IMG/VR virus record: IMGVR_UViG_3300038701_001110
Span: 1 to 63,042 of that record
Length of the DNA stretch: 63,042 nucleotides
DNA from: a virus
Direction: 5' to 3' (one strand)
Shown: one piece after another, positions 1 through 63,042 of the stretch
Layout of the letters: every line of letters starts with the position of its first letter
Numbering within the stretch: the stretch's first letter is position 1
Position numbers and translations under genes: made by a program
The notes under the pieces: generated by a model
What the model was told of the DNA's origin: nothing
Databases searched by the model: none
Seen by the model: the letters and a program-made list of their open reading frames with translations, nothing else

Positions 1-126
1 GATGGCGGCGATGGCGGCGATGGCGGCGATGGCGGCGATGGCGGCGATGGCGGCGATGGCGGCGATGGCGGCGATGGCGGCGATGGCGGCGATGGCGGCG
101 ATGGCGGCGATGGCGGCGATGGCGGC
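1..126. repeat. Tandem array of the 9-mer GATGGCGGC, 14 units, at the left contig end
   Basis: Read directly: units 1-9, 10-18 ... 118-126, followed by a GGATCC flank. Bases 1-125 are identical to 62918-63042. Confidence 0.95.
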
Positions 127-200
127 GGATCCCCACAAAAAAGAATCGTTTGTTATCAATGGGTTGACCACTTGTTCACATTTTTAATCGCTTTTACGGG

Positions 201-228
201 TTTACATACGTTTTGGATTGTGTAGATT
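201..228 (+). promoter_or_regulatory. Candidate sigma70-type early promoter
   Basis: TTTACA (201-206), 16-nt spacer, TAGATT (223-228), about 80 nt upstream of the first + strand gene. Sequence match only. Confidence 0.4.
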
Positions 229-308
229 GATCCTTGTCAGCGGGACAGACCCGGACCCGCTGGCCCAATCCGCCGGACCGGGACGGCGTTAAATCTGGAG
301 TAAATCCT

Positions 309-944
309 ATGTCTATCTCGAACCTTCGCACCACCGTCGCAGCTGTTGGCGAGCAGCTGTCCACCGTCAACGATAAGGGCGAGGCCCTTTATGTCCCTCT
401 GATTGACCAGCTCGAGGTGCTCGAAATGACGCCTCTCTGCATCGCCAAGGGCGGCGAATATCGCAGCGCCTTGATGATGGGCTTTTTTGTGGGCTGGCAG
501 GGGGCTGAATGGGCCGAAACCTACACCTCTGCCAAGGGCAAGGACGTCCTTAGCGGTAGCGTGATGGGTCCTAAGGGCCGCAAGAAAATTGTGGAAAAGC
601 CCAAGTCGGCTTGGACCACTCACGCCAACAATGCGGTGGACCGCTTGGCATCGGTCTATGCTGACATGTATTGGGAAAAGGTGGCTATCCAGCGCGAGGA
701 AGCCAAAGGGGCTTCCAAGGGCGACGCGGCCGCTAAGGTCAAGGCTGACAGGGAAGCCAAGCGCGACGCTAACAAGCGTACGCCTATCGAAGTGATGGTG
801 TCCAATGTGGACAACATCGCCCGGCGCCTGACGGCGATTAAAGATGGTACGGCGAAGGGAAGCGACGCCAAGGTCTTAGGCGACGTGACGGAAGCCCTCA
901 AGGCATCCCGCGAACTTCTGAAGGCCCTGAAGGCCCTCGGATGA
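309..944 (+). CDS. Hypothetical early protein, 211 aa, K/A/E-rich helical C-terminal half
   Basis: ATG 309 has GGAG 8 nt upstream. The track ORF 234-944 begins at TTG with no RBS. First gene of the rightward arm. Confidence 0.7.
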   Translation: MSISNLRTTVAAVGEQLSTVNDKGEALYVPLIDQLEVLEMTPLCIAKGGEYRSALMMGFFVGWQGAEWAETYTSAKGKDVLSGSVMGPKGRKKIVEKPKSAWTTHANNAVDRLASVYADMYWEKVAIQREEAKGASKGDAAAKVKADREAKRDANKRTPIEVMVSNVDNIARRLTAIKDGTAKGSDAKVLGDVTEALKASRELLKALKALG

Positions 945-1015
945 TCCGAGACTTCATCGGGGCCGCGGTAATCGCCGCGGCCCTCCTCATCATACTTCTA
1001 GTCACCCCGATGTGA
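941..1015 (+). CDS. Possible 24-aa hydrophobic micro-protein (MIRDFIGAAVIAAALLIILLVTPM)
   Basis: ATGA overlap with the stop of 309-944. The whole peptide is a single TM-like helix, and it ends just before the terminator at 1022. Too short for any statistics. Confidence 0.3.
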   Translation: MIRDFIGAAVIAAALLIILLVTPM

Positions 1016-1021
1016 CCTCAA

Positions 1022-1050
1022 CCCCGGCGGCAACGCCGGGGTTTTTCTTT
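1022..1050 (+). terminator. Rho-independent terminator
   Basis: CCCCGGCG-GCAA-CGCCGGGG stem-loop followed by TTTTTCTTT. Confidence 0.75.
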
Positions 1051-1074
1051 GTCTCCACTTCCGAGGTTCGGGCG

Positions 1075-1110
1075 CGTCGCCAGTTCCCAGTTCAGCAGAG
1101 CGCCTAGATC
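1075..1110. repeat. 36-nt direct repeat, copy A
   Basis: CGTCGCCAGTTCCCAGTTCAGCAGAGCGCCTAGATC. Compare copy B at 1170-1205, which differs at about 6 positions. Confidence 0.75.
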
Positions 1111-1148
1111 CCATCCGGATTCGGTGTGACACCGCGCGCCCGTGTCCG

Positions 1149-1163
1149 CATACGCCGCGTATG
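1149..1163. promoter_or_regulatory. Core-only palindrome CATACG-CCG-CGTATG
   Basis: Shares the ATACG-N3-CGTAT core of the early-arm 19-bp palindrome but lacks the outer GTT/AAC bases. Confidence 0.5.
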
Positions 1164-1169
1164 TATCGC

Positions 1170-1205
1170 CCGTCGCCAGTTCCCAATGCAGCAGAGAGCC
1201 TATCA
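1170..1205. repeat. 36-nt direct repeat, copy B
   Basis: CGTCGCCAGTTCCCAATGCAGCAGAGAGCCTATCAC, 95 bp after copy A. Confidence 0.75.
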
Positions 1206-1206
1206 C

Positions 1207-1219
1207 ATACGCGGCGTAT
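1207..1219. promoter_or_regulatory. Core-only palindrome ATACG-CGG-CGTAT
   Basis: Directly abuts repeat copy B and lies just downstream of the stop of the minus-strand gene 1225-1626. Confidence 0.5.
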
Positions 1220-1224
1220 ATCAG

Positions 1225-1626
1225 TTACTCCTCTCGCTTTGCGACCTTCAGTCTGTGGTCGAAGCCGTGTTTCCTTGCTGCCCGCATCAGTGATATCAGC
1301 ACCCGAACCCGCTGCCGCTCTGCTTCCAACGCCTGATCTGTAACCTGCACAGCGTCGGTATATGCAGCCAGCGCTCTGCTGATCGCCTCGTTCACGGTTG
1401 GGCCAGCGTCACCAGTTTCCTGTGCAGCGGAGGGGCTCCCTTGGAGCTGCGCGACGCGCGCTTTCAAGCGTGCCGAAAGGTAGTCCACATACACGCTATG
1501 CGGTAGGTTTCCCCTGTCTTTTGCGCATGTCACACAACACGTTATTGTGTCACCCGGATAACCCTCCATTATTTTTGCCCGATCAACTCGTGTGCGCTTG
1601 CCACAATAGTCACATTTTTTGGCCAT
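1225..1626 (-). CDS. Zinc-ribbon-like protein, 133 aa (CDYC...CCVTC), helical C-terminal half; candidate regulator
   Basis: GGAGAGGGAAAAG lies directly before ATG 1626. Two Cys pairs sit in the first 35 aa. It is the only leftward gene inside the early arm and faces the AT-rich island. Confidence 0.7.
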   Translation of the reverse strand: MAKKCDYCGKRTRVDRAKIMEGYPGDTITCCVTCAKDRGNLPHSVYVDYLSARLKARVAQLQGSPSAAQETGDAGPTVNEAISRALAAYTDAVQVTDQALEAERQRVRVLISLMRAARKHGFDHRLKVAKREE

Positions 1627-1660
1627 CTTTTCCCTCTCCTATGTCAAACATAAACGTGCC

Positions 1661-1679
1661 ATTATACGGATCGTATAAC
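1661..1679. promoter_or_regulatory. Early-arm palindrome copy (ATTATACG-GAT-CGTATAAC)
   Basis: Lies 35 nt upstream of the start of the minus-strand gene 1225-1626. The first base is A instead of G. Confidence 0.6.
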
Positions 1680-1760
1680 AGTGCCATCCTTGTCATGCTT
1701 AACCGTGACTTAGTCAACCCTTATTCGTGTCAAAACTTGATCCTATTTTGACAAAGTTAC

Positions 1761-2153
1761 GAATGTTCCTAGGAAAGTTCCATAGTTTAATGATTAAACG
1801 GAACATTTAACCCGTTGATGTCAAACGATAATTTAGGAATGTTCCGAATGTTCCGCCTCTGGAGGGGATAAGCTTTCTTGAACGAGCGAGAGAGCGGCGG
1901 AATGCGCCACGACGCACCACAGCCCCAAACCCCCAAATCTCCAGACCTCTAAAGCGTTATTTTTGGCTACTTTCGGAACTTTAGGACTTTCCTTGAAAAT
2001 CAAGCACTTACGAGGGACCATGCACGGAAGCCCCTTTTATTTAGAGAAATCAATAACTTACCTACTACTACTACACATGCTAAGGAAAAAATTATCCAAC
2101 AAAATCAGTGCCTTGAGAAAGTTCCCTAGCCTGCGGAACTTTCTGGAACATTG
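1761..2153. repeat. Cluster of GAAWGTTCC 9-mers in both orientations inside an AT-rich non-coding island
   Basis: Forward copies at 1761, 1773, 1837, 1846 (the last two abutting) and 2117. Reverse copies (GGAACWTTN) at 1800, 1975, 2135 and 2145. Degenerate copies at 1984 and 2153. No ORF here has an RBS. Confidence 0.8.
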
Positions 2154-2201
2154 CGAACAAATTCCCGTATAACTATTTTTAACCACGTATAGTCCCATCT
2201 A

Positions 2202-2230
2202 TTGACATATACTTGTTTTTGTGGTATTGT
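2202..2230 (+). promoter_or_regulatory. Candidate sigma70-type promoter
   Basis: TTGACA (2202-2207), 17-nt spacer, TATTGT (2225-2230), at the right edge of the AT-rich island and pointing into the early genes. Confidence 0.5.
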
Positions 2231-2315
2231 GTAAGGGTCGGTTGGCACCCTGCCTCCCGGCCCGGGCCTCGGCCCGGCGCTCTTTATCATTGTTGGTTTG
2301 TGCCACAGCTAGGCC

Positions 2316-2334
2316 GTTATACGTCCCGTATAAC
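2316..2334 (+). promoter_or_regulatory. Early-arm palindrome copy
   Basis: GTTATACG-TCC-CGTATAAC; ends 7 nt before ATG 2342. Confidence 0.7.
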
Positions 2335-2341
2335 CAAGCCG

Positions 2342-2533
2342 ATGATGCGAGGATTGTGGTGCCATTGCTCGACGCGGGGAGTTACGCTAACGCTCCTGCA
2401 CCGCGCGAGTGCCGGCGTTCTGACGGAGTGCTTATGCACCCGTGATGTGACACCGAACGCCCAGCCCTGCCCGATTGAAACCCGGAAGCAGACGCATGCG
2501 CAATCCGCAACAAATGGACAACAGCTAGGGTAG
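2342..2533 (+). CDS. Possible Cys-rich 63-aa protein (MMRGLWCHCSTRG...)
   Basis: ATG follows the palindrome but there is no Shine-Dalgarno sequence. It is the internal part of track ORF 2213-2533. This stretch could instead be untranslated leader or ncRNA. Confidence 0.3.
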   Translation: MMRGLWCHCSTRGVTLTLLHRASAGVLTECLCTRDVTPNAQPCPIETRKQTHAQSATNGQQLG

Positions 2534-2575
2534 CCCCACACGGGGCTGCCTCATGGTGCTGTCCGCACCCGTGCC

Positions 2576-2594
2576 GTTATACGGCGCGTATAAC
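2576..2594 (+). promoter_or_regulatory. Early-arm palindrome copy
   Basis: GTTATACG-GCG-CGTATAAC; ends 14 nt before ATG 2609. Preceded by the hairpin AGCCCC-ACAC-GGGGCT (2532-2547). Confidence 0.7.
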
Positions 2595-2608
2595 CAAGGA
2601 GATGAATC

Positions 2609-2731
2609 ATGAAGCCCAAACACAAGCGCGCCCTGCGCCTGCGCTACTACGCCGAGGCGACGTTCGGCGTCGTAAGCCTGTGTATCGCAGGCTACGCTGG
2701 CTGGCTGCTGGCTGCAGCCGTTCTCAACTGA
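2609..2731 (+). CDS. 40-aa membrane micro-protein (MKPKHKRALRLRYYAEATFGVVSLCIAGYAGWLLAAAVLN)
   Basis: GGAG 7 nt before the ATG, a basic N-terminus and one TM-like helix. Below the 60-aa threshold of the track. Confidence 0.55.
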   Translation: MKPKHKRALRLRYYAEATFGVVSLCIAGYAGWLLAAAVLN

Positions 2732-2744
2732 GGAGGAATAAATC

Positions 2745-2927
2745 ATGACTGACCTCAACTACGAAGCCTGCTTCGACCAGCTGCCGCGCCACCAGCGCGA
2801 GGTGCTGGACTATATCGTCCAGCCTGATGAACCCCTCACCCATGCCTCGATCATGGTAGGGGGCATGAACCCCAACAACGTCAAATCCAAGTACCGGGAG
2901 GAGCAGTATGCGACCTACGGCGCATGA
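2745..2927 (+). CDS. Hypothetical protein, 60 aa
   Basis: GAGGAGG RBS 8 nt before the ATG; packed tightly with its neighbours. Confidence 0.7.
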   Translation: MTDLNYEACFDQLPRHQREVLDYIVQPDEPLTHASIMVGGMNPNNVKSKYREEQYATYGA

Positions 2928-3129
2928 GCCCGAATGCACCGAGTGCGGAGAGAGCTACGACCAGCGCCGCGCGGCGCTGGGATACTCAACGTGCCTCGAC
3001 TGCGGGGACGCCGCCGCTGCAAGCGAACGGGCCTCGTGGTGTATCGCACCAGCCGGCCATAAGCAGGGTGAGACACTGGTGCGAGACCCAGCGCACCTAA
3101 AACAAATCAACAAGTATGCGGCGGGCTGA
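2908..3129 (+). CDS. Zinc-ribbon protein, 73 aa (CTEC...CLDC)
   Basis: GGAGGAG RBS, a 20-nt overlap with the previous gene, and two CxxC pairs. Confidence 0.7.
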   Translation: MRPTAHEPECTECGESYDQRRAALGYSTCLDCGDAAAASERASWCIAPAGHKQGETLVRDPAHLKQINKYAAG

Positions 3130-3136
3130 GCCCGCC

Positions 3137-3155
3137 GTTATACGGAGTGTATAAC
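3137..3155 (+). promoter_or_regulatory. Early-arm palindrome copy (7-bp arms, 5-nt centre)
   Basis: GTTATAC-GGAGT-GTATAAC; ends 1 nt before ATG 3157. Preceded by the hairpin GCGGGC-TGA-GCCCGC (3121-3135), which contains the upstream stop codon. Confidence 0.7.
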
Positions 3156-3156
3156 G

Positions 3157-3378
3157 ATGAAAAACTACGGCAACGGCTACGGCTACGGCAACGGCAACGG
3201 CTACGGCTACGGCGACGGCTACGGCGACGGCAACGGCACCGGCACCGGCTATGGCAACGGCTATGGCAACGGCTACGGCGACGGCAACGGCTACGGCTAC
3301 GGCTACGGCGACGGCTACGGCGACGGCACCGGCACCGGCAAAGGCGACGGCGACGGCTGCGGCCACGGCTACGAATAG
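3157..3378 (+). CDS. Gly/Tyr/Asn/Asp repeat protein 1, 73 aa (MKNYGNGYGYGNGNGYGYGDGYGDG...GHGYE)
   Basis: The ATG and the TAG bracket the repeat block exactly. No SD; the palindrome abuts the ATG. All six frames are open here, and the frame choice is argued in the findings. Confidence 0.55.
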   Translation: MKNYGNGYGYGNGNGYGYGDGYGDGNGTGTGYGNGYGNGYGDGNGYGYGYGDGYGDGTGTGKGDGDGCGHGYE

Positions 3379-3388
3379 GGACGGTATC

Positions 3389-3646
3389 ATGACACACAAC
3401 GGCAGAGGCGATGGCTACGGCGACGGCAGCGGCGACGGCTACGGTTACGGTTACGGTTACGGCAACGGTTACGGCAACGGTGACGGCAACGGTTACGGAA
3501 ACGGCTACGGCTACGGCAACGGCAGCGGCGAAGGCGATGGCTACGGCTATGGTAACGGCTACGGCATCGGCACCGGCACCGGCATCGGCAACGGCGACGG
3601 CGACGGCTACGGCTATGGTAACGGCTACGGCAACGGCGACGGATAA
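3389..3646 (+). CDS. Gly/Tyr/Asn/Asp repeat protein 2, 85 aa (MTHNGRGDGYGDGSGDGYGYGYGYGNG...GNGDG)
   Basis: The GY frame shifts by +1 relative to ORF 1 and is again bounded by an ATG and a TAA at the block edges. Gly codons vary GGC/GGT/GGA, which is synonymous only in this frame. Confidence 0.55.
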   Translation: MTHNGRGDGYGDGSGDGYGYGYGYGNGYGNGDGNGYGNGYGYGNGSGEGDGYGYGNGYGIGTGTGIGNGDGDGYGYGNGYGNGDG

Positions 3647-3679
3647 AAAACAACAAACACATCGAAAAGGAGAAACACG

Positions 3680-3985
3680 ATGTATGATAAGGGAACGAAA
3701 GTGATCATTCGAAGCTCAGAGTCTGGTGTCCATCATGGAACACTGACTGACTACAGCCTCGACGGTGGATGGGTTCGGCTTGAGAACTCCCGGCGCCTAT
3801 GGAGCTGGAAGACGGCCAACGACGGGATCAGCCTGAGCGAGATCGCGATTGCAGGGATCGACCAGAGCGAGAGCAAGATCACCGACACCCTGCCGGACAT
3901 CATTATCATAGGGGTGTGTGAGATCATCCCCACATTCGGGATGGCAGACGTCACCATCGAAGGTGCCCCCGTGGCGAAAGCATGA
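3680..3985 (+). CDS. Hypothetical protein, 101 aa
   Basis: AAGGAGA RBS 6 nt before the ATG. Confidence 0.8.
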   Translation: MYDKGTKVIIRSSESGVHHGTLTDYSLDGGWVRLENSRRLWSWKTANDGISLSEIAIAGIDQSESKITDTLPDIIIIGVCEIIPTFGMADVTIEGAPVAKA

Positions 3986-3990
3986 TCGCC

Positions 3991-4009
3991 GTTATACGAC
4001 GCGTATAAC
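3991..4009 (+). promoter_or_regulatory. Early-arm palindrome copy
   Basis: GTTATACG-ACG-CGTATAAC; ends 22 nt before ATG 4032, followed by CAAAGGAG. Confidence 0.7.
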
Positions 4010-4031
4010 AATGACCAAAGGAGACTAAATC

Positions 4032-4808
4032 ATGGCATTCACTGTAAATATGGACTGGCGCGACTGCGTCGATAGCTACGCAAGTGCTCTTCAACTGCAC
4101 ACCAAAGCCGAGGCTAAGCCTTGGCGTAACGGGGGTGAGGATTACCCCCTACCTAACAAGCGCGTGCGTCACATGGGCGTGCGCAAGCTGCCTGACGGCA
4201 GCATCGCCTTCCGCTTCCACCGCACCGACGTGGTGACGTGGCATCCCGACGAGACCTACACGCTGGTTCCGTGGCAGTCGCAGAGCACCTGCGAGTTCGC
4301 CAACACGTTTCTGCCCAGCGGGCACTACCTGCACAGGGTCGGAACCTGCCTCACCATGGGTGGGTGGCACAATGGCACCACTTACCCCGTCGACTACGAC
4401 AGCACGGTGCATATCAACCCCGAAACCAACGCCCCGACACACCCCCTCAAGAGTGTGTTCCGCAAGCGCAAGGTCGACCGCAAGAAGGCCAAGGTGCTGC
4501 TCGCTGAGACTAACTACACCGAGTATCGCGAGTGGTGGAAGCTGATGCTGTCTATGAGCGGCACCGGGGAGCGCAACTGGGATGTGAACGCCCACAACCT
4601 GAAGGAATACCTCGCCGACCGGGACAAGTGGCATGACCTGATGTGCTCGTACTACGGCAATCCGGACACTATCCGCGAGTTTATCTACGATACCACATTC
4701 GGTGATCGCTCCCCCTACCACCACGAGCACGCCGACACCCTGCCTGCAAACACACGCGTCATCTCCGACACCGTAGGGTCGGGGTGGCATATCACTGGAC
4801 GCAACTGA
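4032..4808 (+). CDS. Hypothetical protein, 258 aa
   Basis: AAGGAGA RBS and a long ORF with coding-like composition. No motif recognised. Confidence 0.85.
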   Translation: MAFTVNMDWRDCVDSYASALQLHTKAEAKPWRNGGEDYPLPNKRVRHMGVRKLPDGSIAFRFHRTDVVTWHPDETYTLVPWQSQSTCEFANTFLPSGHYLHRVGTCLTMGGWHNGTTYPVDYDSTVHINPETNAPTHPLKSVFRKRKVDRKKAKVLLAETNYTEYREWWKLMLSMSGTGERNWDVNAHNLKEYLADRDKWHDLMCSYYGNPDTIREFIYDTTFGDRSPYHHEHADTLPANTRVISDTVGSGWHITGRN

Positions 4809-4820
4809 AGGAGACAAGAC

Positions 4821-5120
4821 ATGATGACTAACGACCCGAACGAGACCGCCGACCCAGAGATCACGAAGCAAGTGAGCGTGGCTCTCGATGCGTTCAACAA
4901 CGCCCTGCCTGACACCCTACGCACATACCATGTGATCGGCATCCTTGTGTCGATCATCCGCAACTTCACATCGGACAGCCGAGACGCCGCCGATCTCATG
5001 AAGGACCTGCTGCTTGCGCTCGCGGAATCATACACCATGGACGAGCAGAGCTTCGGACCCGACACCGACGAGTGCATGTGTTCCGCCTGCGTGGCGGCAC
5101 GCAAAGCTCAGGCTCACTAG
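4821..5120 (+). CDS. Hypothetical acidic protein, 99 aa
   Basis: AAGGAGA RBS. Confidence 0.8.
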   Translation: MMTNDPNETADPEITKQVSVALDAFNNALPDTLRTYHVIGILVSIIRNFTSDSRDAADLMKDLLLALAESYTMDEQSFGPDTDECMCSACVAARKAQAH

Positions 5121-5176
5121 GGTTGCATCCCAAGGTAAATCATGGTAACATAGTCTAGGTAAAACAGGAGACGACC

Positions 5177-5674
5177 ATGGTTCAACCTACCGGTGAGGGA
5201 AACACAGCGTATCAACATGGCCATTCAAGAAGGGGGAATAAGAGCACACTATACATACGTTGGCAAAATATGAAGGCTCGATGCCATCAGCCTTCCAACA
5301 AAGACTACCCCAGATATGGTGCGGTTGGTATCACAGTGTGTGACCGTTGGCGTTACGGTGAGAACGGGGTTAGCGGCTTCTCTCTATTCTTGGAGGACAT
5401 GGGGGAGCCGCCTTTCCCGTCAGCAAGCATCGACAGGATCGACGGAAGCAAAGGATACTGCGCCGAAAACTGCCGGTGGGCGGACGTTCAAACCCAGACA
5501 GTGAACAGGCGCACCACCAAGTGGCTTACCATAGATGGAGAGACCAAACCCTTGACCGAATGGGCGAGGCAAGTTGGTGTCGGACCAAAGACAATCCACT
5601 ACAGGCTCAAGAAAGGTTTGAGCCACAAAGATGCAGTTTTCCTACCCACGGATCGTGGGAGGAGACTCAGATAG
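5177..5674 (+). CDS. Homing-endonuclease-like DNA-binding protein, 165 aa; N-terminal domain paralogous to 16170-16835
   Basis: Pattern YxxWxxMKxRCxxPxxxxYxxYGxxGITVCDRW...F..DMG...SIDRID....Y...NCRWA..Q..NRR, shared with the polymerase-inserted gene. C-terminal HTH-like segment. Visibly lower GC than its neighbours. Confidence 0.6.
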   Translation: MVQPTGEGNTAYQHGHSRRGNKSTLYIRWQNMKARCHQPSNKDYPRYGAVGITVCDRWRYGENGVSGFSLFLEDMGEPPFPSASIDRIDGSKGYCAENCRWADVQTQTVNRRTTKWLTIDGETKPLTEWARQVGVGPKTIHYRLKKGLSHKDAVFLPTDRGRRLR

Positions 5675-5680
5675 GGCGTC

Positions 5681-5699
5681 GTTATACGCCCCGTATAAC
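5681..5699 (+). promoter_or_regulatory. Early-arm palindrome copy
   Basis: GTTATACG-CCC-CGTATAAC; ends 18 nt before ATG 5718. Confidence 0.7.
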
Positions 5700-5717
5700 A
5701 CCAAGGAGAAATGAGAG

Positions 5718-6809
5718 ATGAACCAAGCACATACCATGTATCTCGTGAGCCTCGATCAAGCGACGAACCTGATCAAGGTGGGTGGTCACAAGCGCACCGT
5801 TCTGGTGCAGGGCCATACCGGCACAGGTAAGAGTTCTATCCTGCGCACCCTCGCTCAGGAGATGCCGACCCACACGGCGTGCTACTTCGACTGCACCACG
5901 AAGGACTTGGGCGACATCATGATCCCCAAGATGAAGGACCTCGACGGGCAGGACTACGTGCAGTTCGCCACCAACGAGGAGCTGGGTCTGCACCTGCGGG
6001 ACAAGCCGATCATCCTGATGATCGACGAATACGGCAAGGCCAACCCGATGGTGAAGAACGCCCTGCTGCGCCTCATGCTGGAGCGTCAGGTTGGCAGCTA
6101 CAAGCTGCACCCGGAGAGCATTGTGTTCGCTACCACCAACCTCGGCGCCGAGGGTGTCGGGGACATTCTGCCACCCCATGCACGCAACCGCATAACAGTG
6201 GTGCAGAGTCGCAAGCCGTCCCATACCGACTGGATCGAGTGGGGTATCAACAACGGTATCGACCACAGCCTGCTCGGCTGGGTGCGTGACAACCCGCAGC
6301 TGTTCCAGTCCTTCGAGGATGTGCAGTCGCCTGACGAGAACCCCTACATCTACCACCCACGCTCGCAGCGCGCTGCGTTCGTGACGCCTCGCTCCCTTGA
6401 GGCTGCGTCGGACTGGCTCAAGCTGCGTGACGGGCTCGACGACCAGACCGTGACCGCTGCCCTGATGGGTACTATCGGTGATCGTGCGGCGATGGACCTG
6501 ATGGCGTTTGTGCGACTGGCTGATGACCTGCCGACAATGAAGCAGATCAAGGAGGATCCCGAGAACGCACCGGTGCCGCAGTCGCCGGCCGCCGCCTGTA
6601 TGGTGGTGTTCCGCACACTGTCCAGCATCGAGATTGACTGGGTCGACGCGTGGGTGACCTACGTCAAGCGCATGAGCGACGAGGCTGTCGGCGTGTTCAT
6701 CAACGGCGTACGCACCCCGAAATACAGCAGGGCTGGTGTGGTCATGACCAACAATAGCTTCACCGATCTCGTGCGTGACCGGTCCTACCTGTTCACCGCA
6801 GACCAGTGA
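5718..6809 (+). CDS. AAA+ ATPase, MoxR/CobS-like, 363 aa
   Basis: Walker A GHTGTGKS, Walker B ILMIDEYG, and an arginine-containing segment (PHARNR) after sensor 1. Adjacent to a VWA partner. Confidence 0.8.
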   Translation: MNQAHTMYLVSLDQATNLIKVGGHKRTVLVQGHTGTGKSSILRTLAQEMPTHTACYFDCTTKDLGDIMIPKMKDLDGQDYVQFATNEELGLHLRDKPIILMIDEYGKANPMVKNALLRLMLERQVGSYKLHPESIVFATTNLGAEGVGDILPPHARNRITVVQSRKPSHTDWIEWGINNGIDHSLLGWVRDNPQLFQSFEDVQSPDENPYIYHPRSQRAAFVTPRSLEAASDWLKLRDGLDDQTVTAALMGTIGDRAAMDLMAFVRLADDLPTMKQIKEDPENAPVPQSPAAACMVVFRTLSSIEIDWVDAWVTYVKRMSDEAVGVFINGVRTPKYSRAGVVMTNNSFTDLVRDRSYLFTADQ

Positions 6810-6826
6810 GACAATCAGCGAGGCGC

Positions 6827-6845
6827 GTTATGCGCCTCGCATAAC
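6827..6845 (+). promoter_or_regulatory. Early-arm palindrome copy (G:C covariant stem)
   Basis: GTTATGCG-CCT-CGCATAAC; ends 17 nt before ATG 6863. Overlaps a perfect 9-bp competing hairpin, GCGAGGCGC-GTTAT-GCGCCTCGC (6818-6840). Confidence 0.7.
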
Positions 6846-6862
6846 CATGGGAGAAGTAACCA

Positions 6863-8095
6863 ATGATCAAGACAACCAACATCAGCGCAGAACAGCGGCT
6901 GGAGAAAGCCGTGCTGGCTATCATGCACAGGCCAGAGTATATCGCCCTGTCCGGCGTGATGATGATCGGCAAGCGCACCGTGACAGACTCGCCGAAAGTG
7001 CCGACAGCCTGCACGAACGGGCGTGACGAGGCGTATGGGCGGCAGTTCGTCGGCACGCTGACCGACGCCGAGCTGCGCTTCCTCGTGCTGCACGAGGTCT
7101 ACCACAAGCTCTACAAACACCTGACCACATGGCGCTGGATGTATGACCGGAACGCCAAGGTTGCCAACATGGCCTGCGACTACGTGATCAACATCCAGCT
7201 GTCCGACGCTCACCGTGACGGGTGGGCCAAGATGCCCGACGGTGGACTGCTCGACCCGAAGTATCGGGGATGGGATAGCGCCAAGGTGTTCCACGACCTG
7301 ATGAAGGACGCGCAGCAGCGGCCGCAGGGCGGCAGCGGCGGTCAGGGTGGACAGGGTGACGGTCAGCCTCAGCCGGGTGAACAGGGCGGTGGCTTCGACG
7401 AGCACGACTGGGACGGTGCCAAGGAGATGCCCACCGAGGAGAAGGAAGCGCTGGCCCGGGACATTGACGAGGCCCTGCGTCAAGGCGCGCTGGTGGCTGG
7501 CAAGCTGGGCACGGGTGGTGACCGCACGTTCGAGGACCTGCTCCAGCCCAAGATCGACTGGCGCGAGGTGCTGCGGGAGTTCATCCAGAACACCTGTGCC
7601 GGGTCTGACTACTCAACGTGGCAGAAGCCTAGCCGCCGGTATATCGGCGCCGGGTACTATATGCCGTCCGGCATATCCGAAAGAATAGGCGAGATCGTCG
7701 CTGCACCTGACATGTCCGGCTCCATCGGTGATGTTGAGATCCGCGCCATGCTGGGAGAGATCAAGGGCATCGCTGATATCGTCCACCCCGAGGCTATCCG
7801 GTTGCTCTACTGGGACACCGAGGTGACGCAGGACGAGCGGTATGAGACGCACGAGCTCGACACCATGATGCAGACAACCAAGCCCAAGGGTGGCGGCGGG
7901 ACGGCCCCTGACTGCGTGCCACGCTACATGACCGAGAACAACATCGAGGCTCAGTGCGCTGTCGTGCTGACCGACGGCTACGTCGGCAACTGGGGGAACT
8001 GGTCATGCCCTGTGCTCTGGGTCGTCGTCGACAACCCCCGCGCCAACCCGCCGTTCGGCAAGGTTGTGCACATCGAAGCAAGTGATCTGAGATAA
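6863..8095 (+). CDS. VWA-domain protein with N-terminal HExxH metallopeptidase-like domain, 410 aa
   Basis: LHEVYH motif near residue 75, MIDAS-like DMSGS in the C-terminal half, VLTDGY, and a Gly/Gln-rich linker. Classic partner of MoxR-type ATPases. Confidence 0.75.
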   Translation: MIKTTNISAEQRLEKAVLAIMHRPEYIALSGVMMIGKRTVTDSPKVPTACTNGRDEAYGRQFVGTLTDAELRFLVLHEVYHKLYKHLTTWRWMYDRNAKVANMACDYVINIQLSDAHRDGWAKMPDGGLLDPKYRGWDSAKVFHDLMKDAQQRPQGGSGGQGGQGDGQPQPGEQGGGFDEHDWDGAKEMPTEEKEALARDIDEALRQGALVAGKLGTGGDRTFEDLLQPKIDWREVLREFIQNTCAGSDYSTWQKPSRRYIGAGYYMPSGISERIGEIVAAPDMSGSIGDVEIRAMLGEIKGIADIVHPEAIRLLYWDTEVTQDERYETHELDTMMQTTKPKGGGGTAPDCVPRYMTENNIEAQCAVVLTDGYVGNWGNWSCPVLWVVVDNPRANPPFGKVVHIEASDLR

Positions 8096-8104
8096 ACGAA
8101 GGAG

Positions 8105-8695
8105 ATGGAAATGAGACTTACCAACGGCATTCGCGACGCCATCCTGTATAAAGCCATGACCGGTGTCCCAGCGATAGACTATATCGCCAAGCTGGTCCCT
8201 GTGATCCAAGGTGTGATCTACAAGCATATGCCCGATAAGGTTAAGGCGGTATATGACGATGAGGACTCCAGAAAATATCTCCACAGCACGAGATGTGTCA
8301 TCAAGGATGGGAACAAGTGGTATTGGGTCGAACCGCTTCTCCGCGGATTGGACAATGCCAACAATCTTGAAATCCAAATCAACCCAGACGCGGTCAGTAT
8401 TATGAAAAAGGGCACGCTCCGGTTTGATCTGTCGAAGGCTGTGATAGCCACAGGCTATGTTGAAAAGCACATCGAGCAGGTTGAGCTACGCAAGGATGTC
8501 GAGCGCAGGCTCAGGAACACTCTTCGTTCTGTGACCACAACGAAACGCCTGCGTGAGGTTTTGGAACCAGAGCTGCATCACCTGATCCCGGTCGAGAGTG
8601 CAAGTGGGGCCAACCTTCCGGCACTGGCAGCCCCCGTCGTTTCCGATTTGCGCAAGCTCGGGGCCCAGCTACCCGATGTTCCGAAGGCGAAGTGA
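8105..8695 (+). CDS. Hypothetical protein, 196 aa (alternative start 8111)
   Basis: GGAG abuts ATG 8105, so the in-frame ATG 8111 has better spacing. Lower GC than its neighbours. Confidence 0.75.
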   Translation: MEMRLTNGIRDAILYKAMTGVPAIDYIAKLVPVIQGVIYKHMPDKVKAVYDDEDSRKYLHSTRCVIKDGNKWYWVEPLLRGLDNANNLEIQINPDAVSIMKKGTLRFDLSKAVIATGYVEKHIEQVELRKDVERRLRNTLRSVTTTKRLREVLEPELHHLIPVESASGANLPALAAPVVSDLRKLGAQLPDVPKAK

Positions 8696-8705
8696 GCGTC
8701 TCACT

Positions 8706-8727
8706 GTATAGCCCCACGGGGCTATAC
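8706..8727 (+). other. Strong hairpin after the stop codon (GTATAGCCCC/GGGGCTATAC)
   Basis: 10-nt perfect inverted repeat with no U-tract. Similar in its AGCCCCAC..GGGGCT core to the hairpin at 2532-2547. Confidence 0.6.
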
Positions 8728-8749
8728 TATCGGGTGCTCACCCGGCGCC

Positions 8750-8768
8750 GTTATACGCGGCGTATAAC
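8750..8768 (+). promoter_or_regulatory. Early-arm palindrome copy
   Basis: GTTATACG-CGG-CGTATAAC; ends 14 nt before ATG 8783. Confidence 0.7.
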
Positions 8769-8782
8769 CAAAGGAGACTAAC

Positions 8783-9676
8783 ATGAACTTTGAATCCACC
8801 CCCACCGTGTCCGCGCCTTCCATCTCTTCCTCGGCCATGCTGGTCGATCTCGGCATCTCTGTCTGGACCGGTCGCAAGAAGGACAAGCGCGCGTCGGCCG
8901 AGGTCGCCGACACCAACCATGCCAATCGTGGCGTGGCGTCCGTGAACAAGGCCCTGCTCGGTGACTGTGCTGAGCTGACCGCCATCAGCAAGTTCGCATC
9001 TATGGTGCGCCAGTCGCACTACGCTTCGACCATGCCGTGGTCCGACACCGGCCTGCGCCTGCTGCCCACGCAGCGCTACTTCGCCTATGTTGAGCAGATG
9101 AGCGGCTTCCAGCAGGAGTTCAACCGGCTGGTCGAGGCGTTCCTGTCCAACTACGAGTGGGAGGTGCTGCAGGCTCACGCCAAGCTCGGTGATCTGTTCA
9201 ACGCTGACGAGTATCCCACCGTCGACTCCCTGCGCGACAAGTTCGGGTTCCGTCTCAACTACATCCCCCTGCCCGACAGCGGCGACTGGCGCGTGGACAT
9301 GGAGGCTGAGGCTCAGCAGGCTCTGCGTGAGCAATATGATGGCTTCTACCGCAAGCAGATGGAGACAGCCATGGACGACGTGATCCAGCGTGTCACCGGC
9401 GAGCTGCAGCGCTTCGTCAAGCAGCTGGACGTGGATGAGGATGGTCGCCGCGGCAAGATCTACCAGTCGACCCTCGACAACGTGCGCAACCTGACCAAGC
9501 TTCTGGAGGAGTGCAACTTCACCAACGACCCGACCATCTCGCTCGCACTCGCCAAGCTGCGCCAGACCCTGCGCGGTCTCGACCCGACAGCCCTCAAGAA
9601 GAACGAGGCGTTCCGTGACGAGACCAAGCGTGACCTGCAGGCTGCCATCGCAGCGCTGCCTTCGCTCGACATGTGA
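8783..9676 (+). CDS. Hypothetical protein, 297 aa; possibly DUF3150-like
   Basis: AAGGAGA RBS. The N-terminal pattern LVDLGISVWTGRKKDKRA resembles, from memory, proteins that accompany CobS/CobT-like ATPase-VWA pairs on plasmids. Not verified. Confidence 0.7.
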   Translation: MNFESTPTVSAPSISSSAMLVDLGISVWTGRKKDKRASAEVADTNHANRGVASVNKALLGDCAELTAISKFASMVRQSHYASTMPWSDTGLRLLPTQRYFAYVEQMSGFQQEFNRLVEAFLSNYEWEVLQAHAKLGDLFNADEYPTVDSLRDKFGFRLNYIPLPDSGDWRVDMEAEAQQALREQYDGFYRKQMETAMDDVIQRVTGELQRFVKQLDVDEDGRRGKIYQSTLDNVRNLTKLLEECNFTNDPTISLALAKLRQTLRGLDPTALKKNEAFRDETKRDLQAAIAALPSLDM

Positions 9677-9701
9677 GCATACACAACGGCGGGGCGTGTA
9701 G

Positions 9702-9720
9702 GTTATGCGCCCCGCATAAC
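9702..9720 (+). promoter_or_regulatory. Early-arm palindrome copy (G:C covariant stem)
   Basis: GTTATGCG-CCC-CGCATAAC; ends 16 nt before ATG 9737. A competing 8-bp helix pairs GCGGGGCG (9689-9696) with CGCCCCGC (9708-9715). Confidence 0.7.
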
Positions 9721-9736
9721 CAACGGAGTAAGCAAT

Positions 9737-10342
9737 ATGGCAATATCTGACGAACACAAAGCCAAGCTGATCGAGGAGCATCGTGACATCAACGTGGGCT
9801 GGGGTGAATGGTGGGACGCGGTCTACGACGACTTCAAGTCGATCTGCACCATCCTCGGTATCACGCTGGACAAGAACGAGCCGTCCTTTTCTGGGTTCTG
9901 GAACCAAGGTGACGGTGCGTCGTTCACCGGTGACTTCTCACCGAGATATATATTGGATGCCCCGGCCAAGATGCGTGAGTATGCGCCGAAAGACGTGGAG
10001 CTGCACCGCATAGCGGACGAGCTGTGCGAGCTGAACATCATCTATCTTGCCAAGTTCTGGGCTACCATACGTCGGGGCGCCACCTACTACTGCCATTCCA
10101 ACACGATGATCAGTGAGATCGAGATCTTGGACGAGGATGAAGACTTCTGGCCCAATGAGGTGTTCGACATTGTCGATGCGAGCTTCCAGCAGCTGATGCG
10201 AGACTTGGCCAACTGGCTCTACGAGGCGCTCGAGAATGAATACGACCACCTCACCAGCGACGAGGGGGTGTGGGAAGCCATCGTGGCGAACGAACTGGAT
10301 GAAGAAGAGGAGGATGGGGATGAAGAAGAGGATGAGGATTGA
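9737..10342 (+). CDS. Acidic protein with poly-Asp/Glu tail, 201 aa
   Basis: ACGGAG RBS. Ends ...ELDEEEEDGDEEEDED. Contains the internal motif FSGFWNQGDGASFTGDF. Confidence 0.8.
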   Translation: MAISDEHKAKLIEEHRDINVGWGEWWDAVYDDFKSICTILGITLDKNEPSFSGFWNQGDGASFTGDFSPRYILDAPAKMREYAPKDVELHRIADELCELNIIYLAKFWATIRRGATYYCHSNTMISEIEILDEDEDFWPNEVFDIVDASFQQLMRDLANWLYEALENEYDHLTSDEGVWEAIVANELDEEEEDGDEEEDED

Positions 10343-10769
10343 TCTCGAGCGCGCGAGCCTAGCGACAATGGTAAACAGATCCAAGGCGGCAGGTGTCGAT
10401 GGCGACCTTAACGTGGAGTGGTGGGCGAAAAAGAGCACTTTCGAACGATCCACCTACATACACAGACTGATTCACATGATGCACAACAGCATGCCGCTGG
10501 ACGACGATCCCGTATTACGGGTTCAATTGAACGCGGACGGCACATACCAGACCCTTCGTATGTTCGTCGCGTCTCCCAAAAACATCCGGTATTACGACAC
10601 TCGCGATGAGCTGCCACAGTGGGTGCAAGACCGCATGCTGATGCTCGACATGATGCGCGATGCAAACATCAAAGATCGCAAGATCGAAGGCATTGGCATG
10701 ATGGTGACCGACACTGTGTATTGGCTCAACCCAATGGATGAGGAAGACAACAATGGCTATGACACCTGA
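10320..10769 (+). CDS. Hypothetical protein, 149 aa
   Basis: Start chosen at ATG 10320, behind GAGGAGG (10307-10313). The track ORF begins further upstream inside the previous gene. Confidence 0.7.
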   Translation: MKKRMRIDLERASLATMVNRSKAAGVDGDLNVEWWAKKSTFERSTYIHRLIHMMHNSMPLDDDPVLRVQLNADGTYQTLRMFVASPKNIRYYDTRDELPQWVQDRMLMLDMMRDANIKDRKIEGIGMMVTDTVYWLNPMDEEDNNGYDT

Positions 10770-11076
10770 GAAGAAAGTGAAACAGAAAGTGGTGGCAGTG
10801 CTCAAGAAGCACGGCGCCTATTATTTCTATCCGGTGACGGGGGGATACGGATCAAGCGGGGTGCCTGATATTATCGCTTGCGTCGCTGGTCAGTTTGTTG
10901 GTATAGAGTGTAAAGCGGGTAAAAACCGCCCAACAAAACTACAGGAGGCTAACCTAGACAAAATAGCAGAGTGTGGGGGGATCGCACTCATCATCAATGA
11001 AACTAATGTTCATGTGCTCGACACCATGCTGAGCCAACTAGGAGAAAGCAATGACTATGACAATGACAACATTTGA
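10753..11076 (+). CDS. VRR-NUC-type PD-(D/E)xK nuclease, 107 aa
   Basis: GVPDIIACVAGQFVGIECK...Q motif order typical of VRR-NUC. GAGGAAG RBS before ATG 10753. Confidence 0.7.
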   Translation: MAMTPEKKVKQKVVAVLKKHGAYYFYPVTGGYGSSGVPDIIACVAGQFVGIECKAGKNRPTKLQEANLDKIAECGGIALIINETNVHVLDTMLSQLGESNDYDNDNI

Positions 11077-11593
11077 GCGTCGCGTCCCTGTCGTGGCGGA
11101 CATCGTGATCTACAAGGTTCTGCCGACAGGCGTTGCGTTTGCGGAACGCTACGACACCGGCGAGAATGTGTACATCAACCACAGTGTGGCAGCCATCTCC
11201 GGCGTCCGAGAGGGGGACGTTCGGAAAGCGAAACTGGTAACAAACAACGGCCCGTCGACAACGCCTTGGTTTGCAACATACGTCGCCAAGGCTGTGGAAG
11301 CTGCGGTCGAACCAGAGCTTGAACTGGACCTCCAGACGGAGCCCGAGCCGGAATTGCACACTGAGCCAGAGATGAGCCATGAAGCTTTGGCAATGAAGCT
11401 CATTGACGAGATGACGCTCGTGTCAACGCAAGAGGTGCGCGAGGAGCTCGGCATCAACCCTGTGGAGGCGTCCAACCTGCTCATGCGCCTGCACCGCAAG
11501 GGGCTTCTGCAGCGGGTCGAAGTGTACAAGGCCCACGATCAGTCTCGGGCGTCTCGCCGACTCTGGACCAAGGACATCGAGCTGGTTCTGTGA
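11051..11593 (+). CDS. Hypothetical protein with acidic linker and C-terminal winged-helix-like segment, 180 aa
   Basis: AGGAGA RBS. The EPELELDLQTEPEPELHTEPE linker is followed by a helical region resembling a wHTH. Confidence 0.75.
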   Translation: MTMTMTTFERRVPVVADIVIYKVLPTGVAFAERYDTGENVYINHSVAAISGVREGDVRKAKLVTNNGPSTTPWFATYVAKAVEAAVEPELELDLQTEPEPELHTEPEMSHEALAMKLIDEMTLVSTQEVREELGINPVEASNLLMRLHRKGLLQRVEVYKAHDQSRASRRLWTKDIELVL

Positions 11594-11732
11594 GTTTCGT
11601 GGGTCGGGCGTCTGAACGTGGCGCATTCTGGTAGCACAGCCAACACCCAAACCACTCTTGGCGGTTCCAAGGTTGAGTTGCTCCCGACCCACACCATCGA
11701 AATACCAAGCTGGGAGGCTTGGCGCAAGGGTC

Positions 11733-11751
11733 GTTATACGACCCGCATAAC
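11733..11751 (+). promoter_or_regulatory. Early-arm palindrome copy (one A/C mismatch)
   Basis: GTTATACG-ACC-CGCATAAC; ends 21 nt before ATG 11773. A competing 6-bp helix pairs GGGTCG (11728-11733) with CGACCC (11739-11744). Confidence 0.7.
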
Positions 11752-11772
11752 AACGCACCAAAGGAGAATGAC

Positions 11773-12330
11773 ATGCGTAAAGTTATCGTGAAGATCGAAG
11801 GCATCTCGCCCTACAGCCAGAGCCGCATGCACGACGAGCCGAAGCTCGACAAGGAGTCGGCCAACGACTACGAGAACCGCACATGGCGTGAGCGGTGCAA
11901 CACCGACAAAGACGGCATGGTGGTGATCCCTGCGATGGCGTTCAAGCAGGCCCTGCCCATCGCCTGCAAGAAGATCGGCCGGCAGATCCCGGGGCGCGGC
12001 AAGTCCACATACACTAAGTATTTCGAGGGTGACGTGCTGTGTGTCGCTGACGCCAAGCTCGGTCTCCACAAGGACGACATGCGTAAGGTGACGATCAACG
12101 CCCATGCGAACGGTCAGCGCGGCTCCGGCACGCGTGTGAAGCGCCACTTCCCTGTGGTGGATGAGTGGCAGACAGAGGTTGAGTTCCTGATCTTCGACGA
12201 CACCATCACCCGTGACGTGTTCGAGGAGACGTTCACAGCTGCAGGCATGGGTGTTGGCATTGGTCGCTTCCGTCCCGAGAACGGTGGCGTGAACGGTCGG
12301 TTCCGCCCGGTCGAGTTCATCTGGGAATGA
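11773..12330 (+). CDS. Hypothetical protein, 185 aa
   Basis: AAGGAGA RBS before ATG 11773. The track ORF start at 11719 lies inside the palindrome. Confidence 0.8.
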   Translation: MRKVIVKIEGISPYSQSRMHDEPKLDKESANDYENRTWRERCNTDKDGMVVIPAMAFKQALPIACKKIGRQIPGRGKSTYTKYFEGDVLCVADAKLGLHKDDMRKVTINAHANGQRGSGTRVKRHFPVVDEWQTEVEFLIFDDTITRDVFEETFTAAGMGVGIGRFRPENGGVNGRFRPVEFIWE

Positions 12331-12408
12331 TGTAGGTTTTCGACGCAACGCTGCTCCGCGCAATGCGCCTCAACGCCACCCCGAGCCATGCCACGCTGCG
12401 CACCTCGC

Positions 12409-12811
12409 CTCAACGCAACGAAAGGTTATGTCCAGCGCCACGCTCCGCGGCTCTACTCGGCGCTGCGCCTCGCAGCTCAACGCAACGAAAGGTTATGTCC
12501 ATCGCAGCGCAACGCATCGCTACGCTTCGCCGCTCCCAGCGTAGCTTCGCCTCGCCGCTCAACGCCGCGCAACACAACGCAACGAAATGTTATGTCCAGC
12601 GCATCGCTTCGCGGCGCAGCTCCGCGCTTCGCAGCTCCACTCAACGCAACGCAACGCAACGAAAGGTTATGCCCGCCGCTCCGCCGCGCCTCGCTCCGCT
12701 GCGCGCCTCAGCTCAACTCAACGCAACGAAAGGTTATGTCCGACGCTTCTCGACGCCTCGCGGCGCGACGCAGCTCAACTCACCGCGGCGCCCCGCAACT
12801 CAACGCAACGA
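12409..12811 (+). repeat. Iteron-like array: five copies plus one half copy of CTCAACGCAACGAAAGGTTATGTCC
   Basis: Copies at 12409-12433, 12476-12500, 12573-12597 (2 mismatches), 12650-12674 (2 mismatches), 12717-12741 (perfect), and a half copy at 12799-12811. Spacings are 67, 97, 77, 67 and 82 nt. All are in the same orientation inside a 500-bp gap with no credible gene. Confidence 0.85.
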
Positions 12812-12832
12812 CACCCACAAAGGAGAAACACC

Positions 12833-13225
12833 ATGTTCACAAGATCAAAGCTTACAGAGCAGCTGTGCCAACTGCTGCGGGAAACGAACCAAGACATCAG
12901 CTACGCCCGTATCGAGGCGGAGACGGGAAAAGACCTCGATAAGTTTCGAGCGGCCCTGTACAATGCGCGTCGATACCTCGAGCGCGACGAGGGTATTGTG
13001 TTTGCTCCCGTCCCGGGAGTCGGTCTGCGCCGCCTCACAGATGAGGAGAAGCTCGAAAGCTCCAAGACTTTCAACAAGACCATCAGGCGTACGGCGATCC
13101 GCGGTGTCACCCGGGTGAACGCCATCCAAGAGCCGGACAAGTTGAGCAACGCCGACCAGCTGACGCTGACAATCCAGCGGACGATCTTCGAAGCCGTGCA
13201 ACGTGAGACCGGGGAGAGGGGATGA
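12833..13225 (+). CDS. Hypothetical protein, 130 aa, immediately downstream of the repeat array
   Basis: AAGGAGA RBS before ATG 12833. The track ORF 12587-13225 runs back through the stop-free repeat region. Confidence 0.75.
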   Translation: MFTRSKLTEQLCQLLRETNQDISYARIEAETGKDLDKFRAALYNARRYLERDEGIVFAPVPGVGLRRLTDEEKLESSKTFNKTIRRTAIRGVTRVNAIQEPDKLSNADQLTLTIQRTIFEAVQRETGERG

Positions 13226-13452
13226 CAATGACCGAAGCACAACGTAAACGTCTCGCCCAACAGCGAGACAGAGAAGAAGCCGCTACAGAAGCCATGCTTG
13301 AAGCCATGCGCTGCCTTGGGTTTGAGGCGATCTGTCAGACCTTTGCAGGGCATGTTCTTGGGCGGCCTGACGTAACACCTACGCAGGTGCATGACGAGCT
13401 TCAGCGGCTGGCCCGCTGCGCGTGGGCAGAGATACCGGCGGGGGAAGTGTGA
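13222..13452 (+). CDS. Hypothetical protein, 76 aa
   Basis: ATGA overlap with the upstream stop. Confidence 0.7.
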   Translation: MTMTEAQRKRLAQQRDREEAATEAMLEAMRCLGFEAICQTFAGHVLGRPDVTPTQVHDELQRLARCAWAEIPAGEV

Positions 13453-13736
13453 TGAGTGATCTGCCAACTTACCACAAGGGCAAACGGAACTTCGGCACCG
13501 GCTACGACATGATGGACCGCATTGAAGCGTTGGAGGCCGAGGCGGAAGGCGCACTTGCCATCATCGCAGTAGAGCGGGCCGAGGTGATCAAGCTGCGGGA
13601 GGAAAACGAGCGGCTGCGGGGAACGCTCGTTTGGGTTGCCGATGTAACATCGCACAGCATGGGCCTAACCAAAAATGAAGAGCGCACAATCAACAAGGTT
13701 GCAACATCCGCCATGAAAGGAGACAGCGATGACTGA
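13452..13736 (+). CDS. Coiled-coil protein, 94 aa
   Basis: TGATG junction with the upstream stop (start at 13452). Heptad-like segment IEALEAEAEGALAIIAVERAEVIKLREENERLR. Confidence 0.7.
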   Translation: MSDLPTYHKGKRNFGTGYDMMDRIEALEAEAEGALAIIAVERAEVIKLREENERLRGTLVWVADVTSHSMGLTKNEERTINKVATSAMKGDSDD

Positions 13737-13911
13737 CGCAGAGAAGCGAGCCTTTTCCGCAGGGATCGAGGCGGCAAAGAAGGAATATCGCAGGCTGCAA
13801 ACGGGGCTCCCGGTCGGTGCATCTGACGGGCAGACTTTCACAATCCGACATGTCAGTGCCGAAGAGTTTGACGAAGCCCTCCGCTCCCTCGCAGAGCGGG
13901 AGGGGGAGTGA
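13729..13911 (+). CDS. Hypothetical protein, 60 aa
   Basis: AAGGAGA RBS and an 8-nt overlap with the upstream gene. Confidence 0.65.
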   Translation: MTDAEKRAFSAGIEAAKKEYRRLQTGLPVGASDGQTFTIRHVSAEEFDEALRSLAEREGE

Positions 13912-14177
13912 TGATCAACGGTAACCGCGCTCGCGTGGAGGAGCTGACCATGCAAGGCTGGTCGGCATCCGAGATCGGCAGGGAGCTTGGTATATCTGCG
14001 AGCACAGTCTACGCGCACAGGCATGAAGCGCGGCGAAGACAGAAAAACCCAATGCCAGACACACCTGTTGTGTTGGCAGGCGGGCGACCGAGAAAACACA
14101 ACCAAGGAGAAGGTGATGACGAAAAGAGAAGAGATGGTGTGGAACTACATCCTGCGCAACAGGCAGGCCACGGCTGA
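13908..14177 (+). CDS. Small HTH protein, 89 aa
   Basis: GWSASEIGRELGISASTVYAHR looks like a sigma-70 region 4 / LuxR-type helix-turn-helix. ATGA overlap with the upstream gene. Confidence 0.65.
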   Translation: MMINGNRARVEELTMQGWSASEIGRELGISASTVYAHRHEARRRQKNPMPDTPVVLAGGRPRKHNQGEGDDEKRRDGVELHPAQQAGHG

Positions 14178-14502
14178 GGAAGTGGCACACGCCTGTAGCG
14201 TGAGCACGGATCTTGTGTGGGAGATGTTTTCAAAAATCGGAACCCCGGAAGAGATATGGCGCAACGGTGGGGACGCCCTGAGCAACCAAGTCGGGGGGAG
14301 CCACTACAAGGACATGGAGATACAACCGTGGCAGGCCATGGAAGCGTGGCTCACACCTGAGGAGTACCGCGGCTACCACAAGGGGGTCGCTATCGCCTAC
14401 CTCGCCCGGGAAGGACAAAAGGGCGGGATCGAGGACATCAAGAAGACCATCCATCACCTGCAGCGTCTGGTGGAGATGCAACCAACCGAAGGAGAAGAAT
14501 GA
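14116..14502 (+). CDS. DUF3310-like protein, 128 aa
   Basis: GGSHYK...IQPWQAMEAWL...YHKGVAIAYLAR...KGGIEDIKKTIHHL matches the DUF3310 pattern as I remember it. AAGGAGA RBS before ATG 14116. Confidence 0.7.
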   Translation: MTKREEMVWNYILRNRQATAEEVAHACSVSTDLVWEMFSKIGTPEEIWRNGGDALSNQVGGSHYKDMEIQPWQAMEAWLTPEEYRGYHKGVAIAYLAREGQKGGIEDIKKTIHHLQRLVEMQPTEGEE

Positions 14503-15032
14503 TGCACTACATGATCGACCTTGAGACGATGGGCACAGCGCCCGGTTCCGCCATCGTGGCTATCGGCGCCGTGGCGTTCGACGCAGAGAAGATCCACGAC
14601 ACCTTCTACCAAACGGTGTCTCTCGAGAGTTCCGTGGCTTGGGGCCTGACCGTGGATGCCAGCACCGTCATGTGGTGGATGCAGCAGAGCGACGCGGCGC
14701 GCGCCGAGATCTGCGATCCGATGTGCTACAACCTGAAACATACGCTGCAAATTATGCGCACATGGACGCGAATGGAGGGCAAAGATATTTCCGGCGTGTG
14801 GGGCAACGGCGCCACGTTCGATAACGTGCTGATCCGCGTAGCCATGGAGAAGACGGGGGTCACACCGCCGTGGAAGTTCTGGCAGGACAAGTGCTATCGC
14901 ACGGTCAAGGGTGCCCACCCTGAGATCGACATCGTGAAGGAAGGCACGGCGCACAAGGCCATCGACGATGCCCTCTCTCAGGCGAAGCACCTGATGGTCA
15001 TCAACAAGTCGGCCGGGGGGATCTACCTTTGA
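14499..15032 (+). CDS. DEDDh 3'-5' exonuclease, 177 aa
   Basis: Exo I MIDLET, Exo II WGNGATFDNVL, Exo III HKAIDDALSQA. Confidence 0.8.
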   Translation: MMHYMIDLETMGTAPGSAIVAIGAVAFDAEKIHDTFYQTVSLESSVAWGLTVDASTVMWWMQQSDAARAEICDPMCYNLKHTLQIMRTWTRMEGKDISGVWGNGATFDNVLIRVAMEKTGVTPPWKFWQDKCYRTVKGAHPEIDIVKEGTAHKAIDDALSQAKHLMVINKSAGGIYL

Positions 15033-16144
15033 CCAAGACACCCATCTTTCTCGATATCGAGGTCTACAAGAACTACTTCTTGGCGACGTTCATGACAGAG
15101 GATGGACGTGCCAAGATGTACGAAATCTTCAACGGGGACGCTTCGGCGTTCCCGTCCAACGAGATCTACGATCTTCTGCGCCGTGACGATATCGAGATCG
15201 TGACATTCAACGGCAACCACTACGACATCCCACTGCTGACCCTCACGCTTCTGAACAGAGACACGTTCATGACCAAGCGGGAGAGTGATCGCATCATCAA
15301 CTACAACATCCGCTCGTGGAACTTCTACCGGGACAACGGTATCTCCGAGCCCCAGATAAACCACGTCGACCTGATCGAGGTGGCCCCCGGCCGTGTGGGT
15401 CTGAAGCTCTACGGTGGGCGCATGAACTGCCCAAGACTGCAAGAACTGCCGGTGGATCCGTCCGCGACCATAACCGAGGAGCAGAGGAAGCTCCTGCGGC
15501 GCTATTGCAAGAACGACACCGAAGTCACCCGGGAGCTGTACCGCACGCTGCGCAAGCAGCTGGACCTGCGTCGTGAGATGAGCAAGCAGTATGGCGTGGA
15601 CCTGCGGTCAAAGTCTGACGCACAGATCGCCGAGGCCGTGCTGAAGACGGAGTTTCATCGCATCACGGGGGACTGGCCGTCCAAGGTGACGCCGACCTAC
15701 AAGAGCTTCTTCTACCAAGCGCCAGACTACGTCAGCTTCCGCACTGAACCGCTCCGTGAGGTTCTGGACGTCGTCACGTCGGCTGAGATGGTGCTCGACC
15801 CCGACACCGGGCATGTGAAGATGCCCAAGCAGATCTCCGATCTCAAGATCAAGATCGGTGACAGCAACTACAACATCGGCATCGGTGGCCTGCACAGTCA
15901 GGAGTCCGAGGTGACCCATTTCACCGACGACGAGAACGTGCTTCTGGACCGGGATGTGGCGAGCTACTACCCCACGCTGATGCTGAACATGAACATGCAG
16001 CCGGGTGGTTTCGGACAGCACTTCAACACCGTGTATCGACGCATCCTCGTTGATCGTCTGGGGGCAAAGCGCAGAGCGAAAGAATGCCGAGATAGGTTGA
16101 AGGATCTCGAGAAAGAGCTTGCGGAACTTGGTGACAACGCATAA
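15029..16144 (+). CDS. Family-B DNA polymerase, N-terminal fragment (exonuclease domain plus motif A), 371 aa
   Basis: Exo I FLDIEVY, Exo II FNGNHYDIPLL, Pol motif A DRDVASYYPTLM. TTG start overlaps the upstream stop. The ORF stops before motif B. Confidence 0.8.
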   Translation: MTKTPIFLDIEVYKNYFLATFMTEDGRAKMYEIFNGDASAFPSNEIYDLLRRDDIEIVTFNGNHYDIPLLTLTLLNRDTFMTKRESDRIINYNIRSWNFYRDNGISEPQINHVDLIEVAPGRVGLKLYGGRMNCPRLQELPVDPSATITEEQRKLLRRYCKNDTEVTRELYRTLRKQLDLRREMSKQYGVDLRSKSDAQIAEAVLKTEFHRITGDWPSKVTPTYKSFFYQAPDYVSFRTEPLREVLDVVTSAEMVLDPDTGHVKMPKQISDLKIKIGDSNYNIGIGGLHSQESEVTHFTDDENVLLDRDVASYYPTLMLNMNMQPGGFGQHFNTVYRRILVDRLGAKRRAKECRDRLKDLEKELAELGDNA

Positions 16145-16818
16145 TGTGGTAAAACCACAGGAGGTCACAATGGCAAATTCAACGTATCATGAGCGCGGAA
16201 AACTGATCAACGGGATGCACCCTAGGGAGCACCCGAACTACAGCGTGTGGGCCAATATGAAGAGGCGCTGCAATAGTCCAAGCGCGAGCGGCTATAAGAA
16301 CTACGGGGGTCGCGGTATAACCTACGACCCCCGTTGGGAAGACTTCGAACCGTTCTGCATTGATATGGGAGTTCGACCGAGTAGCGAGCACACCATCGAA
16401 CGCATTGACAACGACGGGGACTACAACAAAGCCAACTGCATTTGGGCGGACAAGGCAACTCAGGCTCAGAATCGACGGCGCTTTTCGAACAACACCAGCG
16501 GCAGGACCGGTATCAAAAGGAAAGGCGACAGATATACAGCACAGGTTAACTACAATAAAAAGAGATACAAGGTTGGTGGAACTTTCAAAACCATGGAAGA
16601 GGCACACGCCGCGAGGTTGGCACTGATAGATGCCCTTCGTTCTGGGAAAGACGTGTCGACGATGCTTGAGAGGCCTCCGCGTTACGACTCATCCACTGGC
16701 ATAAGGGGGATTAGTGTGCACAGCAAGGGAGGCTTCATAGTAAGGACGACTGTTGGGGGCGAACGCAAATACCTTGGTTATTTCAAGACACTGAGTGAGG
16801 CTAAAAGGGCGTTGGAAG
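16145..16818 (+). mobile_element. Homing-endonuclease gene insertion that splits the polymerase gene
   Basis: The 674 nt between the two polymerase ORFs are almost fully occupied by an independently translated endonuclease-type ORF with its own AGGAGG RBS, in a third reading frame. Confidence 0.7.
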
Positions 16819-16835
16819 ATGCGAAGCAGGGCTGA
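16170..16835 (+). CDS. Free-standing homing-endonuclease-like protein with two AP2-type DNA-binding repeats, 221 aa
   Basis: The N-terminal domain is paralogous to 5177-5674 (WANMKRRC...YKNYGGRGIT...DMG...IERIDNDGDY..NC.WA..Q..NRR). It is followed by GIKRKGDRYTAQVNYNKKRYKVGGTFKTMEEAHAAR and GISVHSKGGFIVRTTVGGERKYLGYFKTLSEAKRA. Confidence 0.7.
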   Translation: MANSTYHERGKLINGMHPREHPNYSVWANMKRRCNSPSASGYKNYGGRGITYDPRWEDFEPFCIDMGVRPSSEHTIERIDNDGDYNKANCIWADKATQAQNRRRFSNNTSGRTGIKRKGDRYTAQVNYNKKRYKVGGTFKTMEEAHAARLALIDALRSGKDVSTMLERPPRYDSSTGIRGISVHSKGGFIVRTTVGGERKYLGYFKTLSEAKRALEDAKQG

Positions 16836-17748
16836 GATCGAGGCGGAGATGGAACGTCTAAAGGCGGAAATCAAAGAGTGTGAGACCATGGCGGATTCAT
16901 ATAAAATTTCTTTGAACGGGACCTTCGGGAAGACGTCGAGCCAATACAGCACGATCTACTCCCCGAAGTTTATGATCCAGACCACCCTCACCGGGCAGCT
17001 CAGCTTGCTCATGCTGATTGAGGTTCTGGAGCTTGTCGGCATCCCCGTTGTGTCTGCGAACACCGACGGCGTGGTCATCAAGTGTCCGCGCGATAGGCTG
17101 GACGACCTCTCTGCTATCATCGCCAAGTGGGAGAAACGCACCGGGCTCGAGACCGAAGAGACTCGATACGCAGCGCTCTATTCCCGCGACGTGAACAACT
17201 ACATCGCTGTGAAGGAGGACGGCGGTGCCAAGGTAAAGGGTGTGTTCGCCGAACCATCCCTCAGCAAGAACCCGCAGAACCCGATCTGCGCTGAGGCGGT
17301 CGTGCGGCACCTGACCAACGGGGAAGAGATCTCCGATGTGGTGCGCGGATGCAAGGACATCACCAAGTTCCTGACCCTTCGCACGGTGACAGGTGGGGCT
17401 GTGAAGGATGGTCAGCCGCTCGGCAAGGCGATCCGCTGGTATTACTCCGATGGAGAGAAGGGCACGATCAACTACGCCACCAATGGCAACACGGTGCCGA
17501 AGTCGTTCGGCGCCAAGCCGGCGCTGGACCTTCCGGAAAAGTTCCCGTCCGACGTCGACTACGACTGGTATATACGAGAGTGCGGCGAGATCCTCATGGC
17601 AGTCGGCGCGCGCCCTCGGCCAGTGATGGCAAAAATACCTAGAAAGAATAGTAAGGCTTGGAAAGCACTACGTGATGAGGGTAAGATCGTCGAGCAGCCA
17701 GACGGCAAGAAGTGGGTCTGGGCCGAAGGAGAGGGAGTTTTGGGATGA
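16819..17748 (+). CDS. Family-B DNA polymerase, C-terminal fragment (motifs B and C, thumb), 309 aa
   Basis: Motif B KISLNGTFGK and motif C SANTDGV. ATG 16819 lies inside the 3' end of the endonuclease ORF. The track start is GTG 16795. Confidence 0.75.
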   Translation: MRSRAEIEAEMERLKAEIKECETMADSYKISLNGTFGKTSSQYSTIYSPKFMIQTTLTGQLSLLMLIEVLELVGIPVVSANTDGVVIKCPRDRLDDLSAIIAKWEKRTGLETEETRYAALYSRDVNNYIAVKEDGGAKVKGVFAEPSLSKNPQNPICAEAVVRHLTNGEEISDVVRGCKDITKFLTLRTVTGGAVKDGQPLGKAIRWYYSDGEKGTINYATNGNTVPKSFGAKPALDLPEKFPSDVDYDWYIRECGEILMAVGARPRPVMAKIPRKNSKAWKALRDEGKIVEQPDGKKWVWAEGEGVLG

Positions 17749-18230
17749 TCGGACGACTGTTTGGGAAGACAAAGGTAACGACGGAGCGTGCCGAAGACGA
17801 AGGTACGATACCGGAGGGGTGGCAAACCAGATCGCTATCTGAGGCTGAGAGAGAGGCGTTGGAGCAGATTTCGAACCGAACGGTATGGAACGGGTCGCTT
17901 GGTGGGGTCTCCGTAGGCCAACAGGCACACAGCTACAACACAAGCATCCACAACGCAACGACTTACCCTCCAAAGCTGTACCTTGGGAGTGAGGTTCTCA
18001 GTGAAAACATGTTGTCAGTGATTAAGATGTCCGATTGTGCTCACCCGGCTTTGCGCGAGAGCCTTGTTGAAACGCTCATCGCACTTGCCGACAGCGACTC
18101 TGTCTCCGACAGGGCTTTTGCTGTCATGCACAAAGATCTGCCCGAAGCGAAACGGATCATGATGCTTTCGGACGACGATCAGAACGTGGTGGAAATTGCG
18201 AAAACCATTTTGGAGTGGGCAGATGAGTAA
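17745..18230 (+). CDS. Hypothetical protein, 161 aa
   Basis: ATGA overlap with the polymerase stop. GGAGAGGGAG upstream. Confidence 0.7.
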   Translation: MIGRLFGKTKVTTERAEDEGTIPEGWQTRSLSEAEREALEQISNRTVWNGSLGGVSVGQQAHSYNTSIHNATTYPPKLYLGSEVLSENMLSVIKMSDCAHPALRESLVETLIALADSDSVSDRAFAVMHKDLPEAKRIMMLSDDDQNVVEIAKTILEWADE

Positions 18231-18891
18231 GGTAGCACCGTGGTCATTCAGCCGCATCAAGGCGTTCGACACATGTCCGAAGCAGTTCTACCACACGTAT
18301 ATCCTCAAGGAGTTTCCGTATGAGGAGACCGAGGCTATGCGCTATGGGACGGAGTTTCACAAGGCGGCCGAGGACTATATCGGGAAAGGGTCGCCAGTTC
18401 CCGAGCGCTTTGCCTTCGCTCAGCCGATGCTGGATGCACTCAACGCCAAGCCCGGCACAAAGCACTGCGAGCTTAAGTTCGGACTGACGCGCAACCTCGA
18501 GCCGTGCGGGTTCTTTGACTCTGATGTGTGGTTCCGCGGTGTCGTTGACCTTGCGATCATCGACGGGGACCGCGCGTGGGTGGTCGACTACAAGACCGGC
18601 AAGTCCTCCCGCTATGCCGAGAAGGGTCAGCTTGAACTCATGGCTCTGGCACTGATGGCTCACTTTCCCGAGGTCAAGACAGTCAGCGCTGCGCTCGTGT
18701 TCGTCATCGCCAACGACGTTGTGAAGGTGAAATACGACATCACCGAGCGTGGCGAGATGTGGGCGAAATGGCTTTCAGAGTATGCTAAGATGGAGAAAGC
18801 CGCCGAGACTGGCGTGTGGAACCCGAAATCTTCGGGCCTCTGCCGAGCCCATTGCAAGGTTCTGGAGTGCCCCCACAACGGCAGGAGCTGA
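18223..18891 (+). CDS. PD-(D/E)xK nuclease with Cas4-like Cys cluster, 222 aa
   Basis: FDTCPKQFY near the N-terminus, VVDLAIIDGDRAWVVDYKTGK, and CRAHCKVLECP at the C-terminus. Confidence 0.75.
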   Translation: MSKVAPWSFSRIKAFDTCPKQFYHTYILKEFPYEETEAMRYGTEFHKAAEDYIGKGSPVPERFAFAQPMLDALNAKPGTKHCELKFGLTRNLEPCGFFDSDVWFRGVVDLAIIDGDRAWVVDYKTGKSSRYAEKGQLELMALALMAHFPEVKTVSAALVFVIANDVVKVKYDITERGEMWAKWLSEYAKMEKAAETGVWNPKSSGLCRAHCKVLECPHNGRS

Positions 18892-18893
18892 CG

Positions 18894-19184
18894 ATGCCGT
18901 ACAAGAACCCCGAACGAGACCGTAACTACAAGCGGGAGTACAAGCTTCAGCAGGCGAGGGGGGAGAACCCCGCCAGAGCTGAGCGCGCCAAGGCGCGACG
19001 GGCGTTCGACAAGAAGCACGGGCGGAAGGCCCGGGAAGGTCTCGACATCAGCCACAACAAGGCTATCGCCCGTGGTGGGAGCAACTCTGACGGCACGCGC
19101 CTTGAGAGTCCATCGAGCAACCGGGCGCGGGGAGGCGCCATGAGCAAACCACACACGAAGACAAAGCGCCGTCGGCGCTCATAG
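18894..19184 (+). CDS. Small basic protein with HNH-like remnant, 96 aa
   Basis: AGGAG RBS. DISHNKAIARGGSNSDGTRLESPSSNR resembles an HNH core. Very basic tail. Confidence 0.6.
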   Translation: MPYKNPERDRNYKREYKLQQARGENPARAERAKARRAFDKKHGRKAREGLDISHNKAIARGGSNSDGTRLESPSSNRARGGAMSKPHTKTKRRRRS

Positions 19185-19202
19185 TTATACGCCTCGTATA
19201 AC
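19184..19202 (+). promoter_or_regulatory. Early-arm palindrome copy
   Basis: GTTATACG-CCT-CGTATAAC; ends 13 nt before ATG 19216. Preceded by the hairpin AGCGCC-GTC-GGCGCT. Confidence 0.7.
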
Positions 19203-19215
19203 CAAAGGAGAGACC

Positions 19216-20748
19216 ATGGAGATCGTGGACAACAAGGCGTTGCGCCTGAAGCTGCGCAACCCTCAGCAGGTGCTGACCACCATACCGGAAAGCCGGGCCA
19301 TCGGGCCCAACGAAGTCCTCGTCAAGTGGGATGTGCCTCAGGTGCACCGCTTGCGGAGCATGAACATCGACGTGCCTTCTCCGATCCAGCGCTACAACTG
19401 GCCGGGAAAATACAAACCGTTCGAGCATCAGAAGGTGACCGCGGAGTTCTTGGTGAACAACCCGAAGGCGTTTTGCTTCTCGGACATGGGGACCGGGAAG
19501 ACCGCCTCTGCGATATGGGCGGCAGACTTTCTCATGACGCGGGGTATCATAAACCGGGCGCTGATCTTGTGCCCTGTTTCGATCATGGACGCAGCGTGGA
19601 GAGCGGACCTGTTTTCATTCGCCATGCACAGGAAGGTCGACATCGCGCACGGCTCCGCCGACAAGCGGCGCAAAGTCATAGCCAGCGATGCGGAGTTTGT
19701 CATCATCAACTTCGACGGCACCAAGGTTGTGAAGGATGAGATCGCGAACGGCGGGTTCGACCTGATCATTGTGGACGAGGCAAGTGCGTATAAGACGGCG
19801 ACCACACAGCGCTGGAAGACCCTGAAAAGCCTTATCGGTCCGGACACATGGCTCTGGATGATGACGGGGACACCTGCCGCACAGGGGCCGCAGGATGCCT
19901 ATGGTCTAGCAAAGCTGGTCAATCCGGCTGGCCTGCCTCGCACATTCGCTGGTTACAGGGACATGGTGATGTACAAGGTCACCCAGTTCAAGTGGGAGCC
20001 GAAACCGAACGCAACCGACACCGTTCACCAGATACTACAACCGGCCATCCGCTTCGCAAAGGAAGACTGCCTCGACCTGCCAGAGATGACCTACGTGGAT
20101 AGGCACGTCGAGCTGACCCCGCAGCAGCGGGCCTATTACAACAAGCTTCGGAAACAGCTCCTCATGCAGGCGGCAGGCGAGACAGTCACAGCTGCGAATG
20201 CAGCGGTGGCGATGAACAAGCTTCTCCAGATCAGCTGTGGCGCTGTCTACACCGACGACGGGAACACCTTGGAGTTCGACATCAAGAACCGCTACTCGGT
20301 GCTGAAGGAGGTTGTCGACGAATCCGCCAACAAGGTCATCGTGTTCGTCCCGTTTCAGAGTAGCATCGAGGCGCTGTCGGCGAAGCTGAACAGCGATGGT
20401 GTGACGGCCGAGATCATCAACGGCTCCGTCCCTGCCGGGAAGCGGACAGAGATCTTCAAGAAGTTCCAGACAGAGACACACCCGCAGGTGCTTGTCGTGC
20501 AGCCTCAGGCCGCCGCGCACGGCGTCACTCTGACAGCGGCGGACACAATCGTGTGGTGGTCACCGACCCCCTCTCTTGAGATTTACTCTCAGGCCAACGC
20601 CCGCATCCACAGGTCCGGTCAGAAGAACAAGTGCACCGTCGTGAAGCTAGGCGGATCTGCTGTGGAGAGGAAGCTGTACGACATGCTGGACAAGAAGCTC
20701 GACGCGCAGTCGAAAATCATCAAACTCTACGAAGAAATACTTGCGTAG
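19216..20748 (+). CDS. SNF2-family (SF2) helicase, 510 aa
   Basis: Motif I DMGTGKT, motif II IVDEASAYK, motif VI QANARIHRSGQKN. Confidence 0.85.
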   Translation: MEIVDNKALRLKLRNPQQVLTTIPESRAIGPNEVLVKWDVPQVHRLRSMNIDVPSPIQRYNWPGKYKPFEHQKVTAEFLVNNPKAFCFSDMGTGKTASAIWAADFLMTRGIINRALILCPVSIMDAAWRADLFSFAMHRKVDIAHGSADKRRKVIASDAEFVIINFDGTKVVKDEIANGGFDLIIVDEASAYKTATTQRWKTLKSLIGPDTWLWMMTGTPAAQGPQDAYGLAKLVNPAGLPRTFAGYRDMVMYKVTQFKWEPKPNATDTVHQILQPAIRFAKEDCLDLPEMTYVDRHVELTPQQRAYYNKLRKQLLMQAAGETVTAANAAVAMNKLLQISCGAVYTDDGNTLEFDIKNRYSVLKEVVDESANKVIVFVPFQSSIEALSAKLNSDGVTAEIINGSVPAGKRTEIFKKFQTETHPQVLVVQPQAAAHGVTLTAADTIVWWSPTPSLEIYSQANARIHRSGQKNKCTVVKLGGSAVERKLYDMLDKKLDAQSKIIKLYEEILA

Positions 20749-20753
20749 ACTGT

Positions 20754-20769
20754 TTATAGTTACTATAGT
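20754..20769 (+). promoter_or_regulatory. Divergent palindrome TTTATAGT-T-ACTATAG
   Basis: Occupies the same position as the canonical palindrome (26 nt before ATG 20796, followed by CCAAAGGAG), but the arms are TATAGT/ACTATA. Confidence 0.4.
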
Positions 20770-20795
20770 CCCGTTTACCACCAAAGGAGAACGCC

Positions 20796-21191
20796 ATGAG
20801 CGAAGTATCGCAAGTGGACCGGCTGACGCAGGTCTACATCAAAATCCGCGACAAGCGTGCGCAGATCGCCGCTGAGTTCAAGGAAAAGGACGACAAGCTG
20901 AAAGCACAGCTCGACTCCGTGAAGAGCGCCTTGCTCGACTACTGCAACGAACAGGGCGTGGAGAGTGTTCGCACAGGCCATGGGCTCGTGTATCGCACAA
21001 CCAAGGTCCGTTACTGGACCAGCGACTGGGACTCCATGAACACGTTCATTCTGGAGAATGGGCTGCCGGAGTTCTACGAGAAGCGCCTGAACCAAGGTGT
21101 GGTCAAGTCGTATTTGGAGGAGAACCCTGAGTCGATCCCTCCCGGGCTCAACTCGAACACCGAATACACCCTTACCGTGAGGAAGAAATGA
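20796..21191 (+). CDS. Coiled-coil protein, possibly Mu Gam-like or Gp157-like, 131 aa
   Basis: An N-terminal helix followed by a beta-rich segment, in an order reminiscent of Gam-type nuclease inhibitors. Weak, by eye only. Confidence 0.4.
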   Translation: MSEVSQVDRLTQVYIKIRDKRAQIAAEFKEKDDKLKAQLDSVKSALLDYCNEQGVESVRTGHGLVYRTTKVRYWTSDWDSMNTFILENGLPEFYEKRLNQGVVKSYLEENPESIPPGLNSNTEYTLTVRKK

Positions 21192-21454
21192 CGGAAGAGA
21201 CAAAGAAATACCTATCCACCTCAGATCTCGCCGAGTACCTTAACATCTCGTTGAGCAAGGTGAACGACATGGTCCGCACGGGTGCGATCCCGAAGGACAT
21301 GTACTGGCAGCACAACCGCACCTATCGGTTCGATTGCCGCCGGATCGAGCAACATCTGCTCGACAGCGAGTTCGCACAAAGCGACGATGAGCAACTTGAA
21401 CTCCCGTTCGATGCCAGCATCTACCGGGATTTCGACGAAGACCCCAACCACTAA
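21188..21454 (+). CDS. Excisionase/MerR-type HTH protein, 88 aa
   Basis: YLSTSDLAEYLNISLSKVNDMVRTGAIP. Confidence 0.65.
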   Translation: MTEETKKYLSTSDLAEYLNISLSKVNDMVRTGAIPKDMYWQHNRTYRFDCRRIEQHLLDSEFAQSDDEQLELPFDASIYRDFDEDPNH

Positions 21455-21464
21455 GGAGACACAC

Positions 21465-22355
21465 ATGAGCAACCTCGAACTTTTCAAGGGTAACCCCCTT
21501 GCCAGCAGCGACCTCTTCAAGTCGCTCATGGAGACCAACAAGAAGCTTCAGGGCGGCAATGCCGGGGGCCCCCGCATCAGCATCCGCGGCGGCCGGTTCC
21601 GCATGATCGTTGGCGGAGAGCAGGTTTCTGTCCGCAAAGACGACTTCCTGAATGTCATGGTCGCCGAAGCCAGCGGCATCAACCGCACCTACTACGAGGG
21701 TACGTATGACCCTGAGAACCCGGCACCGCCGAAGTGCTGGTCTGTCGACGGGGAGAAGCCTGCCCCTGAAGTCGACGAAGACGACCGCATGGCGGCGCGG
21801 TGCGCCGACTGCCCGATGAACGTGAAGGGCTCTGGTCAGGGAAACTCGCGCGCCTGCCGGTTCTCCCAACGTCTCGCCGTGTTGCTCGAGGGGGATGAGA
21901 GCGAAACGGTTTACCAGATGCAGGTTCCGGCAACGTCGATCTTCGGGGCTGCCGATGGCAACAACATGCCACTGCAGGCGTACGTGAAGCTGCTGACGGC
22001 CCATGACACGCCGATCCAAGCTGTCATGACACAGGTGTTCTTCGACGAGAACAGCGAGACGCCCAAGCTGTTCTTCAAGCCGGAGCGCCCACTTGATGAG
22101 ACCGAGCTGAACACTGTTGTGGCAGCGAAAGACTCTCCGGAAGCCAAAGCGGCCATCACCATGACCGTCTCCCAGATGGACAACGTGCAGCCCAAGAAGC
22201 AGGCTGAGACCAAGCCCGCCCCGAAAGCGACCAAAAAGGTCGAAGAAGACGCTGAGGCTGAGGTCGAAGAGCCCAAGAAGACGACCAAGAAGGCGACCCC
22301 GGCCGCAACTGCGCCCTCGGATGTTGCGGACATCCTCGCAGAATGGGATGACTGA
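21465..22355 (+). CDS. Putative ssDNA-binding protein, 296 aa
   Basis: AAGGAGA RBS before ATG 21465, a Cys4 cluster, a K/E/A/P-rich linker and an acidic-aromatic tip (DILAEWDD), located between the helicase and the primase. Confidence 0.5.
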   Translation: MSNLELFKGNPLASSDLFKSLMETNKKLQGGNAGGPRISIRGGRFRMIVGGEQVSVRKDDFLNVMVAEASGINRTYYEGTYDPENPAPPKCWSVDGEKPAPEVDEDDRMAARCADCPMNVKGSGQGNSRACRFSQRLAVLLEGDESETVYQMQVPATSIFGAADGNNMPLQAYVKLLTAHDTPIQAVMTQVFFDENSETPKLFFKPERPLDETELNTVVAAKDSPEAKAAITMTVSQMDNVQPKKQAETKPAPKATKKVEEDAEAEVEEPKKTTKKATPAATAPSDVADILAEWDD

Positions 22356-22362
22356 CATCTCC

Positions 22363-22387
22363 GGGCACAGCGTTATTCGCTGTGCCC
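22363..22387 (+). other. Perfect 10-bp hairpin GGGCACAGCG-TTATT-CGCTGTGCCC
   Basis: Lies between the SSB-like and primase genes, with no U-tract after it. Confidence 0.6.
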
Positions 22388-22411
22388 ACACCTGCACACC
22401 GAGGAGACAGC

Positions 22412-25294
22412 ATGAATACGGGCGATTTTCTTGCGCTTGTTCTTGGGGAGGGTCCGTACTACTGCGCGTTCGGTGCGCGGGCGGAGACCAAGAAGCGCGT
22501 TCAAAAGTTCTACACCTCTCACGATGACCTGACACATGCCGTTGAGCGTATGGACGACAACGGCCTTGACGCATACTTCGCTCTGGCCACCTTTCGCACG
22601 GGCGAAACCCGAGAAGCCACCAACGCCGAAAGCATGAAGGCGTTCTTCCTCGACCTCGACTGCGGGGAGGGGAAAGAGTTCGCAAGCCAGCGCGATGCTA
22701 TCGCGGCGCTACGTGTGTTTGTGAAGACCGTCGGTCTTCCGACACCGATCCTTGTCAGCAGCGGGCGCGGCATCCACGTCTACTGGCCGCTCGAGGAGCA
22801 GGTGCCTGTCGCGGAGTGGCTTCCCATCGCTCAGAAGCTGAAGCGCGCCTGCGCCGAGCACGAGCTTGCCGCTGACCCTGCTGTAACTGCAGACGTTGCA
22901 CGGATCCTGCGCCTTCCCGGGACCCACAACCACAAGGATGACCCCGCGTCCCCCGTCGTCGTCATGGGCACGGCCAAGGGGTATGATACTACAAGTCTTG
23001 ATCGCATGGCCGAGCTGCTGGCCAGCTACAAAGCACCTAGCCTGCCGGCGGTTTCGGCGTCGTTGTTCGGGGGCGCGGTGGTTGGCGGGAGTGCCCGCTC
23101 TGACCCTACGATGCAGCGCCTGCTCGGGAACAGCGAGTCTGTGTTCAAGACGATCATCCAGAAAAGCAGCAGGGGTAAGGGATGTGCCCAGATTATGGAG
23201 GCTGTGAACAACCAAGCGGAGACCAGAGAACCAGTCTGGAGGGCGGTTCTCTCCATCGCACAGTTCTGCTCTGACCGGGACAAGGCGATCCACTTGGTCT
23301 CTAAGAAGCACCCGGAGTACAACCCAGACCTCACCGAGCAGAAGGCATCTCAGGCTAAGGGGCCGTACACCTGCGTCAAGTTCGATGAGCTTAATCCCGG
23401 CATCTGTGGTGAGTGCGCGCTACGGGGGAGGTTCAATTCACCGATTGTGCTAGGGAACAGGGTGATCGCGGCCACAGAGGAAGACAACACTGTTATCGTT
23501 GAAGCTTCCGACCCTGATGAGCCCGAGAGCGCGGCGGTGTACAGCATACCGGCCTACCCGGAACCCTATTTCAGGGGACGGCACGGGGGCATATATGTGC
23601 AGATGCGGGATGACGACGGTGACCCCATGGACATCAACATATACCCGCACGATTTCTATTACGTCAGGCGGATGTTTGACGAAGAGAAGGGCGAGTCGAT
23701 GCTTGCCCGAGCGCACCTGCCGAATGACGGGGTGCGGGAGTTCATCGTTCCTTTGGTGGAGGCTACGTCAAAGGATGAACTCAGAAAGTGCCTCGCTACG
23801 CGGGGCATCAGCGTTGGATACAAGGAGTGGGATAAGATCATGGCATACACACAAGCATGGACAGACAAGCTGCAGGCCGAGAGCGCTGCAGACATCTCGA
23901 AGCGCCAGTTCGGCTGGGCCACTGACGCGATGGAGTCTTTCGTTGTCGGAGACCGAGAAATCTTCGCAGACCACGTCGCCTACAACCCTCCCTCGGCAAG
24001 CACGGCTGGCTACTTCCCGGCGTTCGAGCCGACCGGCACGTTGGAGGGGTGGGTCCAGCAAGCCGACTTCTACAATCGGCCCGGTCTTGAGCCTTGGCAG
24101 TTCATCATTTGCCTGTCTCTCGGGTCCCCTCTGATGCGCATGACGCAGCACCATGCGGCGCTGTTTCACATGTTCAGCGACGACACCGGCTTCGGGAAAA
24201 CCACGACACAGAACGTCGCCCTTGCAGCGTTCGGTAACCCAGACCTGCTCCGGCTCAGCCTCGACGACACCCTCAATTCGCAGATGAACCGCTACGAACT
24301 CTACAAGGACTTGCCTGCTCAGCTCGATGAGGCGACAAACATGACCCCTGAGGATGCCTCGAAGCTCGTCTATGGTCTGACCATGGGCCGCCAGAAGGCT
24401 CGGATGAGCCAAGGTTCAAACGCGGAGCGGCGCCGCGGGGACCCGTGGCATCTCACCTTGGGCATTTCTTCCAACAGCAGCCTGCTGTCTAAGATCATGT
24501 CGTACAAGGCGGCACCGAAAGCGGAGATGGCCCGACTGCTCGAGTTCCACGCCTACCGACACAACTTCAAAAGCAAGCGCGAGACTGACGATTTCGCATA
24601 CGGTGTCGGGGATCACTATGGGCACGCGGTTGTACCGCTCATCCAATACATCCTTCAGAACAAAGAGACGGTGCGCACCGTGCTGGAGACCCTACAGGAG
24701 CGCGTTGACAAGGCCGCCGGACTGACCATGCAGGAGCGTTTCTGGTCCAACACTGCAGCCATCGGCCTGACAGCGCTGACCATCGCCCGGGAGGTGGGCC
24801 TTCTTAGCTACAACCCGAAGGCCATGTTCGACTGGGTCGTTGAGATGATCGAGAAGAACAAGTTCAACCGCGCAGAGAGAACCGTTGACTGTCAGACCCT
24901 GATCACCGACTTCGTTGCCGAGAACTACGGCAGCATCCTGTGGATCAAGAGCACCGAGGACCGCCGGGGTGAGAACATGACACATGGCGAGGGTCTGGAC
25001 AGTCTTGTTGTGCCGGACCAGCAACCCAGAGTGAAGTTCGTGGCACGTTACGAGACTGACCTGAACCGGCTCTACATCCTGCCGAAACCCCTGAGGACGT
25101 GGTGCTCAAAGCAAAGTCTCAACTCCGACTCCCTGATCAAAGATCTGGAACAGAAGATGGACGGGAAGCGCAAGAAGATCCGCATGGGCAAAGGGACAAA
25201 GTTCAACATGCCGCCAGTGACTGTCATCTCCATCGACTGCTCTGGGCTCGATCTTTACGAGGGCGACGGAGAAGATGGCGGTTCTTCAGATTGA
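22412..25294 (+). CDS. AEP-type primase-polymerase fused to SF3-like helicase/NTPase, 960 aa
   Basis: AEP motifs FLDLDC, SGRGIHVYW and LRLPGTHNHK; C-terminal Walker A TGFGKTT and Walker B-like QLDE. GAGGAGA RBS before ATG 22412. Confidence 0.8.
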   Translation: MNTGDFLALVLGEGPYYCAFGARAETKKRVQKFYTSHDDLTHAVERMDDNGLDAYFALATFRTGETREATNAESMKAFFLDLDCGEGKEFASQRDAIAALRVFVKTVGLPTPILVSSGRGIHVYWPLEEQVPVAEWLPIAQKLKRACAEHELAADPAVTADVARILRLPGTHNHKDDPASPVVVMGTAKGYDTTSLDRMAELLASYKAPSLPAVSASLFGGAVVGGSARSDPTMQRLLGNSESVFKTIIQKSSRGKGCAQIMEAVNNQAETREPVWRAVLSIAQFCSDRDKAIHLVSKKHPEYNPDLTEQKASQAKGPYTCVKFDELNPGICGECALRGRFNSPIVLGNRVIAATEEDNTVIVEASDPDEPESAAVYSIPAYPEPYFRGRHGGIYVQMRDDDGDPMDINIYPHDFYYVRRMFDEEKGESMLARAHLPNDGVREFIVPLVEATSKDELRKCLATRGISVGYKEWDKIMAYTQAWTDKLQAESAADISKRQFGWATDAMESFVVGDREIFADHVAYNPPSASTAGYFPAFEPTGTLEGWVQQADFYNRPGLEPWQFIICLSLGSPLMRMTQHHAALFHMFSDDTGFGKTTTQNVALAAFGNPDLLRLSLDDTLNSQMNRYELYKDLPAQLDEATNMTPEDASKLVYGLTMGRQKARMSQGSNAERRRGDPWHLTLGISSNSSLLSKIMSYKAAPKAEMARLLEFHAYRHNFKSKRETDDFAYGVGDHYGHAVVPLIQYILQNKETVRTVLETLQERVDKAAGLTMQERFWSNTAAIGLTALTIAREVGLLSYNPKAMFDWVVEMIEKNKFNRAERTVDCQTLITDFVAENYGSILWIKSTEDRRGENMTHGEGLDSLVVPDQQPRVKFVARYETDLNRLYILPKPLRTWCSKQSLNSDSLIKDLEQKMDGKRKKIRMGKGTKFNMPPVTVISIDCSGLDLYEGDGEDGGSSD

Positions 25295-25496
25295 CAACCT
25301 CGACCCGGACGGCGCTCAGATCGTCGTTCTGTGGGACAACATGCGTGTGGGGGACTCAGTCTTCATCCCCTGCATCAACACAACGGCAGCGGTCAGGCAG
25401 GTCCGAGGTGTGTTCGAGAGGCGACAGTGGGAGTTTGAAAGTAGGGTGCGGATAGAAAACAACATTTGGGGTATTCGCATCTGGCGATCCGCATGA
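25275..25496 (+). CDS. Hypothetical protein, 73 aa
   Basis: GGAG RBS, a 20-nt overlap with the primase gene, and the last gene of the + arm. Confidence 0.65.
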   Translation: MAVLQIDNLDPDGAQIVVLWDNMRVGDSVFIPCINTTAAVRQVRGVFERRQWEFESRVRIENNIWGIRIWRSA

Positions 25497-25552
25497 TATA
25501 GTCATCACTGCGGCGAGCCCTCCCCTCGTCGCTTAATCTCCTTTGTGTGGGA

Positions 25553-25585
25553 AGCCCCCGAGTTCGCTCGGGGGCTTTTCCTTTA
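25553..25585 (+). terminator. Terminator at the convergence point of the two arms
   Basis: AGCCCCCGAG-TTCG-CTCGGGGGCT followed by TTTCCTTT. The U-tract exists only in the + direction. It abuts the stop of the 1922-aa minus-strand gene. Confidence 0.75.
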
Positions 25586-28500
25586 CGGGACTCCCCACTC
25601 GCCAAGCACCTGTCGAATGTAGCGCTCGTTTGTGGCGCTGAAGAGAACACCGTGGTGCATACGCTGCGTGGTGCGTTCGTGCGAAGACAGGGAGTTGGAG
25701 ATCGTCTCCGGCCCGATAAAGGCGTCACGGTTCCCCCGCTGCAGCTGCTCTCTGTTGAACTGCCTGATGTCTCGCAGGGTCTCCCGGAACCCGGCCCTGT
25801 CACCTTGCCGCCGCGCCGTGTAGAGCTCGCGAAGAAGACGGACGCGCCTTGCGGAGATGGCTTGGTCGATGCGACGGCCGACGTTGTTCTGCTCGAGCTG
25901 CAGCAGGTAGTCGGACGGCATGAAGCCGAACGCTTGGGCAATGGCGCTGTATGGAGTCACGTCGCCGACAATTGGATCCCCGCGCAGCGTGTTGATACCG
26001 TCCGTATAGTAACGGACGCCCCGGAAAATGTTGCCGAATGAAGTGGGCAGTGCGGCCTCAATGGCACGCTCGTAGTCACCCTCTGCGATCAGGCTCGGGA
26101 CGCGGTCGGTAGCCTTAAGAAGCAGACCCAGCACGGGACCACCGAGCGCCTCCACCTGCTGGAACAACCACGGGGCGTCTCGGTTGAAGGATTCCCGATA
26201 GAAAGAGCCGGACAGACCGATGCGGCTGGCAACGTCCACGCCGAACGCGTAGTTCAGGATGCCGTTGTATCCGAGCTCACCGATCCCGGTGCGCACTAGG
26301 GTCTCGAAGTCCTCTTCGTCGTCCGCAGCGAACAGGTTGTACATCGCAGCCATAGTTGCGAACAGCGGCACCCCTTGGGCCCCGCTGAACAGGGCGAAGC
26401 TCCCCATGATACTCGCGAACTGCATACGTGCGATGCGGATGTCAGACATCTTCGCCTCGTAGTCCGGGTCGGACTTGGGAGGAGCTTGGAAGATCTTCGA
26501 GCGCCGCAGCGTCTGAGCCAGCATGTTGAACATGGCCAACGGGTGCCGCTTGTAGAGGTAGATCAGGCGCGTGAAGCCATGTTGGGCGAGCAGCGGAGCC
26601 CCGGTCGACGTCACCGACCCGTTGGTGAGTTCCGAGATATACGTCGCCTCTCTGGCCGCGGATTGCAGCTGCTCCTCGTTGAGTCGGTTCACATCGTTGT
26701 GGCCCGCCTCTTTCGCAATCTTCTGAGCTTCCAGCTGGAACGCGGAAATGGCCGTCACTTGCCGAGCCATGTTTTCCGTCAGGTGCTGGAATATACCAGA
26801 CTTGGCAAACAGGGTTTGCATCGCCCCGATGGCACCCTTGGCGTCGAGCAGTTCGTTCGTGTACGACTGCTGGAACATGTTCTGCTGACGCATCTCCTCC
26901 TGCAGATACCGCATGTAACGGATGTTCGCGTTCTTCGGATCGCCGAAGTCGTAGTTCTCGAGGGAGTAGTCGAACACCTCTCCCCGCTCCTGACCTTCAA
27001 CAAGTTTCCCACTCTCGTCGAACATCGGCACGTTGCGGGTTTTCCCACTGCCGAAGAGGACGCGGTGAGCGTTCCCCATGGAGCGCACCACCTTGCCCAT
27101 CCCGCCGTACTGGGAAGCGAGGTAGGGTGCCGCCACAATCGGCAGGTTGGCCAGAGACAGGATCGCCGACGAGATGTTGAGGCCCAGCGTCATTGCGTAT
27201 GTCATGCCGGTGGCACCGGTGGAGAGCGGACCGTAGCGCCGCTTGGCGGCGTCGATGTATTCGTCGAGCAGGTTCTTATACATACGCACGATGCTGGAAT
27301 CACGCGACGCCTCCTGCCACCCCTTCGACAGGTTCCGGTTCGTATAAGTGTCTGTGTACTCTTGCGATTGTCGCTTGAGCTGTTCCTCTTGAACGGAGTA
27401 CTCCATGGCCGCGAGGCTACGAGCACTGTCGTAACCCTTGGTTTGAAGCATGTGGATGGTGTCTTTTCTGGTCAGCCCTGCCGTTCCCGGGGCGATGTCC
27501 CCGAGGAAACCCCGGACGCCGGTGTACATACCATCTTCGCGAGCTTTCTTGCGAGCGCGGTAGGCTTGAACAAACGAGCGCTCCGGGGACGCATCAAAGA
27601 TGAGGTCTGTCAGTTTCTGCTCAAGTTCCGGGGTCATTTGACCAGAAGACTTGACCGTTACAAGAACGTCTGCGGCGAACTGCAGGGGGACCTTTTGTGC
27701 CCCCCTCGAGGACCGAGAATTGTAGCTGTCGAACTGCGATATTTGCACACCGTCTTCGTCACGGATACGCTCGAGTTCAGTTATACGAGCCTGACGATCA
27801 GACTCCGACGCGAAGGATTCCTTGTAGCGTTCCACTTCCCCGAGAAAGGGGTCTTTCGCTGTGTAGGCGATCCAGTACGACCCGTTACGTTGCAAGGGTT
27901 GATAGCCGTCAGTGATCTGGCCGGCGAGGATTTTCTCGTGGATCCTGTCAAATACCGAACGGCGGACAGTGGCGTCCTGTTCCGACAACAGCGCGTCGAT
28001 ACGCGCCTTGAGTGCCTTGCTGGTGGCAATGTGCATATCTTCAAACATGCCGAGTGCGCGAGCGTAGGCGGCTTTACCGTCGGCCCCGAGGCTTTCATAC
28101 ATGGGCTTCAGTCGACGGTACATGTCTACCGTGAACTGATCTGGTGCTGGTTCCCGGCGAGCCTTTGAGGCGGTGTTCCCACGGCGACGTTCATGGAGCT
28201 CCATGGCTACTGTGCGGTCAGACTCGGTGTCGAACGCTTTCCGCACGCGACGCTTTATGGTCCCGTCGGCGTTTAGCTCGTCGTAGTAGAATCGCCACTT
28301 GGAGTAGTAGGATTCCGGCTTGCGCAGGTCGATCTGAAACAGCGTTCCGAGTAGACGTACGTCATTGAACGTGTTCAGCTTATCAGGGGCACCTTTCAAG
28401 AACGCCGAGATCTGGTTCACCGTCCGGCGGACCAAGCCAAGAAGTTCCTTCTCTCTGTTCTGTCTCCCTTTGATCACGCTGTCGTAGGCATCCACCATCT

Positions 28501-31351
28501 CCGGGGGGAGATAGTCCTTGGCGAGATCCATGAGGTTCCGCATCGGCACGGCCGTGCGCAGCAGATACTCCTTGCTGCGGTCAGGGATAACCCTGCTCGC
28601 GATGGCGTCTCGAATTTTGCCGATGTCCGCCTGCGTCGGTGCCCGCACCTTCCCCTTCATCGAACTTAGCGCCTGCCGGGCACGGTTCGGTGCAAAAGAC
28701 GTGTCGTATAGATTCCCAGTGCCCCGGCTCTGAACGTCCGGTGATAGCAGCGCTTGGAAGATCTCGTCGGCTGCGTCAAGAGCTCTCGTGTTGTCCCGAG
28801 TCTGCAGGCCGACCATGGCCCGCATTTTGTTCATCATCGCACGCTGGAAGCTGCGCAGGGCGGTGACCTCGGAGCCGTCGATGTTTATCTGCGCGAGCTG
28901 CACGCGGAACTCTTGGTTTGTCAGCGCCTCAGCGACGAACTCCTCCGGGTTCTGCATGGCGTACTGGCTGATCGGTGTGTCCCCGAGCTTCTCCATGAGC
29001 GCAACCACGCGTCGCGTGAGCGGGTCTGACGGGTTCCGTAGGATCTTCGACGTGGCCGCGTGCACCATCTCGTGCATCAGCGTGCCGACAGTCATACCAG
29101 TTTCCGCGTTCAGATAGATGCGGTTGTTGGTGAACGCACCGGGGCGGACCTGCCCGTTGGGGTCAGTGAGCGGGGCCATGTTGTCTACGGTTGGGTCAAG
29201 CACTTCCACCGTAACCCCTTCCGTGAAAGGAGCGAGGGCTTTAGCGAGACGAGCGATCTGACGAACCGACCCCTTACCCTTGCGAGCGGCAATGGTATCG
29301 AGGGCGCCTCGAAGATTACCAGCAAGCACCTGAGACCGAATGTCCCCCGGGGCGGTGTTGTCGATACCAGACTCCCGCACGGGTGCGGGCTTGGCGACGT
29401 CGGGTTCTGGCGTGACGGTGATCTCGGCGGCGTCGATGGCTGCCTGAAGCTTGGCTTGCGCCACCACCTCGTCGATAGACGCGGCGTTCGTAAACGGGTT
29501 GTCGCTCCGTTGGAACACCGGCTCGATGGCATCCCACTGAGCTTTAGATAGGTTGCCTAGCCAATCGGCGTAGTTTGCCACCCCTTCCAGATTTGGGTTG
29601 TCTCGCATCTCCGCGGTGCGTTTTGGACTATACGCTCGCTGGAACGTCTGGCGAGGAGTGCTTGGACCCCCGCCGTCCCTGATAATCTGGTCGGCAACGT
29701 CTTCTTCCGGCGCAGCTTGGGCTTCCGGCGCAGCTTGGGCTTCCGGCGCAGCTTGGGCTTCCGGCGCAGCTTGGGCCTCCGGCGCAGCTTGGTCTTCCGG
29801 CGCAGTTTGGGCTTCCGGCGCAGCTTGGGCTTCCGGCGCAGCTTGGGCTTCCGGCGCAGCTTGGGCTTCCGGCGCAGCGGGGGTTTCCGGCGCAGCTTGG
29901 GCAACAGGCTGGAGCAACGATCCCAAAGCCTGACGAAGTTCCGGTCGCTTGGTTCTTGAAGCGAGGCTTCGCGCTGCCTCTATGACGGCATCGGGGGTCG
30001 CCGTTCCGGACGACGCCAACCTGTACAAAGCGGTACTCCTCGGGAGGATGCGGCTCGGGATAGCATCCAGCGCTTCAAGGCTGATCGGCGCTGGAGCCCG
30101 GACCTGCTCCTGTGGAGCGGCTGGCTCTGCATTTTCGGTCGCTCGCGCCCCCGGCACGCTTGACGTGGGTTGTCCACGGACGGGGCCCGGGACTTGAATC
30201 ACTGGCGGCGTTTGTGCCTGTGCAGCGGTACGCTGCGTAACCGTTTCCGGCGAAGGCAGGGCGCGCGGGGGAGCGGGCAAAGCTTGTCGAGTTCTGGCAA
30301 GCTCGGCCTCAGAGGGTGCAGGCAGGGCGGCAGGGCGCACAGGAGCGGGTATGCCAACGCGCCCAGCGGCCGTCTCCTCTCGGCTTGGGGCGGGAAGGGC
30401 CAACGGCTCAGGCGCGACCTCGTCCTCCTGTTGTGCCGGACGGGAGACAGCACCACCAACGCCACCGAGACCGCCACCGAGCACAGCTGCGCCGACAGCG
30501 GCATCCATGTATTCCTGCAGCGCCTCGTCGTCGTCCAGCGGCAACCCCGCTTGCCAACGCTCAATGACCTGCTGTCCAACCTCTGTCGGGACTTCCACGG
30601 CCGCACCGCGACCGGCACCGGCAACCGTGCGAGTGAAGATGTTACGCCCTGCGGGGGCAACAAACCCTAGCGCTCTAAGCGGGAGTAGCAGTTTGTTCAT
30701 AACGGAGTCTAAGGCGCCCTGAGCCATTGCCCCGAGAAGAACTTCGGCGTCGCTGCGGTCCCCACCTTCCTCGTCGCGACGGGCAACGCCAGTGCCGTAG
30801 AATAACGGAGTGACAGTGGCAGCGCCACCAGCAAGCGCGCCGGCTAGCCCACCTGCGGGGCCCCCAACGGCGGTACCAGCAAGCCCACCAGCAAGAGACC
30901 CAGCGAGGCTCGCCGCCATCTCCGGTCCGGATTGTCCAGCCATCTCACCTGCGTAGGTCAGAAAGTCTCCGACACCTTCCACGTCGCGCCAGTTTGTCGG
31001 CGCTGGCATGTGGGCGGCTTCGGCGATCTGCTCTTCTCGAGCGCCCCCGACCATCCCGGCCCCAAGGTTTTCGAGCCAGTCTGCACCGATGTTCTGCCCG
31101 AGGTTCTCAGCAGCGCTACCGAGTGCGCTGTAGGATGACGTCAAGCCGCGATCCCAGCCGCGACCGAACGCCGTCCCGTCGTCCCAAGGAGTTTCCCCGC
31201 GGCTTTCCTCCCAAGCTTGTTGGAATTCAGCCTCCCGCTGCATGAGCATTGCTTGGGCTCGCGCAGCCTCACTGGCCGTTGGGGTATCTCCGTCTATCTC
31301 TACAGTATAGGTGCGACCGCTAAAGCCACCCTGAACCTGAATAGTGCCCAT
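25583..31351 (-). CDS. Very large virion (probably internal/ejected) protein with an HExxH motif and a PEAQAA repeat tract, 1922 aa
   Basis: Last gene of the late operon. HEMVH is encoded at 29060-29074. It has an N-terminal Gly/Ala-rich segment and a Pro/Ala-rich low-complexity region. Confidence 0.8.
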   Translation of the reverse strand: MGTIQVQGGFSGRTYTVEIDGDTPTASEAARAQAMLMQREAEFQQAWEESRGETPWDDGTAFGRGWDRGLTSSYSALGSAAENLGQNIGADWLENLGAGMVGGAREEQIAEAAHMPAPTNWRDVEGVGDFLTYAGEMAGQSGPEMAASLAGSLAGGLAGTAVGGPAGGLAGALAGGAATVTPLFYGTGVARRDEEGGDRSDAEVLLGAMAQGALDSVMNKLLLPLRALGFVAPAGRNIFTRTVAGAGRGAAVEVPTEVGQQVIERWQAGLPLDDDEALQEYMDAAVGAAVLGGGLGGVGGAVSRPAQQEDEVAPEPLALPAPSREETAAGRVGIPAPVRPAALPAPSEAELARTRQALPAPPRALPSPETVTQRTAAQAQTPPVIQVPGPVRGQPTSSVPGARATENAEPAAPQEQVRAPAPISLEALDAIPSRILPRSTALYRLASSGTATPDAVIEAARSLASRTKRPELRQALGSLLQPVAQAAPETPAAPEAQAAPEAQAAPEAQAAPEAQTAPEDQAAPEAQAAPEAQAAPEAQAAPEAQAAPEEDVADQIIRDGGGPSTPRQTFQRAYSPKRTAEMRDNPNLEGVANYADWLGNLSKAQWDAIEPVFQRSDNPFTNAASIDEVVAQAKLQAAIDAAEITVTPEPDVAKPAPVRESGIDNTAPGDIRSQVLAGNLRGALDTIAARKGKGSVRQIARLAKALAPFTEGVTVEVLDPTVDNMAPLTDPNGQVRPGAFTNNRIYLNAETGMTVGTLMHEMVHAATSKILRNPSDPLTRRVVALMEKLGDTPISQYAMQNPEEFVAEALTNQEFRVQLAQINIDGSEVTALRSFQRAMMNKMRAMVGLQTRDNTRALDAADEIFQALLSPDVQSRGTGNLYDTSFAPNRARQALSSMKGKVRAPTQADIGKIRDAIASRVIPDRSKEYLLRTAVPMRNLMDLAKDYLPPEMVDAYDSVIKGRQNREKELLGLVRRTVNQISAFLKGAPDKLNTFNDVRLLGTLFQIDLRKPESYYSKWRFYYDELNADGTIKRRVRKAFDTESDRTVAMELHERRRGNTASKARREPAPDQFTVDMYRRLKPMYESLGADGKAAYARALGMFEDMHIATSKALKARIDALLSEQDATVRRSVFDRIHEKILAGQITDGYQPLQRNGSYWIAYTAKDPFLGEVERYKESFASESDRQARITELERIRDEDGVQISQFDSYNSRSSRGAQKVPLQFAADVLVTVKSSGQMTPELEQKLTDLIFDASPERSFVQAYRARKKAREDGMYTGVRGFLGDIAPGTAGLTRKDTIHMLQTKGYDSARSLAAMEYSVQEEQLKRQSQEYTDTYTNRNLSKGWQEASRDSSIVRMYKNLLDEYIDAAKRRYGPLSTGATGMTYAMTLGLNISSAILSLANLPIVAAPYLASQYGGMGKVVRSMGNAHRVLFGSGKTRNVPMFDESGKLVEGQERGEVFDYSLENYDFGDPKNANIRYMRYLQEEMRQQNMFQQSYTNELLDAKGAIGAMQTLFAKSGIFQHLTENMARQVTAISAFQLEAQKIAKEAGHNDVNRLNEEQLQSAAREATYISELTNGSVTSTGAPLLAQHGFTRLIYLYKRHPLAMFNMLAQTLRRSKIFQAPPKSDPDYEAKMSDIRIARMQFASIMGSFALFSGAQGVPLFATMAAMYNLFAADDEEDFETLVRTGIGELGYNGILNYAFGVDVASRIGLSGSFYRESFNRDAPWLFQQVEALGGPVLGLLLKATDRVPSLIAEGDYERAIEAALPTSFGNIFRGVRYYTDGINTLRGDPIVGDVTPYSAIAQAFGFMPSDYLLQLEQNNVGRRIDQAISARRVRLLRELYTARRQGDRAGFRETLRDIRQFNREQLQRGNRDAFIGPETISNSLSSHERTTQRMHHGVLFSATNERYIRQVLGEWGVP
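29705..29902 (-). repeat. 11 tandem 18-bp units (TTCCGGCGCAGCTTGGGC) encoding (AAPEAQ)n
   Basis: Read directly. A few units carry 1-3 substitutions. In frame within the 1922-aa ORF. Confidence 0.9.
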
Positions 31352-31362
31352 CTGCTATTCCC

Positions 31363-32619
31363 TTAGCTCGTGGCGGAATCTCTGGCGTCTATGAGGGTTT
31401 GGGTCAAAGTCTGTGTTGCCGGACCAAACCCAAACGTCATTCCCCCGGCCCCGATGGCTTGTTGAAGCGACGCTCGTGCATTTGCGACGTCTTGTTCCGC
31501 CTCGGCTATGGCGGTTCGAGGGGCGTTCGGGTCCAAGCTCAGATTTGTCAACCGCTCTTGCGCGCCATCCAGCTGAGCTTGCAACACACCGATATAGTTG
31601 TCCAGAGAAATGGGCGGTCGAGAGCTTCCAGCGCTGCGTGCCGCGAGCGTGCGCTCAGCCAGATCCCGCTCGAAGCGCTGCTGCTCCATACCCTGCATGT
31701 AGTCCAGCGCGTTCATGCCCGCCTCACCGATGGCACCGCCGAAGGTGGGCTGATCGGAGGACATGAGGCCGAGACCGAACCGGGCCAGAGTCAGCCAGCG
31801 ATCTTGCTGCGCAAGGCGGTCAGCGGCGGAGGGTCCACCGGCACCGCCGGTATCGTCTTCGGGCGCTTCCGGGGCTTCAGGGGCTTCCGGGACCGGGGGT
31901 TCGATGCCAGCGGCTGCAAGTTCCTCTTGACTTGGGAGCAGCTGTTGGTCCGGGGTTAGCATGTCGCCCCTTGTCGTGCCGGGGGCGGGTTGTAGGAACT
32001 GCCAAACCTGTGAAACGAACGGAGACTCAGGGTCGACCTGTTCCATTCGAGGTTCGATAATCTCACTTCCAAACCCGGGCGGTGTTGGCTCTTCGATATA
32101 GGTTGGCTCGAACTCACCGCTTTCGGATAGGGTCTCGAACGCCTCCTCCGGAGAAACGTCAAATCGTCTGGCCATGGCATCGACGAGATCTCGGTCTTCT
32201 TGGGAAATGGTGCCGAGTGTCGGTGGCTGCCAGTCCTCTTCTGCTTCTGTCGGAGCATAATCCCCGACATCTCGGCTGATCCCAGCGAGGCCGCCCGGCT
32301 GCATGCGTCGCACGGCTCCGCCACCGGCCATAGCCGCGACGCCGGTGTTCTGCGCCATGTCGGTCTGCGGAGCCATCGTGCGCGCCATCTGGGCGATGCC
32401 ACCTTGGGGGACACCGGCCGCAGCAACGGCATCCTCGGCGACGGTCGTCTGGGGGCGACCCTGATCTCCGGCAGCGGCAGCCTGCATGCGCTTGCGGCGC
32501 TGCATCTCCGACAGGACGAGGTACTGGGGCACATTCCCGCTCGGCATCTTCATCTCTTGGACGAGCTGCTGCTGTGAGAAGTCCTTGAGCTGCTCCTGCA
32601 GCTCGATCATGTTCATCAT
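31363..32619 (-). CDS. Virion protein, function unassigned, 418 aa
   Basis: AAGGGAA RBS, a position among the internal-protein genes, and an acidic, Pro-rich middle region. Confidence 0.8.
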   Translation of the reverse strand: MMNMIELQEQLKDFSQQQLVQEMKMPSGNVPQYLVLSEMQRRKRMQAAAAGDQGRPQTTVAEDAVAAAGVPQGGIAQMARTMAPQTDMAQNTGVAAMAGGGAVRRMQPGGLAGISRDVGDYAPTEAEEDWQPPTLGTISQEDRDLVDAMARRFDVSPEEAFETLSESGEFEPTYIEEPTPPGFGSEIIEPRMEQVDPESPFVSQVWQFLQPAPGTTRGDMLTPDQQLLPSQEELAAAGIEPPVPEAPEAPEAPEDDTGGAGGPSAADRLAQQDRWLTLARFGLGLMSSDQPTFGGAIGEAGMNALDYMQGMEQQRFERDLAERTLAARSAGSSRPPISLDNYIGVLQAQLDGAQERLTNLSLDPNAPRTAIAEAEQDVANARASLQQAIGAGGMTFGFGPATQTLTQTLIDARDSATS

Positions 32620-33692
32620 GCGCTCATCCCCCGATAGAGACCGATTGCGCCGAGCCCGGCCCCGAGCGCTTGCTGGAGCGGGTTGTACGGCTGATATAGC
32701 GTTGTCGACGTCGTCGGATCGACAGGCACGCCGCGCAGGATCGACGAGTAGAGCTGGAGCTGCTGCTCCGGATACGCCTGCTGTCGCAGGAAGTCCTGAT
32801 AGGCGAGGTCAAGCTGCTGCTGGCGAAGCCCCTGCTGCTGAGTCCCGATGGTCTCAAGCAGCTGCGCGTTCTGGATATCCGTCGCACGCCCGGTCTCTCC
32901 GAGCGCAGCGAGCTGGCCGCTAAGGTTTGCGGCTTGACCGAACGCCCCAAGGCCGAACTGACCGGCAGCGCGGTTTTCTGCTGCCTGCGCCCCCTGCACG
33001 CGGCCGAGCTCTCCAATGTCGATCCCTTGGGCACGGGCCTGCTCCGCAGCTTGCGCTTGCTGGCGGGCGAAATCAGCGGCGCGATCAGACTGGAACGCCT
33101 GCTGAGCCGACTGGAACGCGTTTTGCTGACCAGTGGCTTGAATGTCTGCCATGCGGTTGAGAAGATCTCGCTCAGCCATGCCCTCTTGCACCGCTTGGCG
33201 AGAGCCGCCGAAAGCTCCGGCTTGCACAGCCTGAGCGTTACGACCGCCCCGCTGTTCTTCGAATTGACGCCGAGCCTGCTCTTTCTGCACGTCCAGCACA
33301 TTCTGCATGTAGGGTGACATGTATTGCCCAACGCTCTGACCGGTGAAAGTCTGCGTCGGGCTGTAACCATATTGCTCCGATTGACCAGCGGAAAACTCAT
33401 AAGGCTGGTTCGCGTAAGCAAGCCCCTGCGTCCCCTGTAGCGCACCGTATGTGGCACCCATGGCTTCCGGAAGACCCGCGATCCCCTGTCCAGCGATCTG
33501 CCGTGTCAGGTCGTATGATGCCGTCGTCTCTGGGGCGTACTCCGCAATGCGGGGGCCCTCGTACGGGGTGTACGGGGTTGTCGATTGCTCGCTGGTGCGT
33601 TCGAGCAGTTCCGTGAAATACGGCTCCGCGTAGGACGGAAGGTTGGACTGCTCAACCGTGCTCGTCGAAGGAGCGCTGCTACCCTTGCCCAT
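32616..33692 (-). CDS. Gln/Ala-rich virion protein, 358 aa
   Basis: 4-nt overlap with the downstream gene. Q-rich coiled-coil-like composition. Confidence 0.8.
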   Translation of the reverse strand: MGKGSSAPSTSTVEQSNLPSYAEPYFTELLERTSEQSTTPYTPYEGPRIAEYAPETTASYDLTRQIAGQGIAGLPEAMGATYGALQGTQGLAYANQPYEFSAGQSEQYGYSPTQTFTGQSVGQYMSPYMQNVLDVQKEQARRQFEEQRGGRNAQAVQAGAFGGSRQAVQEGMAERDLLNRMADIQATGQQNAFQSAQQAFQSDRAADFARQQAQAAEQARAQGIDIGELGRVQGAQAAENRAAGQFGLGAFGQAANLSGQLAALGETGRATDIQNAQLLETIGTQQQGLRQQQLDLAYQDFLRQQAYPEQQLQLYSSILRGVPVDPTTSTTLYQPYNPLQQALGAGLGAIGLYRGMSA

Positions 33693-34113
33693 GTGGCACC
33701 TCTAGTTTGTACATGACGCGTTCTGCGGTCCAGCCCAGCTTGCCGAGAGGCTTTTCCCACCCTTTGCGACCCGCGCCGTGCATCTCGCTGCACCCGTGAG
33801 CGGCGGCATAGTCTTGGAGCACTTTTTGAGCGGTCGGCAACCACTCACTCATGCGAGACCCTGCGATCCAATCCATAGCAATAATTCTCTTCCCGGGCAA
33901 TTCCGCAATGCGCGTGGTAATTGCGGCCACTGGGGTGGTCCCCTCCAGCGCGACCCACAGGCCAAGCCTGCGAGCGTCGATCTCATCCTTCACGTAGCGT
34001 AGATCGTAGGCCCCGCTTGCCGTCTCAACGGCCCGCTCAAGCATCGGGGCTACGTCCGGCCATACAAGATCCACAACCTCATAAGGAACAGCGCTGAAGC
34101 TCAGGTCGCTCAT
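33679..34113 (-). CDS. Hypothetical protein, 144 aa; possible degenerate GNAT-like fold
   Basis: The order of strand/helix-like segments and the C-terminal GRKGWEKPLGKLGW resemble acetyltransferase folds, but the canonical Q/RxxGxG/A motif is absent. Confidence 0.7.
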   Translation of the reverse strand: MSDLSFSAVPYEVVDLVWPDVAPMLERAVETASGAYDLRYVKDEIDARRLGLWVALEGTTPVAAITTRIAELPGKRIIAMDWIAGSRMSEWLPTAQKVLQDYAAAHGCSEMHGAGRKGWEKPLGKLGWTAERVMYKLEVPHGQG

Positions 34114-35288
34114 ACCGGCATAAGACCTCCGGCTGCCACTTGCTTGGGCTGCTCTCGCATCCCGGTGCGCTCCTGACGCACCCGCTCCATCATCTTGTAA
34201 AGCTCATCGGCCCCGGCATCTGTGGAACCGTTGCCAATTCCGCTGACAACATCCGCGGGGACAACGAACTCCCCGTCGCTCAGGAGGACGTCTTGGCTAC
34301 CATCATCCATCGCGGCCGGGACCATGTCGTCCATGCCATCACCCGGGCCTTGCACCGTGCCCTCGACATCACCCCTCGGGCCGGCGGCGCGGCCGGACTG
34401 AACATCATCCACGAGCTGGCGCAGGGCGTCTTCGCCGAACGTCTGGAGGAACTGACCGAGCACAACCGCGGCTTCCGCCTCCGGTAGGCGCCCGCTGACC
34501 GCTTGGATCGCGGCTTGGACCAACTGCTTGTCGTTCATCTGCGGACGCTGCGCCTGACCAGACTGCAGCTGAGGGGCCATCTCAGCGATGCCGCCGCGGC
34601 TGACTTGCACCTGACCACCCTCGGCGTAGCCCGCGACCTGCGGAACCCATGGGTCGAAATAGAGGAACTCGCCTTGACGACCGGGCTGATAATTCGCCGG
34701 TGCCGCGTAAGACTGACGACGCGTGTTGGGGTCGATGCCGGGGCGCTCGTAATCCCCTTGGCCGGGCACGTCCATCGCCGGGGGTTGTGTCATCATCGCT
34801 CCGCCGAGGGCTGTCCCGAGACCAGCGCCAGTCATCGCACCTTGCTGGAACCCACCCTGAAGAACCTGCCCAAGGGGTACCTGTCCCGCCCCGGAGCCGA
34901 TCTGGCCGACACGGCCGGCGAGTGTTGCTGCGTCAATTCCCGGAATAGTCCCGGGCTGGAACCCGGACGGCATGTTCTGGAACATGTTCCCGAGTATCCC
35001 TTGCTGTGCCGCTTGCTCCGCAGCGCCAGTGGCAGCGGCGGCTCCCGCCCCTGCTCCGGCACCGGCTCCCGTCGCGGCGGCTCCGGCACCGCCCGTCAGC
35101 ATACCACCAATGCCCCCGAAAAGGCCGGCTGTCAGACCAGTCCTGAGGCCCTCCTCAAGAGACCCGCTCTCGATTGCGGACCCGACCCCAGACCCGAGCG
35201 CCCCTGCGATCAGGGGACTCATTGTGCCAAGCATGCCAGCACCGGCAGCGGTTGAACCAAGGAGACTTAGAATGAACGGAAGTGCCAT
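34110..35288 (-). CDS. Glycine-rich membrane-associated virion protein, 392 aa
   Basis: The N-terminal 100 aa are hydrophobic Gly/Ala-rich segments (LLGSTAAGAGMLG..., GAGAGAGAGAAAATGAA). Confidence 0.8.
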   Translation of the reverse strand: MALPFILSLLGSTAAGAGMLGTMSPLIAGALGSGVGSAIESGSLEEGLRTGLTAGLFGGIGGMLTGGAGAAATGAGAGAGAGAAAATGAAEQAAQQGILGNMFQNMPSGFQPGTIPGIDAATLAGRVGQIGSGAGQVPLGQVLQGGFQQGAMTGAGLGTALGGAMMTQPPAMDVPGQGDYERPGIDPNTRRQSYAAPANYQPGRQGEFLYFDPWVPQVAGYAEGGQVQVSRGGIAEMAPQLQSGQAQRPQMNDKQLVQAAIQAVSGRLPEAEAAVVLGQFLQTFGEDALRQLVDDVQSGRAAGPRGDVEGTVQGPGDGMDDMVPAAMDDGSQDVLLSDGEFVVPADVVSGIGNGSTDAGADELYKMMERVRQERTGMREQPKQVAAGGLMPV

Positions 35289-35351
35289 GGCGCTAACCTC
35301 ATGTGTATTTGCCGCATAATACCATGCCGCGCGTTTATTGTAACCCCGCCG

Positions 35352-36449
35352 TTACAGCTGCAGCTGCGAGACGTGGGCGATGACGGAGGGTGCGTCCGGA
35401 GCAAAGCTCAGACCGCTGATTGCATCGAGCGTCATGCTCGTGGTGTCCGCCGCCCACATCAGCTCGACGTAGTCGCTGGCGGCGAGAGAGATCTGATAGG
35501 TGACAGTCACGACCTTCGTGTCGCCGTTGGCCTTGATCGTGAACACCCTTGTGGTGTCATCAACATCGGTTCCGTTCTTGGACAACCAGAAGTAGGCGTT
35601 GGAGGCGCTCGCGGTTGACGACGTGACCTGAAACGAAGCCTCAACCGAGTAAAACCCGGCTTGGGACACGGTGATCTGGGAGCCGGAGGCGACAGTTACC
35701 CCACGGGAGATTTCGGTGGTGTTCAGCGTCACAGCGTAGGCGGTGTCCGCCGCGGCGGGTGTCTGATCCGTGGTATCAGTGAACGAGCCGTAGTCCAGAC
35801 CCATTGGAATTGTCGGGCGCACGAGGATCTGCCCGTCCGTTGCATCGACAGACAACACTGCAGCGACGACGATCACCTCGTTTGGTGCCGTTGGTCTTAC
35901 GTTCGTGAACGCCCCTGCGGTCGATGGGGAAGCATAGAGAATGTCGCCGACCGACCACGTCTCGCCAACCGGAGTGCCCGTCGTGTCCACGCCACGAACT
36001 TTTCCGTAGACTGTAACCGGTCGAACCTCGTCGTCCGGAATGTCGGAGGTGGTGACCCCGATGAAGTAGAGCGACGGGACTGTGCCATCTGCGATGTACT
36101 CGTTGACCTTGATCTCACCATTGACCCCAGCAAACCCGACCACGGTGCCATTTGCAATAGTGGAACCAGTCTTGTTCTCGCACCGCATGTAAGTCTCGAA
36201 CCCGATCTGCTGGGTGATGTCGTTCCCCATGGTCAGATCAAGAGTTTCGTCCGTAGTGCTCCATGACAAGGTGCCGTAGTCAGAGTCTGTCGTGCTCGGC
36301 GTAATGGTCAGAGACAGAACGCGTTCTGGTCCCGGAACTTGAAGCTGTTGCGCGTATGACGCAAACTGTCTCGTCATGTCGGCAAAGTAAGACGGCTCGT
36401 ACTCGTACGGCGGGTAGGCGAAATATGGGATAGGGATCGCTTTTGCCAT
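35352..36449 (-). CDS. Tail/receptor-binding-type structural protein, 365 aa
   Basis: Beta-rich T/S/V composition and a position next to the large tail protein. Function inferred from context only. Confidence 0.75.
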   Translation of the reverse strand: MAKAIPIPYFAYPPYEYEPSYFADMTRQFASYAQQLQVPGPERVLSLTITPSTTDSDYGTLSWSTTDETLDLTMGNDITQQIGFETYMRCENKTGSTIANGTVVGFAGVNGEIKVNEYIADGTVPSLYFIGVTTSDIPDDEVRPVTVYGKVRGVDTTGTPVGETWSVGDILYASPSTAGAFTNVRPTAPNEVIVVAAVLSVDATDGQILVRPTIPMGLDYGSFTDTTDQTPAAADTAYAVTLNTTEISRGVTVASGSQITVSQAGFYSVEASFQVTSSTASASNAYFWLSKNGTDVDDTTRVFTIKANGDTKVVTVTYQISLAASDYVELMWAADTTSMTLDAISGLSFAPDAPSVIAHVSQLQL

Positions 36450-38314
36450 CAGCGGCGCCCGTCCGTTCGAACATCAACTCTTGGTGACCCAAGTCGCCAC
36501 GTCGTGTTGTACTGATCGGACTCCAATCGCAGGGCGGCGGCACGGCCGCGCAATCTCACGAAAAGCTGCTTCGTGTACTTCTCGACGGGGAGTTCCGCGG
36601 ACCGAGTGATCACACCATCGTCCTCCTCCCCACTGTAACCACCGCCCGGGTAGTCAAGCATCTTCAACGTCAGCGTAGCTGACGGGTCCCCGGTTGAATT
36701 GCGGAAAGACAGGTCGGGGAGAACGCGCGATGCAAACATATACTGATCGCCCTCTGCGATCTCCACCGGGGACGACTCGATATGCGAAGGGATGGCGACT
36801 TCCGGGTTCGACGACCCATCGTTCAAACCAGTCTCGTGGTTGTACAGCCTGCCGTCGGTGGATGCAGCGATTGGGTTCCCGATCTCACCTTTAGCGACCC
36901 ACGCTGTCCTGACCATGGTGCCGAAATACCATATGTTCTGGGCGTAGTTGTAAATAACGTACCTGTCGTTTTCGTCACTGTCTGCGGACGGGTAATGCCA
37001 CCAGATCTCCGAAAAGGCGGTGTTGTGTCCGGCGACAATCTTGTTCGACTGGTAGGGGTTCAGGTCGTTGAAAACGTAGTCGCGTACCGGGCAGGGGATC
37101 TGCTGCACGCGCCCGTTGTAAGAATAGAACTCGCCCTTGCCCATCCAGTACACGGTGTCGTTCACCGCCACTGCGGAGTTGAACCCGGCGAGGCTGGTGT
37201 TGGTGGAGACCTCGGTAATGCCGAAGGTGAACGGGGGGCCGATGTACTGCATCGCATGCAAGGACACATCGGTGAAGATCAGGATCTGCTGTTTGGTCTT
37301 GATCGCGGCAAGAATCTGGCTGCCCGAGCTCAAGCGCAACGACCCTGCGGTGTTGTCCGCGCGGGTTTCCCAGTCGGTAATGTCCTCCTGAGCGGAGAAG
37401 CGGATCAGTGTCAGGTCTTGGTTGCCGACATCAAACTCACCGTCGCATCCGAACGCAATCGTGTGGCGGTCACGCGTAGATACCATGACCTGACGAGCTA
37501 CAGTCGGAGCCTTGTTGGCCCCGGATAGGTCCGAGATCGCCACCGCACGGTCGGTAATGGGACCAGAAGTGTCCCAGTAATATATGCCCCCGTTGGTCGG
37601 GTTGAAGATCAGATCTTCTCCGTAGTTGTCATGCGACCATGTGCGGAGCTGGGCACCGACAACGCTTAGAGTGGCCGGGTCACCCCAACCTCCAAAGCCC
37701 CAGCGATCTGCACCCCAGCCTGAGCCCACCGCGGCGGTCGCGAGACCGCTGTTGATCTGATAGGCCCCCACAACAGAGGCTCCGCCGTTTCCGGTGTCGC
37801 TCGCATTGGCCACCACACCAGATAGTTCGATGGTGTAACTGTCCGAGTCGATAAGGTTGATGATCTGATGCTCTGCGTTCAGCACGTCTGCAGTGACCGT
37901 GCCACCCAGACTGACGGCACCTGAAAAAGTGACGAAGTCGTTCTCTAAGGCCCCGTGGGATGTGTCGCTGACAGTTACCGTGCTTGATCCGGATGTTGCA
38001 GAAAAGGTAACATCGCCCGCCGCCGTAGTCGCACGGATGGGCGTCACGTCGTAATAGTCACCCCCTCGCTCCACGTAGTATTTCAGATTGGTCCCAACCC
38101 CCATGTACGGGGTGTTATCTAGGTCGCTCCACGGGAGCAGGGCGCGACAGACTCCCAAGAACGTGTTACCGCTGTACCGCTGCCAACCACCGATCATCTC
38201 AGGGAAGCCGTTGCGAAACCTGATCTTGTCGCCGTCGCGCCATCCGCCTTCGTTGGTGTACGACGTCACGTCCCGAACAATGCCGGGACGGAACTGAAGC
38301 TTTACAAACGGCAT
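36449..38314 (-). CDS. Large tail structural protein, 621 aa
   Basis: AAAGGA RBS. TGATG junction with the downstream gene. Beta-rich with many W/Y/G. Context only. Confidence 0.8.
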   Translation of the reverse strand: MPFVKLQFRPGIVRDVTSYTNEGGWRDGDKIRFRNGFPEMIGGWQRYSGNTFLGVCRALLPWSDLDNTPYMGVGTNLKYYVERGGDYYDVTPIRATTAAGDVTFSATSGSSTVTVSDTSHGALENDFVTFSGAVSLGGTVTADVLNAEHQIINLIDSDSYTIELSGVVANASDTGNGGASVVGAYQINSGLATAAVGSGWGADRWGFGGWGDPATLSVVGAQLRTWSHDNYGEDLIFNPTNGGIYYWDTSGPITDRAVAISDLSGANKAPTVARQVMVSTRDRHTIAFGCDGEFDVGNQDLTLIRFSAQEDITDWETRADNTAGSLRLSSGSQILAAIKTKQQILIFTDVSLHAMQYIGPPFTFGITEVSTNTSLAGFNSAVAVNDTVYWMGKGEFYSYNGRVQQIPCPVRDYVFNDLNPYQSNKIVAGHNTAFSEIWWHYPSADSDENDRYVIYNYAQNIWYFGTMVRTAWVAKGEIGNPIAASTDGRLYNHETGLNDGSSNPEVAIPSHIESSPVEIAEGDQYMFASRVLPDLSFRNSTGDPSATLTLKMLDYPGGGYSGEEDDGVITRSAELPVEKYTKQLFVRLRGRAAALRLESDQYNTTWRLGSPRVDVRTDGRR

Positions 38315-38345
38315 TGGGTGTCAGTCCTTTACTGGGACGCTGGCG

Positions 38346-38648
38346 TCACGACCACGGAGTACCGGTTTCAGTGGTCGGGTTTTTCTGGTTTTCGATGTTG
38401 GCCGCGAGGTTGGCCTCCGTCTCGTCCTTGTCCAGCTGACTCCACACCCAGTTGAGAACTTCCCCCTCGGTCACGTTGGCGTAGGGAATGAAGTTGGGGC
38501 TAGACGGATCAGGACTCAGGCCCTCCGAGCCATAGACGCGCGCCCGGTAGTCACCGTCGGTGGCAACACACTCCCAATGGGCGACGGTGATGCCACCGGT
38601 AGCCACGTCGTGCTCGCAGGTTGCGATTTTCCAGTTGTAGGTGGTCAT
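38346..38648 (-). CDS. Hypothetical protein, 100 aa
   Basis: AAGGAGA RBS provided by the 3' end of the preceding micro-ORF. Confidence 0.75.
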   Translation of the reverse strand: MTTYNWKIATCEHDVATGGITVAHWECVATDGDYRARVYGSEGLSPDPSSPNFIPYANVTEGEVLNWVWSQLDKDETEANLAANIENQKNPTTETGTPWS

Positions 38649-38764
38649 TAGTCAGTCTCCTTTGCGGCTTCGAGTTCTGCGATACGCGCATGCGCTTTTT
38701 CGAGTTCGGCCATCAAGTGAACACGCTCAATGGCATACTGCGCGATGACATCGTTGATTTGCAT
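38648..38764 (-). CDS. 38-aa coiled-coil micro-protein (MQINDVIAQYAIERVHLMAELEKAHARIAELEAAKETD)
   Basis: AAGGAAG RBS 6 nt before ATG 38764. TAATG junction with the downstream gene. Below the track threshold. Confidence 0.5.
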   Translation of the reverse strand: MQINDVIAQYAIERVHLMAELEKAHARIAELEAAKETD

Positions 38765-38778
38765 CGTTGCTTCCTTGG

Positions 38779-41700
38779 TTAGACAATCTTGAGTGTTCCG
38801 CCATCGTTCCATACATCACCCGCGCTAAGGCCAGCAGAGGATGTTGGAAGCCCTACAATGGAAAGTTTAGAGCCGGGATTGCTCGTCCCGATGCCGACGT
38901 TGCCGCTGCTGTCGATGCGTAGGCGCTCTGTGTTGTTGGTTAGTATCAAGATATCTTCCAGAGCTTGGGTAGCTAACTGGAAAGCCCCTCCGTAGTTCCT
39001 TATTTCAGCAACCCCAGTAGAATAGCGGGTAAGAAAAGTTGCGTCGGATGCTCCACTGCGAAGGCTAAGGTTGTAGTTTCCAGAAACTGTGTTAGACCCG
39101 CCTCGAAGACTCCCGACCACGTCAAGAGAAGCCCCGGGACTGCTCGTGCCGATGCCGACGCGGTTGTTGGCGCTATCCACATAGAGCGTATTGGTGTCTA
39201 CTGTGAGGCCAGCGAAGGTTGGGCTGTCCGTCGTCGCCACGCCTTGGTCGATGGCATCAAGCTTCGCCCCATCTGCAGCCACGTTGCGACCGTCTATCTT
39301 GGAGGAAAGGCCATCCACGCTGACGATCTCCGTATCGGAGGGGAGGATGCGGGAAGTGCTGAGCTTCCCCCCAATCAGGCGCAGACCGGTCGCTGATGCG
39401 TTGACATCAAGATCGCGAGTTATCCCCCCAGACAGCTCCATCAAGTTAATCGTGTTGTCAGTCGCGGTCGCGCGCAAGTTGAGGTTTGTGTCCGCGTTCC
39501 GACACCCGATTGTTAGGTTGGAGGTGTCGGCAAACAGGTCCACACCAAATGACGGTGATGCCTTGCTGCTATCAGGATCATAGTTCAGATCAATATAGCC
39601 TGACCACCCTGCGCCTGTGAGCGATACACCCACAAAACCATCTCCGGGGTTCGACCCCGTGAACTCAAGGTGATTGTCGCTGATGCCCACAGATGCGTAG
39701 TCATCCACGACGATAACGCATTGCTCGTTCATGTCATGGCCATTGACGCGGAACACACAATTGGTCACCCCTCCCGGAAGAGCCGCTGTGCCCGGAACCA
39801 AATAGAGCGCGTTCTGACAATTCCGAGCCACCACATCAACCGTGATGCCTTCAAAGATTGCGCCAAACAAACTCACCGCAGGGCCGTCACAATCCTCCGC
39901 CACAACATTTGCATAGATGTTGCGCATGGTGCGCTGAACAACCGCATCATCCGTCAAGTTGATTAGAAACCCGCGCCGACCAGCTACAACAGAAGCATCG
40001 TAAGGTGACTTTGCGATAACCGTAAGGTTGTAGTTTTCAACGTCTCTGTTCCTCGCGGAGACCGCCACTGCGTCATCCCCAAGACTCTCAGACATTACCC
40101 TTCCGGTGACGTTTAGAGTGTCGATCCAATGCACACCATCCGCGTTAGTGTTAGGTTCTTGCTCGGCCTCAATCAGGGTGAAGTCATGTCGGTCACATGT
40201 CTCAATGCGGACACCAAAAGACGCTGTGTTGCGAACCCGAATGATGTCATTGGACAGGTGGGTGATGTGCTGGAACCAAATTCCAAAGCCGTTATTAGGA
40301 CCAACATTTGCTTGGTTGCCGTCTATGGTCAGTTCGCCAGAAAATACAACGCGGGCAAGCGGTGCCATTGTCAGGTCGGTCTGGACTAGGTCAATGTCTT
40401 CGCCAGACATCACCTTTAGGGTGCAGCCAGCCATTGCATGAAACTTTAACCCATCTTTGATCAGAAGGCCGTATTCGCGACCCGACTGAGAAAGCCCACT
40501 ACCGGACACCACATACGTTGCGCTAAGACCAACAACCTGCTTCCCAACAGATATTGACCAATCCCATGCGGCTTGAATAGCCGCGCGCATATCGGTGGTC
40601 CCAGGGGTCGTATTTTCTCCAAAATGATCAGGAGTGACATCACCGTATGGCACCCAGCCAGCCAGATCGCTGATAGCGGTTGCCCCGCTATCCCTGACGT
40701 AAGCCACGGTGCCGTCAGTCCACACTGCTCCGTCAGAGACGGCGCTCTTCTCAGAAATGGAGAGGCCGCCCCAGTAGCTAACAAGAGCCGACCGAGATTC
40801 GAAACCAAACGACCACAGGTCGTCGAGCTTAATGCCATCTGCAGCCACGTCGCGACCGTCAACCGTTCCGGTGACGGAGATATTGCCAGTGACGGACAGC
40901 TTTTCAGAGGGACTGTTCGTGCCGACCCCGACGTTGCCAGAGCTGTCGATGCGCATGGCTTCGCTGTTACTGGTATTAATTCTGATATCATCGCCCACAG
41001 ACCCAATAGACTGGGCAAACACGCCTGTTGAATTGGTGTCCGAGAAGTATAAAACTGCGCTGGTAGCACCTGTTGACGTTAAACGGGCAATACCGGAGCC
41101 TGATGCTCTCACATCAAGAGCATTTGTTGGGCCGCTCGTGCCAATGCCGACGTTGCCGCTGCTGTCGATGCGCATGGACTCGGAAAACGAGGCGTCGAGG
41201 CGACGGCGGAAGACGGTCCCCCCTGTGCCGGTCGCACCACCAGTAGTGAGGTACATGTTCCCCGCGTTCGTGGCGTGGTCTTTACCGTAGAGGGCGATTG
41301 ACGCCCCGTCGGTGTTCGAGGTTCCACCTTTGATGCCAACACCAAGCGAAGTGGAGGACGATTGGCCGATCTCCCTGTAGTTGCCGGAAAAACTCAGAGC
41401 ACCGTTGAGGCCAATGTTGCCAGTGACGGACAGTTTCTCGCTCGGGCTGGTTGTGTTGATGCCGATGCGGTTGTTGGAGCTGTCCACATAGAGCGTGTTG
41501 GTGTCTACCGTGAGGCCAGCGAAGGACGGGCTGTCCGTCGTCGCGACGCCCTGATCAATGCCGTCAAGCTTGGTCTCATCTGCCGTTGTGAACGACGCCG
41601 TCGTGTTCTGGAGGACGGAGGAGTAGGCTTGGACCGTGACGCCAATGTCGTTGCTGGTCAGGCCGGAAATGTCGACAACCGCGGCGCCGGTGCCCGCGCC

Positions 41701-42069
41701 ATCGCAGTAGACGATAGCGACGTCGCCATCCGCGACCGTCACGTTGCCACCAGAACCCTGAGTCAGGATCACCGACTCACCGGAGTCGTTCTTGACGAAG
41801 TATGTCCGCTTGGCGTCGTTCGGGGTGATCGTAACAGTGTTGGTACCGCTCGGGCTGCCGCCGAACACAAGCACCGCGTACTGACCCTCGGATAGTGCAC
41901 CGTCAGTCACAGGCAGTGTGTGGGTCGTGCCAGACAGGGTGATCGTACCGGCTTCAGAGATCATCCGGCTGAGGATCTGCAGGTTCTCGTTGGTGGTGCT
42001 CCCCCAAGTACCAGACTGCTCACCATCGCCGATGAGTTCGATCCCGGAAGTGGTATAGGTGCTGGGCAT
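38779..42069 (-). CDS. Tail fiber/tailspike with central beta-helix-like region, 1096 aa
   Basis: GGAGG RBS. Shares an N-proximal module of about 177 aa with 46013-47068. The central region has the irregular G/N/V/I-rich repeats typical of right-handed beta-helices. Contains internal repeats of DQGVATTDSP(T/S)FAGLTVDTNTLYVDS. Confidence 0.8.
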   Translation of the reverse strand: MPSTYTTSGIELIGDGEQSGTWGSTTNENLQILSRMISEAGTITLSGTTHTLPVTDGALSEGQYAVLVFGGSPSGTNTVTITPNDAKRTYFVKNDSGESVILTQGSGGNVTVADGDVAIVYCDGAGTGAAVVDISGLTSNDIGVTVQAYSSVLQNTTASFTTADETKLDGIDQGVATTDSPSFAGLTVDTNTLYVDSSNNRIGINTTSPSEKLSVTGNIGLNGALSFSGNYREIGQSSSTSLGVGIKGGTSNTDGASIALYGKDHATNAGNMYLTTGGATGTGGTVFRRRLDASFSESMRIDSSGNVGIGTSGPTNALDVRASGSGIARLTSTGATSAVLYFSDTNSTGVFAQSIGSVGDDIRINTSNSEAMRIDSSGNVGVGTNSPSEKLSVTGNISVTGTVDGRDVAADGIKLDDLWSFGFESRSALVSYWGGLSISEKSAVSDGAVWTDGTVAYVRDSGATAISDLAGWVPYGDVTPDHFGENTTPGTTDMRAAIQAAWDWSISVGKQVVGLSATYVVSGSGLSQSGREYGLLIKDGLKFHAMAGCTLKVMSGEDIDLVQTDLTMAPLARVVFSGELTIDGNQANVGPNNGFGIWFQHITHLSNDIIRVRNTASFGVRIETCDRHDFTLIEAEQEPNTNADGVHWIDTLNVTGRVMSESLGDDAVAVSARNRDVENYNLTVIAKSPYDASVVAGRRGFLINLTDDAVVQRTMRNIYANVVAEDCDGPAVSLFGAIFEGITVDVVARNCQNALYLVPGTAALPGGVTNCVFRVNGHDMNEQCVIVVDDYASVGISDNHLEFTGSNPGDGFVGVSLTGAGWSGYIDLNYDPDSSKASPSFGVDLFADTSNLTIGCRNADTNLNLRATATDNTINLMELSGGITRDLDVNASATGLRLIGGKLSTSRILPSDTEIVSVDGLSSKIDGRNVAADGAKLDAIDQGVATTDSPTFAGLTVDTNTLYVDSANNRVGIGTSSPGASLDVVGSLRGGSNTVSGNYNLSLRSGASDATFLTRYSTGVAEIRNYGGAFQLATQALEDILILTNNTERLRIDSSGNVGIGTSNPGSKLSIVGLPTSSAGLSAGDVWNDGGTLKIV

Positions 42070-42096
42070 TCTCGCCTCCTAGTCCGCGTTGGGTGG

Positions 42097-42125
42097 AAGA
42101 TAGCATGAGACTTGCCCTATAACAA
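42097..42125 (-). promoter_or_regulatory. Candidate sigma70-type promoter for the fiber gene
   Basis: On the minus strand: TTGTTA (42125-42120), 17-nt spacer, TATCTT (42102-42097), about 25 nt before the RBS. Confidence 0.35.
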
Positions 42126-42158
42126 GAAAAGGCCCCGCCACTCAAAAGAATGACGGGG
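42121..42158 (-). terminator. Rho-independent terminator after the lysis cassette
   Basis: Minus-strand RNA CCCCGUCA-(10 nt)-UGGCGGGG, with one G:U pair, followed by CCUUUUCUUGUU. Confidence 0.5.
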
Positions 42159-42283
42159 TCAGTGTGAAACACATCTGTAGGGGCAGATGTTGGGAACGTA
42201 GCTCGCATCGCTGCGACGCACAGGGCCTTTCCTAGTTAGGTAAAATGCCACTGGACGCCGTGGCCGCGAACCCCTGATGGGGA

Positions 42284-42493
42284 TTACGAAGAAACTTCGG
42301 GAACGCAGGAAGCGCTGACAATCATGTCGCCCGTGTAACCAGACTCCATCCGGAACTCGCGCTCAATATACAGCTCCACGATGGGAGCGGCGCGGCGGCA
42401 TGTGTCGGCATCGAATGGGTCAGGCAGCTGATGCGCGTTACAATCCTGCCCCATGGCAGTGATGAAACAGACGATGATCTGCATCGACATCAT
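42284..42493 (-). CDS. Small Cys-containing protein with hydrophobic N-terminus, 69 aa
   Basis: GGGAGAAAACCA before ATG 42493. ATGA-type junction with the o-spanin stop. Confidence 0.6.
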   Translation of the reverse strand: MMSMQIIVCFITAMGQDCNAHQLPDPFDADTCRRAAPIVELYIEREFRMESGYTGDMIVSASCVPEVSS

Positions 42494-42771
42494 TGGTTTT
42501 CTCCCGGAATGAGGTGCTCCCAGATGGGGCACACAAGCGAGAACGTAGCATAAAGCTCCGTGATCTCGTCAATGGTTACTTGCGTGTCTCGGTGTGATCT
42601 TGTGGGTAGGGCGGCACCCATTTGGCGACAAACCTCACGGCTCGTCTCGGAACCCATGACCCTCATACTGTCGCAGCCGGTCAGGAAGATCACGCTCGAC
42701 GCGATCACGAATGTCGTTAGCAGCCTCACGGTCTTCCTCCTCCATGTCACGTCTCGCGTCGCGTTTGGCAT
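42490..42771 (-). CDS. o-spanin (outer-membrane lipoprotein) candidate, 93 aa
   Basis: A basic n-region (WRRKTVR), a hydrophobic core and the lipobox FLTGC. It starts inside the i-spanin gene in another frame and extends beyond it (overlapped Rz/Rz1 architecture). Confidence 0.65.
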   Translation of the reverse strand: MPNATRDVTWRRKTVRLLTTFVIASSVIFLTGCDSMRVMGSETSREVCRQMGAALPTRSHRDTQVTIDEITELYATFSLVCPIWEHLIPGENQ

Positions 42772-42880
42772 CGGCTCGGATAGCAAGCACGGCCAAGGCA
42801 ACCGCTCCCAGAGCGGCCAGCCACCGAGCAAGTCTCGAGCGGATGAGCACAAGCCACGTCACCGGATGCCCCGGGCCCAC
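42635..42880 (-). CDS. i-spanin candidate, 81 aa (alternative GTG start 42862)
   Basis: An N-terminal TM helix (WLAALGAVALAVLAI) followed by a charged helical periplasmic part. It directly follows the endolysin gene, and GTG 42862 overlaps the endolysin TGA. Confidence 0.6.
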   Translation of the reverse strand: MGPGHPVTWLVLIRSRLARWLAALGAVALAVLAIRADAKRDARRDMEEEDREAANDIRDRVERDLPDRLRQYEGHGFRDEP

Positions 42881-43497
42881 TTCTTCAGGCGCTCCCGCAT
42901 GATGAACGCAGCGAGAAGGCCAAACACAACACAGGCGCCGATGGCCAACATCTGAGCGTTCCCGTCCAATGCTGCGACTGCGGTGACTCCGCCTACAGCG
43001 GCCGTTCCGACCTGAGCAGCGGATGCTTGCACCGTCCGAGACTGCGTGGCAGAAGTGCGTGGCTGGGTGGCCCTACGAACACCGAGGAGCCGATCAGCGC
43101 TGTATGGAGCCACGCTCACAGCGTTGCCTTGGTTGCCACCCAGCACGAGAATGTTGTTGCCGTCGATGCCGTGGTAAAAACCAACGTGCCCCTGCCAGCC
43201 GTCGCGGCTGCCGCGCCAGAAAACGACGACGTCGCCGCGCTGTGCCCGGACCAGATCGACAGGTTCACCCCACTCGAGATAGGACCGAGCGTTCAGGGCC
43301 CCGGTCCCTTGAATACCGACCTGAGCGAGAACAGACCCCACGAAAGCTGCGCACCATGGGATCTCAGAATCTACCCACCCGTGACCAGAGTCCTCAAACA
43401 TCTCCAAGATTGCCGGGTTGTTGGCTGATCCCGGAAACTCCTCGATTCCAAGGTAGGCTTCCGCGGCTTGATACACAGCAGCGTTGATGTTAGACAT
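42859..43497 (-). CDS. NlpC/P60- or CHAP-type endolysin with C-terminal hydrophobic segments, 212 aa
   Basis: Catalytic-Cys context IPWCAAFVGS and His context WQGHVGFY. The C-terminal 60 aa contain two hydrophobic stretches (VGTAAVGGVTAVAAL and MLAIGACVVFGLLAAFIM). ATG 43497 chosen behind GAAGG. Confidence 0.75.
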   Translation of the reverse strand: MSNINAAVYQAAEAYLGIEEFPGSANNPAILEMFEDSGHGWVDSEIPWCAAFVGSVLAQVGIQGTGALNARSYLEWGEPVDLVRAQRGDVVVFWRGSRDGWQGHVGFYHGIDGNNILVLGGNQGNAVSVAPYSADRLLGVRRATQPRTSATQSRTVQASAAQVGTAAVGGVTAVAALDGNAQMLAIGACVVFGLLAAFIMRERLKKWARGIR

Positions 43498-43523
43498 TGG
43501 CACACCTTCTGTAGGAGTCGTGG

Positions 43524-44051
43524 ATGGACGCGGTAGAACTTGCAACCCTTGTAGCATACGACCCGCTAACAGGGCAACTGACCTACTTGGAGAGGCCGAG
43601 AGCTTACTTCAAAAGCGATACGTCATGGAAGACTTGGAACACTAGGTTTTCAGGACGTCCTGCCATGAACGTAAAAAGTTTAAGGGGCTACCTTGTTGGG
43701 CGGGTCAACAGCGTAAGCATGAAAGCGCATCGCGCCGCATGGGCCCTCCACTATGGCGAGTGGCCAAAGCACGAGATTGATCACATCAACGGAAACAAGA
43801 TGGACAACCGCATAGAGAACCTGAGGGACGTTCAAACCCTTGAGAACGGCAAAAACAGACCAAAGCAAATAAATAACACAAGCGGGGTAACGGGCGTCGG
43901 CTACAGCCAAGCAAAAGGCAAGTGGTTTGCGCGTATAAAGGTTAACCAAAAGCTAATTCATCTCGGTCACTTCAGCACGAAAGAGGAGGCCACACACCGC
44001 AGGCTTGTGGCCGAAAGCCGTTATGGGTTCACCAAAAGGCACGGAAAGTAA
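43524..44051 (+). CDS. HNH homing endonuclease with AP2-type DNA-binding domain, 175 aa
   Basis: HEIDHINGNKMDNRIENLR (HNH core), then GVGYSQAKGKWFARIKVNQKLIHLGHFSTKEEA (AP2-like). AGGAG RBS. Opposite strand to all surrounding late genes; lower GC. Confidence 0.8.
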   Translation: MDAVELATLVAYDPLTGQLTYLERPRAYFKSDTSWKTWNTRFSGRPAMNVKSLRGYLVGRVNSVSMKAHRAAWALHYGEWPKHEIDHINGNKMDNRIENLRDVQTLENGKNRPKQINNTSGVTGVGYSQAKGKWFARIKVNQKLIHLGHFSTKEEATHRRLVAESRYGFTKRHGK

Positions 44052-44074
44052 ATCTCACGGCTCATAGCGACCTC

Positions 44075-44776
44075 TTATGCGGCAATGCTGGTCCAATCAG
44101 TGGGCGGAGAAGGCTCGACACCCTCCCACACTGTACTTGTTCCGGGGACGTTGGTCCAGCCCGTGCCCGGGGACGGCACAACTTTGCCCCAGACGGTGAC
44201 CTGACCGACCCTTCCGCTGGCGAAGACGCCTGTCGGGAAAACCCCAGTGGCCGTGCGAACACCCACCGTGCCAACAGACACTGTGGCCGAAACGCCAGTG
44301 ACAGGCGCGTAGGTTATGGTCCGAGCTGAAGCTTCTCCCAGATCCGCCGTTGCGGACACGCCTGACGGGAGCGCTGATGCGCCGCCCGCGACAGCTATTG
44401 TGCCAACCTCACCAGTGGCGGAAACGCCAGAAATAGGAACTTCTGCGGGCAGCCTGACAACCACGTCACCCACCGCGCCGGTGGAAGAGGTGCCCGTAAC
44501 GGTCGTCGCCGACCCACCCGCTATGGCCGGTGTGCCAACTGAACCGGTGGCGGAAACCCCAGACGGGGTGACGTTGACGCTCGCGACAACAGAAACAGAT
44601 ACGGAGCCAACCGCGCCAGTGGCGGACACGCCGCTAACGACAACGGGGACGGATACGAGAACATCTCCCACCGCGCCAGTGGCGGACACACCAGTGACGA
44701 GAACCGTGACGTTCGGGCTTACGACCCCGGCGTCATCCGCTAGGGGCGCGCTCGCGAGGGGTGAAAAGCCGAGCAT
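44075..44776 (-). CDS. Repeat-containing fiber-like protein, 233 aa
   Basis: At least seven copies of the motif GVSATG(A/S/E)VG. Confidence 0.75.
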   Translation of the reverse strand: MLGFSPLASAPLADDAGVVSPNVTVLVTGVSATGAVGDVLVSVPVVVSGVSATGAVGSVSVSVVASVNVTPSGVSATGSVGTPAIAGGSATTVTGTSSTGAVGDVVVRLPAEVPISGVSATGEVGTIAVAGGASALPSGVSATADLGEASARTITYAPVTGVSATVSVGTVGVRTATGVFPTGVFASGRVGQVTVWGKVVPSPGTGWTNVPGTSTVWEGVEPSPPTDWTSIAA

Positions 44777-44780
44777 CTAC

Positions 44781-45212
44781 TTACTCCGGTTCAGTGGGCC
44801 ATGTCACATTGTACGGGAAATCCACCTGCGAGGGAACATCCCTGAGCGCTTGGCGGTACGTTGCCCATGCTGCCTGATCCACAGGGGCATCAGCCACCTG
44901 CGTCCAGTCCGATTGGGCCAGTAGCGTGTCGCGCCGACTGCGGACATTACCCTCAGCGCTATCCTGAGGAAGGTTTTCCACAGTCCAACCTTGGAGCCAC
45001 GCACCGCTGACCTGCTCAAAAGGTGCAGCGGTGATCTTCTGTACAAGCGCGTCGTACGTCGGCTGCGACAGGACTGTGTAGGGATACACGTTCCAGTCAG
45101 CCAGCAGTGCATCGCTGAGTTGTTTCGGGAAACTGACATTGGGGTTATCGCGGCGCAGTTTCCCGATTGAGTAAGTCTCGGGCACGCCGTTTGTGAGTTT
45201 GAGGTAGGGCAA
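44781..45212 (-). CDS. Tail-fiber-assembly/chaperone-like protein, 143 aa
   Basis: The C-terminal pattern RRDTLLAQSDWTQ...W..YRQALRDVP is typical of Tfa-type proteins. TTG start behind AGGAGA. Confidence 0.6.
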   Translation of the reverse strand: MPYLKLTNGVPETYSIGKLRRDNPNVSFPKQLSDALLADWNVYPYTVLSQPTYDALVQKITAAPFEQVSGAWLQGWTVENLPQDSAEGNVRSRRDTLLAQSDWTQVADAPVDQAAWATYRQALRDVPSQVDFPYNVTWPTEPE

Positions 45213-45224
45213 GGTGGTCTCCTG

Positions 45225-46013
45225 TTAGGCTGAAACGGTATATTCGTTTATGTTGTCGCGTTGCTCGCCTGAAACATACATCCTCATGCCGTCGGGCTTG
45301 AAGAACAAGCCCGTAGGGGACGAATCTTCTGTTTGCACGCTAAAGTTTTGAACGTATGACGACGTAGACACATCCCAAGGAATGGAAAGATTGTACTCGT
45401 TTACATCGTCCCCGCTAATTCCCGTAACGTACATCTTTGCGCCGTCGGGCTTGAAAAACACGTCCAAGGGAATGGACTCTTGGGCGGCGACGCTATGGTC
45501 TTGAAAGTATGACGCCGTAGAGACATTCCAAGGATTGGAAAGATTGTACTCTTGTACAGACCCGCCTTGATTTACAACATACATCTTTGCGCCGTCGGGT
45601 TTGAAAAACAGGCCTCGGTTGGCAGTGACCGCGACGTTTTGAAAGTATGACGCCGTAGAGACATCCCAAGGAGTGGAAAGATTATACTCCCTTACGGTTG
45701 TCGTGCTTCTATCTACAACATACATCTTTGCGCCGTCGGGCTTGAAAAACAAGCCGAAGGGGTTGCCGCCGAGGTAAAAGGATTGAAGGAATGTTGCCGT
45801 AGATAAATCCCAAGGAGCGGAAAGATTATACTCCCTTACTCTGGTGGAGTTACTCCCCATAATATACAGCTTTGCGCCGTCGGGCATAAAAAAGATGTTC
45901 GCTGGGTTTGTGTCACCCGCTGAAATACTTTGAACGTACAACGCCGTAGAGATATTCCAGCCCTCCGCGCCCCCCGCAGCTCCTTCTGCGCCAATAGCCT
46001 TATTCCATAACAT
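45225..46013 (-). CDS. Five-bladed repeat (beta-propeller-like) virion protein, 262 aa
   Basis: Five units of about 47 aa: FFKPDGAKMYV...EYNLS.PWDVSTASY.Q. Confidence 0.75.
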   Translation of the reverse strand: MLWNKAIGAEGAAGGAEGWNISTALYVQSISAGDTNPANIFFMPDGAKLYIMGSNSTRVREYNLSAPWDLSTATFLQSFYLGGNPFGLFFKPDGAKMYVVDRSTTTVREYNLSTPWDVSTASYFQNVAVTANRGLFFKPDGAKMYVVNQGGSVQEYNLSNPWNVSTASYFQDHSVAAQESIPLDVFFKPDGAKMYVTGISGDDVNEYNLSIPWDVSTSSYVQNFSVQTEDSSPTGLFFKPDGMRMYVSGEQRDNINEYTVSA

Positions 46014-47068
46014 CAGCTACCATCCCCCACCAGAGCGCCGTAAAGCGTCGTCGATACTTTCCAGAGAGCAATGACCGTGTATCCCGTCGTGGCGAGCGTC
46101 GGGGCAGAACCGCCGTTGTTGACCCATGTGACCGACATGCTGGTGGCCCAGTTAATCGTGTAAGCCGTCCCGTCGTCGATCATCAGCGTGATCGCTTCGC
46201 CAGCAGAGAGGCTGTCAGTGGGCGTGGAGTTCCCCGACAAGGTCCATGTCTGCACCGTCCCGTTGGACGGGTCGAGCGCTGGTGTCGTGCCGCTGAGCGC
46301 GTAGACAGTTTCGGTGACCCCGCCGCCAAGCGTCGTGTCGCCATTGACATGGAGCAACGTGCTCGGACTACTTGTGCCGATGCCGACGTTGCCGCTAGTG
46401 TCGATACGCATGGACTCGGCAAATGCGGCGTCGAGGCGACGGCGGAAGACGGTCTCCCCTGTGCCGGTCGCACCACCAGCGGTGATGTACATGTTCCCCG
46501 CGTTCGTGGCGTGGTCTTTGCCATATATGGTGATCGACGCCCCGTCTGTGTTCGAGGTTCCACCTGTGATGGAAACACCAAGCGAGGTGGAGGACGATTG
46601 GCCGATCCCCCTGAGGTTGCCGAAAAAACTCAGATCACCACCAAGACTCGTGTTGCCAATGACGGACAGTTTCTCGCTCGGACTGCTCGTACCAACGCCA
46701 ACCCTGTCGTTGGCGCTATCCACATAGAGCGTGTTGGTGTCCACCGTGAGACCAGCGAAAGTCGGGCTGTCCGTCGTCGCCACGCCCTGATCTATGGCAT
46801 CAAGCTTGGTCTCATCTGCCGTCGTGAAAGACGCCGTCGTGTTCTGGAGGACGGAGGAGTAGGCTTGGACAGTCGAACCAATGTCCGAAGACACCAGATA
46901 GCCACCTGTGTCGATGACGTAGCCAAGGCTCGTCCACGCCGTGGTTCCGTCCCCAATCTTCACCTTATCGGTGTCGGTCTCGTAACCGATCTCCCCCTGC
47001 GCAAGCGTAGGGTTTGCGCTGGTCCAGTTTGCAGCCGTGTCCCGGCGAACTTGAATGCGGTCAGCCAT
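46013..47068 (-). CDS. Tail fiber protein sharing a module with the 1096-aa fiber, 351 aa
   Basis: Residues about 59-235 align by eye with residues about 137-313 of 38779-42069 (QAYSSVLQNTTASFTTADETKLD.IDQGVATTDSP...). Confidence 0.8.
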   Translation of the reverse strand: MADRIQVRRDTAANWTSANPTLAQGEIGYETDTDKVKIGDGTTAWTSLGYVIDTGGYLVSSDIGSTVQAYSSVLQNTTASFTTADETKLDAIDQGVATTDSPTFAGLTVDTNTLYVDSANDRVGVGTSSPSEKLSVIGNTSLGGDLSFFGNLRGIGQSSSTSLGVSITGGTSNTDGASITIYGKDHATNAGNMYITAGGATGTGETVFRRRLDAAFAESMRIDTSGNVGIGTSSPSTLLHVNGDTTLGGGVTETVYALSGTTPALDPSNGTVQTWTLSGNSTPTDSLSAGEAITLMIDDGTAYTINWATSMSVTWVNNGGSAPTLATTGYTVIALWKVSTTLYGALVGDGS

Positions 47069-47433
47069 TATGCCGATCCCCCGTCGATGGTCTGTTCAGC
47101 CGTGTAGGTCGAGTTGGCGAAGCCGCCATCAGCAGACCTTGTGAAATCCGCCGCAGCGGCGCTTACAAACACGACTGCGGAGCCTGTCAGGTTCAGAAGC
47201 GATCCCGTGCTGCTCTCTTCAAGCGTCCGCGTCATCGTCGTCCCACTGGCCGTGTAGACGCCAGAACCGATTTCCCAAGCGCTGCCGTCCTCAATGACGT
47301 AGCGGACCGTGTCGCCATCCGACACGCCGCCATTCGCAAAGGTCTGGTAGCCCGTCTCCGCAGCGCCGAGCGTCACCGTTCCGGTGCCTGTGGTGGCCGT
47401 GGCCACCTTTACGCGGTTGACGAGCTTCACCAT
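47068..47433 (-). CDS. Virion protein, 121 aa
   Basis: TAATG junction with the downstream gene. Beta-rich G/T/S/A composition. Confidence 0.7.
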
Positions 47434-47436
47434 GGC

Positions 47437-47862
47437 TTACTCGATCCGGATGATGGCGTTCGACGCATCCGCCGTGGGCATAGTAATCACGAAGTCGCCA
47501 GCCGTGGACGTCTTGTCAGAGCCGAAGTCCAGAACCGCAACGGCCTTGTTGGCCTGCGAGGAGTTGTAGATCAGGGCTCCGCGCGCTGTGATCGTCGCGG
47601 TGGACCACGTCACGTCAGAAAAGTCCACGTAAGCAGTCGTTCCGCTCGTGCTCACCGCGCCGCCGGTCACGGTCAGGGTCTCACCGCCAGCTGTGTAGCC
47701 GGTCCCGCTGACCTCGTTAGTCGCGGAGTAGGCAGTGGTCGCTGCGCTTAAGGTGGCGCTGCTGGTGTAGAGCGCGATCTTGAAGGTGTCGGTCGTGAAG
47801 TCGTGCACGCCCTGCAGGGCTTCAGATTTGAAGCTGGTGCACATTGCTTGGGTGATGGCCAT
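47437..47862 (-). CDS. Virion protein, 141 aa
   Basis: GAGGA RBS. T/S/A-rich. Confidence 0.75.
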   Translation of the reverse strand: MAITQAMCTSFKSEALQGVHDFTTDTFKIALYTSSATLSAATTAYSATNEVSGTGYTAGGETLTVTGGAVSTSGTTAYVDFSDVTWSTATITARGALIYNSSQANKAVAVLDFGSDKTSTAGDFVITMPTADASNAIIRIE

Positions 47863-47873
47863 CTGTCAGGTCC

Positions 47874-48503
47874 TCATGGTTTGCGGTATTCGTCTCTGGA
47901 GCTGCGGGCCCCGACGGATGCGAACCGAGACAAGGCGCTTTGGTACCGGTTCGTGTACTCAGCAAGCATGTCGGCGTCACCCTTCATAAAGGTGTACGCT
48001 TCGATGAGCGTCCCGTAAAGCAGAGCCGCCTCAGCGTTCTCACCCCACCACGATGTGCTCGAGTCGACGATAGACGGCGGATCGTAGTAATAATGCAGCT
48101 CAACCGTGTAGGCTGCGTCCGGAGTCGGCGCCAGAATGAAGTTCCCCTCACTCCCGGTGCTGTCACCGTCGAATTGGGCGTAATAGCGCGGCAGCCCGCT
48201 TGTGGAGGTGCTGGGATACGCTTCGCGGATGAAGCTCACGTCCTTGTCGTAGAGGTAATAGTAGTCCCCCTCGTCATCGACGACAGCCATGGAGAACGGC
48301 GCGAGAAAGTCCGACGGTCTGGCCAGATACTGATTCCCCAGCGTTGTCGACGCTGTGGCGTTCTTCCGCAGTTCGGGGATCATCACCGAGCGGTTCAGAC
48401 GCTCTTCAGCTTGCCGAATGAACGTGTCGATCTGGGAGACGAATGTCGTCTCCTCATTCTGCACGTAGTCCTTAACGGCTTGTACCAGCTCGGTGTAGTT
48501 CAC
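47874..48503 (-). CDS. Virion protein, possibly head-tail adaptor-like, 209 aa
   Basis: GTG 48503 behind GAGG, 2 nt after the upstream stop. The N-terminal extension in the track ORF overlaps the upstream gene. Confidence 0.7.
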   Translation of the reverse strand: MNYTELVQAVKDYVQNEETTFVSQIDTFIRQAEERLNRSVMIPELRKNATASTTLGNQYLARPSDFLAPFSMAVVDDEGDYYYLYDKDVSFIREAYPSTSTSGLPRYYAQFDGDSTGSEGNFILAPTPDAAYTVELHYYYDPPSIVDSSTSWWGENAEAALLYGTLIEAYTFMKGDADMLAEYTNRYQSALSRFASVGARSSRDEYRKP

Positions 48504-48505
48504 GA

Positions 48506-48763
48506 TCAGCCTCGCGAGTAGTTGCCACCACGAGTGGCAGCGCCCATGCCGCGGCACATACCGCCGGCCTTCATGCGACGGGTCTTGCCACCGCACGCCA
48601 TCTTGCCAACCTTGCCACCCTTGCGCATATTGCGGTCTTCGCGATCCTGCGCCTCTCGTGCGGCCGCACGGTCAGCTCGGCGCTGAGCTAGGGTTGCAGC
48701 TGCGCGGTCTTCCAATTCGGCAGATCGACGGGCGGGTCGCTTGGATGAAGTCGGTGCTGGCAT
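48506..48763 (-). CDS. Highly basic Arg/Gly-rich protein, 85 aa
   Basis: ORF packed between its neighbours. R/K/A/G-rich. Confidence 0.6.
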   Translation of the reverse strand: MPAPTSSKRPARRSAELEDRAAATLAQRRADRAAAREAQDREDRNMRKGGKVGKMACGGKTRRMKAGGMCRGMGAATRGGNYSRG

Positions 48764-48764
48764 G

Positions 48765-49085
48765 TCAGCCTCCTGTTGTCACAGTGACGGTTCCTACAGA
48801 ACCTACCATACGTGTGAGTGGATTCCCAACAGGATTCCACCCGAAGAGCCCACGGCTCTCGGAAAGAGACGTGTCAGGACGGGCATCTCGGAGAGCTTGC
48901 GGGTCAACAACCCGAACGCGACCAAGGAAGTTCTGAGGATGATCCGGATCAACGACGTCCTTGCCAACGCGCATCCCGGTGCGGCGACCGTCCTTGTATT
49001 CCCATACGAGCTCATTCAGCGGGTAACGGAAACCCGTCTTGTCACAGTAGCCGAACGCGTGTTTGCCCTTAGCGTAAGCGACCAT
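48765..49085 (-). CDS. Virion protein, 106 aa
   Basis: TGATG junction with the upstream stop, giving ATG 49085. Confidence 0.7.
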   Translation of the reverse strand: MVAYAKGKHAFGYCDKTGFRYPLNELVWEYKDGRRTGMRVGKDVVDPDHPQNFLGRVRVVDPQALRDARPDTSLSESRGLFGWNPVGNPLTRMVGSVGTVTVTTGG

Positions 49086-49747
49086 CAGAAACCCCCCGGG
49101 GTGAGGTGCCACGATGCGCGCTCCTCGTCCTCGCTTGCAGCGAGAGCGAACTGACGCTCATACTCAGCCTGCAGAGACGGCGCCCGGGCAGCGGCTTCCG
49201 GCTTCTTCATGGCGATATGAAACGCGAGACCAGAAACAAGCGCAGGAATAAATCGCGGCGGGACAGCAGCGGAACCAGAAATCCCAGAGCTGAGACCGTC
49301 TATTCCTTTGAGGCGGTAATACGCCAAACTGTACTCACCAGAGCTCGGCACTGGCCACACTGTCGCTGTGACGCTCGTTGCCCCACGGTTCACGTAGATC
49401 TGGGTCGGCCGCCCCTGCAGGTTCTTGTTGGTCTGCTGGGAATATGTCGCGACGCTGATGCGCTCCAGCGCTGTGTCGATCTGATTTGTACCAGATCCTG
49501 TACGCAGCTGATGCTCGATCAGATCAATCGTGTCGGTCGGCATGGTGTACGTCGCCGTACCCTCGGTGAGAGCCTGTGTCCCAGACTCAATGGTGAAGAG
49601 GTTAAGCCCGCGGTTCTGCCACTCGAGCGTGAGCATGTTCAGACTACGCCGGGCAGTCTTCAGGTCATAACCGGTCCGCATATCAAGGCCGGCGCGCTCA
49701 AACGCTTCCTCGAAGAGTTCCGAAATGTCAGGGACGACGACTGCCAT
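49085..49747 (-). CDS. Virion structural protein, 220 aa
   Basis: Translationally coupled to both neighbours. Function not assigned. Confidence 0.8.
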   Translation of the reverse strand: MAVVVPDISELFEEAFERAGLDMRTGYDLKTARRSLNMLTLEWQNRGLNLFTIESGTQALTEGTATYTMPTDTIDLIEHQLRTGSGTNQIDTALERISVATYSQQTNKNLQGRPTQIYVNRGATSVTATVWPVPSSGEYSLAYYRLKGIDGLSSGISGSAAVPPRFIPALVSGLAFHIAMKKPEAAARAPSLQAEYERQFALAASEDEERASWHLTPGGF

Positions 49748-51792
49748 TAGCCTCTCCTTAGGGCCCCGAGCCCTCGAGCGTATGGGTTATACCGAGCATA
49801 GTAGGTTCCCGGGGTGAACGCATTGTTCATCGACGGGCGCACAGCGCCCCCTTCTGCCATACCCATCGCTTGCCGCAAAGCGTTGTAGGAGGAGTAGCCG
49901 TACACAGGGTTCGTCGGTGCAGCGGACGGCACGTACGGGCTCAACGTCGACGGTGTGTAGTACGGCGCCGGGATGTTCGGCACGTATGGGGTCGGTTCCG
50001 TTGTGTCAGCCCCCGTTGTCGTGCCAAAAATGTACGGGTAGATGTCCTCGTAGCTCCTCCCACCCATCATGAGCATGCCCAATGTCCCAGCATACGGGTT
50101 ATTGGTCAAACGGTCACGAACGGCTTGTTGTTCAGCGGCGCTCATGGCTGCGAACTCAGCCTCTGTTGGGATAGTTGGGGACTCCGGGTATGGGCTCATC
50201 TCTGAGCCTCTACTCATCTCCTCCTGAGCGGCAAACCAATCGGAAGCTCTCGTTTCGGGATTGCGTGTATCAGCCGGGAGCATACCGTTCTCACCGAACA
50301 GTTGCCGATCCCCGCTGAACACATCTCGGATTGCACCGATACCCTGCTGGATGCCAGACATAAGCCCGAGCCCGGGCATCGTGGCGCTGCTCGGAACCAC
50401 ACCCGCGCTGTATTCGATAGGTGTGCCGCCGGAGGTGGCGTCGGTGTTCTGCGCAATGTCCTGCGCCGATATTTGAGTCGGCTGAGGGGTTGGCGTTTGA
50501 GCCGGGGTGGCTGGGGCTTGGGGCGAGGTGGCGGGGGCTTGGGTTGGGACCCCAGCATTTGCATACTGGTACATGTCCGGAGAAAGATTCTCCGACAAAC
50601 TCGCAAATTCATACGGGTTTGAGTACTCCAGCGCGGTTGTTGGAGAGGATGTCACGGGAGGCGCCGACGGGGCGTTTTGTGGGCGTGTCGATGGGCCGTA
50701 TGAAAGCTGCTGCTGCGGAGGAGTAGCGCCAATGTTGGACGTGAGCCCACCGTACACCTGCTGGGGTGTCAACGCTCGTGTTGTCGACGTGGCGCTTGCG
50801 GAAGCCACACCTTGCTGGGGATTGGCCGGGGCCGACCTGTTTAGTGCCGCGTCCGTTCGTGCCGGTAAATATGGGCCCGGTTCGATAAACGGATTAGACT
50901 GCCGAAGCGGCGTGGTCGTCATTTCCCCCATTCGCATGTCAGGGGGCAGGGCGTCGTATTGCTCCCGCACCATTTCCATTACAGCGTCATATGGGTACGC
51001 GTTTGCCGTCGCTTCAACCTGCGCTGGACGCTGCAAGGGCTTCGGGGATCTTGTCGGAGCCAGAGGTTCCAACGTGCCCATGGAAACAGGCAAACTGGCA
51101 CCATTGGGTTGCTGAGGAAAGGTGTCGAGCCGAGTACCGGATAGGGGGGCCGCCTCCTCACCAAAGCTAAACCCAACCCCGGGGAGGAGTTGCGGTGCGT
51201 AACCATTAGGCCCGGTGGGTTGTGTGGGCGCTGTGGCGCCAATGTTCGAAGTGAGCCCGCCATACACCTGCTGGGGTGTCAGCGCTTGAGGCGAGGGTTG
51301 TTGCGGAGGCGTGGCACCAATGTTCGAAGTGAGACCACCATACACCTGTTGGGGTGTCAGCGCTCGAGTCGGTTCTCGCATCAAAAATTGCGCGGTCTCC
51401 GCCGTCATCGTCCCAGCGGGGTTAAAGTTTGTGACACCTTGGTCCGCCAACATCTGAGCGATCTCAGGGGTTATGGGATCACCAACGCTATATTGGACCG
51501 GGGTCGAAAAATTAACAGGTGTCGCCATGCCGGCAGGTACGGCAGGTTGCCGCGGAGCTCTAGCAGCAAGAACCGCAAGAAGGCCATCACTAGCCGCCTT
51601 ATTTACAGCGGAACTTTGTGCAAGTGCTTGATCTATATAAGCCCTGTTGTCGGGAGCAGCCGGGGCTTTTCCTGAAACCCCGGGAGCGTAACCAGAACCA
51701 CGGTTTTGGTCGCCCATACCGCTTGGACGGACGTCATCCTTGCTGACCGGGGATCTGCCCCCGTCGCCGCGTTGTACTGGTCCTTTGACCAT
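49747..51792 (-). CDS. Pro/Gln/Ala/Thr-rich virion protein with a thrice-repeated 20-aa motif, 681 aa
   Basis: ALTPQQVYGGLTSNIGAT(P/A)P occurs three times, twice nearly in tandem and once about 180 aa later. Confidence 0.8.
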   Translation of the reverse strand: MVKGPVQRGDGGRSPVSKDDVRPSGMGDQNRGSGYAPGVSGKAPAAPDNRAYIDQALAQSSAVNKAASDGLLAVLAARAPRQPAVPAGMATPVNFSTPVQYSVGDPITPEIAQMLADQGVTNFNPAGTMTAETAQFLMREPTRALTPQQVYGGLTSNIGATPPQQPSPQALTPQQVYGGLTSNIGATAPTQPTGPNGYAPQLLPGVGFSFGEEAAPLSGTRLDTFPQQPNGASLPVSMGTLEPLAPTRSPKPLQRPAQVEATANAYPYDAVMEMVREQYDALPPDMRMGEMTTTPLRQSNPFIEPGPYLPARTDAALNRSAPANPQQGVASASATSTTRALTPQQVYGGLTSNIGATPPQQQLSYGPSTRPQNAPSAPPVTSSPTTALEYSNPYEFASLSENLSPDMYQYANAGVPTQAPATSPQAPATPAQTPTPQPTQISAQDIAQNTDATSGGTPIEYSAGVVPSSATMPGLGLMSGIQQGIGAIRDVFSGDRQLFGENGMLPADTRNPETRASDWFAAQEEMSRGSEMSPYPESPTIPTEAEFAAMSAAEQQAVRDRLTNNPYAGTLGMLMMGGRSYEDIYPYIFGTTTGADTTEPTPYVPNIPAPYYTPSTLSPYVPSAAPTNPVYGYSSYNALRQAMGMAEGGAVRPSMNNAFTPGTYYARYNPYARGLGALRRG

Positions 51793-51801
51793 ATCAGCCT
51801 C

Positions 51802-52158
51802 CTATCGCATCGTTCCGCGGGTTTTTCCCCGCTGGCAGCACCCGTCGCCGCGCATTACGCCGCCCTTGGCTTTGCGGGCTGTCCGGGCGGAGCGCTCAAA
51901 CGCTGCATCTGTCGGAGCACCCTCGGACCCCGGGCTACGCATTTTCTCGCCAGACCCCGAAGCGATTCGGCGTCGCTTTGCATTGATGTTTGCGTACAAC
52001 CCCGGTCGCTTAGCCATGGATCCGCCCTCGCTCCTACGCTCGACACCTGTCAAAGTGCCTTTGTTCCTTGACGCGTAGAATACACGTTCTCCACGCTCAG
52101 GGCCATACTGCTCCTTCATGGAGCGCATGACCTTTCGACCTTTGGTTGTCAGAGGCAT
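51802..52158 (-). CDS. Basic hypothetical protein, 118 aa
   Basis: ORF in operon context with a weak RBS. Confidence 0.65.
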   Translation of the reverse strand: MPLTTKGRKVMRSMKEQYGPERGERVFYASRNKGTLTGVERRSEGGSMAKRPGLYANINAKRRRIASGSGEKMRSPGSEGAPTDAAFERSARTARKAKGGVMRGDGCCQRGKTRGTMR

Positions 52159-52162
52159 CGGA

Positions 52163-52414
52163 TCACCACTTTTTACAACTCCAATACCGGGCTGACAGCT
52201 TGCTGGGCTTGTCGGTGTCGCACTTGTGGCGGGCCCGGAAAGACTTCCGGCGATCCGGCTGGTCCTTCTTGATCGACATGTTCGGGTCCCCGAACCTGAT
52301 CAGGCGTACCTTTTCACCGTCCTTGGCGAGCACCGCGAACTTCTTGCTCTTTCCGGGAGTTCGCTTAGGCTTGTTGTAGCCGCTGAAGCGCTCGCCTCTG
52401 TAGGTGATGGCCAT
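52163..52414 (-). CDS. Basic hypothetical protein, 83 aa
   Basis: AAAGGA RBS. Confidence 0.7.
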   Translation of the reverse strand: MAITYRGERFSGYNKPKRTPGKSKKFAVLAKDGEKVRLIRFGDPNMSIKKDQPDRRKSFRARHKCDTDKPSKLSARYWSCKKW

Positions 52415-52416
52415 GA

Positions 52417-52680
52417 TCAGTCCTTTCGGTTGAACAGCGTCCGGATGTCCTCACGCATCTCGTTCATACCGGACTTTACGTCGTCAAACGAGCTTTCAAT
52501 GAACTGGCGGTCATCCCGCCTCCGCTCGTCCCGCATTGCGATCTCGCGCTGCAGCAGTTCGATCTGCTTTTGGTTGGTTAGGATCCGCCGGACAAGCCAC
52601 ACGGACCCAGAAACAATCGCCGCGGCTGCCGCTGCAATCATGCTACCCTGTGCCTCTTCCAGCCTCTCAGACCACGACAT
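52417..52680 (-). CDS. Single-pass membrane protein with coiled-coil tail, 87 aa
   Basis: GAGGGG RBS, TM segment MIAAAAAAIVSGSVWLV, then charged helices. Confidence 0.7.
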   Translation of the reverse strand: MSWSERLEEAQGSMIAAAAAAIVSGSVWLVRRILTNQKQIELLQREIAMRDERRRDDRQFIESSFDDVKSGMNEMREDIRTLFNRKD

Positions 52681-52690
52681 GCGTAACCCC

Positions 52691-52966
52691 TCAGCTGTAG
52701 AACACCGTCAGGGCCGAGATGTTCGTCACAGCGCTGATGTAGACGTCCGACTGGGCACGAATGCCGTAGTCCGGGATGTTCACCGAGTGCGAGTCGGAGG
52801 CGAGGAAGTCCAGATCGAGGAGGGTTTCTCCCCCATCGCCATCAGTTATGGTCAAACGACCAGCGCCTGCACTTGTGAGCACCTGAACTTGTCGGATGCG
52901 AGCCGGGCCGACAGCAAGAGAACCTGTTGCTGTCACGCGCTTTGTCCGAATGTCGGAACTCGACAT
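52691..52966 (-). CDS. Hypothetical protein, 91 aa
   Basis: AAGGAG RBS supplied by the upstream micro-ORF. Confidence 0.7.
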   Translation of the reverse strand: MSSSDIRTKRVTATGSLAVGPARIRQVQVLTSAGAGRLTITDGDGGETLLDLDFLASDSHSVNIPDYGIRAQSDVYISAVTNISALTVFYS

Positions 52967-52969
52967 GGC

Positions 52970-53071
52970 TCACTCCTTCTTCTTTGCAGGTTTCTTCGGA
53001 GCGGGCTTCTTGGGCGCGGGCTTGCGCGCTGCCAACTCTTCCTCAGAGGCGGGTTCCCACTTGATAGTCAT
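52970..53071 (-). CDS. 33-aa Lys/Pro-rich micro-protein (MTIKWEPASEEELAARKPAPKKPAPKKPAKKKE)
   Basis: GAGGTG RBS 4 nt before ATG 53071. Fills the gap between two genes. Below the track threshold. Confidence 0.4.
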   Translation of the reverse strand: MTIKWEPASEEELAARKPAPKKPAPKKPAKKKE

Positions 53072-53079
53072 GGGTCACC

Positions 53080-53316
53080 TCACGATGCTGCGATGGTGGC
53101 GCCAGTGTCCGAACGCTTCCAGTTGGTACCGTCCGAGAACGCGAGGATCGCGGAGCCAGCAGCGCCGTTAGAGACGTAGATCACAGTACCTGCGCCAGCG
53201 GTCGAAGCCGAGGGGGCGGTCGCAACAGTGTAAGTGGGAACTTTGATGGCGCCGGTGACGTCGCCAGTGAAGCCGTTGGTCGAAACAACCGGGCCAGTGA
53301 AGTGGGTGTTAGCCAT
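53080..53316 (-). CDS. Small head-module protein, 78 aa
   Basis: AAAGGA RBS. G/T/A/S-rich and beta-like. Overlaps the GIY-YIG stop by 8 nt. Confidence 0.7.
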   Translation of the reverse strand: MANTHFTGPVVSTNGFTGDVTGAIKVPTYTVATAPSASTAGAGTVIYVSNGAAGSAILAFSDGTNWKRSDTGATIAAS

Positions 53317-53905
53317 CTAGGAGATCCTTTTCGTCCTTGTACTTGAGCGCGATTTTACGAGCTGTGCTCGTGTCGACACCCACCCGTCGTCCGCGCTCAG
53401 CATACGACAGGTCGGGGTTAGAAACAATGAAGATAACCCTCTCTCTGTACTCAGGATCTCTTAGCGCAGCTTTGCGGTGTGCTGCCGAAAGCTTGGCTTT
53501 ATACTCGGGGGTGACGTGATCGCGCTTGCCAAGTTTAGATGCACTTATCTGCGCCCTGCTCTGCTCGGTGTGGCGTCTCCCGTGCATCGGTGTTCGTGCA
53601 GTAGATGAGATGTTGAAAAGTTTCGGACTCTCATCGAACTTTGCCTCTCCGCACAGGAAGGCTTCCTCGATTACGTCCAACTCCGTGGGGTCGTCACAAA
53701 GCACTTCGATCTCAGCGACAAAGGCGTCTTTGCCGGCCTTGTCGTAAGCGTTCTGCAAATGCCGGTTTGGGTGAGCCCCGTTCCCGAGAAGTCGAAAGTG
53801 CTCGGATATGCGTTTCTTTAGCCGACGACTTTGGCCGACGTAACAACACCCTGTGGAAACGTCCACAACTCGATAAACCCCCGCGTAGTCTTCAGCGTAT
53901 GGCAT
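53309..53905 (-). CDS. GIY-YIG homing endonuclease, 198 aa
   Basis: GVYRVV...CYVGQS...R..EH...N motif order, followed by repeated H..E...KIS-type DNA-binding modules. AGGAGG RBS. Sits between the capsid-gene terminator and the next late gene. Confidence 0.8.
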   Translation of the reverse strand: MPYAEDYAGVYRVVDVSTGCCYVGQSRRLKKRISEHFRLLGNGAHPNRHLQNAYDKAGKDAFVAEIEVLCDDPTELDVIEEAFLCGEAKFDESPKLFNISSTARTPMHGRRHTEQSRAQISASKLGKRDHVTPEYKAKLSAAHRKAALRDPEYRERVIFIVSNPDLSYAERGRRVGVDTSTARKIALKYKDEKDLLDG

Positions 53906-53957
53906 AAACCAGTCCTCCTGAACTAGCTATTACCACACTCTGAATGCCGCGTCGACA

Positions 53958-53986
53958 GTTAAAGAAGAGGCCCGCCGAAGCGGACC
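53958..53986 (-). terminator. Rho-independent terminator after the major capsid gene
   Basis: Minus-strand RNA GGUCCGC-UUCG-GCGGGCC, with one G:U pair, followed by UCUUCUUUAA. Confidence 0.65.
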
Positions 53987-54021
53987 TCCCAATACACAAG
54001 TGCTTGATTTCGTTGAAGAAA

Positions 54022-54927
54022 TCAGGCGCCCGGACTTGCATACATCGCCAGCGGGTCGGAAGCGCCGAAGCTGTAGCGTTCCCGTGCCTTGTAGCGCACG
54101 TTGCCAGTGTCAAAATCACCATCCATTGACGTCGACATTGCAGTCCGCACGAAGTGCTTCATGCCGTTCGGGATGTCGGTGGTCAGGAACCACGCGTCAG
54201 TGTCCGTCAGGTAGTGGTTCGTACGGAAGCCTTCCGGGATGGACCCGTTCGACTTCAGCGCGTTCAGATCGTTGTCGGCGGTGCCGACGCGCAGCTCGGT
54301 CTGCAGGAGGCGAGTTGCAACGAACATGAGCGACGGCGGCACGATCAGCTTGCGCGGGCGAGCCGCGATGAGCAGACCACGTTCGTCCACGAAGCCCGCG
54401 ATGTCGATCACGGCCTGCTCGAGAGAGGTCTCGTTCAGGTCAGCGTCAACAGACGGACGGTTCGAGTTGGTGGCGCCCTGCACAGTCGGGTGGGCGGTGT
54501 TGAACAGAGTCACACCGTCGCCCGTCTTGTAGGTGTCGAAGCCGGTGTTCAGCAGCGAAGCTGCCTTGACCTGCTTGGTGTACGCCATGGCCCGAGCCAG
54601 AGCCTTCGTATACCGAGCGGAGAGCGAGTCGTAGAGGTTGTCCTCCATCGCCTCCTCGGTGATCGAAAAGCCCATGGCAACCGTCTCATGCACATAGCGG
54701 GCGGTGAACGCCTCTTGTGCATTGTCGTACGAGATCGAGTCGCCTTCGTTCTTCACCGGAGCTGCGCCGAAGCCGGACAGCTTGGTTTCTTCCTCGAAGG
54801 AGCGTTCCGAAGACTCGGTTTCGTAGATCTCCGAGTGCTCGTTTTCGTACTTCTCGTACTCCATGCCGAACAGTGCATTGAGGCCGGGAAGCAGCTCCTT
54901 GAGAAGCTGTGCGCGTGTGATAGCCAT
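54022..54927 (-). CDS. Major capsid protein (HK97-fold type), 301 aa
   Basis: Size, position after the scaffold, a strong RBS, its own terminator, and capsid-like sequence character. No search run. Confidence 0.7.
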   Translation of the reverse strand: MAITRAQLLKELLPGLNALFGMEYEKYENEHSEIYETESSERSFEEETKLSGFGAAPVKNEGDSISYDNAQEAFTARYVHETVAMGFSITEEAMEDNLYDSLSARYTKALARAMAYTKQVKAASLLNTGFDTYKTGDGVTLFNTAHPTVQGATNSNRPSVDADLNETSLEQAVIDIAGFVDERGLLIAARPRKLIVPPSLMFVATRLLQTELRVGTADNDLNALKSNGSIPEGFRTNHYLTDTDAWFLTTDIPNGMKHFVRTAMSTSMDGDFDTGNVRYKARERYSFGASDPLAMYASPGA

Positions 54928-54940
54928 TCCTCAGTACTCC

Positions 54941-55561
54941 TTACAGGCCGACGGCATTGGTCAGGCTGTGGTAGCCCGGGTTGAACTTCACCAGCACGTC
55001 AGGGTAGTCGTCGCCGATGCTGCCAACAACGGACACGATCCGGAATGCTGCCGTGGTGGTCACGGTGGTCGCATCCAGAGCCGAGGTCGAGTTGCCGGTC
55101 GCAGTGCTGCCGGTGCTGGTGCTCTGCGCTGCTGCGAAGAACGTGTTGGCGCCGATGTCCGACTGGTCGATGGTGCCATCCAGCTGAGCTTGGAACAGCA
55201 CGTTCGGATCGTCGACGACATACGCCTTGATCGAGGTGCCGGTCGGTGCAGCGTACCCGGAGGGGTAATACTGCGAGAAGATCAGCTGGCCCTGAGCGTT
55301 GATGTACTCACAACCGACGAAGACGCCGATGGAGCCGGTCAGGGTGGTACCGGTGGGCAGTGCATTGGTGGTGCCATCAGCGCCGGTCGCGGTGCTGAGA
55401 GCGATGTAACCATCGGCGCCGATGTGAACGACTTGACCATTGAAGATGTTGGTCGCCTCGCCAGCGGGGTCGATGAGGTACTGGGACGTTGCCCCAGCAT
55501 ACGGCATGCCGTCCGCACGTTTTACCGGACGCAGGCCATAGGGAGTCGCAGTGGAAGCCAT
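54941..55561 (-). CDS. Head-module structural protein (possibly decoration or second capsid protein), 206 aa
   Basis: AGGAGAAG RBS. G/T/A-rich beta-type sequence immediately upstream of the capsid gene. Confidence 0.75.
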   Translation of the reverse strand: MASTATPYGLRPVKRADGMPYAGATSQYLIDPAGEATNIFNGQVVHIGADGYIALSTATGADGTTNALPTGTTLTGSIGVFVGCEYINAQGQLIFSQYYPSGYAAPTGTSIKAYVVDDPNVLFQAQLDGTIDQSDIGANTFFAAAQSTSTGSTATGNSTSALDATTVTTTAAFRIVSVVGSIGDDYPDVLVKFNPGYHSLTNAVGL

Positions 55562-55600
55562 ATAACTTCTCCTATACTACGATTGAGCTCACGGTAGAGG

Positions 55601-56047
55601 TTACCCCCTACCAAACGAATGGCGCGTAGACCGTTCAGGTTTGAGAACCGGCATACGAGGGTCGGAGTTCCTCATGTAGTTGTTGTCCACCGCGTCCATC
55701 TGCCGTTCTGCCGCTTCGTTCTGTTGAGCGATGCGGTCCTCGGCGATTTCTTCAGGGATGGCACACAAGAGGAGGCCGCCGACTTCGATATTGTCCTTGA
55801 AACGGGAACCGAGGTCGGGGAGGAGCTGCATTTCCGGGTGATCCGCGGCTTTCACCGGGACATACCCTTCACGGAAACGGGTCGAGACATTGGGGTTGTC
55901 GGAGTTGCCCAAAGTGGAGGTGCGAATCCAACGGAACTTGTAGCCGTCCTTGGGTTCGGGGGTGGGCAGAGCCGACGGACGCGTCCACGACCGCTTCCGC
56001 TGAGTTGCTTCGCGGGTGGTCTGGGTCCGGGGAGTCCGATCAGCCAT
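55601..56047 (-). CDS. Hypothetical head-module protein, 148 aa
   Basis: GAAGGAG RBS and an 8-nt overlap with the scaffold gene. Confidence 0.75.
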   Translation of the reverse strand: MADRTPRTQTTREATQRKRSWTRPSALPTPEPKDGYKFRWIRTSTLGNSDNPNVSTRFREGYVPVKAADHPEMQLLPDLGSRFKDNIEVGGLLLCAIPEEIAEDRIAQQNEAAERQMDAVDNNYMRNSDPRMPVLKPERSTRHSFGRG

Positions 56048-57017
56048 TTCCTTGCTCCTTCAAAATCTGCGCCGCGAGTTTCTCCGGCGGAATGTTGGCC
56101 TTCTTTGCGAACGCCAGCTGCGTAGCAGTCAGGCGAACACGTTGGCGTGGTTTCTTTGTACTTCTCGCTGCGGGCGCAACCACGTTGGACGCCTTTCTCT
56201 GCCGAGGCGTTGCCTCTTCCTCGACATCAGAAAACTCATCAGCGAAACGCCGCCGTACAGCAGCGTCAATGCCATTGTAATACTCTTGACTGTCCGGATC
56301 AACTCCGCTCTTGACAAGCCTTTCGTGTACCCCGAGCGCGTATCCGGTCATCTCGGAATTATCCCCATACCACGGGTTTGCCTCCATCCAGCGCTGTTGG
56401 CGCGGGGTAAGCCGGGGGCGTTCCGGTTGCGGCTGAGGCTGCTGCGGCTGGTATTGGGGCTGTTGTTGGCGCTGCGGCTGCGGAGCGGGGGGTCGATAAT
56501 TGGCGAGCTGCGTCAGCTGCGACTGCGCCTCCGCAAGCTTGGTCTGAGCATCGAGAAGACCATCCGCGTCCCCAGCCTCATACGCCGTCCGGTATGCCAC
56601 TCTCGCCCGCTCAAGCTCGGCGGTCGCACGACCCTTGGCCTGCTCGATAAGGGAACCTTGGTTCTGCGTGAGAGATTGCTGGAGTTTCTGGTTTTCATTG
56701 TAGAGGTTCTGAGCGTACCGCACGGCCTCGTCACGGAGGCGGGCAGCTTCTTCACGCTGTCGCTTCTCTTCGTGATACTCAAACCGCAGCTGCTTGATCC
56801 GCTTCTGGACCTTCTCGCTGTAGTTCTCGATCTCTTCATCGTCGGGGACATCGGCCTTTTGACCTTCCGGTCGTTTCGGCTTCCGGTCTTCCGGGACATC
56901 GTCGACGATCTCGATCTCGAAGTCGCTGTCGTCATCAACTTCGATCTCGGCACTTTCGTCCTCCTCGGCACCGGTGTCCTCGATGTCGTCGGTCTCCTGC
57001 ATCGCTTTCGTGTTCAT
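56040..57017 (-). CDS. Scaffolding-protein candidate, 325 aa (alternative GTG start 57023)
   Basis: A very acidic N-terminus, long coiled-coil-like Q/E/R/A stretches, a Gln/Pro-rich tract, and a position between the portal side and the capsid gene. Confidence 0.55.
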   Translation of the reverse strand: MNTKAMQETDDIEDTGAEEDESAEIEVDDDSDFEIEIVDDVPEDRKPKRPEGQKADVPDDEEIENYSEKVQKRIKQLRFEYHEEKRQREEAARLRDEAVRYAQNLYNENQKLQQSLTQNQGSLIEQAKGRATAELERARVAYRTAYEAGDADGLLDAQTKLAEAQSQLTQLANYRPPAPQPQRQQQPQYQPQQPQPQPERPRLTPRQQRWMEANPWYGDNSEMTGYALGVHERLVKSGVDPDSQEYYNGIDAAVRRRFADEFSDVEEEATPRQRKASNVVAPAARSTKKPRQRVRLTATQLAFAKKANIPPEKLAAQILKEQGNG

Positions 57018-57019
57018 CT

Positions 57020-57385
57020 TCACGCCCTCGTGTATTCGCGCGGATCGTCTACGACGGCTTCCACGGTGTCATCGTTGATGAGTCGGAACTCTTTCCCGGC
57101 GATCTTGAACCGGGTCCCGGAGTAGGACCGGAAGATCACAAAATCACCCTCCTTACAGTAAGGGCCGGTTGGGAACTTGCTCTCGTCGCTGTATGCGTCC
57201 GGGCCGGCTGCCACGACAAAGCCGATAATAGACGCGGTTGTCTCTGCGTCCTTCAGCGTGTCCGGCATGTAAACGCCGCCCTCAGTTTTCTCACCAACCT
57301 CAAGAGTGGCGATGAGCAGTTTGTAGCCCGACGGTGCGGGCAGTTTTGCTGAGACCTGATCGTCCAGCTTCGGTGCTTGATACAT
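57020..57385 (-). CDS. GroES/Cpn10-like co-chaperonin, 121 aa
   Basis: Aligns by eye to the GroES pattern: YKLLI...EKTEGGVYMP...GFVVAAGP...KEGDFVIF..YSG..FKI.GKEFRLI..D.V.AVV. Confidence 0.65.
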   Translation of the reverse strand: MYQAPKLDDQVSAKLPAPSGYKLLIATLEVGEKTEGGVYMPDTLKDAETTASIIGFVVAAGPDAYSDESKFPTGPYCKEGDFVIFRSYSGTRFKIAGKEFRLINDDTVEAVVDDPREYTRA

Positions 57386-57452
57386 GATTCCCTCATGTGC
57401 AGCGATCTAGGCTCGCCGGTGCCTGCGCCGGACCATCCGGCGTAACCGCAAA

Positions 57453-57635
57453 TCACTCTTCAGAGTAACGCTTGCGGATCTCTTTCGCCTCTTCCTTGAT
57501 GCGGCCGTACGCTTCGTACATGCCGGAAAGATGCTTGTAGTGCTCCCAGCTCATGGCAGAGCCTGAGGCCATGTAAAGGCGGTGGCCTTCCTCAACCTCC
57601 TCGATTTTGCGAATCAGGGCCTCCAGCGGGTCCAT
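57453..57635 (-). CDS. Hypothetical helical protein, 60 aa
   Basis: GAAGGAAG RBS. Overlaps the portal 3' end by 44 nt. Confidence 0.65.
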   Translation of the reverse strand: MDPLEALIRKIEEVEEGHRLYMASGSAMSWEHYKHLSGMYEAYGRIKEEAKEIRKRYSEE

Positions 57636-60141
57636 TTCGATCTTCCTTCTGCTGTGCGGACACGTCGCGAGAGATAGTCTCTGCGATCTTCAGTCCGATA
57701 TCTGCGCCTTTCTGGCGGTCCGAGCGCTCGCTCTTGTCGAGCTCCGTTGCGAGCCGGGCCCCGATCTGCGCACCGATGCGCTTGTTCTCGGCCTCAACCC
57801 GGTCTTCCTGCACCTGCAGGTTACCCATCACCTTCTGCGCCTCGAGGCGCAGCTTCTCGAGATCAAGCAGCGCATCGTGCTTGGCCTCTTGCTCTTTCAA
57901 CGCCAGCTCGCGCTCTTTCAGCTCGAGCTCTTTGCGCTGGATCATTGTCAGCGGGTCCTTGGCCTGCTGCTGTTGCTGCTGCTGGGCGGCTTCCGCCTGA
58001 TCCTTCTGGAGCAGCTTGCCTGCCGCCTCGGCAGCAAGGCGCGACACCTCGCGCTCGATGTCCTCCGGCAGAGCCTCGTCCGGGTCGGGCATCTCCACGC
58101 CGAGCATCTTCTGGATCTCCACGCGGTACTGCATGGCGACATGCTCGGTGATGTGCGCCGCGGCAGAGTTCATAATTGCCGATGCGAACGGGGACTGACC
58201 AACCAGCTGCTGGATCTTCGGGTCCTGCATCGCGGCCATGTGGACGCGGATGTGTGCCTCGTGGTCCTGATAGCCAAACACCTTCACAGGCTCTTGCTTC
58301 AGGATCGCCATGTTCTCGGTCACGGGGTCTGCCGGCTTGATGTCTTCCGGGAGCTTGATGATGTCGTCGGCGTCCTGAATGTTCAGAACCTCCAGCATCT
58401 GCCTGTGCAACTTGCCCATGTCATAGAGCTGCGGCGCCTGCTGCGCCAGCTGCAGGGCAGCCTGATACTGGACAACCCGTTGTGCCATAGTCGCTGCGTT
58501 GGGATCGGACACAGGCACGACATCTACCCGGGCGCTGAAATCGGAGAGGCGGTCGTACTCCCCCTCGCGGTCGTACGCGTACTCAGGTCCCATGAAGTCT
58601 TTAATCACAGCCGCAATCAGGCGTAGCTCCCGCTTCATCGCCGCGTGCAGGCGGGCCTGAACACCGGTCATGACCTTCATGGAGCGCTCGAGCAGGGCCA
58701 GCGTGGTGCCCACCGGCGCCTCTGGGTTCATGTTCCCAACCTGAACGTCAGCCACAGACCCGATCCGACGACCCTCGTCCACGACATTGCCGAGCAGCTG
58801 GTAGAGAACCCCGGACGGCTCCTTGTATGGCAACGGGAACAGCGCCTCGCGGATCGACCCGCCCGGCACGTCCACGTCTCGCCACTCCCCCGGCTGCAGG
58901 GGTGTGCTATCCCCGGTGATCCGAGCACCTTTGGCCTTCAAGCCCGCCGGTAGGTTCGACAGAGTGCCGGCATCAATCAGCTGACGCAGGATAGATGTGG
59001 CTGATTTGGCCAGACCGCCGACGAGGTGAATGAGCCCCAGACCGTAGAAGCCCATGCCCGGGAGGTACTTATAGTGCACGAAGTGCATACGCTTGATCTT
59101 CTTCGCGTCATCCTCGTACCAATTCCGTCGGATAGACAGCACAGTGGCTGACGACTTGTCGATAGTGACGACGTAGGGGCGCGGAATCCCATCCGGATCA
59201 TCCACCTGCTCAGGCAGGTTCATTGTGACGTGCATCTCGAGGATAGTGTGGCGGTCGTCATCGTCGATGACTGCGTCCTCACCCGACATGTCATCGTATT
59301 TCTTCTGAATGTCAGAAATGTCCGCGGCTGGAGCTGGCAGCTCCACGTCGAGATACATACCCTCCATCTGCAGCTTCATCACCTCGATGGGCGATTTCCG
59401 CATGACGTGGGTGTAGCGCTCGCAGGTCTGCAGGTCGGATGATCCGTACGGCGCAACGAAATCCTCGGCCGGGACGAATGTCGCCGCCGGTCGTTCCATG
59501 ATCGGGTCGTAGTAGATCTTCTTGAACGCGGAGCCCGCCAACGGCAGGTGGAACAGCATCTGCTCCAGCTCATCGCGATACTCGATCATCTCCTCGGTCA
59601 GCTGGTAGTTGAGCTCGTGCTCAACCCGCTTGGCCTGCTTCAGGATCTCGCCCTCGAGCTCCCCTAGGATCTTTGTCCGCGCCGGACCAGACGGTGGGAA
59701 CAGCTCTCCCATGGCCTGCGCTTGGAACCGCACAACCGCCTCGGTCAGCATCGGGTGGAACACGCCGGAGGCGCCCTGCCACGGGTCTGCACGCGGCTCG
59801 GTCTTCATCCCCAGCAAGTCGAGGCCGTTAACATAGGCGTGCGCCCAGTCTTTCCGCGCTTCGCGGTCCGACTCGAAATCGCTGATGAGCTCAAGCGCCA
59901 TGGACCGCAGATCGTCGTCCTCGATGTACTCAGCGAGGTTGTCGTCGTGGCCCTCAGGGCTCAGATCATCATCCTCTTCCGAGAAGTCGAAGATCATGCC
60001 CTCACCATCAGATTCGATAGCAACGGCTTCCGGGTCAACAATCGTGATCTCGACCTCCTCGGGGTCGTCCATTGCTCCGGCTAGGAGCTCTTCGTTGACC
60101 ACGTCGTCTTCCATCTGGTCCATGGATTTTTCGATAGCCAT
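57592..60141 (-). CDS. Portal protein, 849 aa
   Basis: Immediately downstream of the large terminase, with an AAGGAG RBS, appropriate size, an acidic N-terminus and a long C-terminal coiled-coil/charged tail. Confidence 0.7.
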   Translation of the reverse strand: MAIEKSMDQMEDDVVNEELLAGAMDDPEEVEITIVDPEAVAIESDGEGMIFDFSEEDDDLSPEGHDDNLAEYIEDDDLRSMALELISDFESDREARKDWAHAYVNGLDLLGMKTEPRADPWQGASGVFHPMLTEAVVRFQAQAMGELFPPSGPARTKILGELEGEILKQAKRVEHELNYQLTEEMIEYRDELEQMLFHLPLAGSAFKKIYYDPIMERPAATFVPAEDFVAPYGSSDLQTCERYTHVMRKSPIEVMKLQMEGMYLDVELPAPAADISDIQKKYDDMSGEDAVIDDDDRHTILEMHVTMNLPEQVDDPDGIPRPYVVTIDKSSATVLSIRRNWYEDDAKKIKRMHFVHYKYLPGMGFYGLGLIHLVGGLAKSATSILRQLIDAGTLSNLPAGLKAKGARITGDSTPLQPGEWRDVDVPGGSIREALFPLPYKEPSGVLYQLLGNVVDEGRRIGSVADVQVGNMNPEAPVGTTLALLERSMKVMTGVQARLHAAMKRELRLIAAVIKDFMGPEYAYDREGEYDRLSDFSARVDVVPVSDPNAATMAQRVVQYQAALQLAQQAPQLYDMGKLHRQMLEVLNIQDADDIIKLPEDIKPADPVTENMAILKQEPVKVFGYQDHEAHIRVHMAAMQDPKIQQLVGQSPFASAIMNSAAAHITEHVAMQYRVEIQKMLGVEMPDPDEALPEDIEREVSRLAAEAAGKLLQKDQAEAAQQQQQQQAKDPLTMIQRKELELKERELALKEQEAKHDALLDLEKLRLEAQKVMGNLQVQEDRVEAENKRIGAQIGARLATELDKSERSDRQKGADIGLKIAETISRDVSAQQKEDRNGPAGGPDSQNRGG

Positions 60142-60168
60142 CTGTGAGGCTCCTTAGCGTGCGTTTTG

Positions 60169-61725
60169 TCAGTAATACTCTACTCGGGGCCGATATGGCA
60201 ATTCGTACTCTTCCTCGTCAGTGGGTAGCCTGACGAACCCGCCCTGTCTGAAACGCATAAGCGCCATCACCGTGGAGTCCACAAGGTCGTCATGCGCCAT
60301 ATACGGGAACCCTGCGATCTCCTCAACGACCTGCTCGGCCCAGCGTGTGTCAGGCACCCACACCATACCAGAAGACACCATGTCCGTCACTGAGTTCAGA
60401 CGCGCGTGCTTATCACCTGTCCCCCGGTGTGGCGTGTACTCCTGCACAGCAATACCCATACGGCGAAGCTCCTGATAGATCGCAGTCCCCGCGCTCTTCT
60501 TCTCAACGATGAACGAGTCAGGCTGCCAGTCACGATACTCGTCAAGGCACATCTGCTTCAGCTCAGGGAACTCTAGCCGCTCCTTGATGGCATTCAGCAG
60601 GATGATACTGTGCATGTTCTCCTCTTCGTTGAAGAACACACCCCATGTTGTCAGCGCTGTGTAGTCAGCCCGGTTGTGCTTCTCGGCTGCGGCGTCCAGA
60701 GACATGATCAGGAACTCGCACGGGGGTGGACGCTCTTTTGTCCACCGGCGCCACCACTCCCGCTTGATGATCGCAGCTTCTTCGCCCGTCGGGTTCTGCT
60801 GGTACTGAGCATTCCACTGAAATGTCGGCATGCTTGCCTTTGTGCGCCTCAGCGCCGGCAGATCGAAAAACTCCGGCCACAGGGCACGCTCACTCAAGGT
60901 GCCGTCAGGCTGCTTGGTCTCGATGATCGCCGGGAACTCAAACACCTCGAACTGGTCGGCGTCTTCGTTCTGCGTCATGTCGCGGATCACGCGACCGATG
61001 AGATCTTCCTCACTCCATCGTGTATGGACCACCGCCACGCGCCCACCCGGCATGAGGCGGGTCCGAGCCCCGTATGCGTACCACTCATACGCTTTGGCGA
61101 AGATCTCGAGGTTGCCGCTCAGGATGTCCTGTTCCGAGTGCGGGTCGTCAATCAGCAGCAGGTGGGCGCCTCGGCCGGCGAGAGCCGACCCAACACCCGT
61201 GGCGTAGAACTCACCGCCGTCTGTCGTGTTCCAGCGCCCCGCGGACTTGCTGTCCTTGGCCAGCTCCACGCCCGGGAAAATCTCCCGAAACTCGTCCGTC
61301 GCGATCAGGTTCCGCACCTTCCGGCCGAAATCCACAGCGAGGTCCGTCGTGTGTGAGACAAGCATGACCTTGTGGGCGGGGTTTCGACCAAGATACCACG
61401 CCGCGTAGTATATAGAGACCATCTGGGACTTGCCGTGCCGCGGCGGAACCGAAACACAGATACGGTCCTTGCGACCACGCTCGATGTCCTCCAGAAGCGT
61501 TGCAAGCTTCCGGTGATGGGCGCCGACCTTATAGTCCTCCTGCATGTGTTTGCAGAACTCAATCAGGCTCTTCTGGCACGCCTCCACATGTTGGCGCTTC
61601 TCGAGCTCATCCACCAGCTTATACACTTCCGCCACTTCCTCGTCAGAGAACTGATCGAGGTTGTCCAGCATCTTCTGGATCTCTGCAGGGGTGAAACCTA
61701 CAGGTATGGCGGTGTGTGCGTTCAC
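60169..61725 (-). CDS. terL: Terminase large subunit, 518 aa
   Basis: Walker A-like VPPRHGKS, Walker B LLLIDDPH, and a C-terminal RNase H-like nuclease region (SLDAAA...D). GTG start in a GTGA overlap with the upstream stop. Confidence 0.85.
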   Translation of the reverse strand: MNAHTAIPVGFTPAEIQKMLDNLDQFSDEEVAEVYKLVDELEKRQHVEACQKSLIEFCKHMQEDYKVGAHHRKLATLLEDIERGRKDRICVSVPPRHGKSQMVSIYYAAWYLGRNPAHKVMLVSHTTDLAVDFGRKVRNLIATDEFREIFPGVELAKDSKSAGRWNTTDGGEFYATGVGSALAGRGAHLLLIDDPHSEQDILSGNLEIFAKAYEWYAYGARTRLMPGGRVAVVHTRWSEEDLIGRVIRDMTQNEDADQFEVFEFPAIIETKQPDGTLSERALWPEFFDLPALRRTKASMPTFQWNAQYQQNPTGEEAAIIKREWWRRWTKERPPPCEFLIMSLDAAAEKHNRADYTALTTWGVFFNEEENMHSIILLNAIKERLEFPELKQMCLDEYRDWQPDSFIVEKKSAGTAIYQELRRMGIAVQEYTPHRGTGDKHARLNSVTDMVSSGMVWVPDTRWAEQVVEEIAGFPYMAHDDLVDSTVMALMRFRQGGFVRLPTDEEEYELPYRPRVEYY

Positions 61726-61988
61726 TCGCGCGTCTCAAGGTCTAGGTTAACAAGGCTGGCTTTGGCCATCTCGAGGGCCCCCACCATAGAGAACCCCTCA
61801 ATGACACCAACGACAGAGTAGGCTGTTGTTCGATCCCGATACATGGTGGCAGCCGCCATGCCAAGAATCTCGCCGGACTTCGCCTGCTCCAGCATCTCCT
61901 CGAGATACCCGATCAGTGCTGGGCTATTCTCTTTTGCCATTGGTACGGGTCCACCATGCACAGACACCACATTGGTTTCTTCCGACAT
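61722..61988 (-). CDS. Hypothetical protein, 88 aa
   Basis: TGATG junction with the upstream gene and a GTGA junction with terL. Confidence 0.7.
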   Translation of the reverse strand: MSEETNVVSVHGGPVPMAKENSPALIGYLEEMLEQAKSGEILGMAAATMYRDRTTAYSVVGVIEGFSMVGALEMAKASLVNLDLETRE

Positions 61989-62551
61989 CAGTCCTCCACG
62001 ATATCTGCATCTTCCACGGACGCCGTGACATCCTTCATGCGGCTCAGCTTCTTGCGCAAGCTGTCTCGCAGGTCATCAGTGCTCTGGTGGGTCACAGTCA
62101 CCTCGCTCCGCTCCGTGAACAAGCCAACATCCGTGATCTTACCAAGCATCTCGAGCGCCTTGATCCGGATCCGCGGGTCAGGGTTGTCTGTCTCTTCCAG
62201 AAGCTTGTTGGTGACGTAGTTCCGCACTTGCACGGAGCTTTTCACAATGGCGTGTCCGAAATCGTCAAGCATGCGCTCAGTCATCCGCAGGGCGGCCGGC
62301 GTTGTCTTGGCTATGTTCGCAGTTGTCACGCTTCGGGACGTCTTCTCCGGATTCTTGGCGTACTCTGTCGTAAGCGCAGAGGCGACCGCAAGATCATTTT
62401 GTGTGGGTTCCGGGTCGTCCAAACCATGCTCGGCCAATAGGTCGGCAGCTGCTGCTGCTGCACGGGCCTTCACAAGCAGGTCTTCTTTGGTTGTCTCGTC
62501 CATTTTCGTTGGCAGGGGCACGCCCCTCTCTATGTTCAGGTGCAGAGTCAT
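61988..62551 (-). CDS. terS: Terminase small subunit candidate, 187 aa
   Basis: First gene of the late operon, with a GGAGG RBS. The segment DPRIRIKALEMLGKITDVGLF resembles the conserved helix of P27-type small terminases. By eye only. Confidence 0.5.
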   Translation of the reverse strand: MTLHLNIERGVPLPTKMDETTKEDLLVKARAAAAAADLLAEHGLDDPEPTQNDLAVASALTTEYAKNPEKTSRSVTTANIAKTTPAALRMTERMLDDFGHAIVKSSVQVRNYVTNKLLEETDNPDPRIRIKALEMLGKITDVGLFTERSEVTVTHQSTDDLRDSLRKKLSRMKDVTASVEDADIVED

Positions 62552-62630
62552 GGTGACCTCCGTTTGGTGTAAGTTAGCACTTGACTGTTTGTATGGCTAG
62601 AGGCACGATTTTCGCACCTCCCTGTGACTT

Positions 62631-62662
62631 GCCCCCGGATATACCCCGGGGGCTTTCTTTTT
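62631..62662 (+). terminator. Orphan + strand terminator-like hairpin in the control region
   Basis: GCCCCCGG-ATATACC-CCGGGGGC followed by TTTCTTTTT. No + strand gene precedes it. Confidence 0.45.
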
Positions 62663-62730
62663 GGGTCCCCTTTCTCCGATCTTTCCGGTTGGCAGGGGGT
62701 GGGGGTCTTGCTGCGCTGCAGAAAAACGAA

Positions 62731-62740
62731 GGGGGGGGGG
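62731..62740. repeat. G10 homopolymer
   Basis: Ten consecutive G, read directly, with two G5 runs 26-36 nt upstream. Confidence 0.9.
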
Positions 62741-62754
62741 TGTACGAAATACAC
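62740..62754. promoter_or_regulatory. Inverted repeat GTGTA-CGAAA-TACAC, copy 1
   Basis: An identical 15-mer occurs again at 62792-62806 (52-bp spacing). Confidence 0.6.
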
Positions 62755-62791
62755 GTAACGGTTGTGCTGCTAGGTGCAAGTGGTTGGGACG

Positions 62792-62806
62792 GTGTACGAA
62801 ATACAC
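62792..62806. promoter_or_regulatory. Inverted repeat GTGTA-CGAAA-TACAC, copy 2
   Basis: Identical to 62740-62754. Both copies are preceded by GG. Confidence 0.6.
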
Positions 62807-62860
62807 CAAAACCAGATTTGTTGGAGTGGAATAGTATTACATACAGCTGCACGCGCGCGC

Positions 62861-62883
62861 GTAAAACAGGGGGGTCGCCCCCC
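62861..62883 (-). terminator. Minus-strand terminator-like hairpin
   Basis: GGGGGG-CGA-CCCCCC followed by UGUUUUAC on the minus strand. Preceded on the + strand by the self-complementary ACGCGCGCGCGT. Confidence 0.4.
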
Positions 62884-62902
62884 GGTGGGGTTCCGGTATC
62901 CG

Positions 62903-62915
62903 ATACGTTGCGTAT
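62903..62915. promoter_or_regulatory. Core-only palindrome ATACG-TTG-CGTAT abutting the right 9-mer array
   Basis: Same core as 1149-1163 and 1207-1219. Ends 2 nt before the first GATGGCGGC unit. Confidence 0.5.
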
Positions 62916-62917
62916 GC

Positions 62918-63042
62918 GATGGCGGCGATGGCGGCGATGGCGGCGATGGCGGCGATGGCGGCGATGGCGGCGATGGCGGCGATGGCGGCGATGGCGGCGA
63001 TGGCGGCGATGGCGGCGATGGCGGCGATGGCGGCGATGGCGG
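62918..63042. repeat. Tandem array of GATGGCGGC, 13 units plus 8 nt, at the right contig end
   Basis: Read directly. Identical to bases 1-125. Confidence 0.95.

What the first reader, a model, noticed from the sequence alone, without database searches (positions are those of the whole stretch)
1661..20769. 19-bp palindrome GTTATRCG-N3-CGYATAAC placed just upstream of at least ten early-arm start codons and absent from the late arm
Copies lie at 2316, 2576, 3137, 3991, 5681, 6827, 8750, 9702, 11733 and 19184, plus 1661 before the leftward gene and a divergent version at 20754. Each ends 1-22 nt before a start codon and is usually followed by C(C)AAAGGAG. I found none in the 37-kb late arm. No phage RNA polymerase gene is recognisable, so this is unlikely to be a phage-RNAP promoter. 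Two copies (6827, 9702) carry A-to-G in the left arm together with T-to-C in the right arm, which keeps the arms complementary. The 3-nt centre is free to vary. Paired changes of this kind are what selection on a hairpin (RNA or cruciform) would produce, though a dimeric operator is not excluded. The element could be an mRNA processing or stability element, a translational control hairpin set next to the RBS, or a regulon operator that marks a defined subset of early genes. That subset includes the Gly/Tyr ORF, the AAA+, VWA and DUF3150-like genes, and the SNF2 helicase.
Basis: seen in the sequence. Interest (0 to 1): 0.7.

Follow-up and report, generated by a model that had tools for sequence, protein, structure and literature searches.

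The report
Conserved palindromic operator punctuating phage early genes
A 19-bp palindrome that sits before about ten early genes of an uncultured phage is real and conserved across its whole phage family, behaves like a protein-binding DNA site rather than an RNA hairpin, and has the same sequence as the control site of a bacterial toxin-antitoxin (Doc) operon whose regulator the phage does not encode.

Summary
GTTATRCG-N3-CGYATAAC occurs 9 times exactly and twice with one mismatch, against 0 expected, all within 1661-19202. The '20754 copy' is a different sequence.

The motif is a family trait. About 45 loci from uncultured relatives (45-60% protein identity) give 110 distinct copies. The 16 specified bases stay intact while the flanks diverge.

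The arms are conserved as sequence, not as pairs. Of 35 variant cells, 20 break pairing, 11 are wobble and 4 are compensated. In about a third of copies a stronger alternative hairpin (upstream flank paired with the GC-rich spacer) excludes the arm-arm hairpin. In four copies the spacer supplies the GGAG ribosome-binding site, so the motif is transcribed. No -35 box and no phage RNA polymerase were found.

The same 16 bases lie 3-36 nt upstream of AbrB-type 'doc_partner' antidote plus Doc toxin operons in 30 genomes, nearly all Hyphomicrobiales or other Alphaproteobacteria. There the left arm is spaced like the -10 box. The phage encodes no homologue of that antidote.

Best reading (confidence about 0.5): a double-stranded DNA operator for a dimeric protein that marks a regulon of early units. 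The binder is unresolved. It is either a host doc_partner-like protein or a phage winged-helix/HTH protein.

The parts
1661..1679 (.). Motif copy ATTATACGGATCGTATAAC (1 mismatch). It lies 34 nt before the leftward ATG at 1626. Read leftward it ends in TATAAT.
2316..2334 (.). Motif copy with spacer TCC. It follows a sigma70-like promoter and a terminator-like hairpin and lies 7-10 nt before ATGATG (63-aa ORF, no SD).
2576..2594 (.). Motif copy with spacer GCG. The upstream flank gtgcc pairs with GGCGC (alternative hairpin). It lies 14 nt before ATG 2609.
3137..3155 (.). Motif copy (1 mismatch) with spacer GAG, so that G8 plus GAG reads GGAG. This GGAG is the only SD for the ATG at 3157, 1 nt after the motif (Gly/Tyr-rich ORF).
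3991..4009 (.). Motif copy, 22 nt before ATG 4032 (258-aa protein with no family match).
5681..5699 (.). Motif copy, 18 nt before ATG 5718 (AAA+ ATPase).
6827..6845 (.). Motif copy with G6/C14, 17 nt before ATG 6863 (DUF2201 metallopeptidase/VWA). The flank gaggcgc pairs with GCGCCTC, giving a -21.9 kcal/mol alternative hairpin.
8750..8768 (.). Motif copy, 14 nt before ATG 8783 (DUF3150).
9702..9720 (.). Motif copy with G6/C14, 16 nt before ATG 9737 (phrog_5162).
11733..11751 (.). Motif copy with an A6/C14 mismatch. The flank gggtc pairs with GACCC. It lies 21 nt before ATG 11773.
19184..19202 (.). Motif copy, 13 nt before ATG 19216 (SNF2 helicase). Its first base is the last base of the upstream stop codon. 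The orthologous position in relatives also carries the motif.
62903..62915 (.). Degenerate core ATACGTTGCGTAT. It is at the position of the relatives' first copy, which heads the leftward TerS/TerL operon.
1150..1219 (.). Two degenerate cores (ATACGCCGCGTAT at 1150-1162, ATACGCGGCGTAT at 1207-1219). They lie inside roughly 57-95-bp repeats that carry TCGCCAGTTCCC boxes, like the repeat units in the relatives' control region.
2166..2173 (+). Isolated right half-site CGTATAAC, 16 nt downstream of a GGAAC box.
2202..2230 (+). Near-consensus sigma70-type promoter TTGACA-17-(TG)TATTGT at the head of the early arm. A terminator-like hairpin follows at 2262-2277.
20741..20769 (+). It is not a motif copy. 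It reads TTGCGT-17-TATAGT, with a 6-1-6 palindrome TATAGTTACTATA, before ATG 20796.
   Evidence: sequence reading; below the scan's threshold
11051..11593 (+). Candidate phage-encoded binder. This 180-aa core protein has an N-terminal OB fold (like the Rho RNA-binding domain, cold-shock proteins and IF1) and a C-terminal MarR-like winged helix.
13908..14177 (+). Small HTH protein (HTH_23, sigma70 region 4-like). Alternative candidate binder.
21188..21454 (+). Small HTH_17 (excisionase-type) DNA-binding protein. Alternative candidate binder.

Best explanation
The palindrome is a double-stranded DNA binding site (operator) for a dimeric, sequence-specific protein. Each 8-bp arm is one half-site and the 3-bp spacer is not read.

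The site sits in almost every sizeable intergenic gap of the rightward early arm, between an upstream GC-rich hairpin and the ribosome-binding site. It also sits before the leftward gene. It therefore defines a regulon of about 11 units.

I infer that a bound protein represses these units. It would act as a roadblock to host RNA polymerase coming from the few sigma70-type promoters, mainly the one at 2202-2230. This is how the multi-copy operators of some temperate phages work.

The binder is not identified. The same palindrome is the promoter-overlapping operator of AbrB-type 'doc_partner' antidote plus Doc toxin operons in Hyphomicrobiales, and the phage has no homologue of that antidote. 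So the binder is either a doc_partner-like protein supplied by the host cell, or an unrelated phage protein. The phage candidates are the OB plus winged-helix protein at 11051-11593 and the small HTH proteins at 13908 and 21188. I rate the two possibilities about equal.

Shown: the motif is real, enriched, conserved as sequence, transcribed, lacks a -35 box, and is identical to the toxin-antitoxin operator. Inferred: protein binding, repression, and the identity of the binder.
For: Enrichment: 9 exact plus 2 near-exact copies against 0 expected.

Family-wide conservation: 110 distinct copies in about 45 loci at 45-60% protein identity. The motif is kept at orthologous gene starts (AAA+, VWA, SNF2) while the flanks diverge.

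Sequence rather than pairing is conserved. All 16 specified columns are at least 90% conserved (6 invariant). Of 35 variant cells, 20 are unpaired, 11 are wobble and 4 are compensated. The spacer varies freely, with GGG and CCC about equally common. Isolated half-sites are almost absent.

The motif is transcribed: in four copies G8 plus a GAG spacer gives the GGAG used by an ATG 0-2 nt after the motif.

No TTG-type -35 box lies 17 nt upstream of the left arm in phage copies (1 of 108, the same as in shifted controls).

The same palindrome lies 3-36 nt upstream of doc_partner (TIGR02609, 71-73 bits) plus Doc (TIGR01550) operons. This holds in 30 of 69 genome hits and 19 of 120 metagenome hits. 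In 10 of 26 host loci TTGTAC, TTGAAC or another TTG-type hexamer lies 16-18 nt (mostly 17) upstream of the left arm, where a -35 box would be if the left arm were the -10 box. More distant homologues of that antidote have GTTATAAC-type sequences upstream.

The window holds conserved proteins with DNA-binding folds.
Against: No protein has been shown to bind the site.

The phage and the fetched relatives have no homologue of the antidote.

The spacer is 85% G+C in phage copies but 77% A+T in host operators. The two kinds of site are therefore not under identical constraints.

A strand-specific signal exists that a symmetric DNA site does not need. In 34 of 107 copies the upstream flank is complementary to the spacer, against 11.7 +/- 2.8 with permuted flanks.

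Most copies follow GC-rich hairpins (sequence reading). That layout also fits terminator-plus-promoter modules.

Four compensated cells exceed the shuffle expectation of 0.6 (1 of 500 shuffles).

The match with the toxin-antitoxin operator could be a coincidence. I estimate this at the few-per-cent level.
Confidence: 0.5

Rival explanations
1. RNA-level element. In the polycistronic early mRNA the region folds into one of two mutually exclusive hairpins: arm with arm, or upstream flank with spacer. It would act as an intercistronic processing, stability or attenuation signal, or as a switch next to the ribosome-binding site.
For: The motif is transcribed (SD inside the spacer). Flank-spacer complementarity is strand-specific and significant (34 of 107 against 11.7 +/- 2.8; CG-to-GC flips). 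It is concentrated in gene-proximal copies (30 of 34). The predicted hairpins are stable (-11 to -22 kcal/mol). The AU-rich arm that follows a GC hairpin resembles an RNase E-type site or a weak terminator (inference). A conserved phage protein has an OB fold like the Rho RNA-binding domain and cold-shock proteins.
Against: An RNA stem rarely needs 16 fixed bases, yet here sequence is conserved and pairing is not. Two thirds of copies lack the alternative hairpin. The spacer, which would be the loop, shows no strand preference (GGG 26, CCC 21). No Rfam family matches. There is no U-tract. An RNA role does not explain the identity with a promoter-overlapping toxin-antitoxin operator.
Confidence: 0.15
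2. Phage-specific promoter read by an unrecognised polymerase or sigma-like factor. One example would be an N4-style hairpin promoter (short stem, 3-nt loop) used by a virion-delivered RNA polymerase.
For: This is a 19-bp conserved element before genes, usually after GC-rich hairpins (sequence reading). It has an 8-bp stem and a 3-nt loop. Several early proteins resemble those of N4-like phages (VWA, AAA, Nmad5). The 1922-aa virion protein shares a segment with an N4-like virion RNA polymerase.
Against: The shared segment (residues 693-859 here, about 2118-2290 in the Vibrio phage PG11 protein) contains an HExxH motif. By my recollection of N4, the polymerase domain is roughly residues 998-2103, so this segment lies after it. 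Nothing aligns to that domain. No RNA polymerase family hit was found in any ORF scanned. The loop centre is not conserved. Unpaired arm variants are tolerated. Copies whose spacer is the SD must be transcribed from upstream. The host toxin-antitoxin operons carry the same site.
Confidence: 0.1
3. Promoter for host RNA polymerase, with one arm (TATACG or TATAAC) acting as a -10 box as in the host toxin-antitoxin operon. The module would have been copied through the early arm as a mobile promoter cassette.
For: In host loci the left arm is spaced 16-18 nt (mostly 17) from TTG-type hexamers. Copy 1661, and several copies in relative L029, read TATAAT in one direction. The SD follows directly, as in the host operon.
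Against: Phage copies have no -35 box (1 of 108) and no TGn extension. The GC-rich spacer sits where melting would be needed. The arms lack the final T of a -10 hexamer. A start 6-8 nt after TATAAC would cut off the conserved SD (sequence reading).
Confidence: 0.08

Closest known systems
Autoregulatory operators of type II toxin-antitoxin operons, specifically AbrB-type 'doc_partner' antidote (TIGR02609) plus Doc toxin (TIGR01550) modules of Hyphomicrobiales
   Same: All 16 specified bases and the 3-bp spacing are identical. The site lies directly upstream of GGAG and the start codon.
   Different: In hosts there are one or two sites per operon. They overlap a -35/-10 promoter, have A/T-rich spacers and lie next to the gene of the presumed binder. 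In the phage there are 11 or more sites per genome, with no -35 box, G/C-rich spacers and no antidote gene. That the antidote binds this site is inferred from the general rule of toxin-antitoxin autoregulation. It was not shown for this family.
Multi-copy dispersed operators of temperate phages: mycobacteriophage L5 'stoperators', Streptomyces phiC31 conserved inverted repeats, P1 C1 operators (from my own knowledge)
   Same: Many copies of one short conserved site lie in short intergenic gaps of the early or lytic genes. The site is bound by one regulator that silences transcription units, partly by blocking elongation.
   Different: Those phages encode the repressor and are temperate. L5 and P1 sites are asymmetric and orientation-dependent. 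Here no repressor gene and no integrase is recognisable, and the site is a perfect palindrome.
Start-associated sequences (SAS/ESAS) of Cluster K mycobacteriophages (from my own knowledge)
   Same: A conserved short sequence lies immediately upstream of the start codons of a subset of genes. Its function is untested.
   Different: SAS is asymmetric and includes the ribosome-binding site. This motif is a palindrome placed 5' of the SD.
N4 virion-RNA-polymerase hairpin promoters (from my own knowledge)
   Same: An inverted repeat with a 3-nt loop lies in the early region of a podovirus whose replication genes resemble those of N4-like phages.
   Different: There is no polymerase domain. There are ten or more copies rather than three. 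The loop is not conserved and pairing is not maintained.

Membership tests
Operator of an AbrB-type (doc_partner) antitoxin | Sequence and spacing equal to the sites upstream of the antitoxin genes | tested here: met
   16 of 16 specified bases with a 3-bp spacer. In 30 of 69 genome hits and 19 of 120 metagenome hits a doc_partner gene lies within 450 nt.
Operator of an AbrB-type (doc_partner) antitoxin | Cognate antitoxin encoded in the same genome, normally adjacent | tested here: not met
   No hit in six-frame ORFs of the window or of the family loci with profiles of host, viral and reference AbrB/MazE proteins. A viral-contig scan for relatives of the antidote returned none of the family contigs. 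The one profile hint (11051-11593) turned out to be an OB fold.
Operator of an AbrB-type (doc_partner) antitoxin | Overlaps the -35/-10 promoter it represses | tested here: not met
   Hosts: TTG-type hexamer 16-18 nt upstream of the left arm in 10 of 26 loci. Phage: 1 of 108, equal to shifted controls.
Operator of an AbrB-type (doc_partner) antitoxin | Bound by the antitoxin or the toxin-antitoxin complex | not testable with these tools
   Needs EMSA, footprinting or ChIP.
Structured RNA hairpin element | Base pairing kept through compensatory change | tested here: not met
   Arms: 4 compensated, 11 wobble and 20 unpaired variant cells. A competing flank-spacer hairpin is more stable in several copies.
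Structured RNA hairpin element | Match to a described RNA family | tested here: not met
   No Rfam match at gathering threshold in the whole window.
N4-type hairpin promoter | Virion RNA polymerase with a T7-like catalytic domain | tested here: not met
   Only residues 693-859 (with an HExxH motif) of the 1922-aa protein match, aligning to about 2118-2290 of a 3449-aa virion RNA polymerase.
N4-type hairpin promoter | Short stem with a 3-nt loop and specific loop/stem bases | tested here: inconclusive
   The geometry fits (8-bp stem, 3-nt loop), but the loop centre is G or C about equally often.
Sigma70-type promoter | -35 and -10 hexamers 16-18 bp apart | tested here: not met
   Neither arm ends in the conserved T.
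Intrinsic terminator | GC-rich hairpin followed by a U-tract | tested here: not met
   None of the copies is listed by the terminator scan. The arms are AU-rich and are followed by C(A)AAGGAG.
Phage multi-copy operator regulon (L5 stoperator / phiC31 CIR type) | Many copies of one site in intergenic gaps of one arm | tested here: met
   11 copies in 1661-19202 and none elsewhere at up to 3 mismatches. Relatives carry 13 copies in 6.8-10.7 kb.
Phage multi-copy operator regulon (L5 stoperator / phiC31 CIR type) | Phage-encoded repressor that binds the site | tested here: inconclusive
   Three proteins with DNA-binding folds exist. None is linked to the site.

The most novel reading that the evidence does not exclude
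A family of lytic phages that encodes no matching regulator has seeded its first-entering (early) DNA with 10-20 copies of the operator of a host AbrB-type antidote / Doc toxin module. The phage would use a labile host antitoxin as the repressor or timer of its early genes. Alternatively, the sites would act as DNA decoys that titrate the antitoxin or the toxin-antitoxin complex to sense or defuse abortive infection. In a search of the held literature I found no report of a phage carrying arrays of a toxin-antitoxin operator.
Probability: 0.22. Interest if true: 0.85.

Novelty: new variant of a known kind. Interest (0 to 1): 0.62.

Why it matters
Multi-copy operators that silence whole blocks of phage genes are known from a few temperate phages that carry their own repressor. 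Here the same layout appears in an uncultured, apparently lytic podovirus family related to the HTVC023P-type and roseophage CRP-901-type phages. No cognate regulator is recognisable, and the site matches that of a bacterial Doc toxin-antitoxin operon.

If a host antitoxin binds these sites, this would be a direct molecular link between a toxin-antitoxin regulator and phage early gene control or counter-defence. It would also give a sequence-based clue to the host of an uncultured phage clade. If a phage protein binds them, the motif still defines the early regulon of this clade and gives a clean target for EMSA and reporter work.

Tried and rejected
- Phage or virion RNA polymerase. Pfam, PHROGs and NCBIfam scans of essentially all sizeable ORFs found none. 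A PHROG 'virion RNA polymerase' hit (E 6e-7) was traced to a 170-aa segment containing an HExxH motif, by my recollection outside the polymerase domain.
- AbrB-like regulator in the phage. hhalign gave 63% probability (E 7e-5) for residues 38-68 of protein 11051-11593, and weak PDB and Pfam hits pointed the same way. The AlphaFold model (pLDDT 74; domains 80-90) and Foldseek show an OB fold plus a winged helix instead.
- Sigma70 promoter reading: no -35 box.
- ECF-type reading (AAC-N16-CGT). Only the isolated half-site at 2166 has a GGAAC box 16 nt upstream. The palindromes do not.
- tRNA and Rfam scans: nothing.
- GenBank phages. There is no near DNA match to the window and no phage with the motif variants. 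Caulobacter phage RW has the same genome layout but no recurrent palindrome.
- Literature. Searches for the sequence itself and for antitoxin-operator decoys in phages found nothing relevant. The HTVC023P paper mentions no RNA polymerase or promoter.
- Prophage origin of host hits. Only L087 shows a weak terminase match, and its motif lies inside what reads as coding sequence.
- Doc toxin homologue in the phage: none.

Full report
**1. The observation**

The pattern GTTATRCGNNNCGYATAAC matches 9 times exactly, at 2316, 2576, 3991, 5681, 6827, 8750, 9702, 11733 and 19184. Dinucleotide shuffles give 0.00 matches. With up to 3 mismatches there are 12 matches against 0.37 expected. This adds 1661 and 3137 (one mismatch each) and 18285 (three mismatches, inside a gene, at chance level).

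All copies lie in 1661-19202. Isolated half-sites are almost absent: CGTATAAC occurs alone only at 2166 on the + strand and at 27787 on the - strand.

Every rightward copy ends 1-22 nt before a start codon and is usually followed by C(A)AAGGAG. Copy 1661 lies 34 nt before the leftward ATG at 1626.

It is a 6-1-6 palindrome, TATAGTTACTATA, whose TATAGT lies 17 nt after TTGCGT. The consensus scan did not list it as a promoter.

Three degenerate cores ATACG-N3-CGTAT occur at 1150, 1207 and 62903.

**2. What the window is**

The first and last 127 bases are the same run of a 9-bp repeat. This suggests a circular assembly of about 62.9 kb, that is, a complete genome.

The genome is a podovirus-like phage. 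Terminase and portal are 41-47% identical to Pelagibacter phages HTVC023P and HTVC027P, phage 023Pt_psg01, Planktothrix phage Pag-Yong1 and roseophages CRP-901 and CRP-902.

The rightward arm (about 2.3-25.5 kb) encodes these proteins:
- an AAA+ ATPase
- a DUF2201 metallopeptidase/VWA protein
- Nmad5
- DUF3150
- an Hjc-like resolvase
- a DNA polymerase split by an HNH gene
- a PD-(D/E)XK nuclease
- an SNF2 helicase
- a primase-helicase

No RNA polymerase family was hit in any scan.

Two sigma70-type promoter candidates lie on the early strand: TTGACA-17-(TG)TATTGT at 2202-2230 and TTGCAT-17-TAACAT before the HNH gene at 5177 (sequence reading).

**3. The motif is a family trait**

Exact-pattern scans of viral, metagenome and genome collections were run. 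They returned about 45 loci that encode relatives of window proteins at 45-60% identity (65-72% DNA identity where alignable). These loci come from JGI/IMG, ENA and TARA metagenome records; I could not verify the sample environments.

The loci hold 110 distinct copies. Copy density can be high: 13 copies in 6.8 kb in L002 and 13 in 10.7 kb in L008.

At orthologous gene starts (AAA+, VWA, SNF2) the 16 specified bases are intact while the spacer and flanks differ.

67 of 110 copies have an SD plus a start codon within 35 nt downstream, against 16 on the other side. The remaining copies lie in a non-coding control region next to the terminase operon, some inside tandem repeats.

In relatives the first copy lies 280-430 bp from the TerS-like gene, at the head of the leftward late operon. 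The window has only the degenerate core at 62903 at that position. So the element is not strictly 'early'. The long late arm simply has one entry point.

No GenBank phage carries the motif. Caulobacter phage RW has the same genome layout but no recurrent palindrome.

**4. Hairpin or protein site?**

On 103 aligned copies all 16 specified columns are at least 90% conserved (6 invariant). Of the 35 cells that depart from the consensus pair, 20 are unpaired, 11 are G-U type and 4 are changed on both sides. Those 4 are the window's 6827 and 9702 and two copies of one relative. Four is more than the 0.6 expected from shuffles (1 of 500), but relatedness of the copies can produce this. The dominant pattern is that each arm varies on its own.

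The spacer is 85% G+C and shows no strand preference (GGG 26, CCC 21).

A second, strand-specific signal exists. In 34 of 107 copies the 14 nt upstream contain a perfect complement of at least 5 bp that covers the spacer. Permuted flanks give 11.7 +/- 2.8, with a maximum of 23. The downstream flank gives 5 against 1.7. At fixed register the three spacer columns show CG-to-GC flips in 18-24 sequences.

This alternative hairpin puts the left arm in its loop and excludes arm-arm pairing. It is the predicted minimum-energy fold at 2576, 6827, 8750 and 11733 (-11 to -22 kcal/mol). The arm-arm hairpin alone is worth about -6 kcal/mol.

In four copies (window 3137, L181 1760 and 2061, L021 3358) the spacer is GAG, so that G8 plus GAG gives GGAG 8-10 nt before an ATG that follows the motif directly. 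The motif is therefore part of the mRNA.

Taken together, the arms look like two half-sites read as sequence on duplex DNA. The RNA hairpin formed by the arms is not what is conserved. The flank-spacer hairpin is a separate RNA-level layer. It could be a stabilising or terminating hairpin of the upstream cistron. It could also be a way to keep the arms from pairing next to the SD (inference).

**5. The same palindrome in bacteria**

The genome scan gave 69 hits. By my rough estimate this is about the number expected by chance for 16 fixed bases in 596 Gb.

In 30 of them a small gene lies within 450 nt, typically 3-36 nt downstream of the motif. These 30 are nearly all Hyphomicrobiales or other Alphaproteobacteria. 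Examples are Bradyrhizobium, Rhodopseudomonas, Bosea, Methylocapsa, Enterovirga, Phreatobacter, Bauldia and Hyphomicrobium.

The small gene encodes 'MKLEVKKIGNSTGLILPKELL...'. It matches Pfam MazE_antitoxin and NCBIfam TIGR02609 'doc_partner' at 71-73 bits, above the cut-off of 55.9. The next gene, overlapping by 4 nt, matches TIGR01550, the death-on-curing (Doc) toxin. 19 of 120 metagenome hits are of the same kind.

Many host loci have a second, imperfect palindrome GTTGTAC-N5-GTATAAC 3-4 nt upstream. In 10 of 26 loci TTGTAC, TTGAAC or another TTG-type hexamer lies 16-18 nt (mostly 17) before TATACG of the left arm. This is the layout of a promoter whose -10 box and start site are covered by the operator. 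It is the established mode of autoregulation in type II toxin-antitoxin operons.

More distant homologues of the antidote in other viral contigs have GTTATAAC-type sequences upstream. So 'GTTATA' half-sites appear to go with this protein family.

Phage copies differ in two ways. They have no -35 box (1 of 108). Their spacers are GC-rich, while host spacers are 77% A+T. Both differences fit sites that bind a protein but do not need to melt.

**6. Who binds?**

The window, the fetched family loci and the family's long IMG/VR contigs contain no detectable homologue of the antidote or of Doc.

A profile-profile screen of 210 conserved window ORFs gave one hint: protein 11051-11593, at 63% probability and E 7e-5. 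The structure model built from 12 homologues (pLDDT 74; both domains 80-90) shows an N-terminal OB fold plus a MarR-like winged helix. The OB fold matches the Rho RNA-binding domain, IF1 and cold-shock proteins. It is not an AbrB fold.

This protein is a core gene of the family and remains a candidate binder. So do the small HTH proteins at 13908-14177 and 21188-21454.

The leftward Zn-ribbon gene next to copy 1661 has no counterpart in the relatives' equivalent region. It is unlikely to be the core regulator.

I estimate the chance that an unrelated regulator shares all 16 bases and the spacing at a few per cent. Weighed against the strong prior that phages encode their own regulators, the host-protein and phage-protein readings come out about equal.

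**7. Rivals**

- A phage or virion RNA polymerase promoter would fit the hairpin-motif-SD layout and the N4-like flavour of several genes. However, the only similarity to a virion RNA polymerase is a segment containing an HExxH motif (residues 693-859, aligned to about 2118-2290 of the Vibrio phage PG11 protein). By my recollection of N4 this lies outside the polymerase domain.
- A host-polymerase promoter is unlikely without a -35 box and with a GC-rich spacer.
- An RNA-level role remains possible for the flank-spacer hairpin. It does not explain the fixed arm sequences or the identity with a promoter-overlapping operator.

**8. Verdict**

The element is real, strongly non-random and conserved across an uncultured phage clade. 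It is best read as a multi-copy DNA operator that marks about 11 early units (confidence about 0.5). Repression by roadblock is the inferred action.

It is a new variant of the dispersed-operator design known from L5, phiC31 and P1. It has two unusual features: no recognisable cognate regulator in the phage, and sequence identity with the operator of a Doc toxin-antitoxin module. The most novel reading not excluded is that the phage co-opts or titrates a host antitoxin. I give it a probability of about 0.2.

Noticed in passing
window 1762-2152: Nine of the window's 13 GGAACWTT boxes (2.5 expected) cluster on both strands in the AT-rich divergent control region between the leftward gene and the early arm. 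One of them (2145) lies 16 nt upstream of the isolated half-site CGTATAAC at 2166, which is ECF-sigma-like spacing. Relatives have GTTCC/GGAAC boxes in the same region.
   Followed up: partly
window 1-127 and 62916-63042: Identical 127-bp ends made of the 9-bp repeat GATGGCGGC (14 copies each). This is probably a circular-assembly overlap, so the true array length is unknown. The array lies between the late-operon head and gene 309-944.
   Followed up: partly
window 1060-1225; relatives L002 1161-1300, L008 4200-4400, L029 4880-5000: Repeat units that combine a motif copy or a degenerate core with a TC(A/G)CCAGTT(N)CC...CAGCAG box. The box ATCACCAGTTAC also follows many gene-proximal copies in relatives, for example before the Hjc-like resolvase gene. 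This is a second conserved box of unknown role.
   Followed up: partly
about one third of family copies; window 2576, 6827, 8750, 11733: The upstream flank is complementary to the GC-rich spacer, with CG-to-GC flips. This gives a strong alternative hairpin with the left arm in its loop. It is strand-specific and concentrated at gene-proximal copies.
   Followed up: yes
window 25583-31351 (-): A 1922-aa virion protein. Its N-terminus matches a virion structural PHROG. Residues 693-859 contain an HExxH motif and are homologous to a post-polymerase segment of N4-like virion RNA polymerases. Its C-terminus matches a DarB-like PHROG. There is an 18-bp tandem repeat (11 copies) at 29704-29902.
   Followed up: partly
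window 15029-17748: The DNA polymerase (phrog_1252) is split into two ORFs (15029-16144 and 16849-17748) by an HNH endonuclease gene (16170-16835). Two further HNH genes lie at 5177-5674 and 43524-44051. The latter is the only clear + strand gene inside the late arm.
   Followed up: no
window 3157-3704: A hexanucleotide repeat (CTACGG, about 80 copies, 3165-3642) underlies the Gly/Tyr-rich ORF and an overlapping Thr/Ala-rich ORF. It is unclear which frame, if any, is expressed beyond 3378.
   Followed up: no
window 62738-62808: Two copies of GGTGTACGAAATACAC (5-bp arms, 5-nt spacer), about 53 bp apart, in the leader of the leftward terminase operon. They resemble the imperfect upstream operator GTTGTAC-N5-GTATAAC of the host toxin-antitoxin loci.
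   Followed up: no
window 2908-3129: A conserved 73-aa early protein with a CxxC-N15-CxxC zinc finger, reminiscent of TraR/DksA-type polymerase-binding proteins. Neither Pfam nor NCBIfam confirms this.
   Followed up: partly
host loci L080 (7701) and L084 (7448): In two toxin-antitoxin loci the palindrome extends outward to include GGAG on one side and CTCC on the other (18-bp and 17-bp arms). In RNA this would sequester the ribosome-binding site.
   Followed up: no
window 12553-12786 and 45347-45755: Tandem repeats of 67-77 bp inside ORF 12363-13118, and of 138 bp inside the late arm.
   Followed up: no

Follow-up and report, generated by a model that had tools for sequence, protein, structure and literature searches.

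Hairpins that lie between cistrons and protect the message are an established mechanism, as at malE-malF and in puf (PMC5927463). In phages, repeated elements at gene boundaries include the SAS/ESAS of Cluster K mycobacteriophages, in which the halves of an inverted repeat flank a variable spacer directly 5' of translation starts (PMC3203893), and the PeSL cassettes of T4-type phages, which consist of sigma-70 promoters and effective terminators (PMC2839356). The window considered here, the whole 63,042-nucleotide stretch of viral DNA that was analysed (IMG/VR record IMGVR_UViG_3300038701_001110), carries, like its GC-rich relatives, a repeated palindrome whose centre pairs, at many gene-proximal copies, with the sequence immediately 5' of it. 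A search of phage DNA with this region gave no match, protein searches of the region found distant relatives only, and a literature search by motif sequence returned unrelated papers only; a masking hairpin that co-evolves with a palindrome in this way appears to be new.

The palindrome, GTTATRCG-NNN-YGYATAAC, is 19 bases long, with an 8-bp stem and a 3-nt loop around a CG-NNN-CG core in which the three centre bases are the sole unconstrained positions. By motif count the window holds 11 copies, against 0.11 expected, all of them confined to the early arm (starting at 1661, 2316, 2576, 3137, 3991, 5681, 6827, 8750, 9702, 11733 and 19184). The best sigma-70-type promoter, TTGACA-17-TATTGT with TG, lies on the plus strand at 2202-2230, 5' of all plus-strand copies, which are therefore expected in early mRNA, and a terminator scan found no canonical terminator between those copies, 3' of this single strong promoter. 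A VIPR-like repeat array lies at 12331-12832. Its repeat includes GGTTATG without being palindromic, and no link between the array and the palindrome was demonstrated.

At six copies, with centres gcg, ccc, cct, cgg, ccc and acc, a non-coding flank of 6-12 nt, often together with part of the palindrome 5' arm, pairs with the GC core of the palindrome, its three centre bases included, and leaves the AU-rich 5' arm, (G)UUAU(A), as the loop. This hairpin, here called A, shares bases with the palindrome's own hairpin, B, so that the two are mutually exclusive; their ensemble fractions, p(A) and p(B), were computed in 94-nt contexts. The copy at 2576-2594 (plus strand, centre gcg), 14 nt 5' of the ATG at 2609, forms CGUGCCGU-uau-ACGGCGCG at 2570-2588 by helix search and folding, with 8 bp including one G.U, at -12.7 kcal/mol, compared with -7.1 for hairpin B (p(A)=0.79, p(B)=9e-4). 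The copy at 5681-5699 (plus, centre ccc), which precedes the MoxR-type ATPase gene (5718-6809), forms the 6-bp GGGCGU-cguuau-ACGCCC at 5674-5691 (p(A)=0.58, p(B)=0.27), a hairpin that overlaps the preceding TAG stop by the final base of that codon. The copy at 6827-6845 (plus, centre cct) is a symmetric variant, GTTATGCG..CGCATAAC, and precedes a VWA/metallopeptidase-like gene (6863-8095); its hairpin A at 6818-6840, GCGAGGCGC-guuau-GCGCCUCGC, has 9 perfect bp, or 10 counting a closing G.U, and an energy of -20.1 kcal/mol, compared with -9.1 for hairpin B (p(A)=0.996, p(B)=6e-7). At 8750-8768 (plus, centre cgg), before the DUF3150 gene (8783-9676), GCGCCGU-uauac-GCGGCGU at 8745-8763 has 7 bp with two terminal G.U pairs (p(A)=0.86, p(B)=7e-3). 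The copy at 9702-9720 (plus), GTTATGCG-ccc-CGCATAAC, shares the symmetric G6:C14 change of copy 6827 and precedes the gene at 9737-10342; helix search and folding give GCGGGGCGUGUA-ggu-UAUGCGCCCCGC at 9689-9715, 12 bp with two internal G.U pairs that are possible on the sense strand only, at -21.9 kcal/mol, compared with -9.0 for hairpin B (p(A)=0.75, p(B)=1e-3). Finally, the copy at 11733-11751 (plus, centre acc), which has an A6.C14 stem mismatch and precedes the gene at 11773-12330, forms the 7-bp GGGUCGU-uau-ACGACCC at 11728-11744 (p(A)=0.80, p(B)=5e-5). All six hairpins differ in sequence and they occupy several registers. These are the alternative helices that the earlier note had described; they are real where it placed them, and most are longer than it gave. 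The observation is stronger than when first made.

The earlier note was also right that the copies at 2316, 3991 and 19184 lack such a helix, and the same is true of those at 1661 and 3137. The copy at 1661-1679 (minus strand; p(B) about 1) lies about 20 nt 5' of the ribosome-binding site (RBS) of the leftward gene 1225-1626 and so probably serves the minus strand. On the plus strand, the copy at 2316-2334 stands in the 5' leader of the early transcript (p(B)=0.86), that at 3991-4009 has the upstream stop codon 5 nt off (p(B)=0.86), and that at 19184-19202 precedes the helicase gene (p(B)=0.79), with a separate GC hairpin near it at about 19165-19179. The plus-strand copy at 3137-3155 has its ATG 1 nt downstream and no Shine-Dalgarno sequence, and is adjoined by a separate 8-bp GC hairpin (3119-3137). 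At copies 2576 and 8750 another, independent hairpin lies upstream in addition to hairpin A, and saving of space is therefore no explanation for the overlap there.

That the flank follows the variable centre, as had been claimed, was upheld by energy-based tests. A permutation of helix length, with G.U allowed, gave a weak result (p=0.057), but this test is underpowered because the centres are alike, and helix energies from explicit helix enumeration were used instead. When flanks were swapped between copies, hairpin free energy distinguished the true pairings (p=0.0006), the mean being -8.1 kcal/mol as observed, -3.0 after swapping and -2.1 in a mirror-image control. With random flanks, 14-mers drawn from the same arm in 3000 draws, 0.20 copies would be expected to form a strong hairpin (-10 kcal/mol or below); six do, a number that none of the 3000 draws reached (p<3e-4). 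The energy-based flank effect was replicated in the relatives G001 and G002. The helix is under selection.

A wider comparison used 65 non-redundant sites from the window and relatives with the same palindrome. Strong hairpin A was present at 27 of 44 RBS-proximal copies and at 2 of 21 leader copies (Fisher p=1e-4), and in 2 of 44 mirror-image controls. It occurs in four registers, and in fixed-register alignments the covariation score was 0.195 versus 0.118 for the UUAUA-loop register and 0.185 versus 0.126 for the GUUAU-loop register, neither of which was reached in 500 shuffles. Between flank position -1 and palindrome position 6 the pair is C:G in six cases and U:A in five. Loop/flank pairs at orthologous sites change together (ggg/cccc, ccc/gggg, cct/agg), the sites before the VWA, DUF3150 and ATPase orthologues having differing pairs in differing registers; perfect arms shift jointly between close relatives, and between G001 and G002 there is a compensated change from AGG/CCU to GGG/CCC. 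Flank-loop covariation, whose absence from relatives the earlier note had named as grounds for abandoning its claim, is thus present. The suggestion that a GC-rich flank merely happens to lie beside a GC-rich centre could draw on the first permutation and on the compositional likeness of the centres, mostly CCC or GGG, but it is effectively refuted by the energy permutation and random-flank tests, the replication of the effect in two relatives, the negative mirror and leader controls and the covariation.

Orthologous genes are not consistently masked from one lineage to the next. Three lineages with the same palindrome (L115, L123 and L175) have no hairpin A, nor do low-GC relatives, and the hairpin is therefore dispensable. 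In one lineage, four or five sites carry G6.U14 variants of the palindrome (GTTATGCG..CGTATAAC), in which the RNA palindrome stem is kept and hairpin A strengthened. In G001-G003 and L156 many copies carry a common extended unit, AACCAnCGCCCC-GTTATACG-GGG-CG. The sense strand gives the better fold at 21 sites and the bottom strand at 7, a mild preference (p=0.04); internal G.U pairs are tolerated on the sense strand only, and on the bottom strand most helices are nearly as stable while six sites shorten or lose theirs.

The earlier note had read the two folds as an attenuator- or riboswitch-like toggle. That reading is supported in part: covariation, mutual exclusion and selection on the helix all stand, whereas switching of that kind is not supported, given the energy gap and the lack of a U-tract, of Shine-Dalgarno sequestration and of any Rfam match. 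At the six copies hairpin A is predicted to make up 58-99.6% of the ensemble, and the palindrome fold 6e-7 to 7e-3 at five of them; copy 5681 alone approaches two-state balance. Hairpin A lies at -10 to -22 kcal/mol and hairpin B, AU-rich with 8 bp, at about -6 to -9, a lead of 3-13 kcal/mol, and hairpin A is transcribed before hairpin B. Neither fold at the copies pairs with the Shine-Dalgarno sequence; the terminator scan found no U-tract or T-run after either, the tails reading GUAUAAC-CAA; Rfam gave no match for any palindrome copy at the gathering threshold or at E<=1; and the element, about 30 nt with a loop of 3-6 nt, is not aptamer-sized. The 94-nt folds revealed no third segment upstream with which the flank could pair, nor a fourth one in competition, and no trp-type leader peptide was found at the copies. 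Such copies do not qualify as riboswitches, trp-type attenuators or balanced two-state switches, and they do have what marks a protective stem-loop, a stable sense hairpin between cistrons, past the stop. Ensemble dominance and the missing switch parts suggest that the copies fall into two unchanging classes, masked and exposed, and by these models the flank hairpin resembles a permanent hairpin at a gene boundary and not a switch of the riboswitch kind. Its onset is usually 4-9 nt past the upstream stop codon, a gap that puts it at or beyond the edge of the terminating ribosome, not under it; copies with a stop 0-6 nt from the palindrome have no hairpin A. This spacing raised the idea that the hairpin stimulates stop-codon readthrough or frameshifting, which was rejected because about 25 sites offer no plausible in-frame extension through the palindrome.

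Our current working hypothesis, the likeliest of the explanations considered though a tentative one, is that hairpin A is a constitutive intercistronic mRNA hairpin that exploits the unconstrained GC core of the palindrome. At most gene-proximal copies the 5' flank has evolved complementarity to this core. As hairpin A forms first and greatly exceeds hairpin B in stability, masked mRNA copies would be permanently in fold A, and the message would there run from the stop codon through a few A/C-rich nucleotides and hairpin A to a single-stranded UAUAAC with an A/C spacer and the Shine-Dalgarno sequence. For the upstream cistron the hairpin may impede 3'-5' decay or else cause pausing or weak termination, and for the next it may keep the region 5' of the RBS unpaired. 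Hairpins are restricted to palindrome-bearing junctions, other short early junctions being without them, which hints at a functional link with the palindrome over a general boundary role. At masked copies too the palindrome arms are nearly invariant (98% paired), and this equal conservation suggests that they are read in some form other than an equilibrium RNA hairpin, most likely as duplex DNA bound by a phage protein, although the G.U palindrome variants would suit an RNA stem as well. A quick screen of partial loci found no small early protein specifically conserved in the same-palindrome lineages; a winged-helix-turn-helix protein encoded at 11051-11593 in the window is not shared. Reading of TATAAC as a sigma-70 -10 element was rejected, since the Shine-Dalgarno sequence begins 0-4 nt past the palindrome at many copies and a start 7 nt downstream would remove it.

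It is conceivable, though on balance doubtful, that the functional signal is the RNA palindrome hairpin itself and that a phage factor, for example a translational repressor, processing enzyme or antiterminator, recognizes it; with the same reserve, hairpin A might then be an anti-signal that selects the responding genes, or that ties exposure of the palindrome to an active process such as the work of a ribosome or helicase. The exclusive folds, the restriction of hairpin A to palindrome-bearing junctions, the division into masked and exposed copies, the near balance at 5681, where the hairpin overlaps the upstream stop codon, the G6.U14 variants and the symmetric G6:C14 changes at 6827 and 9702 would all fit. 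However, the greater stability and earlier transcription of hairpin A leave no equilibrium or kinetic route to hairpin B at five of the six copies; the 4-9 nt gap sets hairpin A at or beyond the ribosome edge, neither fold touches the Shine-Dalgarno sequence or has a U-tract, masking is not conserved gene by gene across lineages, and the arms are invariant even where the RNA stem could essentially never form. A broader version, which we rate as no more probable, is that the palindromic word is a family-wide early-gene signal to which the GC-rich clade added RNA-level masking at chosen genes, masked and exposed copies responding differently and the 3-nt centre acting as a per-gene address that sets masking strength.

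An unlikely alternative to the constitutive mRNA hairpin is that the pairing is a functionless by-product of mutation, arising from hairpin-templated repair, template switching or recombinational spread of a longer repeat unit. The common extended unit of G001-G003 and L156 suggests copying, and the joint change of perfect arms between close relatives and the dispensability of the hairpin agree with it; yet the window's six hairpins differ in sequence and register and so do not repeat a single unit, a strand-neutral DNA process would not be expected to favour the 5' side and RBS-proximal copies while leaving leader copies mostly bare, and the internal G.U pairs argue for RNA. We consider it slightly more improbable still that an alternative DNA hairpin or cruciform serves replication, recombination or a hairpin-promoter enzyme on single-stranded or supercoiled DNA, for which N4 virion-polymerase promoters and single-strand initiation sites are precedents. 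The 8-bp stem and 3-nt loop have the right form, the nearest cultured homologues of the ATPase-VWA module are in N4-like phages, bottom-strand forms of most helices are nearly equal in stability, and a start 2 nt past the palindrome at copy 3137 would give a leaderless AUG. Against it, the helix is lost or shortened on the bottom strand at six sites, and RBS-proximal association and stop-codon spacing point to mRNA. An N4-like hairpin promoter was itself rejected, as searches of the large or early open reading frames (PHROGs, Pfam, PDB, tblastn) found no match to a phage RNA polymerase and the 1922-aa virion protein is a PLxRFG/DarB-like polyvalent protein.

The 'variable loop' of this widespread, uncharacterized phage early-gene palindrome is thus not free but is held, clade-wide, by flank pairing, which gives a concrete anatomy for intercistronic control in uncultured estuarine phages. 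A masked palindrome can hardly work as an RNA hairpin, and this points to a DNA-level reading or to deliberate masking; were masking regulatory, it would be a simple, evolvable means of tuning single genes inside one global regulon.

Among known systems, trp-type attenuators and riboswitch platforms likewise have two overlapping, exclusive helices 5' of a gene, one arm co-varying; unlike them, the phage element has no U-tract terminator, Shine-Dalgarno sequestration, leader peptide, fourth segment or aptamer, and its energy gap strongly favours one fold. Stoperators of Cluster A mycobacteriophages (L5 gp71), which are temperate, are asymmetric 13-mers and are not known to overlap an RNA hairpin. 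They too are a single short conserved site that recurs many times in the narrow intergenic gaps of one arm, a likeness that fits a palindrome read as DNA, whereas the phage site is palindromic, with an overlapping RNA hairpin, and a repressor for it is only postulated. PeSL cassettes (PMC2839356) resemble it as repeated units of a conserved signal and a stem-loop that punctuate early ORFan-rich regions; here, in contrast, the hairpin has no U-tract and at many copies the palindrome ends within 0-8 nt of the Shine-Dalgarno sequence, so that there is no room for the spacing from a -10 element to a start. The SAS/ESAS share conserved inverted repeats, a subset of genes and a single orientation, but differ in sequence, host clade and phage family, flank-spacer complementarity is not reported for ESAS (PMC3203893), and the 13-bp SAS, GGGATAGGAGCCC, had no matches with up to two mismatches allowed. 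A difference from protective stem-loops is that the 3' arm here belongs to a conserved 19-bp palindrome, with whose own hairpin it competes, and that the predicted phage hairpins stand at palindrome-bearing junctions only. Nevertheless, like the malE-malF REP hairpin and the Rhodobacter puf decay terminator, hairpin A is a stable, GC-rich, intercistronic sense hairpin without a U-tract, just past a stop and present several times per operon (PMC5927463), and its single-stranded tail in state A, G13-U14|A15-U16, resembles the RNase E motif RN|WUU, with the +2 U conserved.

The 19 nt palindrome GTTATRCG-NNN-YGYATAAC, whose arms enclose a variable 3 nt centre, is present in 11 copies in the window (named here by start position) where 0.11 would be expected, and 9 of the 11 are located 1–25 nt 5' of a start codon. 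Of the other two, copy 2316 is a leader copy, and copy 1661 is found about 20 nt 5' of the RBS that serves the leftward gene at 1225–1626. The window is a complete IMG/VR phage genome of 63,042 bp with direct terminal repeats, in which early and replication genes point rightward as far as ~25 kb and the structural genes are read leftward. One strong sigma-70-type promoter (2202–2230, + strand) lies 5' of every rightward copy, and between the copies no canonical terminator was found; these copies are therefore expected to be carried in one long early mRNA. No RNA polymerase gene was found in the window, a 1922 aa ORF encodes a PLxRFG/DarB-like polyvalent virion protein, and even the closest cultured phages are only very distantly related. 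Half-sites outside full palindromes occur at just two positions in the window, 27780 and 2166–2173, the latter an isolated CGTATAAC 29 nt 5' of the main early promoter's −35 element.

At six copies the inner CG-NNN-CG core of the palindrome pairs with the 5' flank, leaving the AU-rich 5' arm as the loop. An earlier note had described such helices from the sequence; every one is present and most exceed the length given there, with 8 bp at 2570–2588, 6 bp at 5674–5691, 9–10 bp at 6818–6840, 7 bp at 8745–8763, 12 bp at 9689–9715 and 7 bp at 11728–11744. The layout is X'-S-X-S', so that the flank-centre hairpin (X':X; hairpin A) and the palindrome's own stem (S:S'; hairpin B) are mutually exclusive. 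A crude permutation on helix length gave a weak result (p=0.057); when flanks were swapped among the 11 copies and hairpin free energy was scored, p=0.0006, the mean energy being −8.1 kcal/mol as observed, −3.0 kcal/mol with swapped flanks and −2.1 kcal/mol in a mirror control built from the opposite strand with the 3' flank. Six real copies reached −10 kcal/mol compared with 0.20 when random flanks (14-mers drawn from the same arm) were used, and 0/3000 draws matched; we accord chance pairing next to no probability.

Exact-pattern scans revealed many copies of the same palindrome in several phages and several metagenome contigs, examples being UViG_3300034374_002231, 3300007960_000027, 3300043119_000307 and 3300025687_001288 and, among the contigs, Ga0209953_1000030. 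The flank-swap test was also significant inside relatives (related genomes G001, p=0.003, and G002, p=0.0002). When 65 non-redundant sites were pooled, a strong flank-centre hairpin (≤ −8 kcal/mol) was found at 27 of 44 RBS-proximal copies versus 2 of 21 copies in leaders or otherwise away from an RBS (Fisher p=1e-4), and at 2/44 mirror controls. Covariation in the ungapped alignment A1 was 0.195 in the UUAUA-loop register and 0.185 in the GUUAU-loop register, against 0.118 and 0.126, respectively, in shuffles (0/500 for each). At least four registers are used, with loops GUUA, UUAUA/UAU, GUUAU and gGU; CG, GC, UA and GU pairs are all seen in the centre columns, and between flank position −1 and palindrome position 6 there are six C:G and five U:A pairs. 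Hairpin A precedes the VWA gene in 4/6 lineages, where orthologous sites change jointly (ggg/cccc, ccc/ggggcgua, ggg/cgcccugc and ccu/gcgaggcgc), and at one site a flank A→G difference between G001 and G002 is coupled with U→C in the centre. The proposal that flank and centre covary was thus borne out in the relatives, which had been checked for the absence of covariation, and hairpin A is real and selected; that it arose as a mutational by-product we consider improbable. Internal G.U pairs are restricted to the sense-strand version of the helix, the helix is lost or shortened on the other strand at six sites, and the better fold is on the sense strand at 21 sites versus the other strand at 7 (p=0.04). 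Hairpin A most likely forms in mRNA, and hairpins acting at the level of DNA are likewise improbable. On contig Ga0209953_1000030 an asymmetric variant, GTTATGCG..CGTATAAC, is used at most copies (sites 216, 3340, 5150 and 8070); in hairpin A its G6 closes the helix as a C:G pair, and in the palindrome stem this base is limited to G.U pairing.

The balance between folds was computed on 94 nt contexts, in which the copies split into two classes. Hairpin A dominates in the masked copies (2576, 6827, 8750, 9702 and 11733), with ensemble probabilities of 0.75–0.996 for hairpin A and 6e-7 to 7e-3 for hairpin B, and hairpin B dominates in the exposed copies (1661, 2316, 3991 and 19184) at 0.79 to ~1; copy 5681 alone comes close to balance (0.58/0.27), and at copy 3137 a separate hairpin abuts the palindrome. 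At this last junction (3137–3160) the ATG follows one base after the palindrome, without a Shine–Dalgarno (SD) sequence, and the ORF behind it is a Gly/Tyr-repeat ORF (3157–3378); translation of this ORF may be unconventional, or else the junction may work differently. The two folds had been read in the earlier note as an attenuator- or riboswitch-like toggle before the RBS. Hairpin A is the more stable by 3–13 kcal/mol and is transcribed before hairpin B; neither pairs with the SD sequence or is followed 3' by a T-run, there was no match in Rfam, and no third partner for the flank was found upstream in the 94 nt folds. The gap between the upstream stop codon and the start of hairpin A is usually 4–9 nt; by the established geometry of the ribosome this puts the hairpin level with, or slightly past, the front of a ribosome that is terminating, and copies with the stop 0–6 nt from the palindrome are without hairpin A. 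On these grounds a switch of the attenuator or riboswitch kind is disfavoured, as is, at most copies, ribosome-driven unmasking. Regulated masking of a palindrome read in RNA, with copies divided into masked and exposed, is in our view unlikely, if by no means negligible.

The interpretation that we tentatively prefer, at a little under an even chance, is that hairpin A forms constitutively between cistrons of the mRNA. It would be assembled from the flank and the 3 nt centre, the sole bases free to evolve in such short gaps, with the GC core of the palindrome as its 3' arm, and would plausibly act in the manner of the malE-malF and puf hairpins, as a protective or boundary element. Its formation would leave UAUAAC and the A/C spacer single-stranded 5' of the SD sequence, and G13-U14|A15-U16 would then, judging by sequence, resemble the RNase E motif RN|WUU. 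Counted against a boundary hairpin are the confinement of the hairpins to palindrome-bearing junctions and the extra upstream hairpin, besides hairpin A, at two copies.

Among about 60 related loci, found via the ATPase, the palindrome is lineage-specific and is placed before RBSs and in leader arrays, examples of the lineage palindromes being TGTTAGTG-nnn-CACTAACA, TGTTAGTCC-ac-GGACTAACA, TGTTATCCA-n-TGGATAACA, ATTTAGGGA-ac-TCCCTAAAT, TTCGGGCA-nn-TGCCCGAA, GTAGTGA-n-TCACTAC and GTTATCTA-at-TAGATAAC. Loci L050–L109 (e.g. L054:3003-4420 and L095:3267-3540) have their own word per lineage, at the starts of genes as well as in leader arrays (GTTAGTG.., GTTAGTCC.., GTTATCCA.., ATTTAGGGA.., TTCGGGCA.., GTAGTGA.. 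and GTTATCTA..), and palindrome type is not tracked by ATPase identity, the window ATPase being 65% identical to that of same-word G001 and up to 69% to those of other-word lineages. Hairpin A was found neither in low-GC lineages nor in L115, L123 and L175, three lineages with the same GTTATACG palindrome, and it is therefore regarded as an add-on of a GC-rich subclade, outside the core signal. The arms of the palindrome show essentially no variation in this subclade and are 98% paired, masked copies included; since the RNA stem can hardly form at masked copies, the simplest explanation is that something other than this stem is recognised, most likely duplex DNA, by a putative reader protein that our search did not identify.

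Several further features of these loci were observed. In leader arrays (L054:3800-3960, L056:4219-4300, L095:3267-3560 and L081:2142-2260) a conserved box, GAT(A/G)CCAGTTCY.., lies at a short fixed distance 3' of the palindromes, and the palindrome and box unit, often directly 3' of a canonical terminator (hairpin plus T7), could represent small transcription units or sRNAs. Some lineages have a palindrome copy inside a coding region (L094:3179, L096:8317 and L060:6244), either in the low-complexity linker of the VWA gene or, in L060, in the ATPase gene, where the copy carries a 6 bp flank-centre helix (GGCAUA/UAUGCC). The window also contains a non-palindromic direct-repeat array at 12331–12832 (unit of ~25 nt, CTCAACGCAACGAAAGGTTATGTCC), which shares GGTTATG with the palindrome 5' arm; no link between the two was found. 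A 73 aa protein with a CxxC-N17-CxxC motif, encoded at 2908–3129, has by eye the look of a TraR/DksA-type zinc finger, without a Pfam match, and is among the few small early proteins that many lineages share (32 other-word loci, up to 61% identity).

With regard to known systems, the palindrome layer is similar to the SAS/ESAS elements (PMC3203893) of Cluster K mycobacteriophages, to which no function has been assigned, in that inverted repeats around a variable spacer precede starts; the SAS word of Cluster K is absent from the window. Stoperator arrays and PeSL cassettes (PMC2839356) are similar in this same layer. We found no literature report of such a repeat being masked by a flank that co-evolves with its spacer; this co-evolution appears to be new. 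The likeness of hairpin A to attenuators is limited to overlapping helices, and the closest to it in working are the intercistronic protective stem-loops, known as protective or boundary hairpins from malE-malF and puf (PMC5927463).

Follow-up and report, generated by a model that had tools for sequence, protein, structure and literature searches.

Two Gly-X repeat genes and their Sm-like neighbor

The locus lies in a stretch of viral DNA of 63,042 nt (hereafter the window; IMG/VR record IMGVR_UViG_3300038701_001110) and comprises two tandem repeat ORFs, GY1 and GY2, together with a gene of the DUF6948 family. All three are co-oriented and form one unit between two copies of a palindrome (Table 1). 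GY2 begins 10 nt past the GY1 stop, in frame +1 relative to GY1; a gap of 33 nt separates its own stop from the start of the DUF6948 gene, and no palindrome intervenes between the GY ORFs and that gene.

Table 1. Coordinates of genes and sequence elements at the GY locus
Feature	Position	Strand	Remarks
Zinc-ribbon-like ORF	2908-3129		Upstream ORF; its stop codon lies in the GC-rich hairpin
GC-rich hairpin CGGCGGGC-TGA-GCCCGCCG	3119..3137	+	Overlaps the stop of the upstream zinc-ribbon-like ORF
Palindrome/hairpin GTTATAC-GGAGT-GTATAAC	3137..3155	+	Upstream boundary of the cassette
GY1	3157..3378	+	73-aa (Gly-X)n gene, MKNYG(N/Y/D-G)n...GHGYE; ATG start
GY2	3389..3646	+	85-aa (Gly-X)n gene; ATG start
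Shine-Dalgarno AAGGAG	3667..3672	+	7 nt before the DUF6948 ATG; read from the sequence
DUF6948 (PF22253) gene	3680..3985	+	101 aa; predicted Sm/LSm-like fold; Pfam E 4.3e-21
Next palindrome copy	3991..4009	+	Downstream boundary of the palindrome-GY1-GY2-DUF6948 unit

The palindrome, GTTATAC-N5-GTATAAC, occurs nine times in the window against zero copies expected. An earlier note on this DNA had placed one copy 1 nt ahead of the first ATG, and this is where it lies; its loop holds a GGAG about 9 nt ahead of the GY1 start codon. Seven copies lie 13 to 22 nt ahead of an ATG that has its own Shine-Dalgarno (SD) motif. The copy in front of GY1 is 100% conserved in a close relative (L124), and more distant relatives carry the compensatory variant GTTATGC/GCATAAC. 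It abuts the GC-rich hairpin, and both hairpins form in the centroid RNA fold. Scanning for sigma-70 promoters and terminators showed none at the palindromes, no RNA polymerase that could be paired with these elements came up when ten other ORFs were searched against Pfam, and the window has no tRNA genes.

Both repeat ORFs encode near-pure Gly-X proteins with X being Tyr, Asn or Asp, just as the earlier note described them. The uninterrupted (G-X) run spans 34 units in GY1 (G 47%, Y 19%, N 11%, D 10%; net charge -6) and 40 in GY2 (G 48%, Y 18%, N 12%, D 9%; net charge -8), and Tandem Repeats Finder reports an array of period 6 with 80 copies at 3165-3642. In a six-frame translation of the window, (G-X)n runs with n of at least 6 are confined to GY1 and GY2, and none appeared in 50 shuffles. 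Ala is absent from both proteins, and Ser accounts for 2 of the 85 residues of GY2. The claim that hydrophobic and basic residues are essentially missing held in part: a few are present (K2 and H1 in GY1; R1, H1 and I2 in GY2), and since relatives carry many R, K and H, the lack of basic residues is not a conserved property. Neither the N-termini (MKNYGNG and MTHNGRG) nor any other part of the two proteins contains a hydrophobic segment, and the earlier suggestion of a secreted peptide finds no signal-peptide-like N-terminus to build on. GY2 is predicted to be disordered (AlphaFold on the single sequence; pLDDT 32, without secondary structure), a result to be read as "no fold" only, as such a model of a low-complexity sequence is blind to amyloid or condensate behavior.

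The exact GY1 protein has no record in the databases searched, and megablast of the region against GenBank phages gave no match. Neither Pfam, PHROGs, NCBIfam nor PADLOC holds a curated family for the GY ORFs, which show sub-threshold low-complexity matches only (TrAA12 and ser_rich). The sole Pfam match, TrAA12-like (PF22807), was rejected: its scores of 25.4 and 25.6 bits fall short of the gathering threshold, 30.9, and it is confined to profile positions 384-433, a Gly-rich linker and not the catalytic domain.

The DUF6948 protein is predicted to form an Sm-like, strongly bent five-stranded beta-barrel (AF2; pLDDT 94, pTM 0.87). All 50 listed Foldseek matches in the PDB are Sm/LSm proteins, with E about 3e-3 and modest TM-scores of 0.45-0.67, and the best matches in BFVD are DUF6948 proteins plus gp018 of Rheinheimera phage Barba, which thus matches the Sm-like protein structurally. 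At the sequence level PF22253 is the sole Pfam hit, with no LSM match, and a PDB search with the DUF6948 profile returned nothing significant. The family is large (2,159 protein clusters at 50% identity) and forms a superfamily with two remote sister clades, clade A being linked to clades B and C by hhalign at a probability of 88% (E 3e-6). The Sm-like protein has a motif rich in Arg and Trp, SRRLWxW, that is invariant. Some DUF6948 proteins are tandem duplications (P0072, P0098), no more than a hint of self-association. The 150 best DUF6948 representatives were sampled for Sm-GY fusions through nine of the longest, and none was found.

The cassette across phages and turnover of its repeat

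We defined the cassette by three properties, all of which are seen in the window: a (Gly-X)n ORF of ~40-140 aa with n ≥ 10, Tyr among X and its own start, as in GY1 and GY2; a directly adjacent gene of the DUF6948 superfamily on the same strand; and a repeat tract that is hypervariable compared with its flanks. Pattern searches of IMG/VR with the flanking 258-aa protein or with a single DUF6948 protein found no relatives, and all 21 DUF6948 sequences, when aligned together, proved too diverse for use as a locus-search query. The exact 21-mer GGCTACGGCAACGGCTACGGC, by contrast, is present in >120 IMG/VR contigs. The earlier note had recognized no family here; this stands as far as curated phage families go, but the genes are no isolated oddity.

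Among 80 IMG/VR loci chosen on DUF6948 alone, 74 have a detected (G-X)n run, always on the DUF6948 strand, and in 72 the run adjoins the DUF6948 gene. Two further loci (L139, L199) carry degenerate Gly-X ORFs beside DUF6948 that the filter overlooked, and two of the 80 end right after the DUF6948 gene. In the loci selected by the 21-mer (L002-L121), every DUF6948 match lies on the strand of the GY ORF and is adjacent to or overlaps it, except in L028, where the two are 422 nt apart. After profile iteration, a DUF6948-superfamily gene was the upstream neighbor of 59 of 73 scorable GY ORFs. The cassette also occurs in cultured phages of Ralstonia, Pectobacterium and Rheinheimera, so it is directly testable; Ralstonia phage NK-7 and Pectobacterium phage Koroua both have the GY ORF next to the DUF6948 gene, with the two co-oriented. 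In phage Barba, a distant relative, gp017 (GY) and gp018 (Sm-like) belong to the first temporal transcription cluster defined by RNA-seq (PMC9305737 Table S2).

The GY proteins of NK-7 (XCO36015), Koroua (XDF89605), Barba (gp017) and the >120 contigs share repeat type, size range and early or accessory location with those of the window and likewise adjoin a DUF6948-type gene. They differ in arrangement, as the Sm-like gene of the window is preceded by a tandem pair of copies and most other loci have a single copy, which in most other clades lies downstream. They also differ in composition: X is Y/N/D in the window but commonly Y/S/D in many other GY proteins, Ser being the commonest X overall (27%). 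Which terminal motifs a GY protein carries changes with the clade to which its Sm-like partner belongs; those of clades B and C (RPVG...RRR and KRTINFEE) are missing from the window copies.

The pairing of DUF6948 with a GY repeat is a very widespread two-gene cassette, previously undescribed in phages, and GY1 and GY2 are members of a very large uncharacterized class of phage GY-repeat proteins genetically coupled, in highly diverse phages, to an Sm-like protein. We found no phage paper on the repeat strings, DUF6948, DUF7666, "fibroin heavy chain-like" proteins, or phage Sm-like or glycine-rich proteins. With a GY partner near-constant in the samples examined, a link absent from the earlier note, the cassette is a common, ignored building block of phage early regions, whose only annotations ("fibroin-like", "lamprin", "adsorption protein") mislead. 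GY genes are also systematically under-represented and mis-called in viromes, because short-read assemblies break inside the repeats. Such breaks are seen in L001, whose first base lies ~95 nt ahead of the DUF6948 gene, and in L126, which begins inside a GY ORF; tract lengths and sequences, including those of the window, may therefore contain assembly errors.

Comparison with close relatives illustrates how variable the repeat is. In L124, as in the window, there are two GY ORFs, located at matching positions, yet the repeats are only about 75% identical as against 93-100% for the flanks. Its GY1 orthologue has the same MKNYG start and 59 aa, and the GY2 orthologues, starting MIHTG, have 89 aa (L124 and L125) or 81 aa (L127). 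Identity in the order of X residues is 0.50 and 0.33, compared with 0.42 and 0.34 after shuffling. Relatives have anything from one GY copy per locus to at least four; in their GY proteins R, K and H occur often, and net acidity is not conserved. In an unbiased sample, GY ORFs have per-locus medians of 97% GGC and 100% NAC codons, as opposed to 45% and 59% in neighboring genes. The GY tract turns over fast through gain, loss and reshuffling of 6-nt units, which explains why codons are uniform within a locus and why the order of X is scrambled from one near-identical phage to another. Selection retains a peptide that is Gly-X in pattern and rich in Tyr, along with its start codon and an open frame; the scrambled X order fits relaxed constraint on everything but composition equally well. 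As for a diversity-generating retroelement (DGR), GY1 and GY2 being the only G-X tracts in the window leaves no third, template-like copy; variant codons among relatives include AAA, GAA and AGA, which are not the NNC of the DGR pattern, and no reverse transcriptase was found among the ORFs scanned, which were part of those in the window.

The reading frame of the repeats

Codon statistics, start and SD signals, and the relatives all favor the GY frame, which the earlier note had proposed, and GY1 and GY2 are almost certainly real early phage genes, protein-coding in that frame. On codon log-odds, and likewise on a score for synonymous choice, the GY frame is the best of six in both blocks (log-odds 0.42 for GY1), and GC3 reaches 0.93 in GY1 and 0.80 in GY2 compared with 0.71 in reference genes. 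All 34 Gly codons counted in GY1 are GGC. In block 2, Gly does vary among GGC (31), GGT (8) and GGA (2), as had been noted, but Tyr and Asp codons are not wholly fixed, with two TAT and two GAT. Nor is the DNA open in all six frames, as had also been claimed: the minus frame reading CCG-TAG is full of stops in both blocks, and frame +2 of block 2 holds a TGA.

Evidence from other loci points the same way. Every one of the 85 complete unique GY ORFs from the DUF6948-selected loci has a start codon, and an SD-like motif precedes 67% of them, in contrast to 13% of random positions. Other phages have proteins in which the GY repeat is joined in frame to a globular domain, DUF7666 among others. The same peptide pattern is written in different codons at different loci, with GGT at 28 of 28 positions in L169 and with GGC plus TAT and GAT only in L167, which points to selection at the protein level. 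We also looked in relatives for changes that break the frame and found that close and distant ones alike retain, at matching positions, GY ORFs that run from ATG to stop.

A non-coding hexanucleotide repeat acting as DNA or RNA (a spacer, structural element or recombination hotspot), with the GY ORFs as artefacts of periodicity, would account for an 80-copy array of period 6 and for several further frames being open too. It would also account for the retention of frame as such, as indels in multiples of 6 nt spare every frame and hence do not discriminate for coding. We nonetheless consider this reading very improbable. The ATG and stop at the block edges are kept in relatives while the interiors are scrambled, and although a single step would turn any of the ~30 Tyr codons of a locus into a stop, this has happened to none of them, whereas other frames gain stops. 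That every detected run shares the DUF6948 orientation likewise speaks against it, as do the SD enrichment, the constancy of the peptide across codon sets and the in-frame fusions; an Rfam search gave no match.

It is scarcely credible that the true gene lies in another frame, be it Arg-rich (RLRQRLR..., with a GTG start, 3147-3392) or, on either strand, rich in Ala, Thr and Val. Those frames do hold ORFs of 81-131 aa, and out-of-frame repeat translations end some database proteins, the tail of P0217 being an example. However, codon log-odds there run from 0.08 to -0.9, a stop interrupts the Arg-rich frame in block 2, Prodigal-type gene calls choose the GY frame in all relatives, and domain fusions are always in the GY frame.

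Likenesses and possible functions

Several resemblances proved compositional or were rejected. Homologues are named silk fibroin heavy chain or lamprin in GenBank records PP919442 and MW202613, and alternating Gly-X that includes Tyr is indeed a common feature, though only of composition; phage GY proteins are <140 aa and sit among early phage genes. We rejected "silk fibroin heavy chain-like", the GenBank name of the NK-7 homologue, for GY1 and GY2, which at 73 and 85 aa have no GAGAGS/GAGAGY blocks and no secretion signal. Secreted Gly/Tyr-rich antimicrobial peptides (nematode NLP/CNC, shepherin, acanthoscurrin) were dismissed for want of an N-terminal signal peptide or processing site, and RTX/beta-roll Ca2+-binding repeats (GGxGxDxUx) because the GY period is two residues (6 nt) with no hydrophobic U position. 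A pediocin-type YGNGV bacteriocin was considered and rejected, as was a DNA mimic, acidity not being conserved.

Two likenesses are closer. Eukaryotic Sm/LSm proteins can bear dipeptide-repeat tails, such as the (Gly-Arg)n of SmD1 and SmD3 and the RGG of LSm4, and Hfq of Acinetobacter and Moraxella has a Gly-rich C-terminal extension; as in the phage cassette, a small Sm-fold protein goes with a glycine-based low-complexity repeat. In the phages, however, the repeat forms a polypeptide of its own that is often present in several copies, X is Tyr, Asn, Asp or Ser and not Arg or Phe/Gln, and the Sm-like protein escapes the Pfam LSM model, its ring and RNA binding being putative. The other likeness is to low-complexity domains of the FUS family, in which Tyr and Arg act as stickers and Gly as spacer. 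Prion-like and FUS domains and designed (X-Tyr)n peptides are, like phage GY proteins, rich in G, Y, N and S, with Gly-spaced Tyr and next to no hydrophobic residues. The phage proteins differ in their length (36-137 aa), their strict two-residue period and their frequent Asp, and are encoded by stand-alone genes of bacterial viruses.

The explanation we favor, at a probability of roughly 55%, is that the GY ORFs are real genes of a DUF6948 cassette whose products act jointly early in infection, through self-associating polymers and an Sm-like oligomer. The GY polypeptides would be multivalent polymers of Tyr stickers and Gly spacers that self-associate into a condensate, a gel or a cross-beta assembly. 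The synthetic peptides GYGYGYG and NYNYNYN form amyloid-like fibrils by self-assembly (PMC8163036). Condensate formation, one of the roles raised in the earlier note, is plausible for the GY proteins. The Sm-like protein, probably a ring oligomer displaying SRRLWxW, might nucleate or cap the GY assembly or, alternatively, tie it to RNA. A physical interaction between the two is suggested by gene linkage and co-diversification, both of which shared ancestry would give too. More tentatively, the pair may be a two-component system in which an Sm-like ring and sticker-spacer (Gly-Tyr/Asn/Asp)n chains build a condensate, gel or amyloid-like scaffold that the phage induces in the infected bacterium, possibly an RNA granule, with a rapidly tunable repeat that evolves by slippage. 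Should the pair form assemblies, it would rank among the simplest natural sticker-spacer systems and provide an example in bacterial viruses of a low-complexity protein paired with an Sm fold.

Alternatively, the GY proteins might be independent effectors in an arms race, as defense decoys or mimics or as toxic or antimicrobial peptides, with the Sm-like protein as chaperone, antidote or regulator. We think this unlikely. Their location in the early region beside small accessory genes, their extreme divergence between near-identical phages, their varying copy number and the acidity of the window copies (-6 and -8) would all suit it, and Gly/Tyr-rich antimicrobial peptides are known from eukaryotes. 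Yet X order at the random level implies that no specific surface is maintained, and a signal peptide or amphipathic segment is lacking. Acidity is not kept in relatives, where R, K and H are common, which weakens the acidic decoy or mimic that had been proposed, and PADLOC has no match for either GY ORF or for DUF6948.

Less probable still, to our mind, is a role that resides in the mRNA or in the act of translation, for example as uORFs setting DUF6948 expression or as a sink or sensor for tRNA-Gly(GCC) and G34-queuosine-family tRNAs, the latter idea arising because X is almost always a NAY codon (Tyr, Asn, Asp, His). The extreme codon uniformity, in GY1 as in the locus medians, would agree with it, and in the clade of the window the GY ORFs lie directly upstream of DUF6948 with no intervening palindrome. 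Against it, the GY ORF follows the Sm-like gene in most other clades, and Ser, the top X, is not encoded by NAY. Loci using only NAT or only GGT fit unit duplication better than tRNA-specific selection, and fusions of GY repeats to globular domains exist, which is at odds with a role for translation or mRNA.

Reading frame of the tandem GY repeat genes

We put at roughly 0.9 the probability that the tandem GY ORFs are real genes, belonging to a conserved, early-expressed two-gene cassette of GY ORF(s) and a DUF6948-type gene, and that their hypervariable repeat evolves through turnover of its units while selection maintains composition and period. Both ORFs, GY1 and GY2, are near-pure Gly/Tyr/Asn/Asp repeats as the earlier note had proposed, with coordinates and translation in agreement and X being Tyr, Asn or Asp in each. 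Its statement that basic residues are lacking is roughly right for this phage and wrong for relatives. The two ORFs are separated by 10 nt, and 33 nt lie between GY2 and the DUF6948 gene. When all 63 kb were translated in six frames, (G-X)n runs with n≥6 were detected in GY1 and GY2 only, while 50 shuffles of the window sequence gave none.

Features of the window around the GY cassette and elsewhere
Feature	Position (nt)	Strand	Description
Palindrome GTTATAC-N5-GTATAAC	1661, 2316, 2576, 3137, 3991, 5681, 8750, 11733, 19184		19 nt each
GC hairpin	3119-3137		perfect 8-bp, CGGCGGGC TGA GCCCGCCG, around the upstream ORF's stop, abutting the palindrome
GY1 (ORF1)	3157-3378	+	ATG start, 73 aa, near-pure (Gly-X)n
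Repeat array	3165-3642		single period-6 array, 80 copies (Tandem Repeats Finder)
GY2 (ORF2)	3389-3646	+	ATG start, 85 aa, near-pure (Gly-X)n
DUF6948 gene	3680-3985		PF22253, E 4.3e-21
MoxR-like AAA ATPase	5718-6809		cluster 5718-9676
DUF2201 metallopeptidase-like + VWA protein	6863-8095		cluster 5718-9676
DUF3150	8783-9676		cluster 5718-9676
1,922-aa ORF	25583-31351	-	no Pfam hit

Two rival readings are that the region is a non-coding repeat, or that a different frame is the true gene. The repeat had been described as open in all six frames, which proved incorrect: stops fill the CCG-TAG minus frame, and TGA occurs in frame +2 of block 2. Scored against 18 long window ORFs, most with family hits, the GY frame came first in codon log-odds in both blocks (0.42, with 0.085 the maximum among the other frames) and also had the best synonymous-choice score; its GC3 was 0.93 in block 1 and 0.80 in block 2, versus 0.71 in the reference genes. 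In relatives, which provide the deciding test of the frame, start and stop codons are conserved while repeat number varies, and no Tyr codon has changed to a stop; in-frame indels by themselves prove nothing, because the repeat unit is 6 nt. In addition, an SD-like motif precedes 67% of unique complete GY ORFs (n=85) versus 13% in the background, and all detected runs lie on the DUF6948 strand. Codon scores, relatives, SD enrichment, co-orientation and the domain fusions described below thus concur with the GY frame favored in the earlier note.

Within a locus, codons are near uniform (per-locus medians of 97% GGC and 100% NAC, versus 45% and 59% in neighboring genes), the signature of expansion from few 6-nt units. 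Between loci, one peptide pattern is written in different codon sets, GGT (28/28) being used along with TAC at locus L169 and GGC occurring with TAT and GAT only at L167, which argues for selection on the peptide.

A translation-level or tRNA-linked role of the GY ORFs is a further alternative. The main non-Gly residues in window positions 3157-3646 and in the GY ORFs of loci L132-L211, Tyr, Asn and Asp with rarer His, form exactly the set of four decoded by G34/queuosine tRNAs, and their codons are NAC nearly throughout; against this pattern, Ser is the top X residue across the family at large, and NAT is the sole choice at some loci.

Pairing with a gene superfamily of predicted Sm-like fold

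More than 120 IMG/VR contigs, a lower bound, contain an exact copy of the 21-mer GGCTACGGCAACGGCTACGGC, and at these loci the GGC frame yields GY-repeat ORFs of several subtypes. Every DUF6948 match there shares its strand with the GY ORF and is adjacent or overlapping, except at L028 (422 nt). We also performed the reverse test on 80 IMG/VR loci picked by DUF6948 similarity alone, where a Tyr-containing (G-X)n run with n≥10 was detected in 74, always on the DUF6948 strand, and adjoined the gene in 72. Of the remainder, L139 and L199 have degenerate Gly-X ORFs that escaped the filter and two end right after the gene; in one lineage, the GY ORFs lie ∼2 kb from it. For 73 GY ORFs the upstream neighbor could be scored; after three rounds of profile iteration, 59 of these had a superfamily gene upstream and 9 had one downstream, these linkage counts coming from phylogenetically non-independent IMG/VR contigs. 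In Ralstonia phage NK-7 and Pectobacterium phage Koroua, the DUF6948 gene is directly followed by a G-[Y/S/D] repeat gene, annotated in NK-7 as "fibroin heavy chain-like protein"; this GenBank name, like "lamprin" and "adsorption protein," reflects composition alone. DUF6948 spans 2,159 clusters when grouped at 50% identity. Across 185,579 species genomes it gave only two hits, of which one is on a GY-ORF-bearing Sulfitobacter MAG contig; the family is essentially viral.

Three clades can be distinguished: A, DUF6948 proper (motif SRRLWxW); B (DRGWIFAGDV...WESIGF); and C (LQRGW...WGTTKGLGE), which includes gp018 of Rheinheimera phage Barba. No Pfam family was found for B and C. The superfamily is based on profile iteration, one hhalign comparison joining A to B and C (probability 88%, E 3e-6, 79 columns) and one structural match, of Barba gp018 to the DUF6948 model (Foldseek, TM 0.6). 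The AlphaFold model of DUF6948, built with 39 homologues, is confident (pLDDT 94, pTM 0.87), and all 50 of the Foldseek PDB matches listed are Sm/LSm proteins, including archaeal SmAP, spliceosomal Sm, LSm1-8 and LSm14 (E ∼3e-3, target-normalized TM-score 0.45-0.67). Independently, one JGI record calls a homologue "snRNP-like protein"; by sequence, DUF6948 matched neither LSM families nor the PDB. GY2 alone is predicted to be structureless (pLDDT 32).

Conceivably, the GY proteins are independent effectors or decoys. Their terminal motifs change in step with the clade of the partner: of 21 clade-B pairs, 17 have a basic tail at the C-terminus, compared with 0 of 34 pairs from clades A and C, RPVG is confined to clade-B partners, and KRTINFEE-like motifs go with clade-C partners, save one unclassified partner. 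The pair has therefore diversified together. The repeats also act as a module or linker on other phage domains, all fused in frame: an N-terminal DUF7666 (PF24703; L015, L026, L063, L073), a ∼150-aa C-terminal domain (VDGVPTII...FAHGETLKEA...LTGSC; L092, L094, L105, L045, L099, L118) and a small N-terminal DVLDAGACIDGV domain (L006, L013, L016, L040, L065, L108). Ten of these loci (L092, L094, L105, L045 and all six with the DVLDAGACIDGV domain) represent the latter two types of fusion, and in nine, not L040, the fusion follows a DUF6948-like gene.

Repeat turnover among relatives

Close homologues of the window DUF6948 protein are found on 60-64 kb metagenomic contigs. In one, L124 (DUF6948 93% identical as protein), two GY ORFs at the same positions begin MKNYG... 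and MIHTG... as in the window, but encode 59 and 89 aa; they are ∼75% identical, versus 93-100% for flanking genes and intergenic DNA. Aligned identity at non-Gly positions was 0.50 and 0.33, versus 0.42±0.05 and 0.34±0.05 after shuffling of X order; X order is thus essentially scrambled, while ATG, stop and alternating Gly are kept. Even where the DUF6948 protein is identical (L124/L125 versus L127), GY2 measures 89 versus 81 aa, and in more distant relatives (L128-L130, L132-L140) the number of GY ORFs around the gene ranges from one to four or more.

Some Logan assemblies of close relatives start at or in the repeats (L001 ∼95 nt ahead of its DUF6948 gene, L126 inside a GY ORF). Since short-read assemblies break here, tract lengths may be imperfect, and metagenomic catalogues probably contain too few GY genes, many of them cut short. 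The last 40 residues of one 164-aa DUF6948 protein, P0217 (PPLRLRPPPPPLRLRP...), are a GY repeat read out of frame, probably a frameshift or assembly error fusing the two genes, which illustrates how these repeats corrupt gene calls.

Early expression, possible assembly and genomic setting

The palindrome occurs nine times in the window with none expected, most copies pairing over 8 bp around a 3-nt loop, GTTATACG-NNN-CGTATAAC. Seven lie 13-22 nt upstream of an ATG, six of these with a (C)AAGGAG-type Shine-Dalgarno sequence. A doubly changed version, GTTATGC...GCATAAC, in L128-L130 and L213 indicates that dyad symmetry is maintained. The copy noted 1 nt before the first ATG was indeed found (3137-3155), and no palindrome interrupts GY1-GY2-DUF6948 until the copy at 3991; the DUF6948 gene has a strong SD of its own. 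Hairpin promoters of phage N4 place +1 ∼11 nt from the loop centre. If the 3137 copy had N4-like geometry, transcription would begin at the A of ATG 3157, giving a leaderless GY1 mRNA. Pfam scans of ten other window ORFs revealed no RNA polymerase. GC-rich hairpins similar to that at the upstream ORF's stop precede other copies, e.g., those at 2576 and 8750. RNA-seq of phage Barba places gp017 (GY) and gp018 (Sm-like) in the first of the temporal clusters, both peaking at t1-t2 (PMC9305737, Table S2), the gene numbering matching the GenBank record.

FUS-type domains are driven to assemble by a composition of this kind, in which Gly "spacers" set Tyr "stickers" apart. Two designed peptides, GYGYGYG and NYNYNYN, give amyloid-like fibrils (PMC8163036). 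Because of this composition, these fibrils and the Arg/Trp motif of the Sm-like partner, we propose by analogy that GY polypeptides may be multivalent self-associating polymers, and that the partner, in which this motif is invariant, would nucleate or limit assembly or connect it to RNA. Taken whole, this mechanism is tentative and rather doubtful. The closest parallels are Sm/LSm proteins whose tails are Gly-based dipeptide repeats (SmD1/D3 (GR)n, LSm4) together with Acinetobacter Hfq, and prion-like low-complexity domains; unlike both, the phage repeat has a gene to itself, frequently in several copies, with X being Tyr, Asn, Asp or Ser, and resides in bacterial viruses. The literature searched contained no paper on DUF6948, on DUF7666 or on such repeats from phages, and the GY-DUF6948 cassette appears undescribed.

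The gene cluster from MoxR-like ATPase to DUF3150 is kept beside the cassette in L124-L130, and DUF3150-like and AAA-like ORFs also adjoin GY genes in unrelated loci (L027, L039, L054). The C-terminal 400 residues of the 1,922-aa ORF match PHROG 10089, "DarB-like antirestriction" (E 5.6e-32). The best large-terminase matches, phage 023Pt_psg01 (47%) and Pelagibacter phages HTVC027P and HTVC023P (43-44%), place the phage far from anything cultured. The stronger bacterial-genome DUF6948 hit comes from a 42-kb contig assigned to the bin of a Sulfitobacter MAG, which, with the 59% GC, hints at a roseobacter host.
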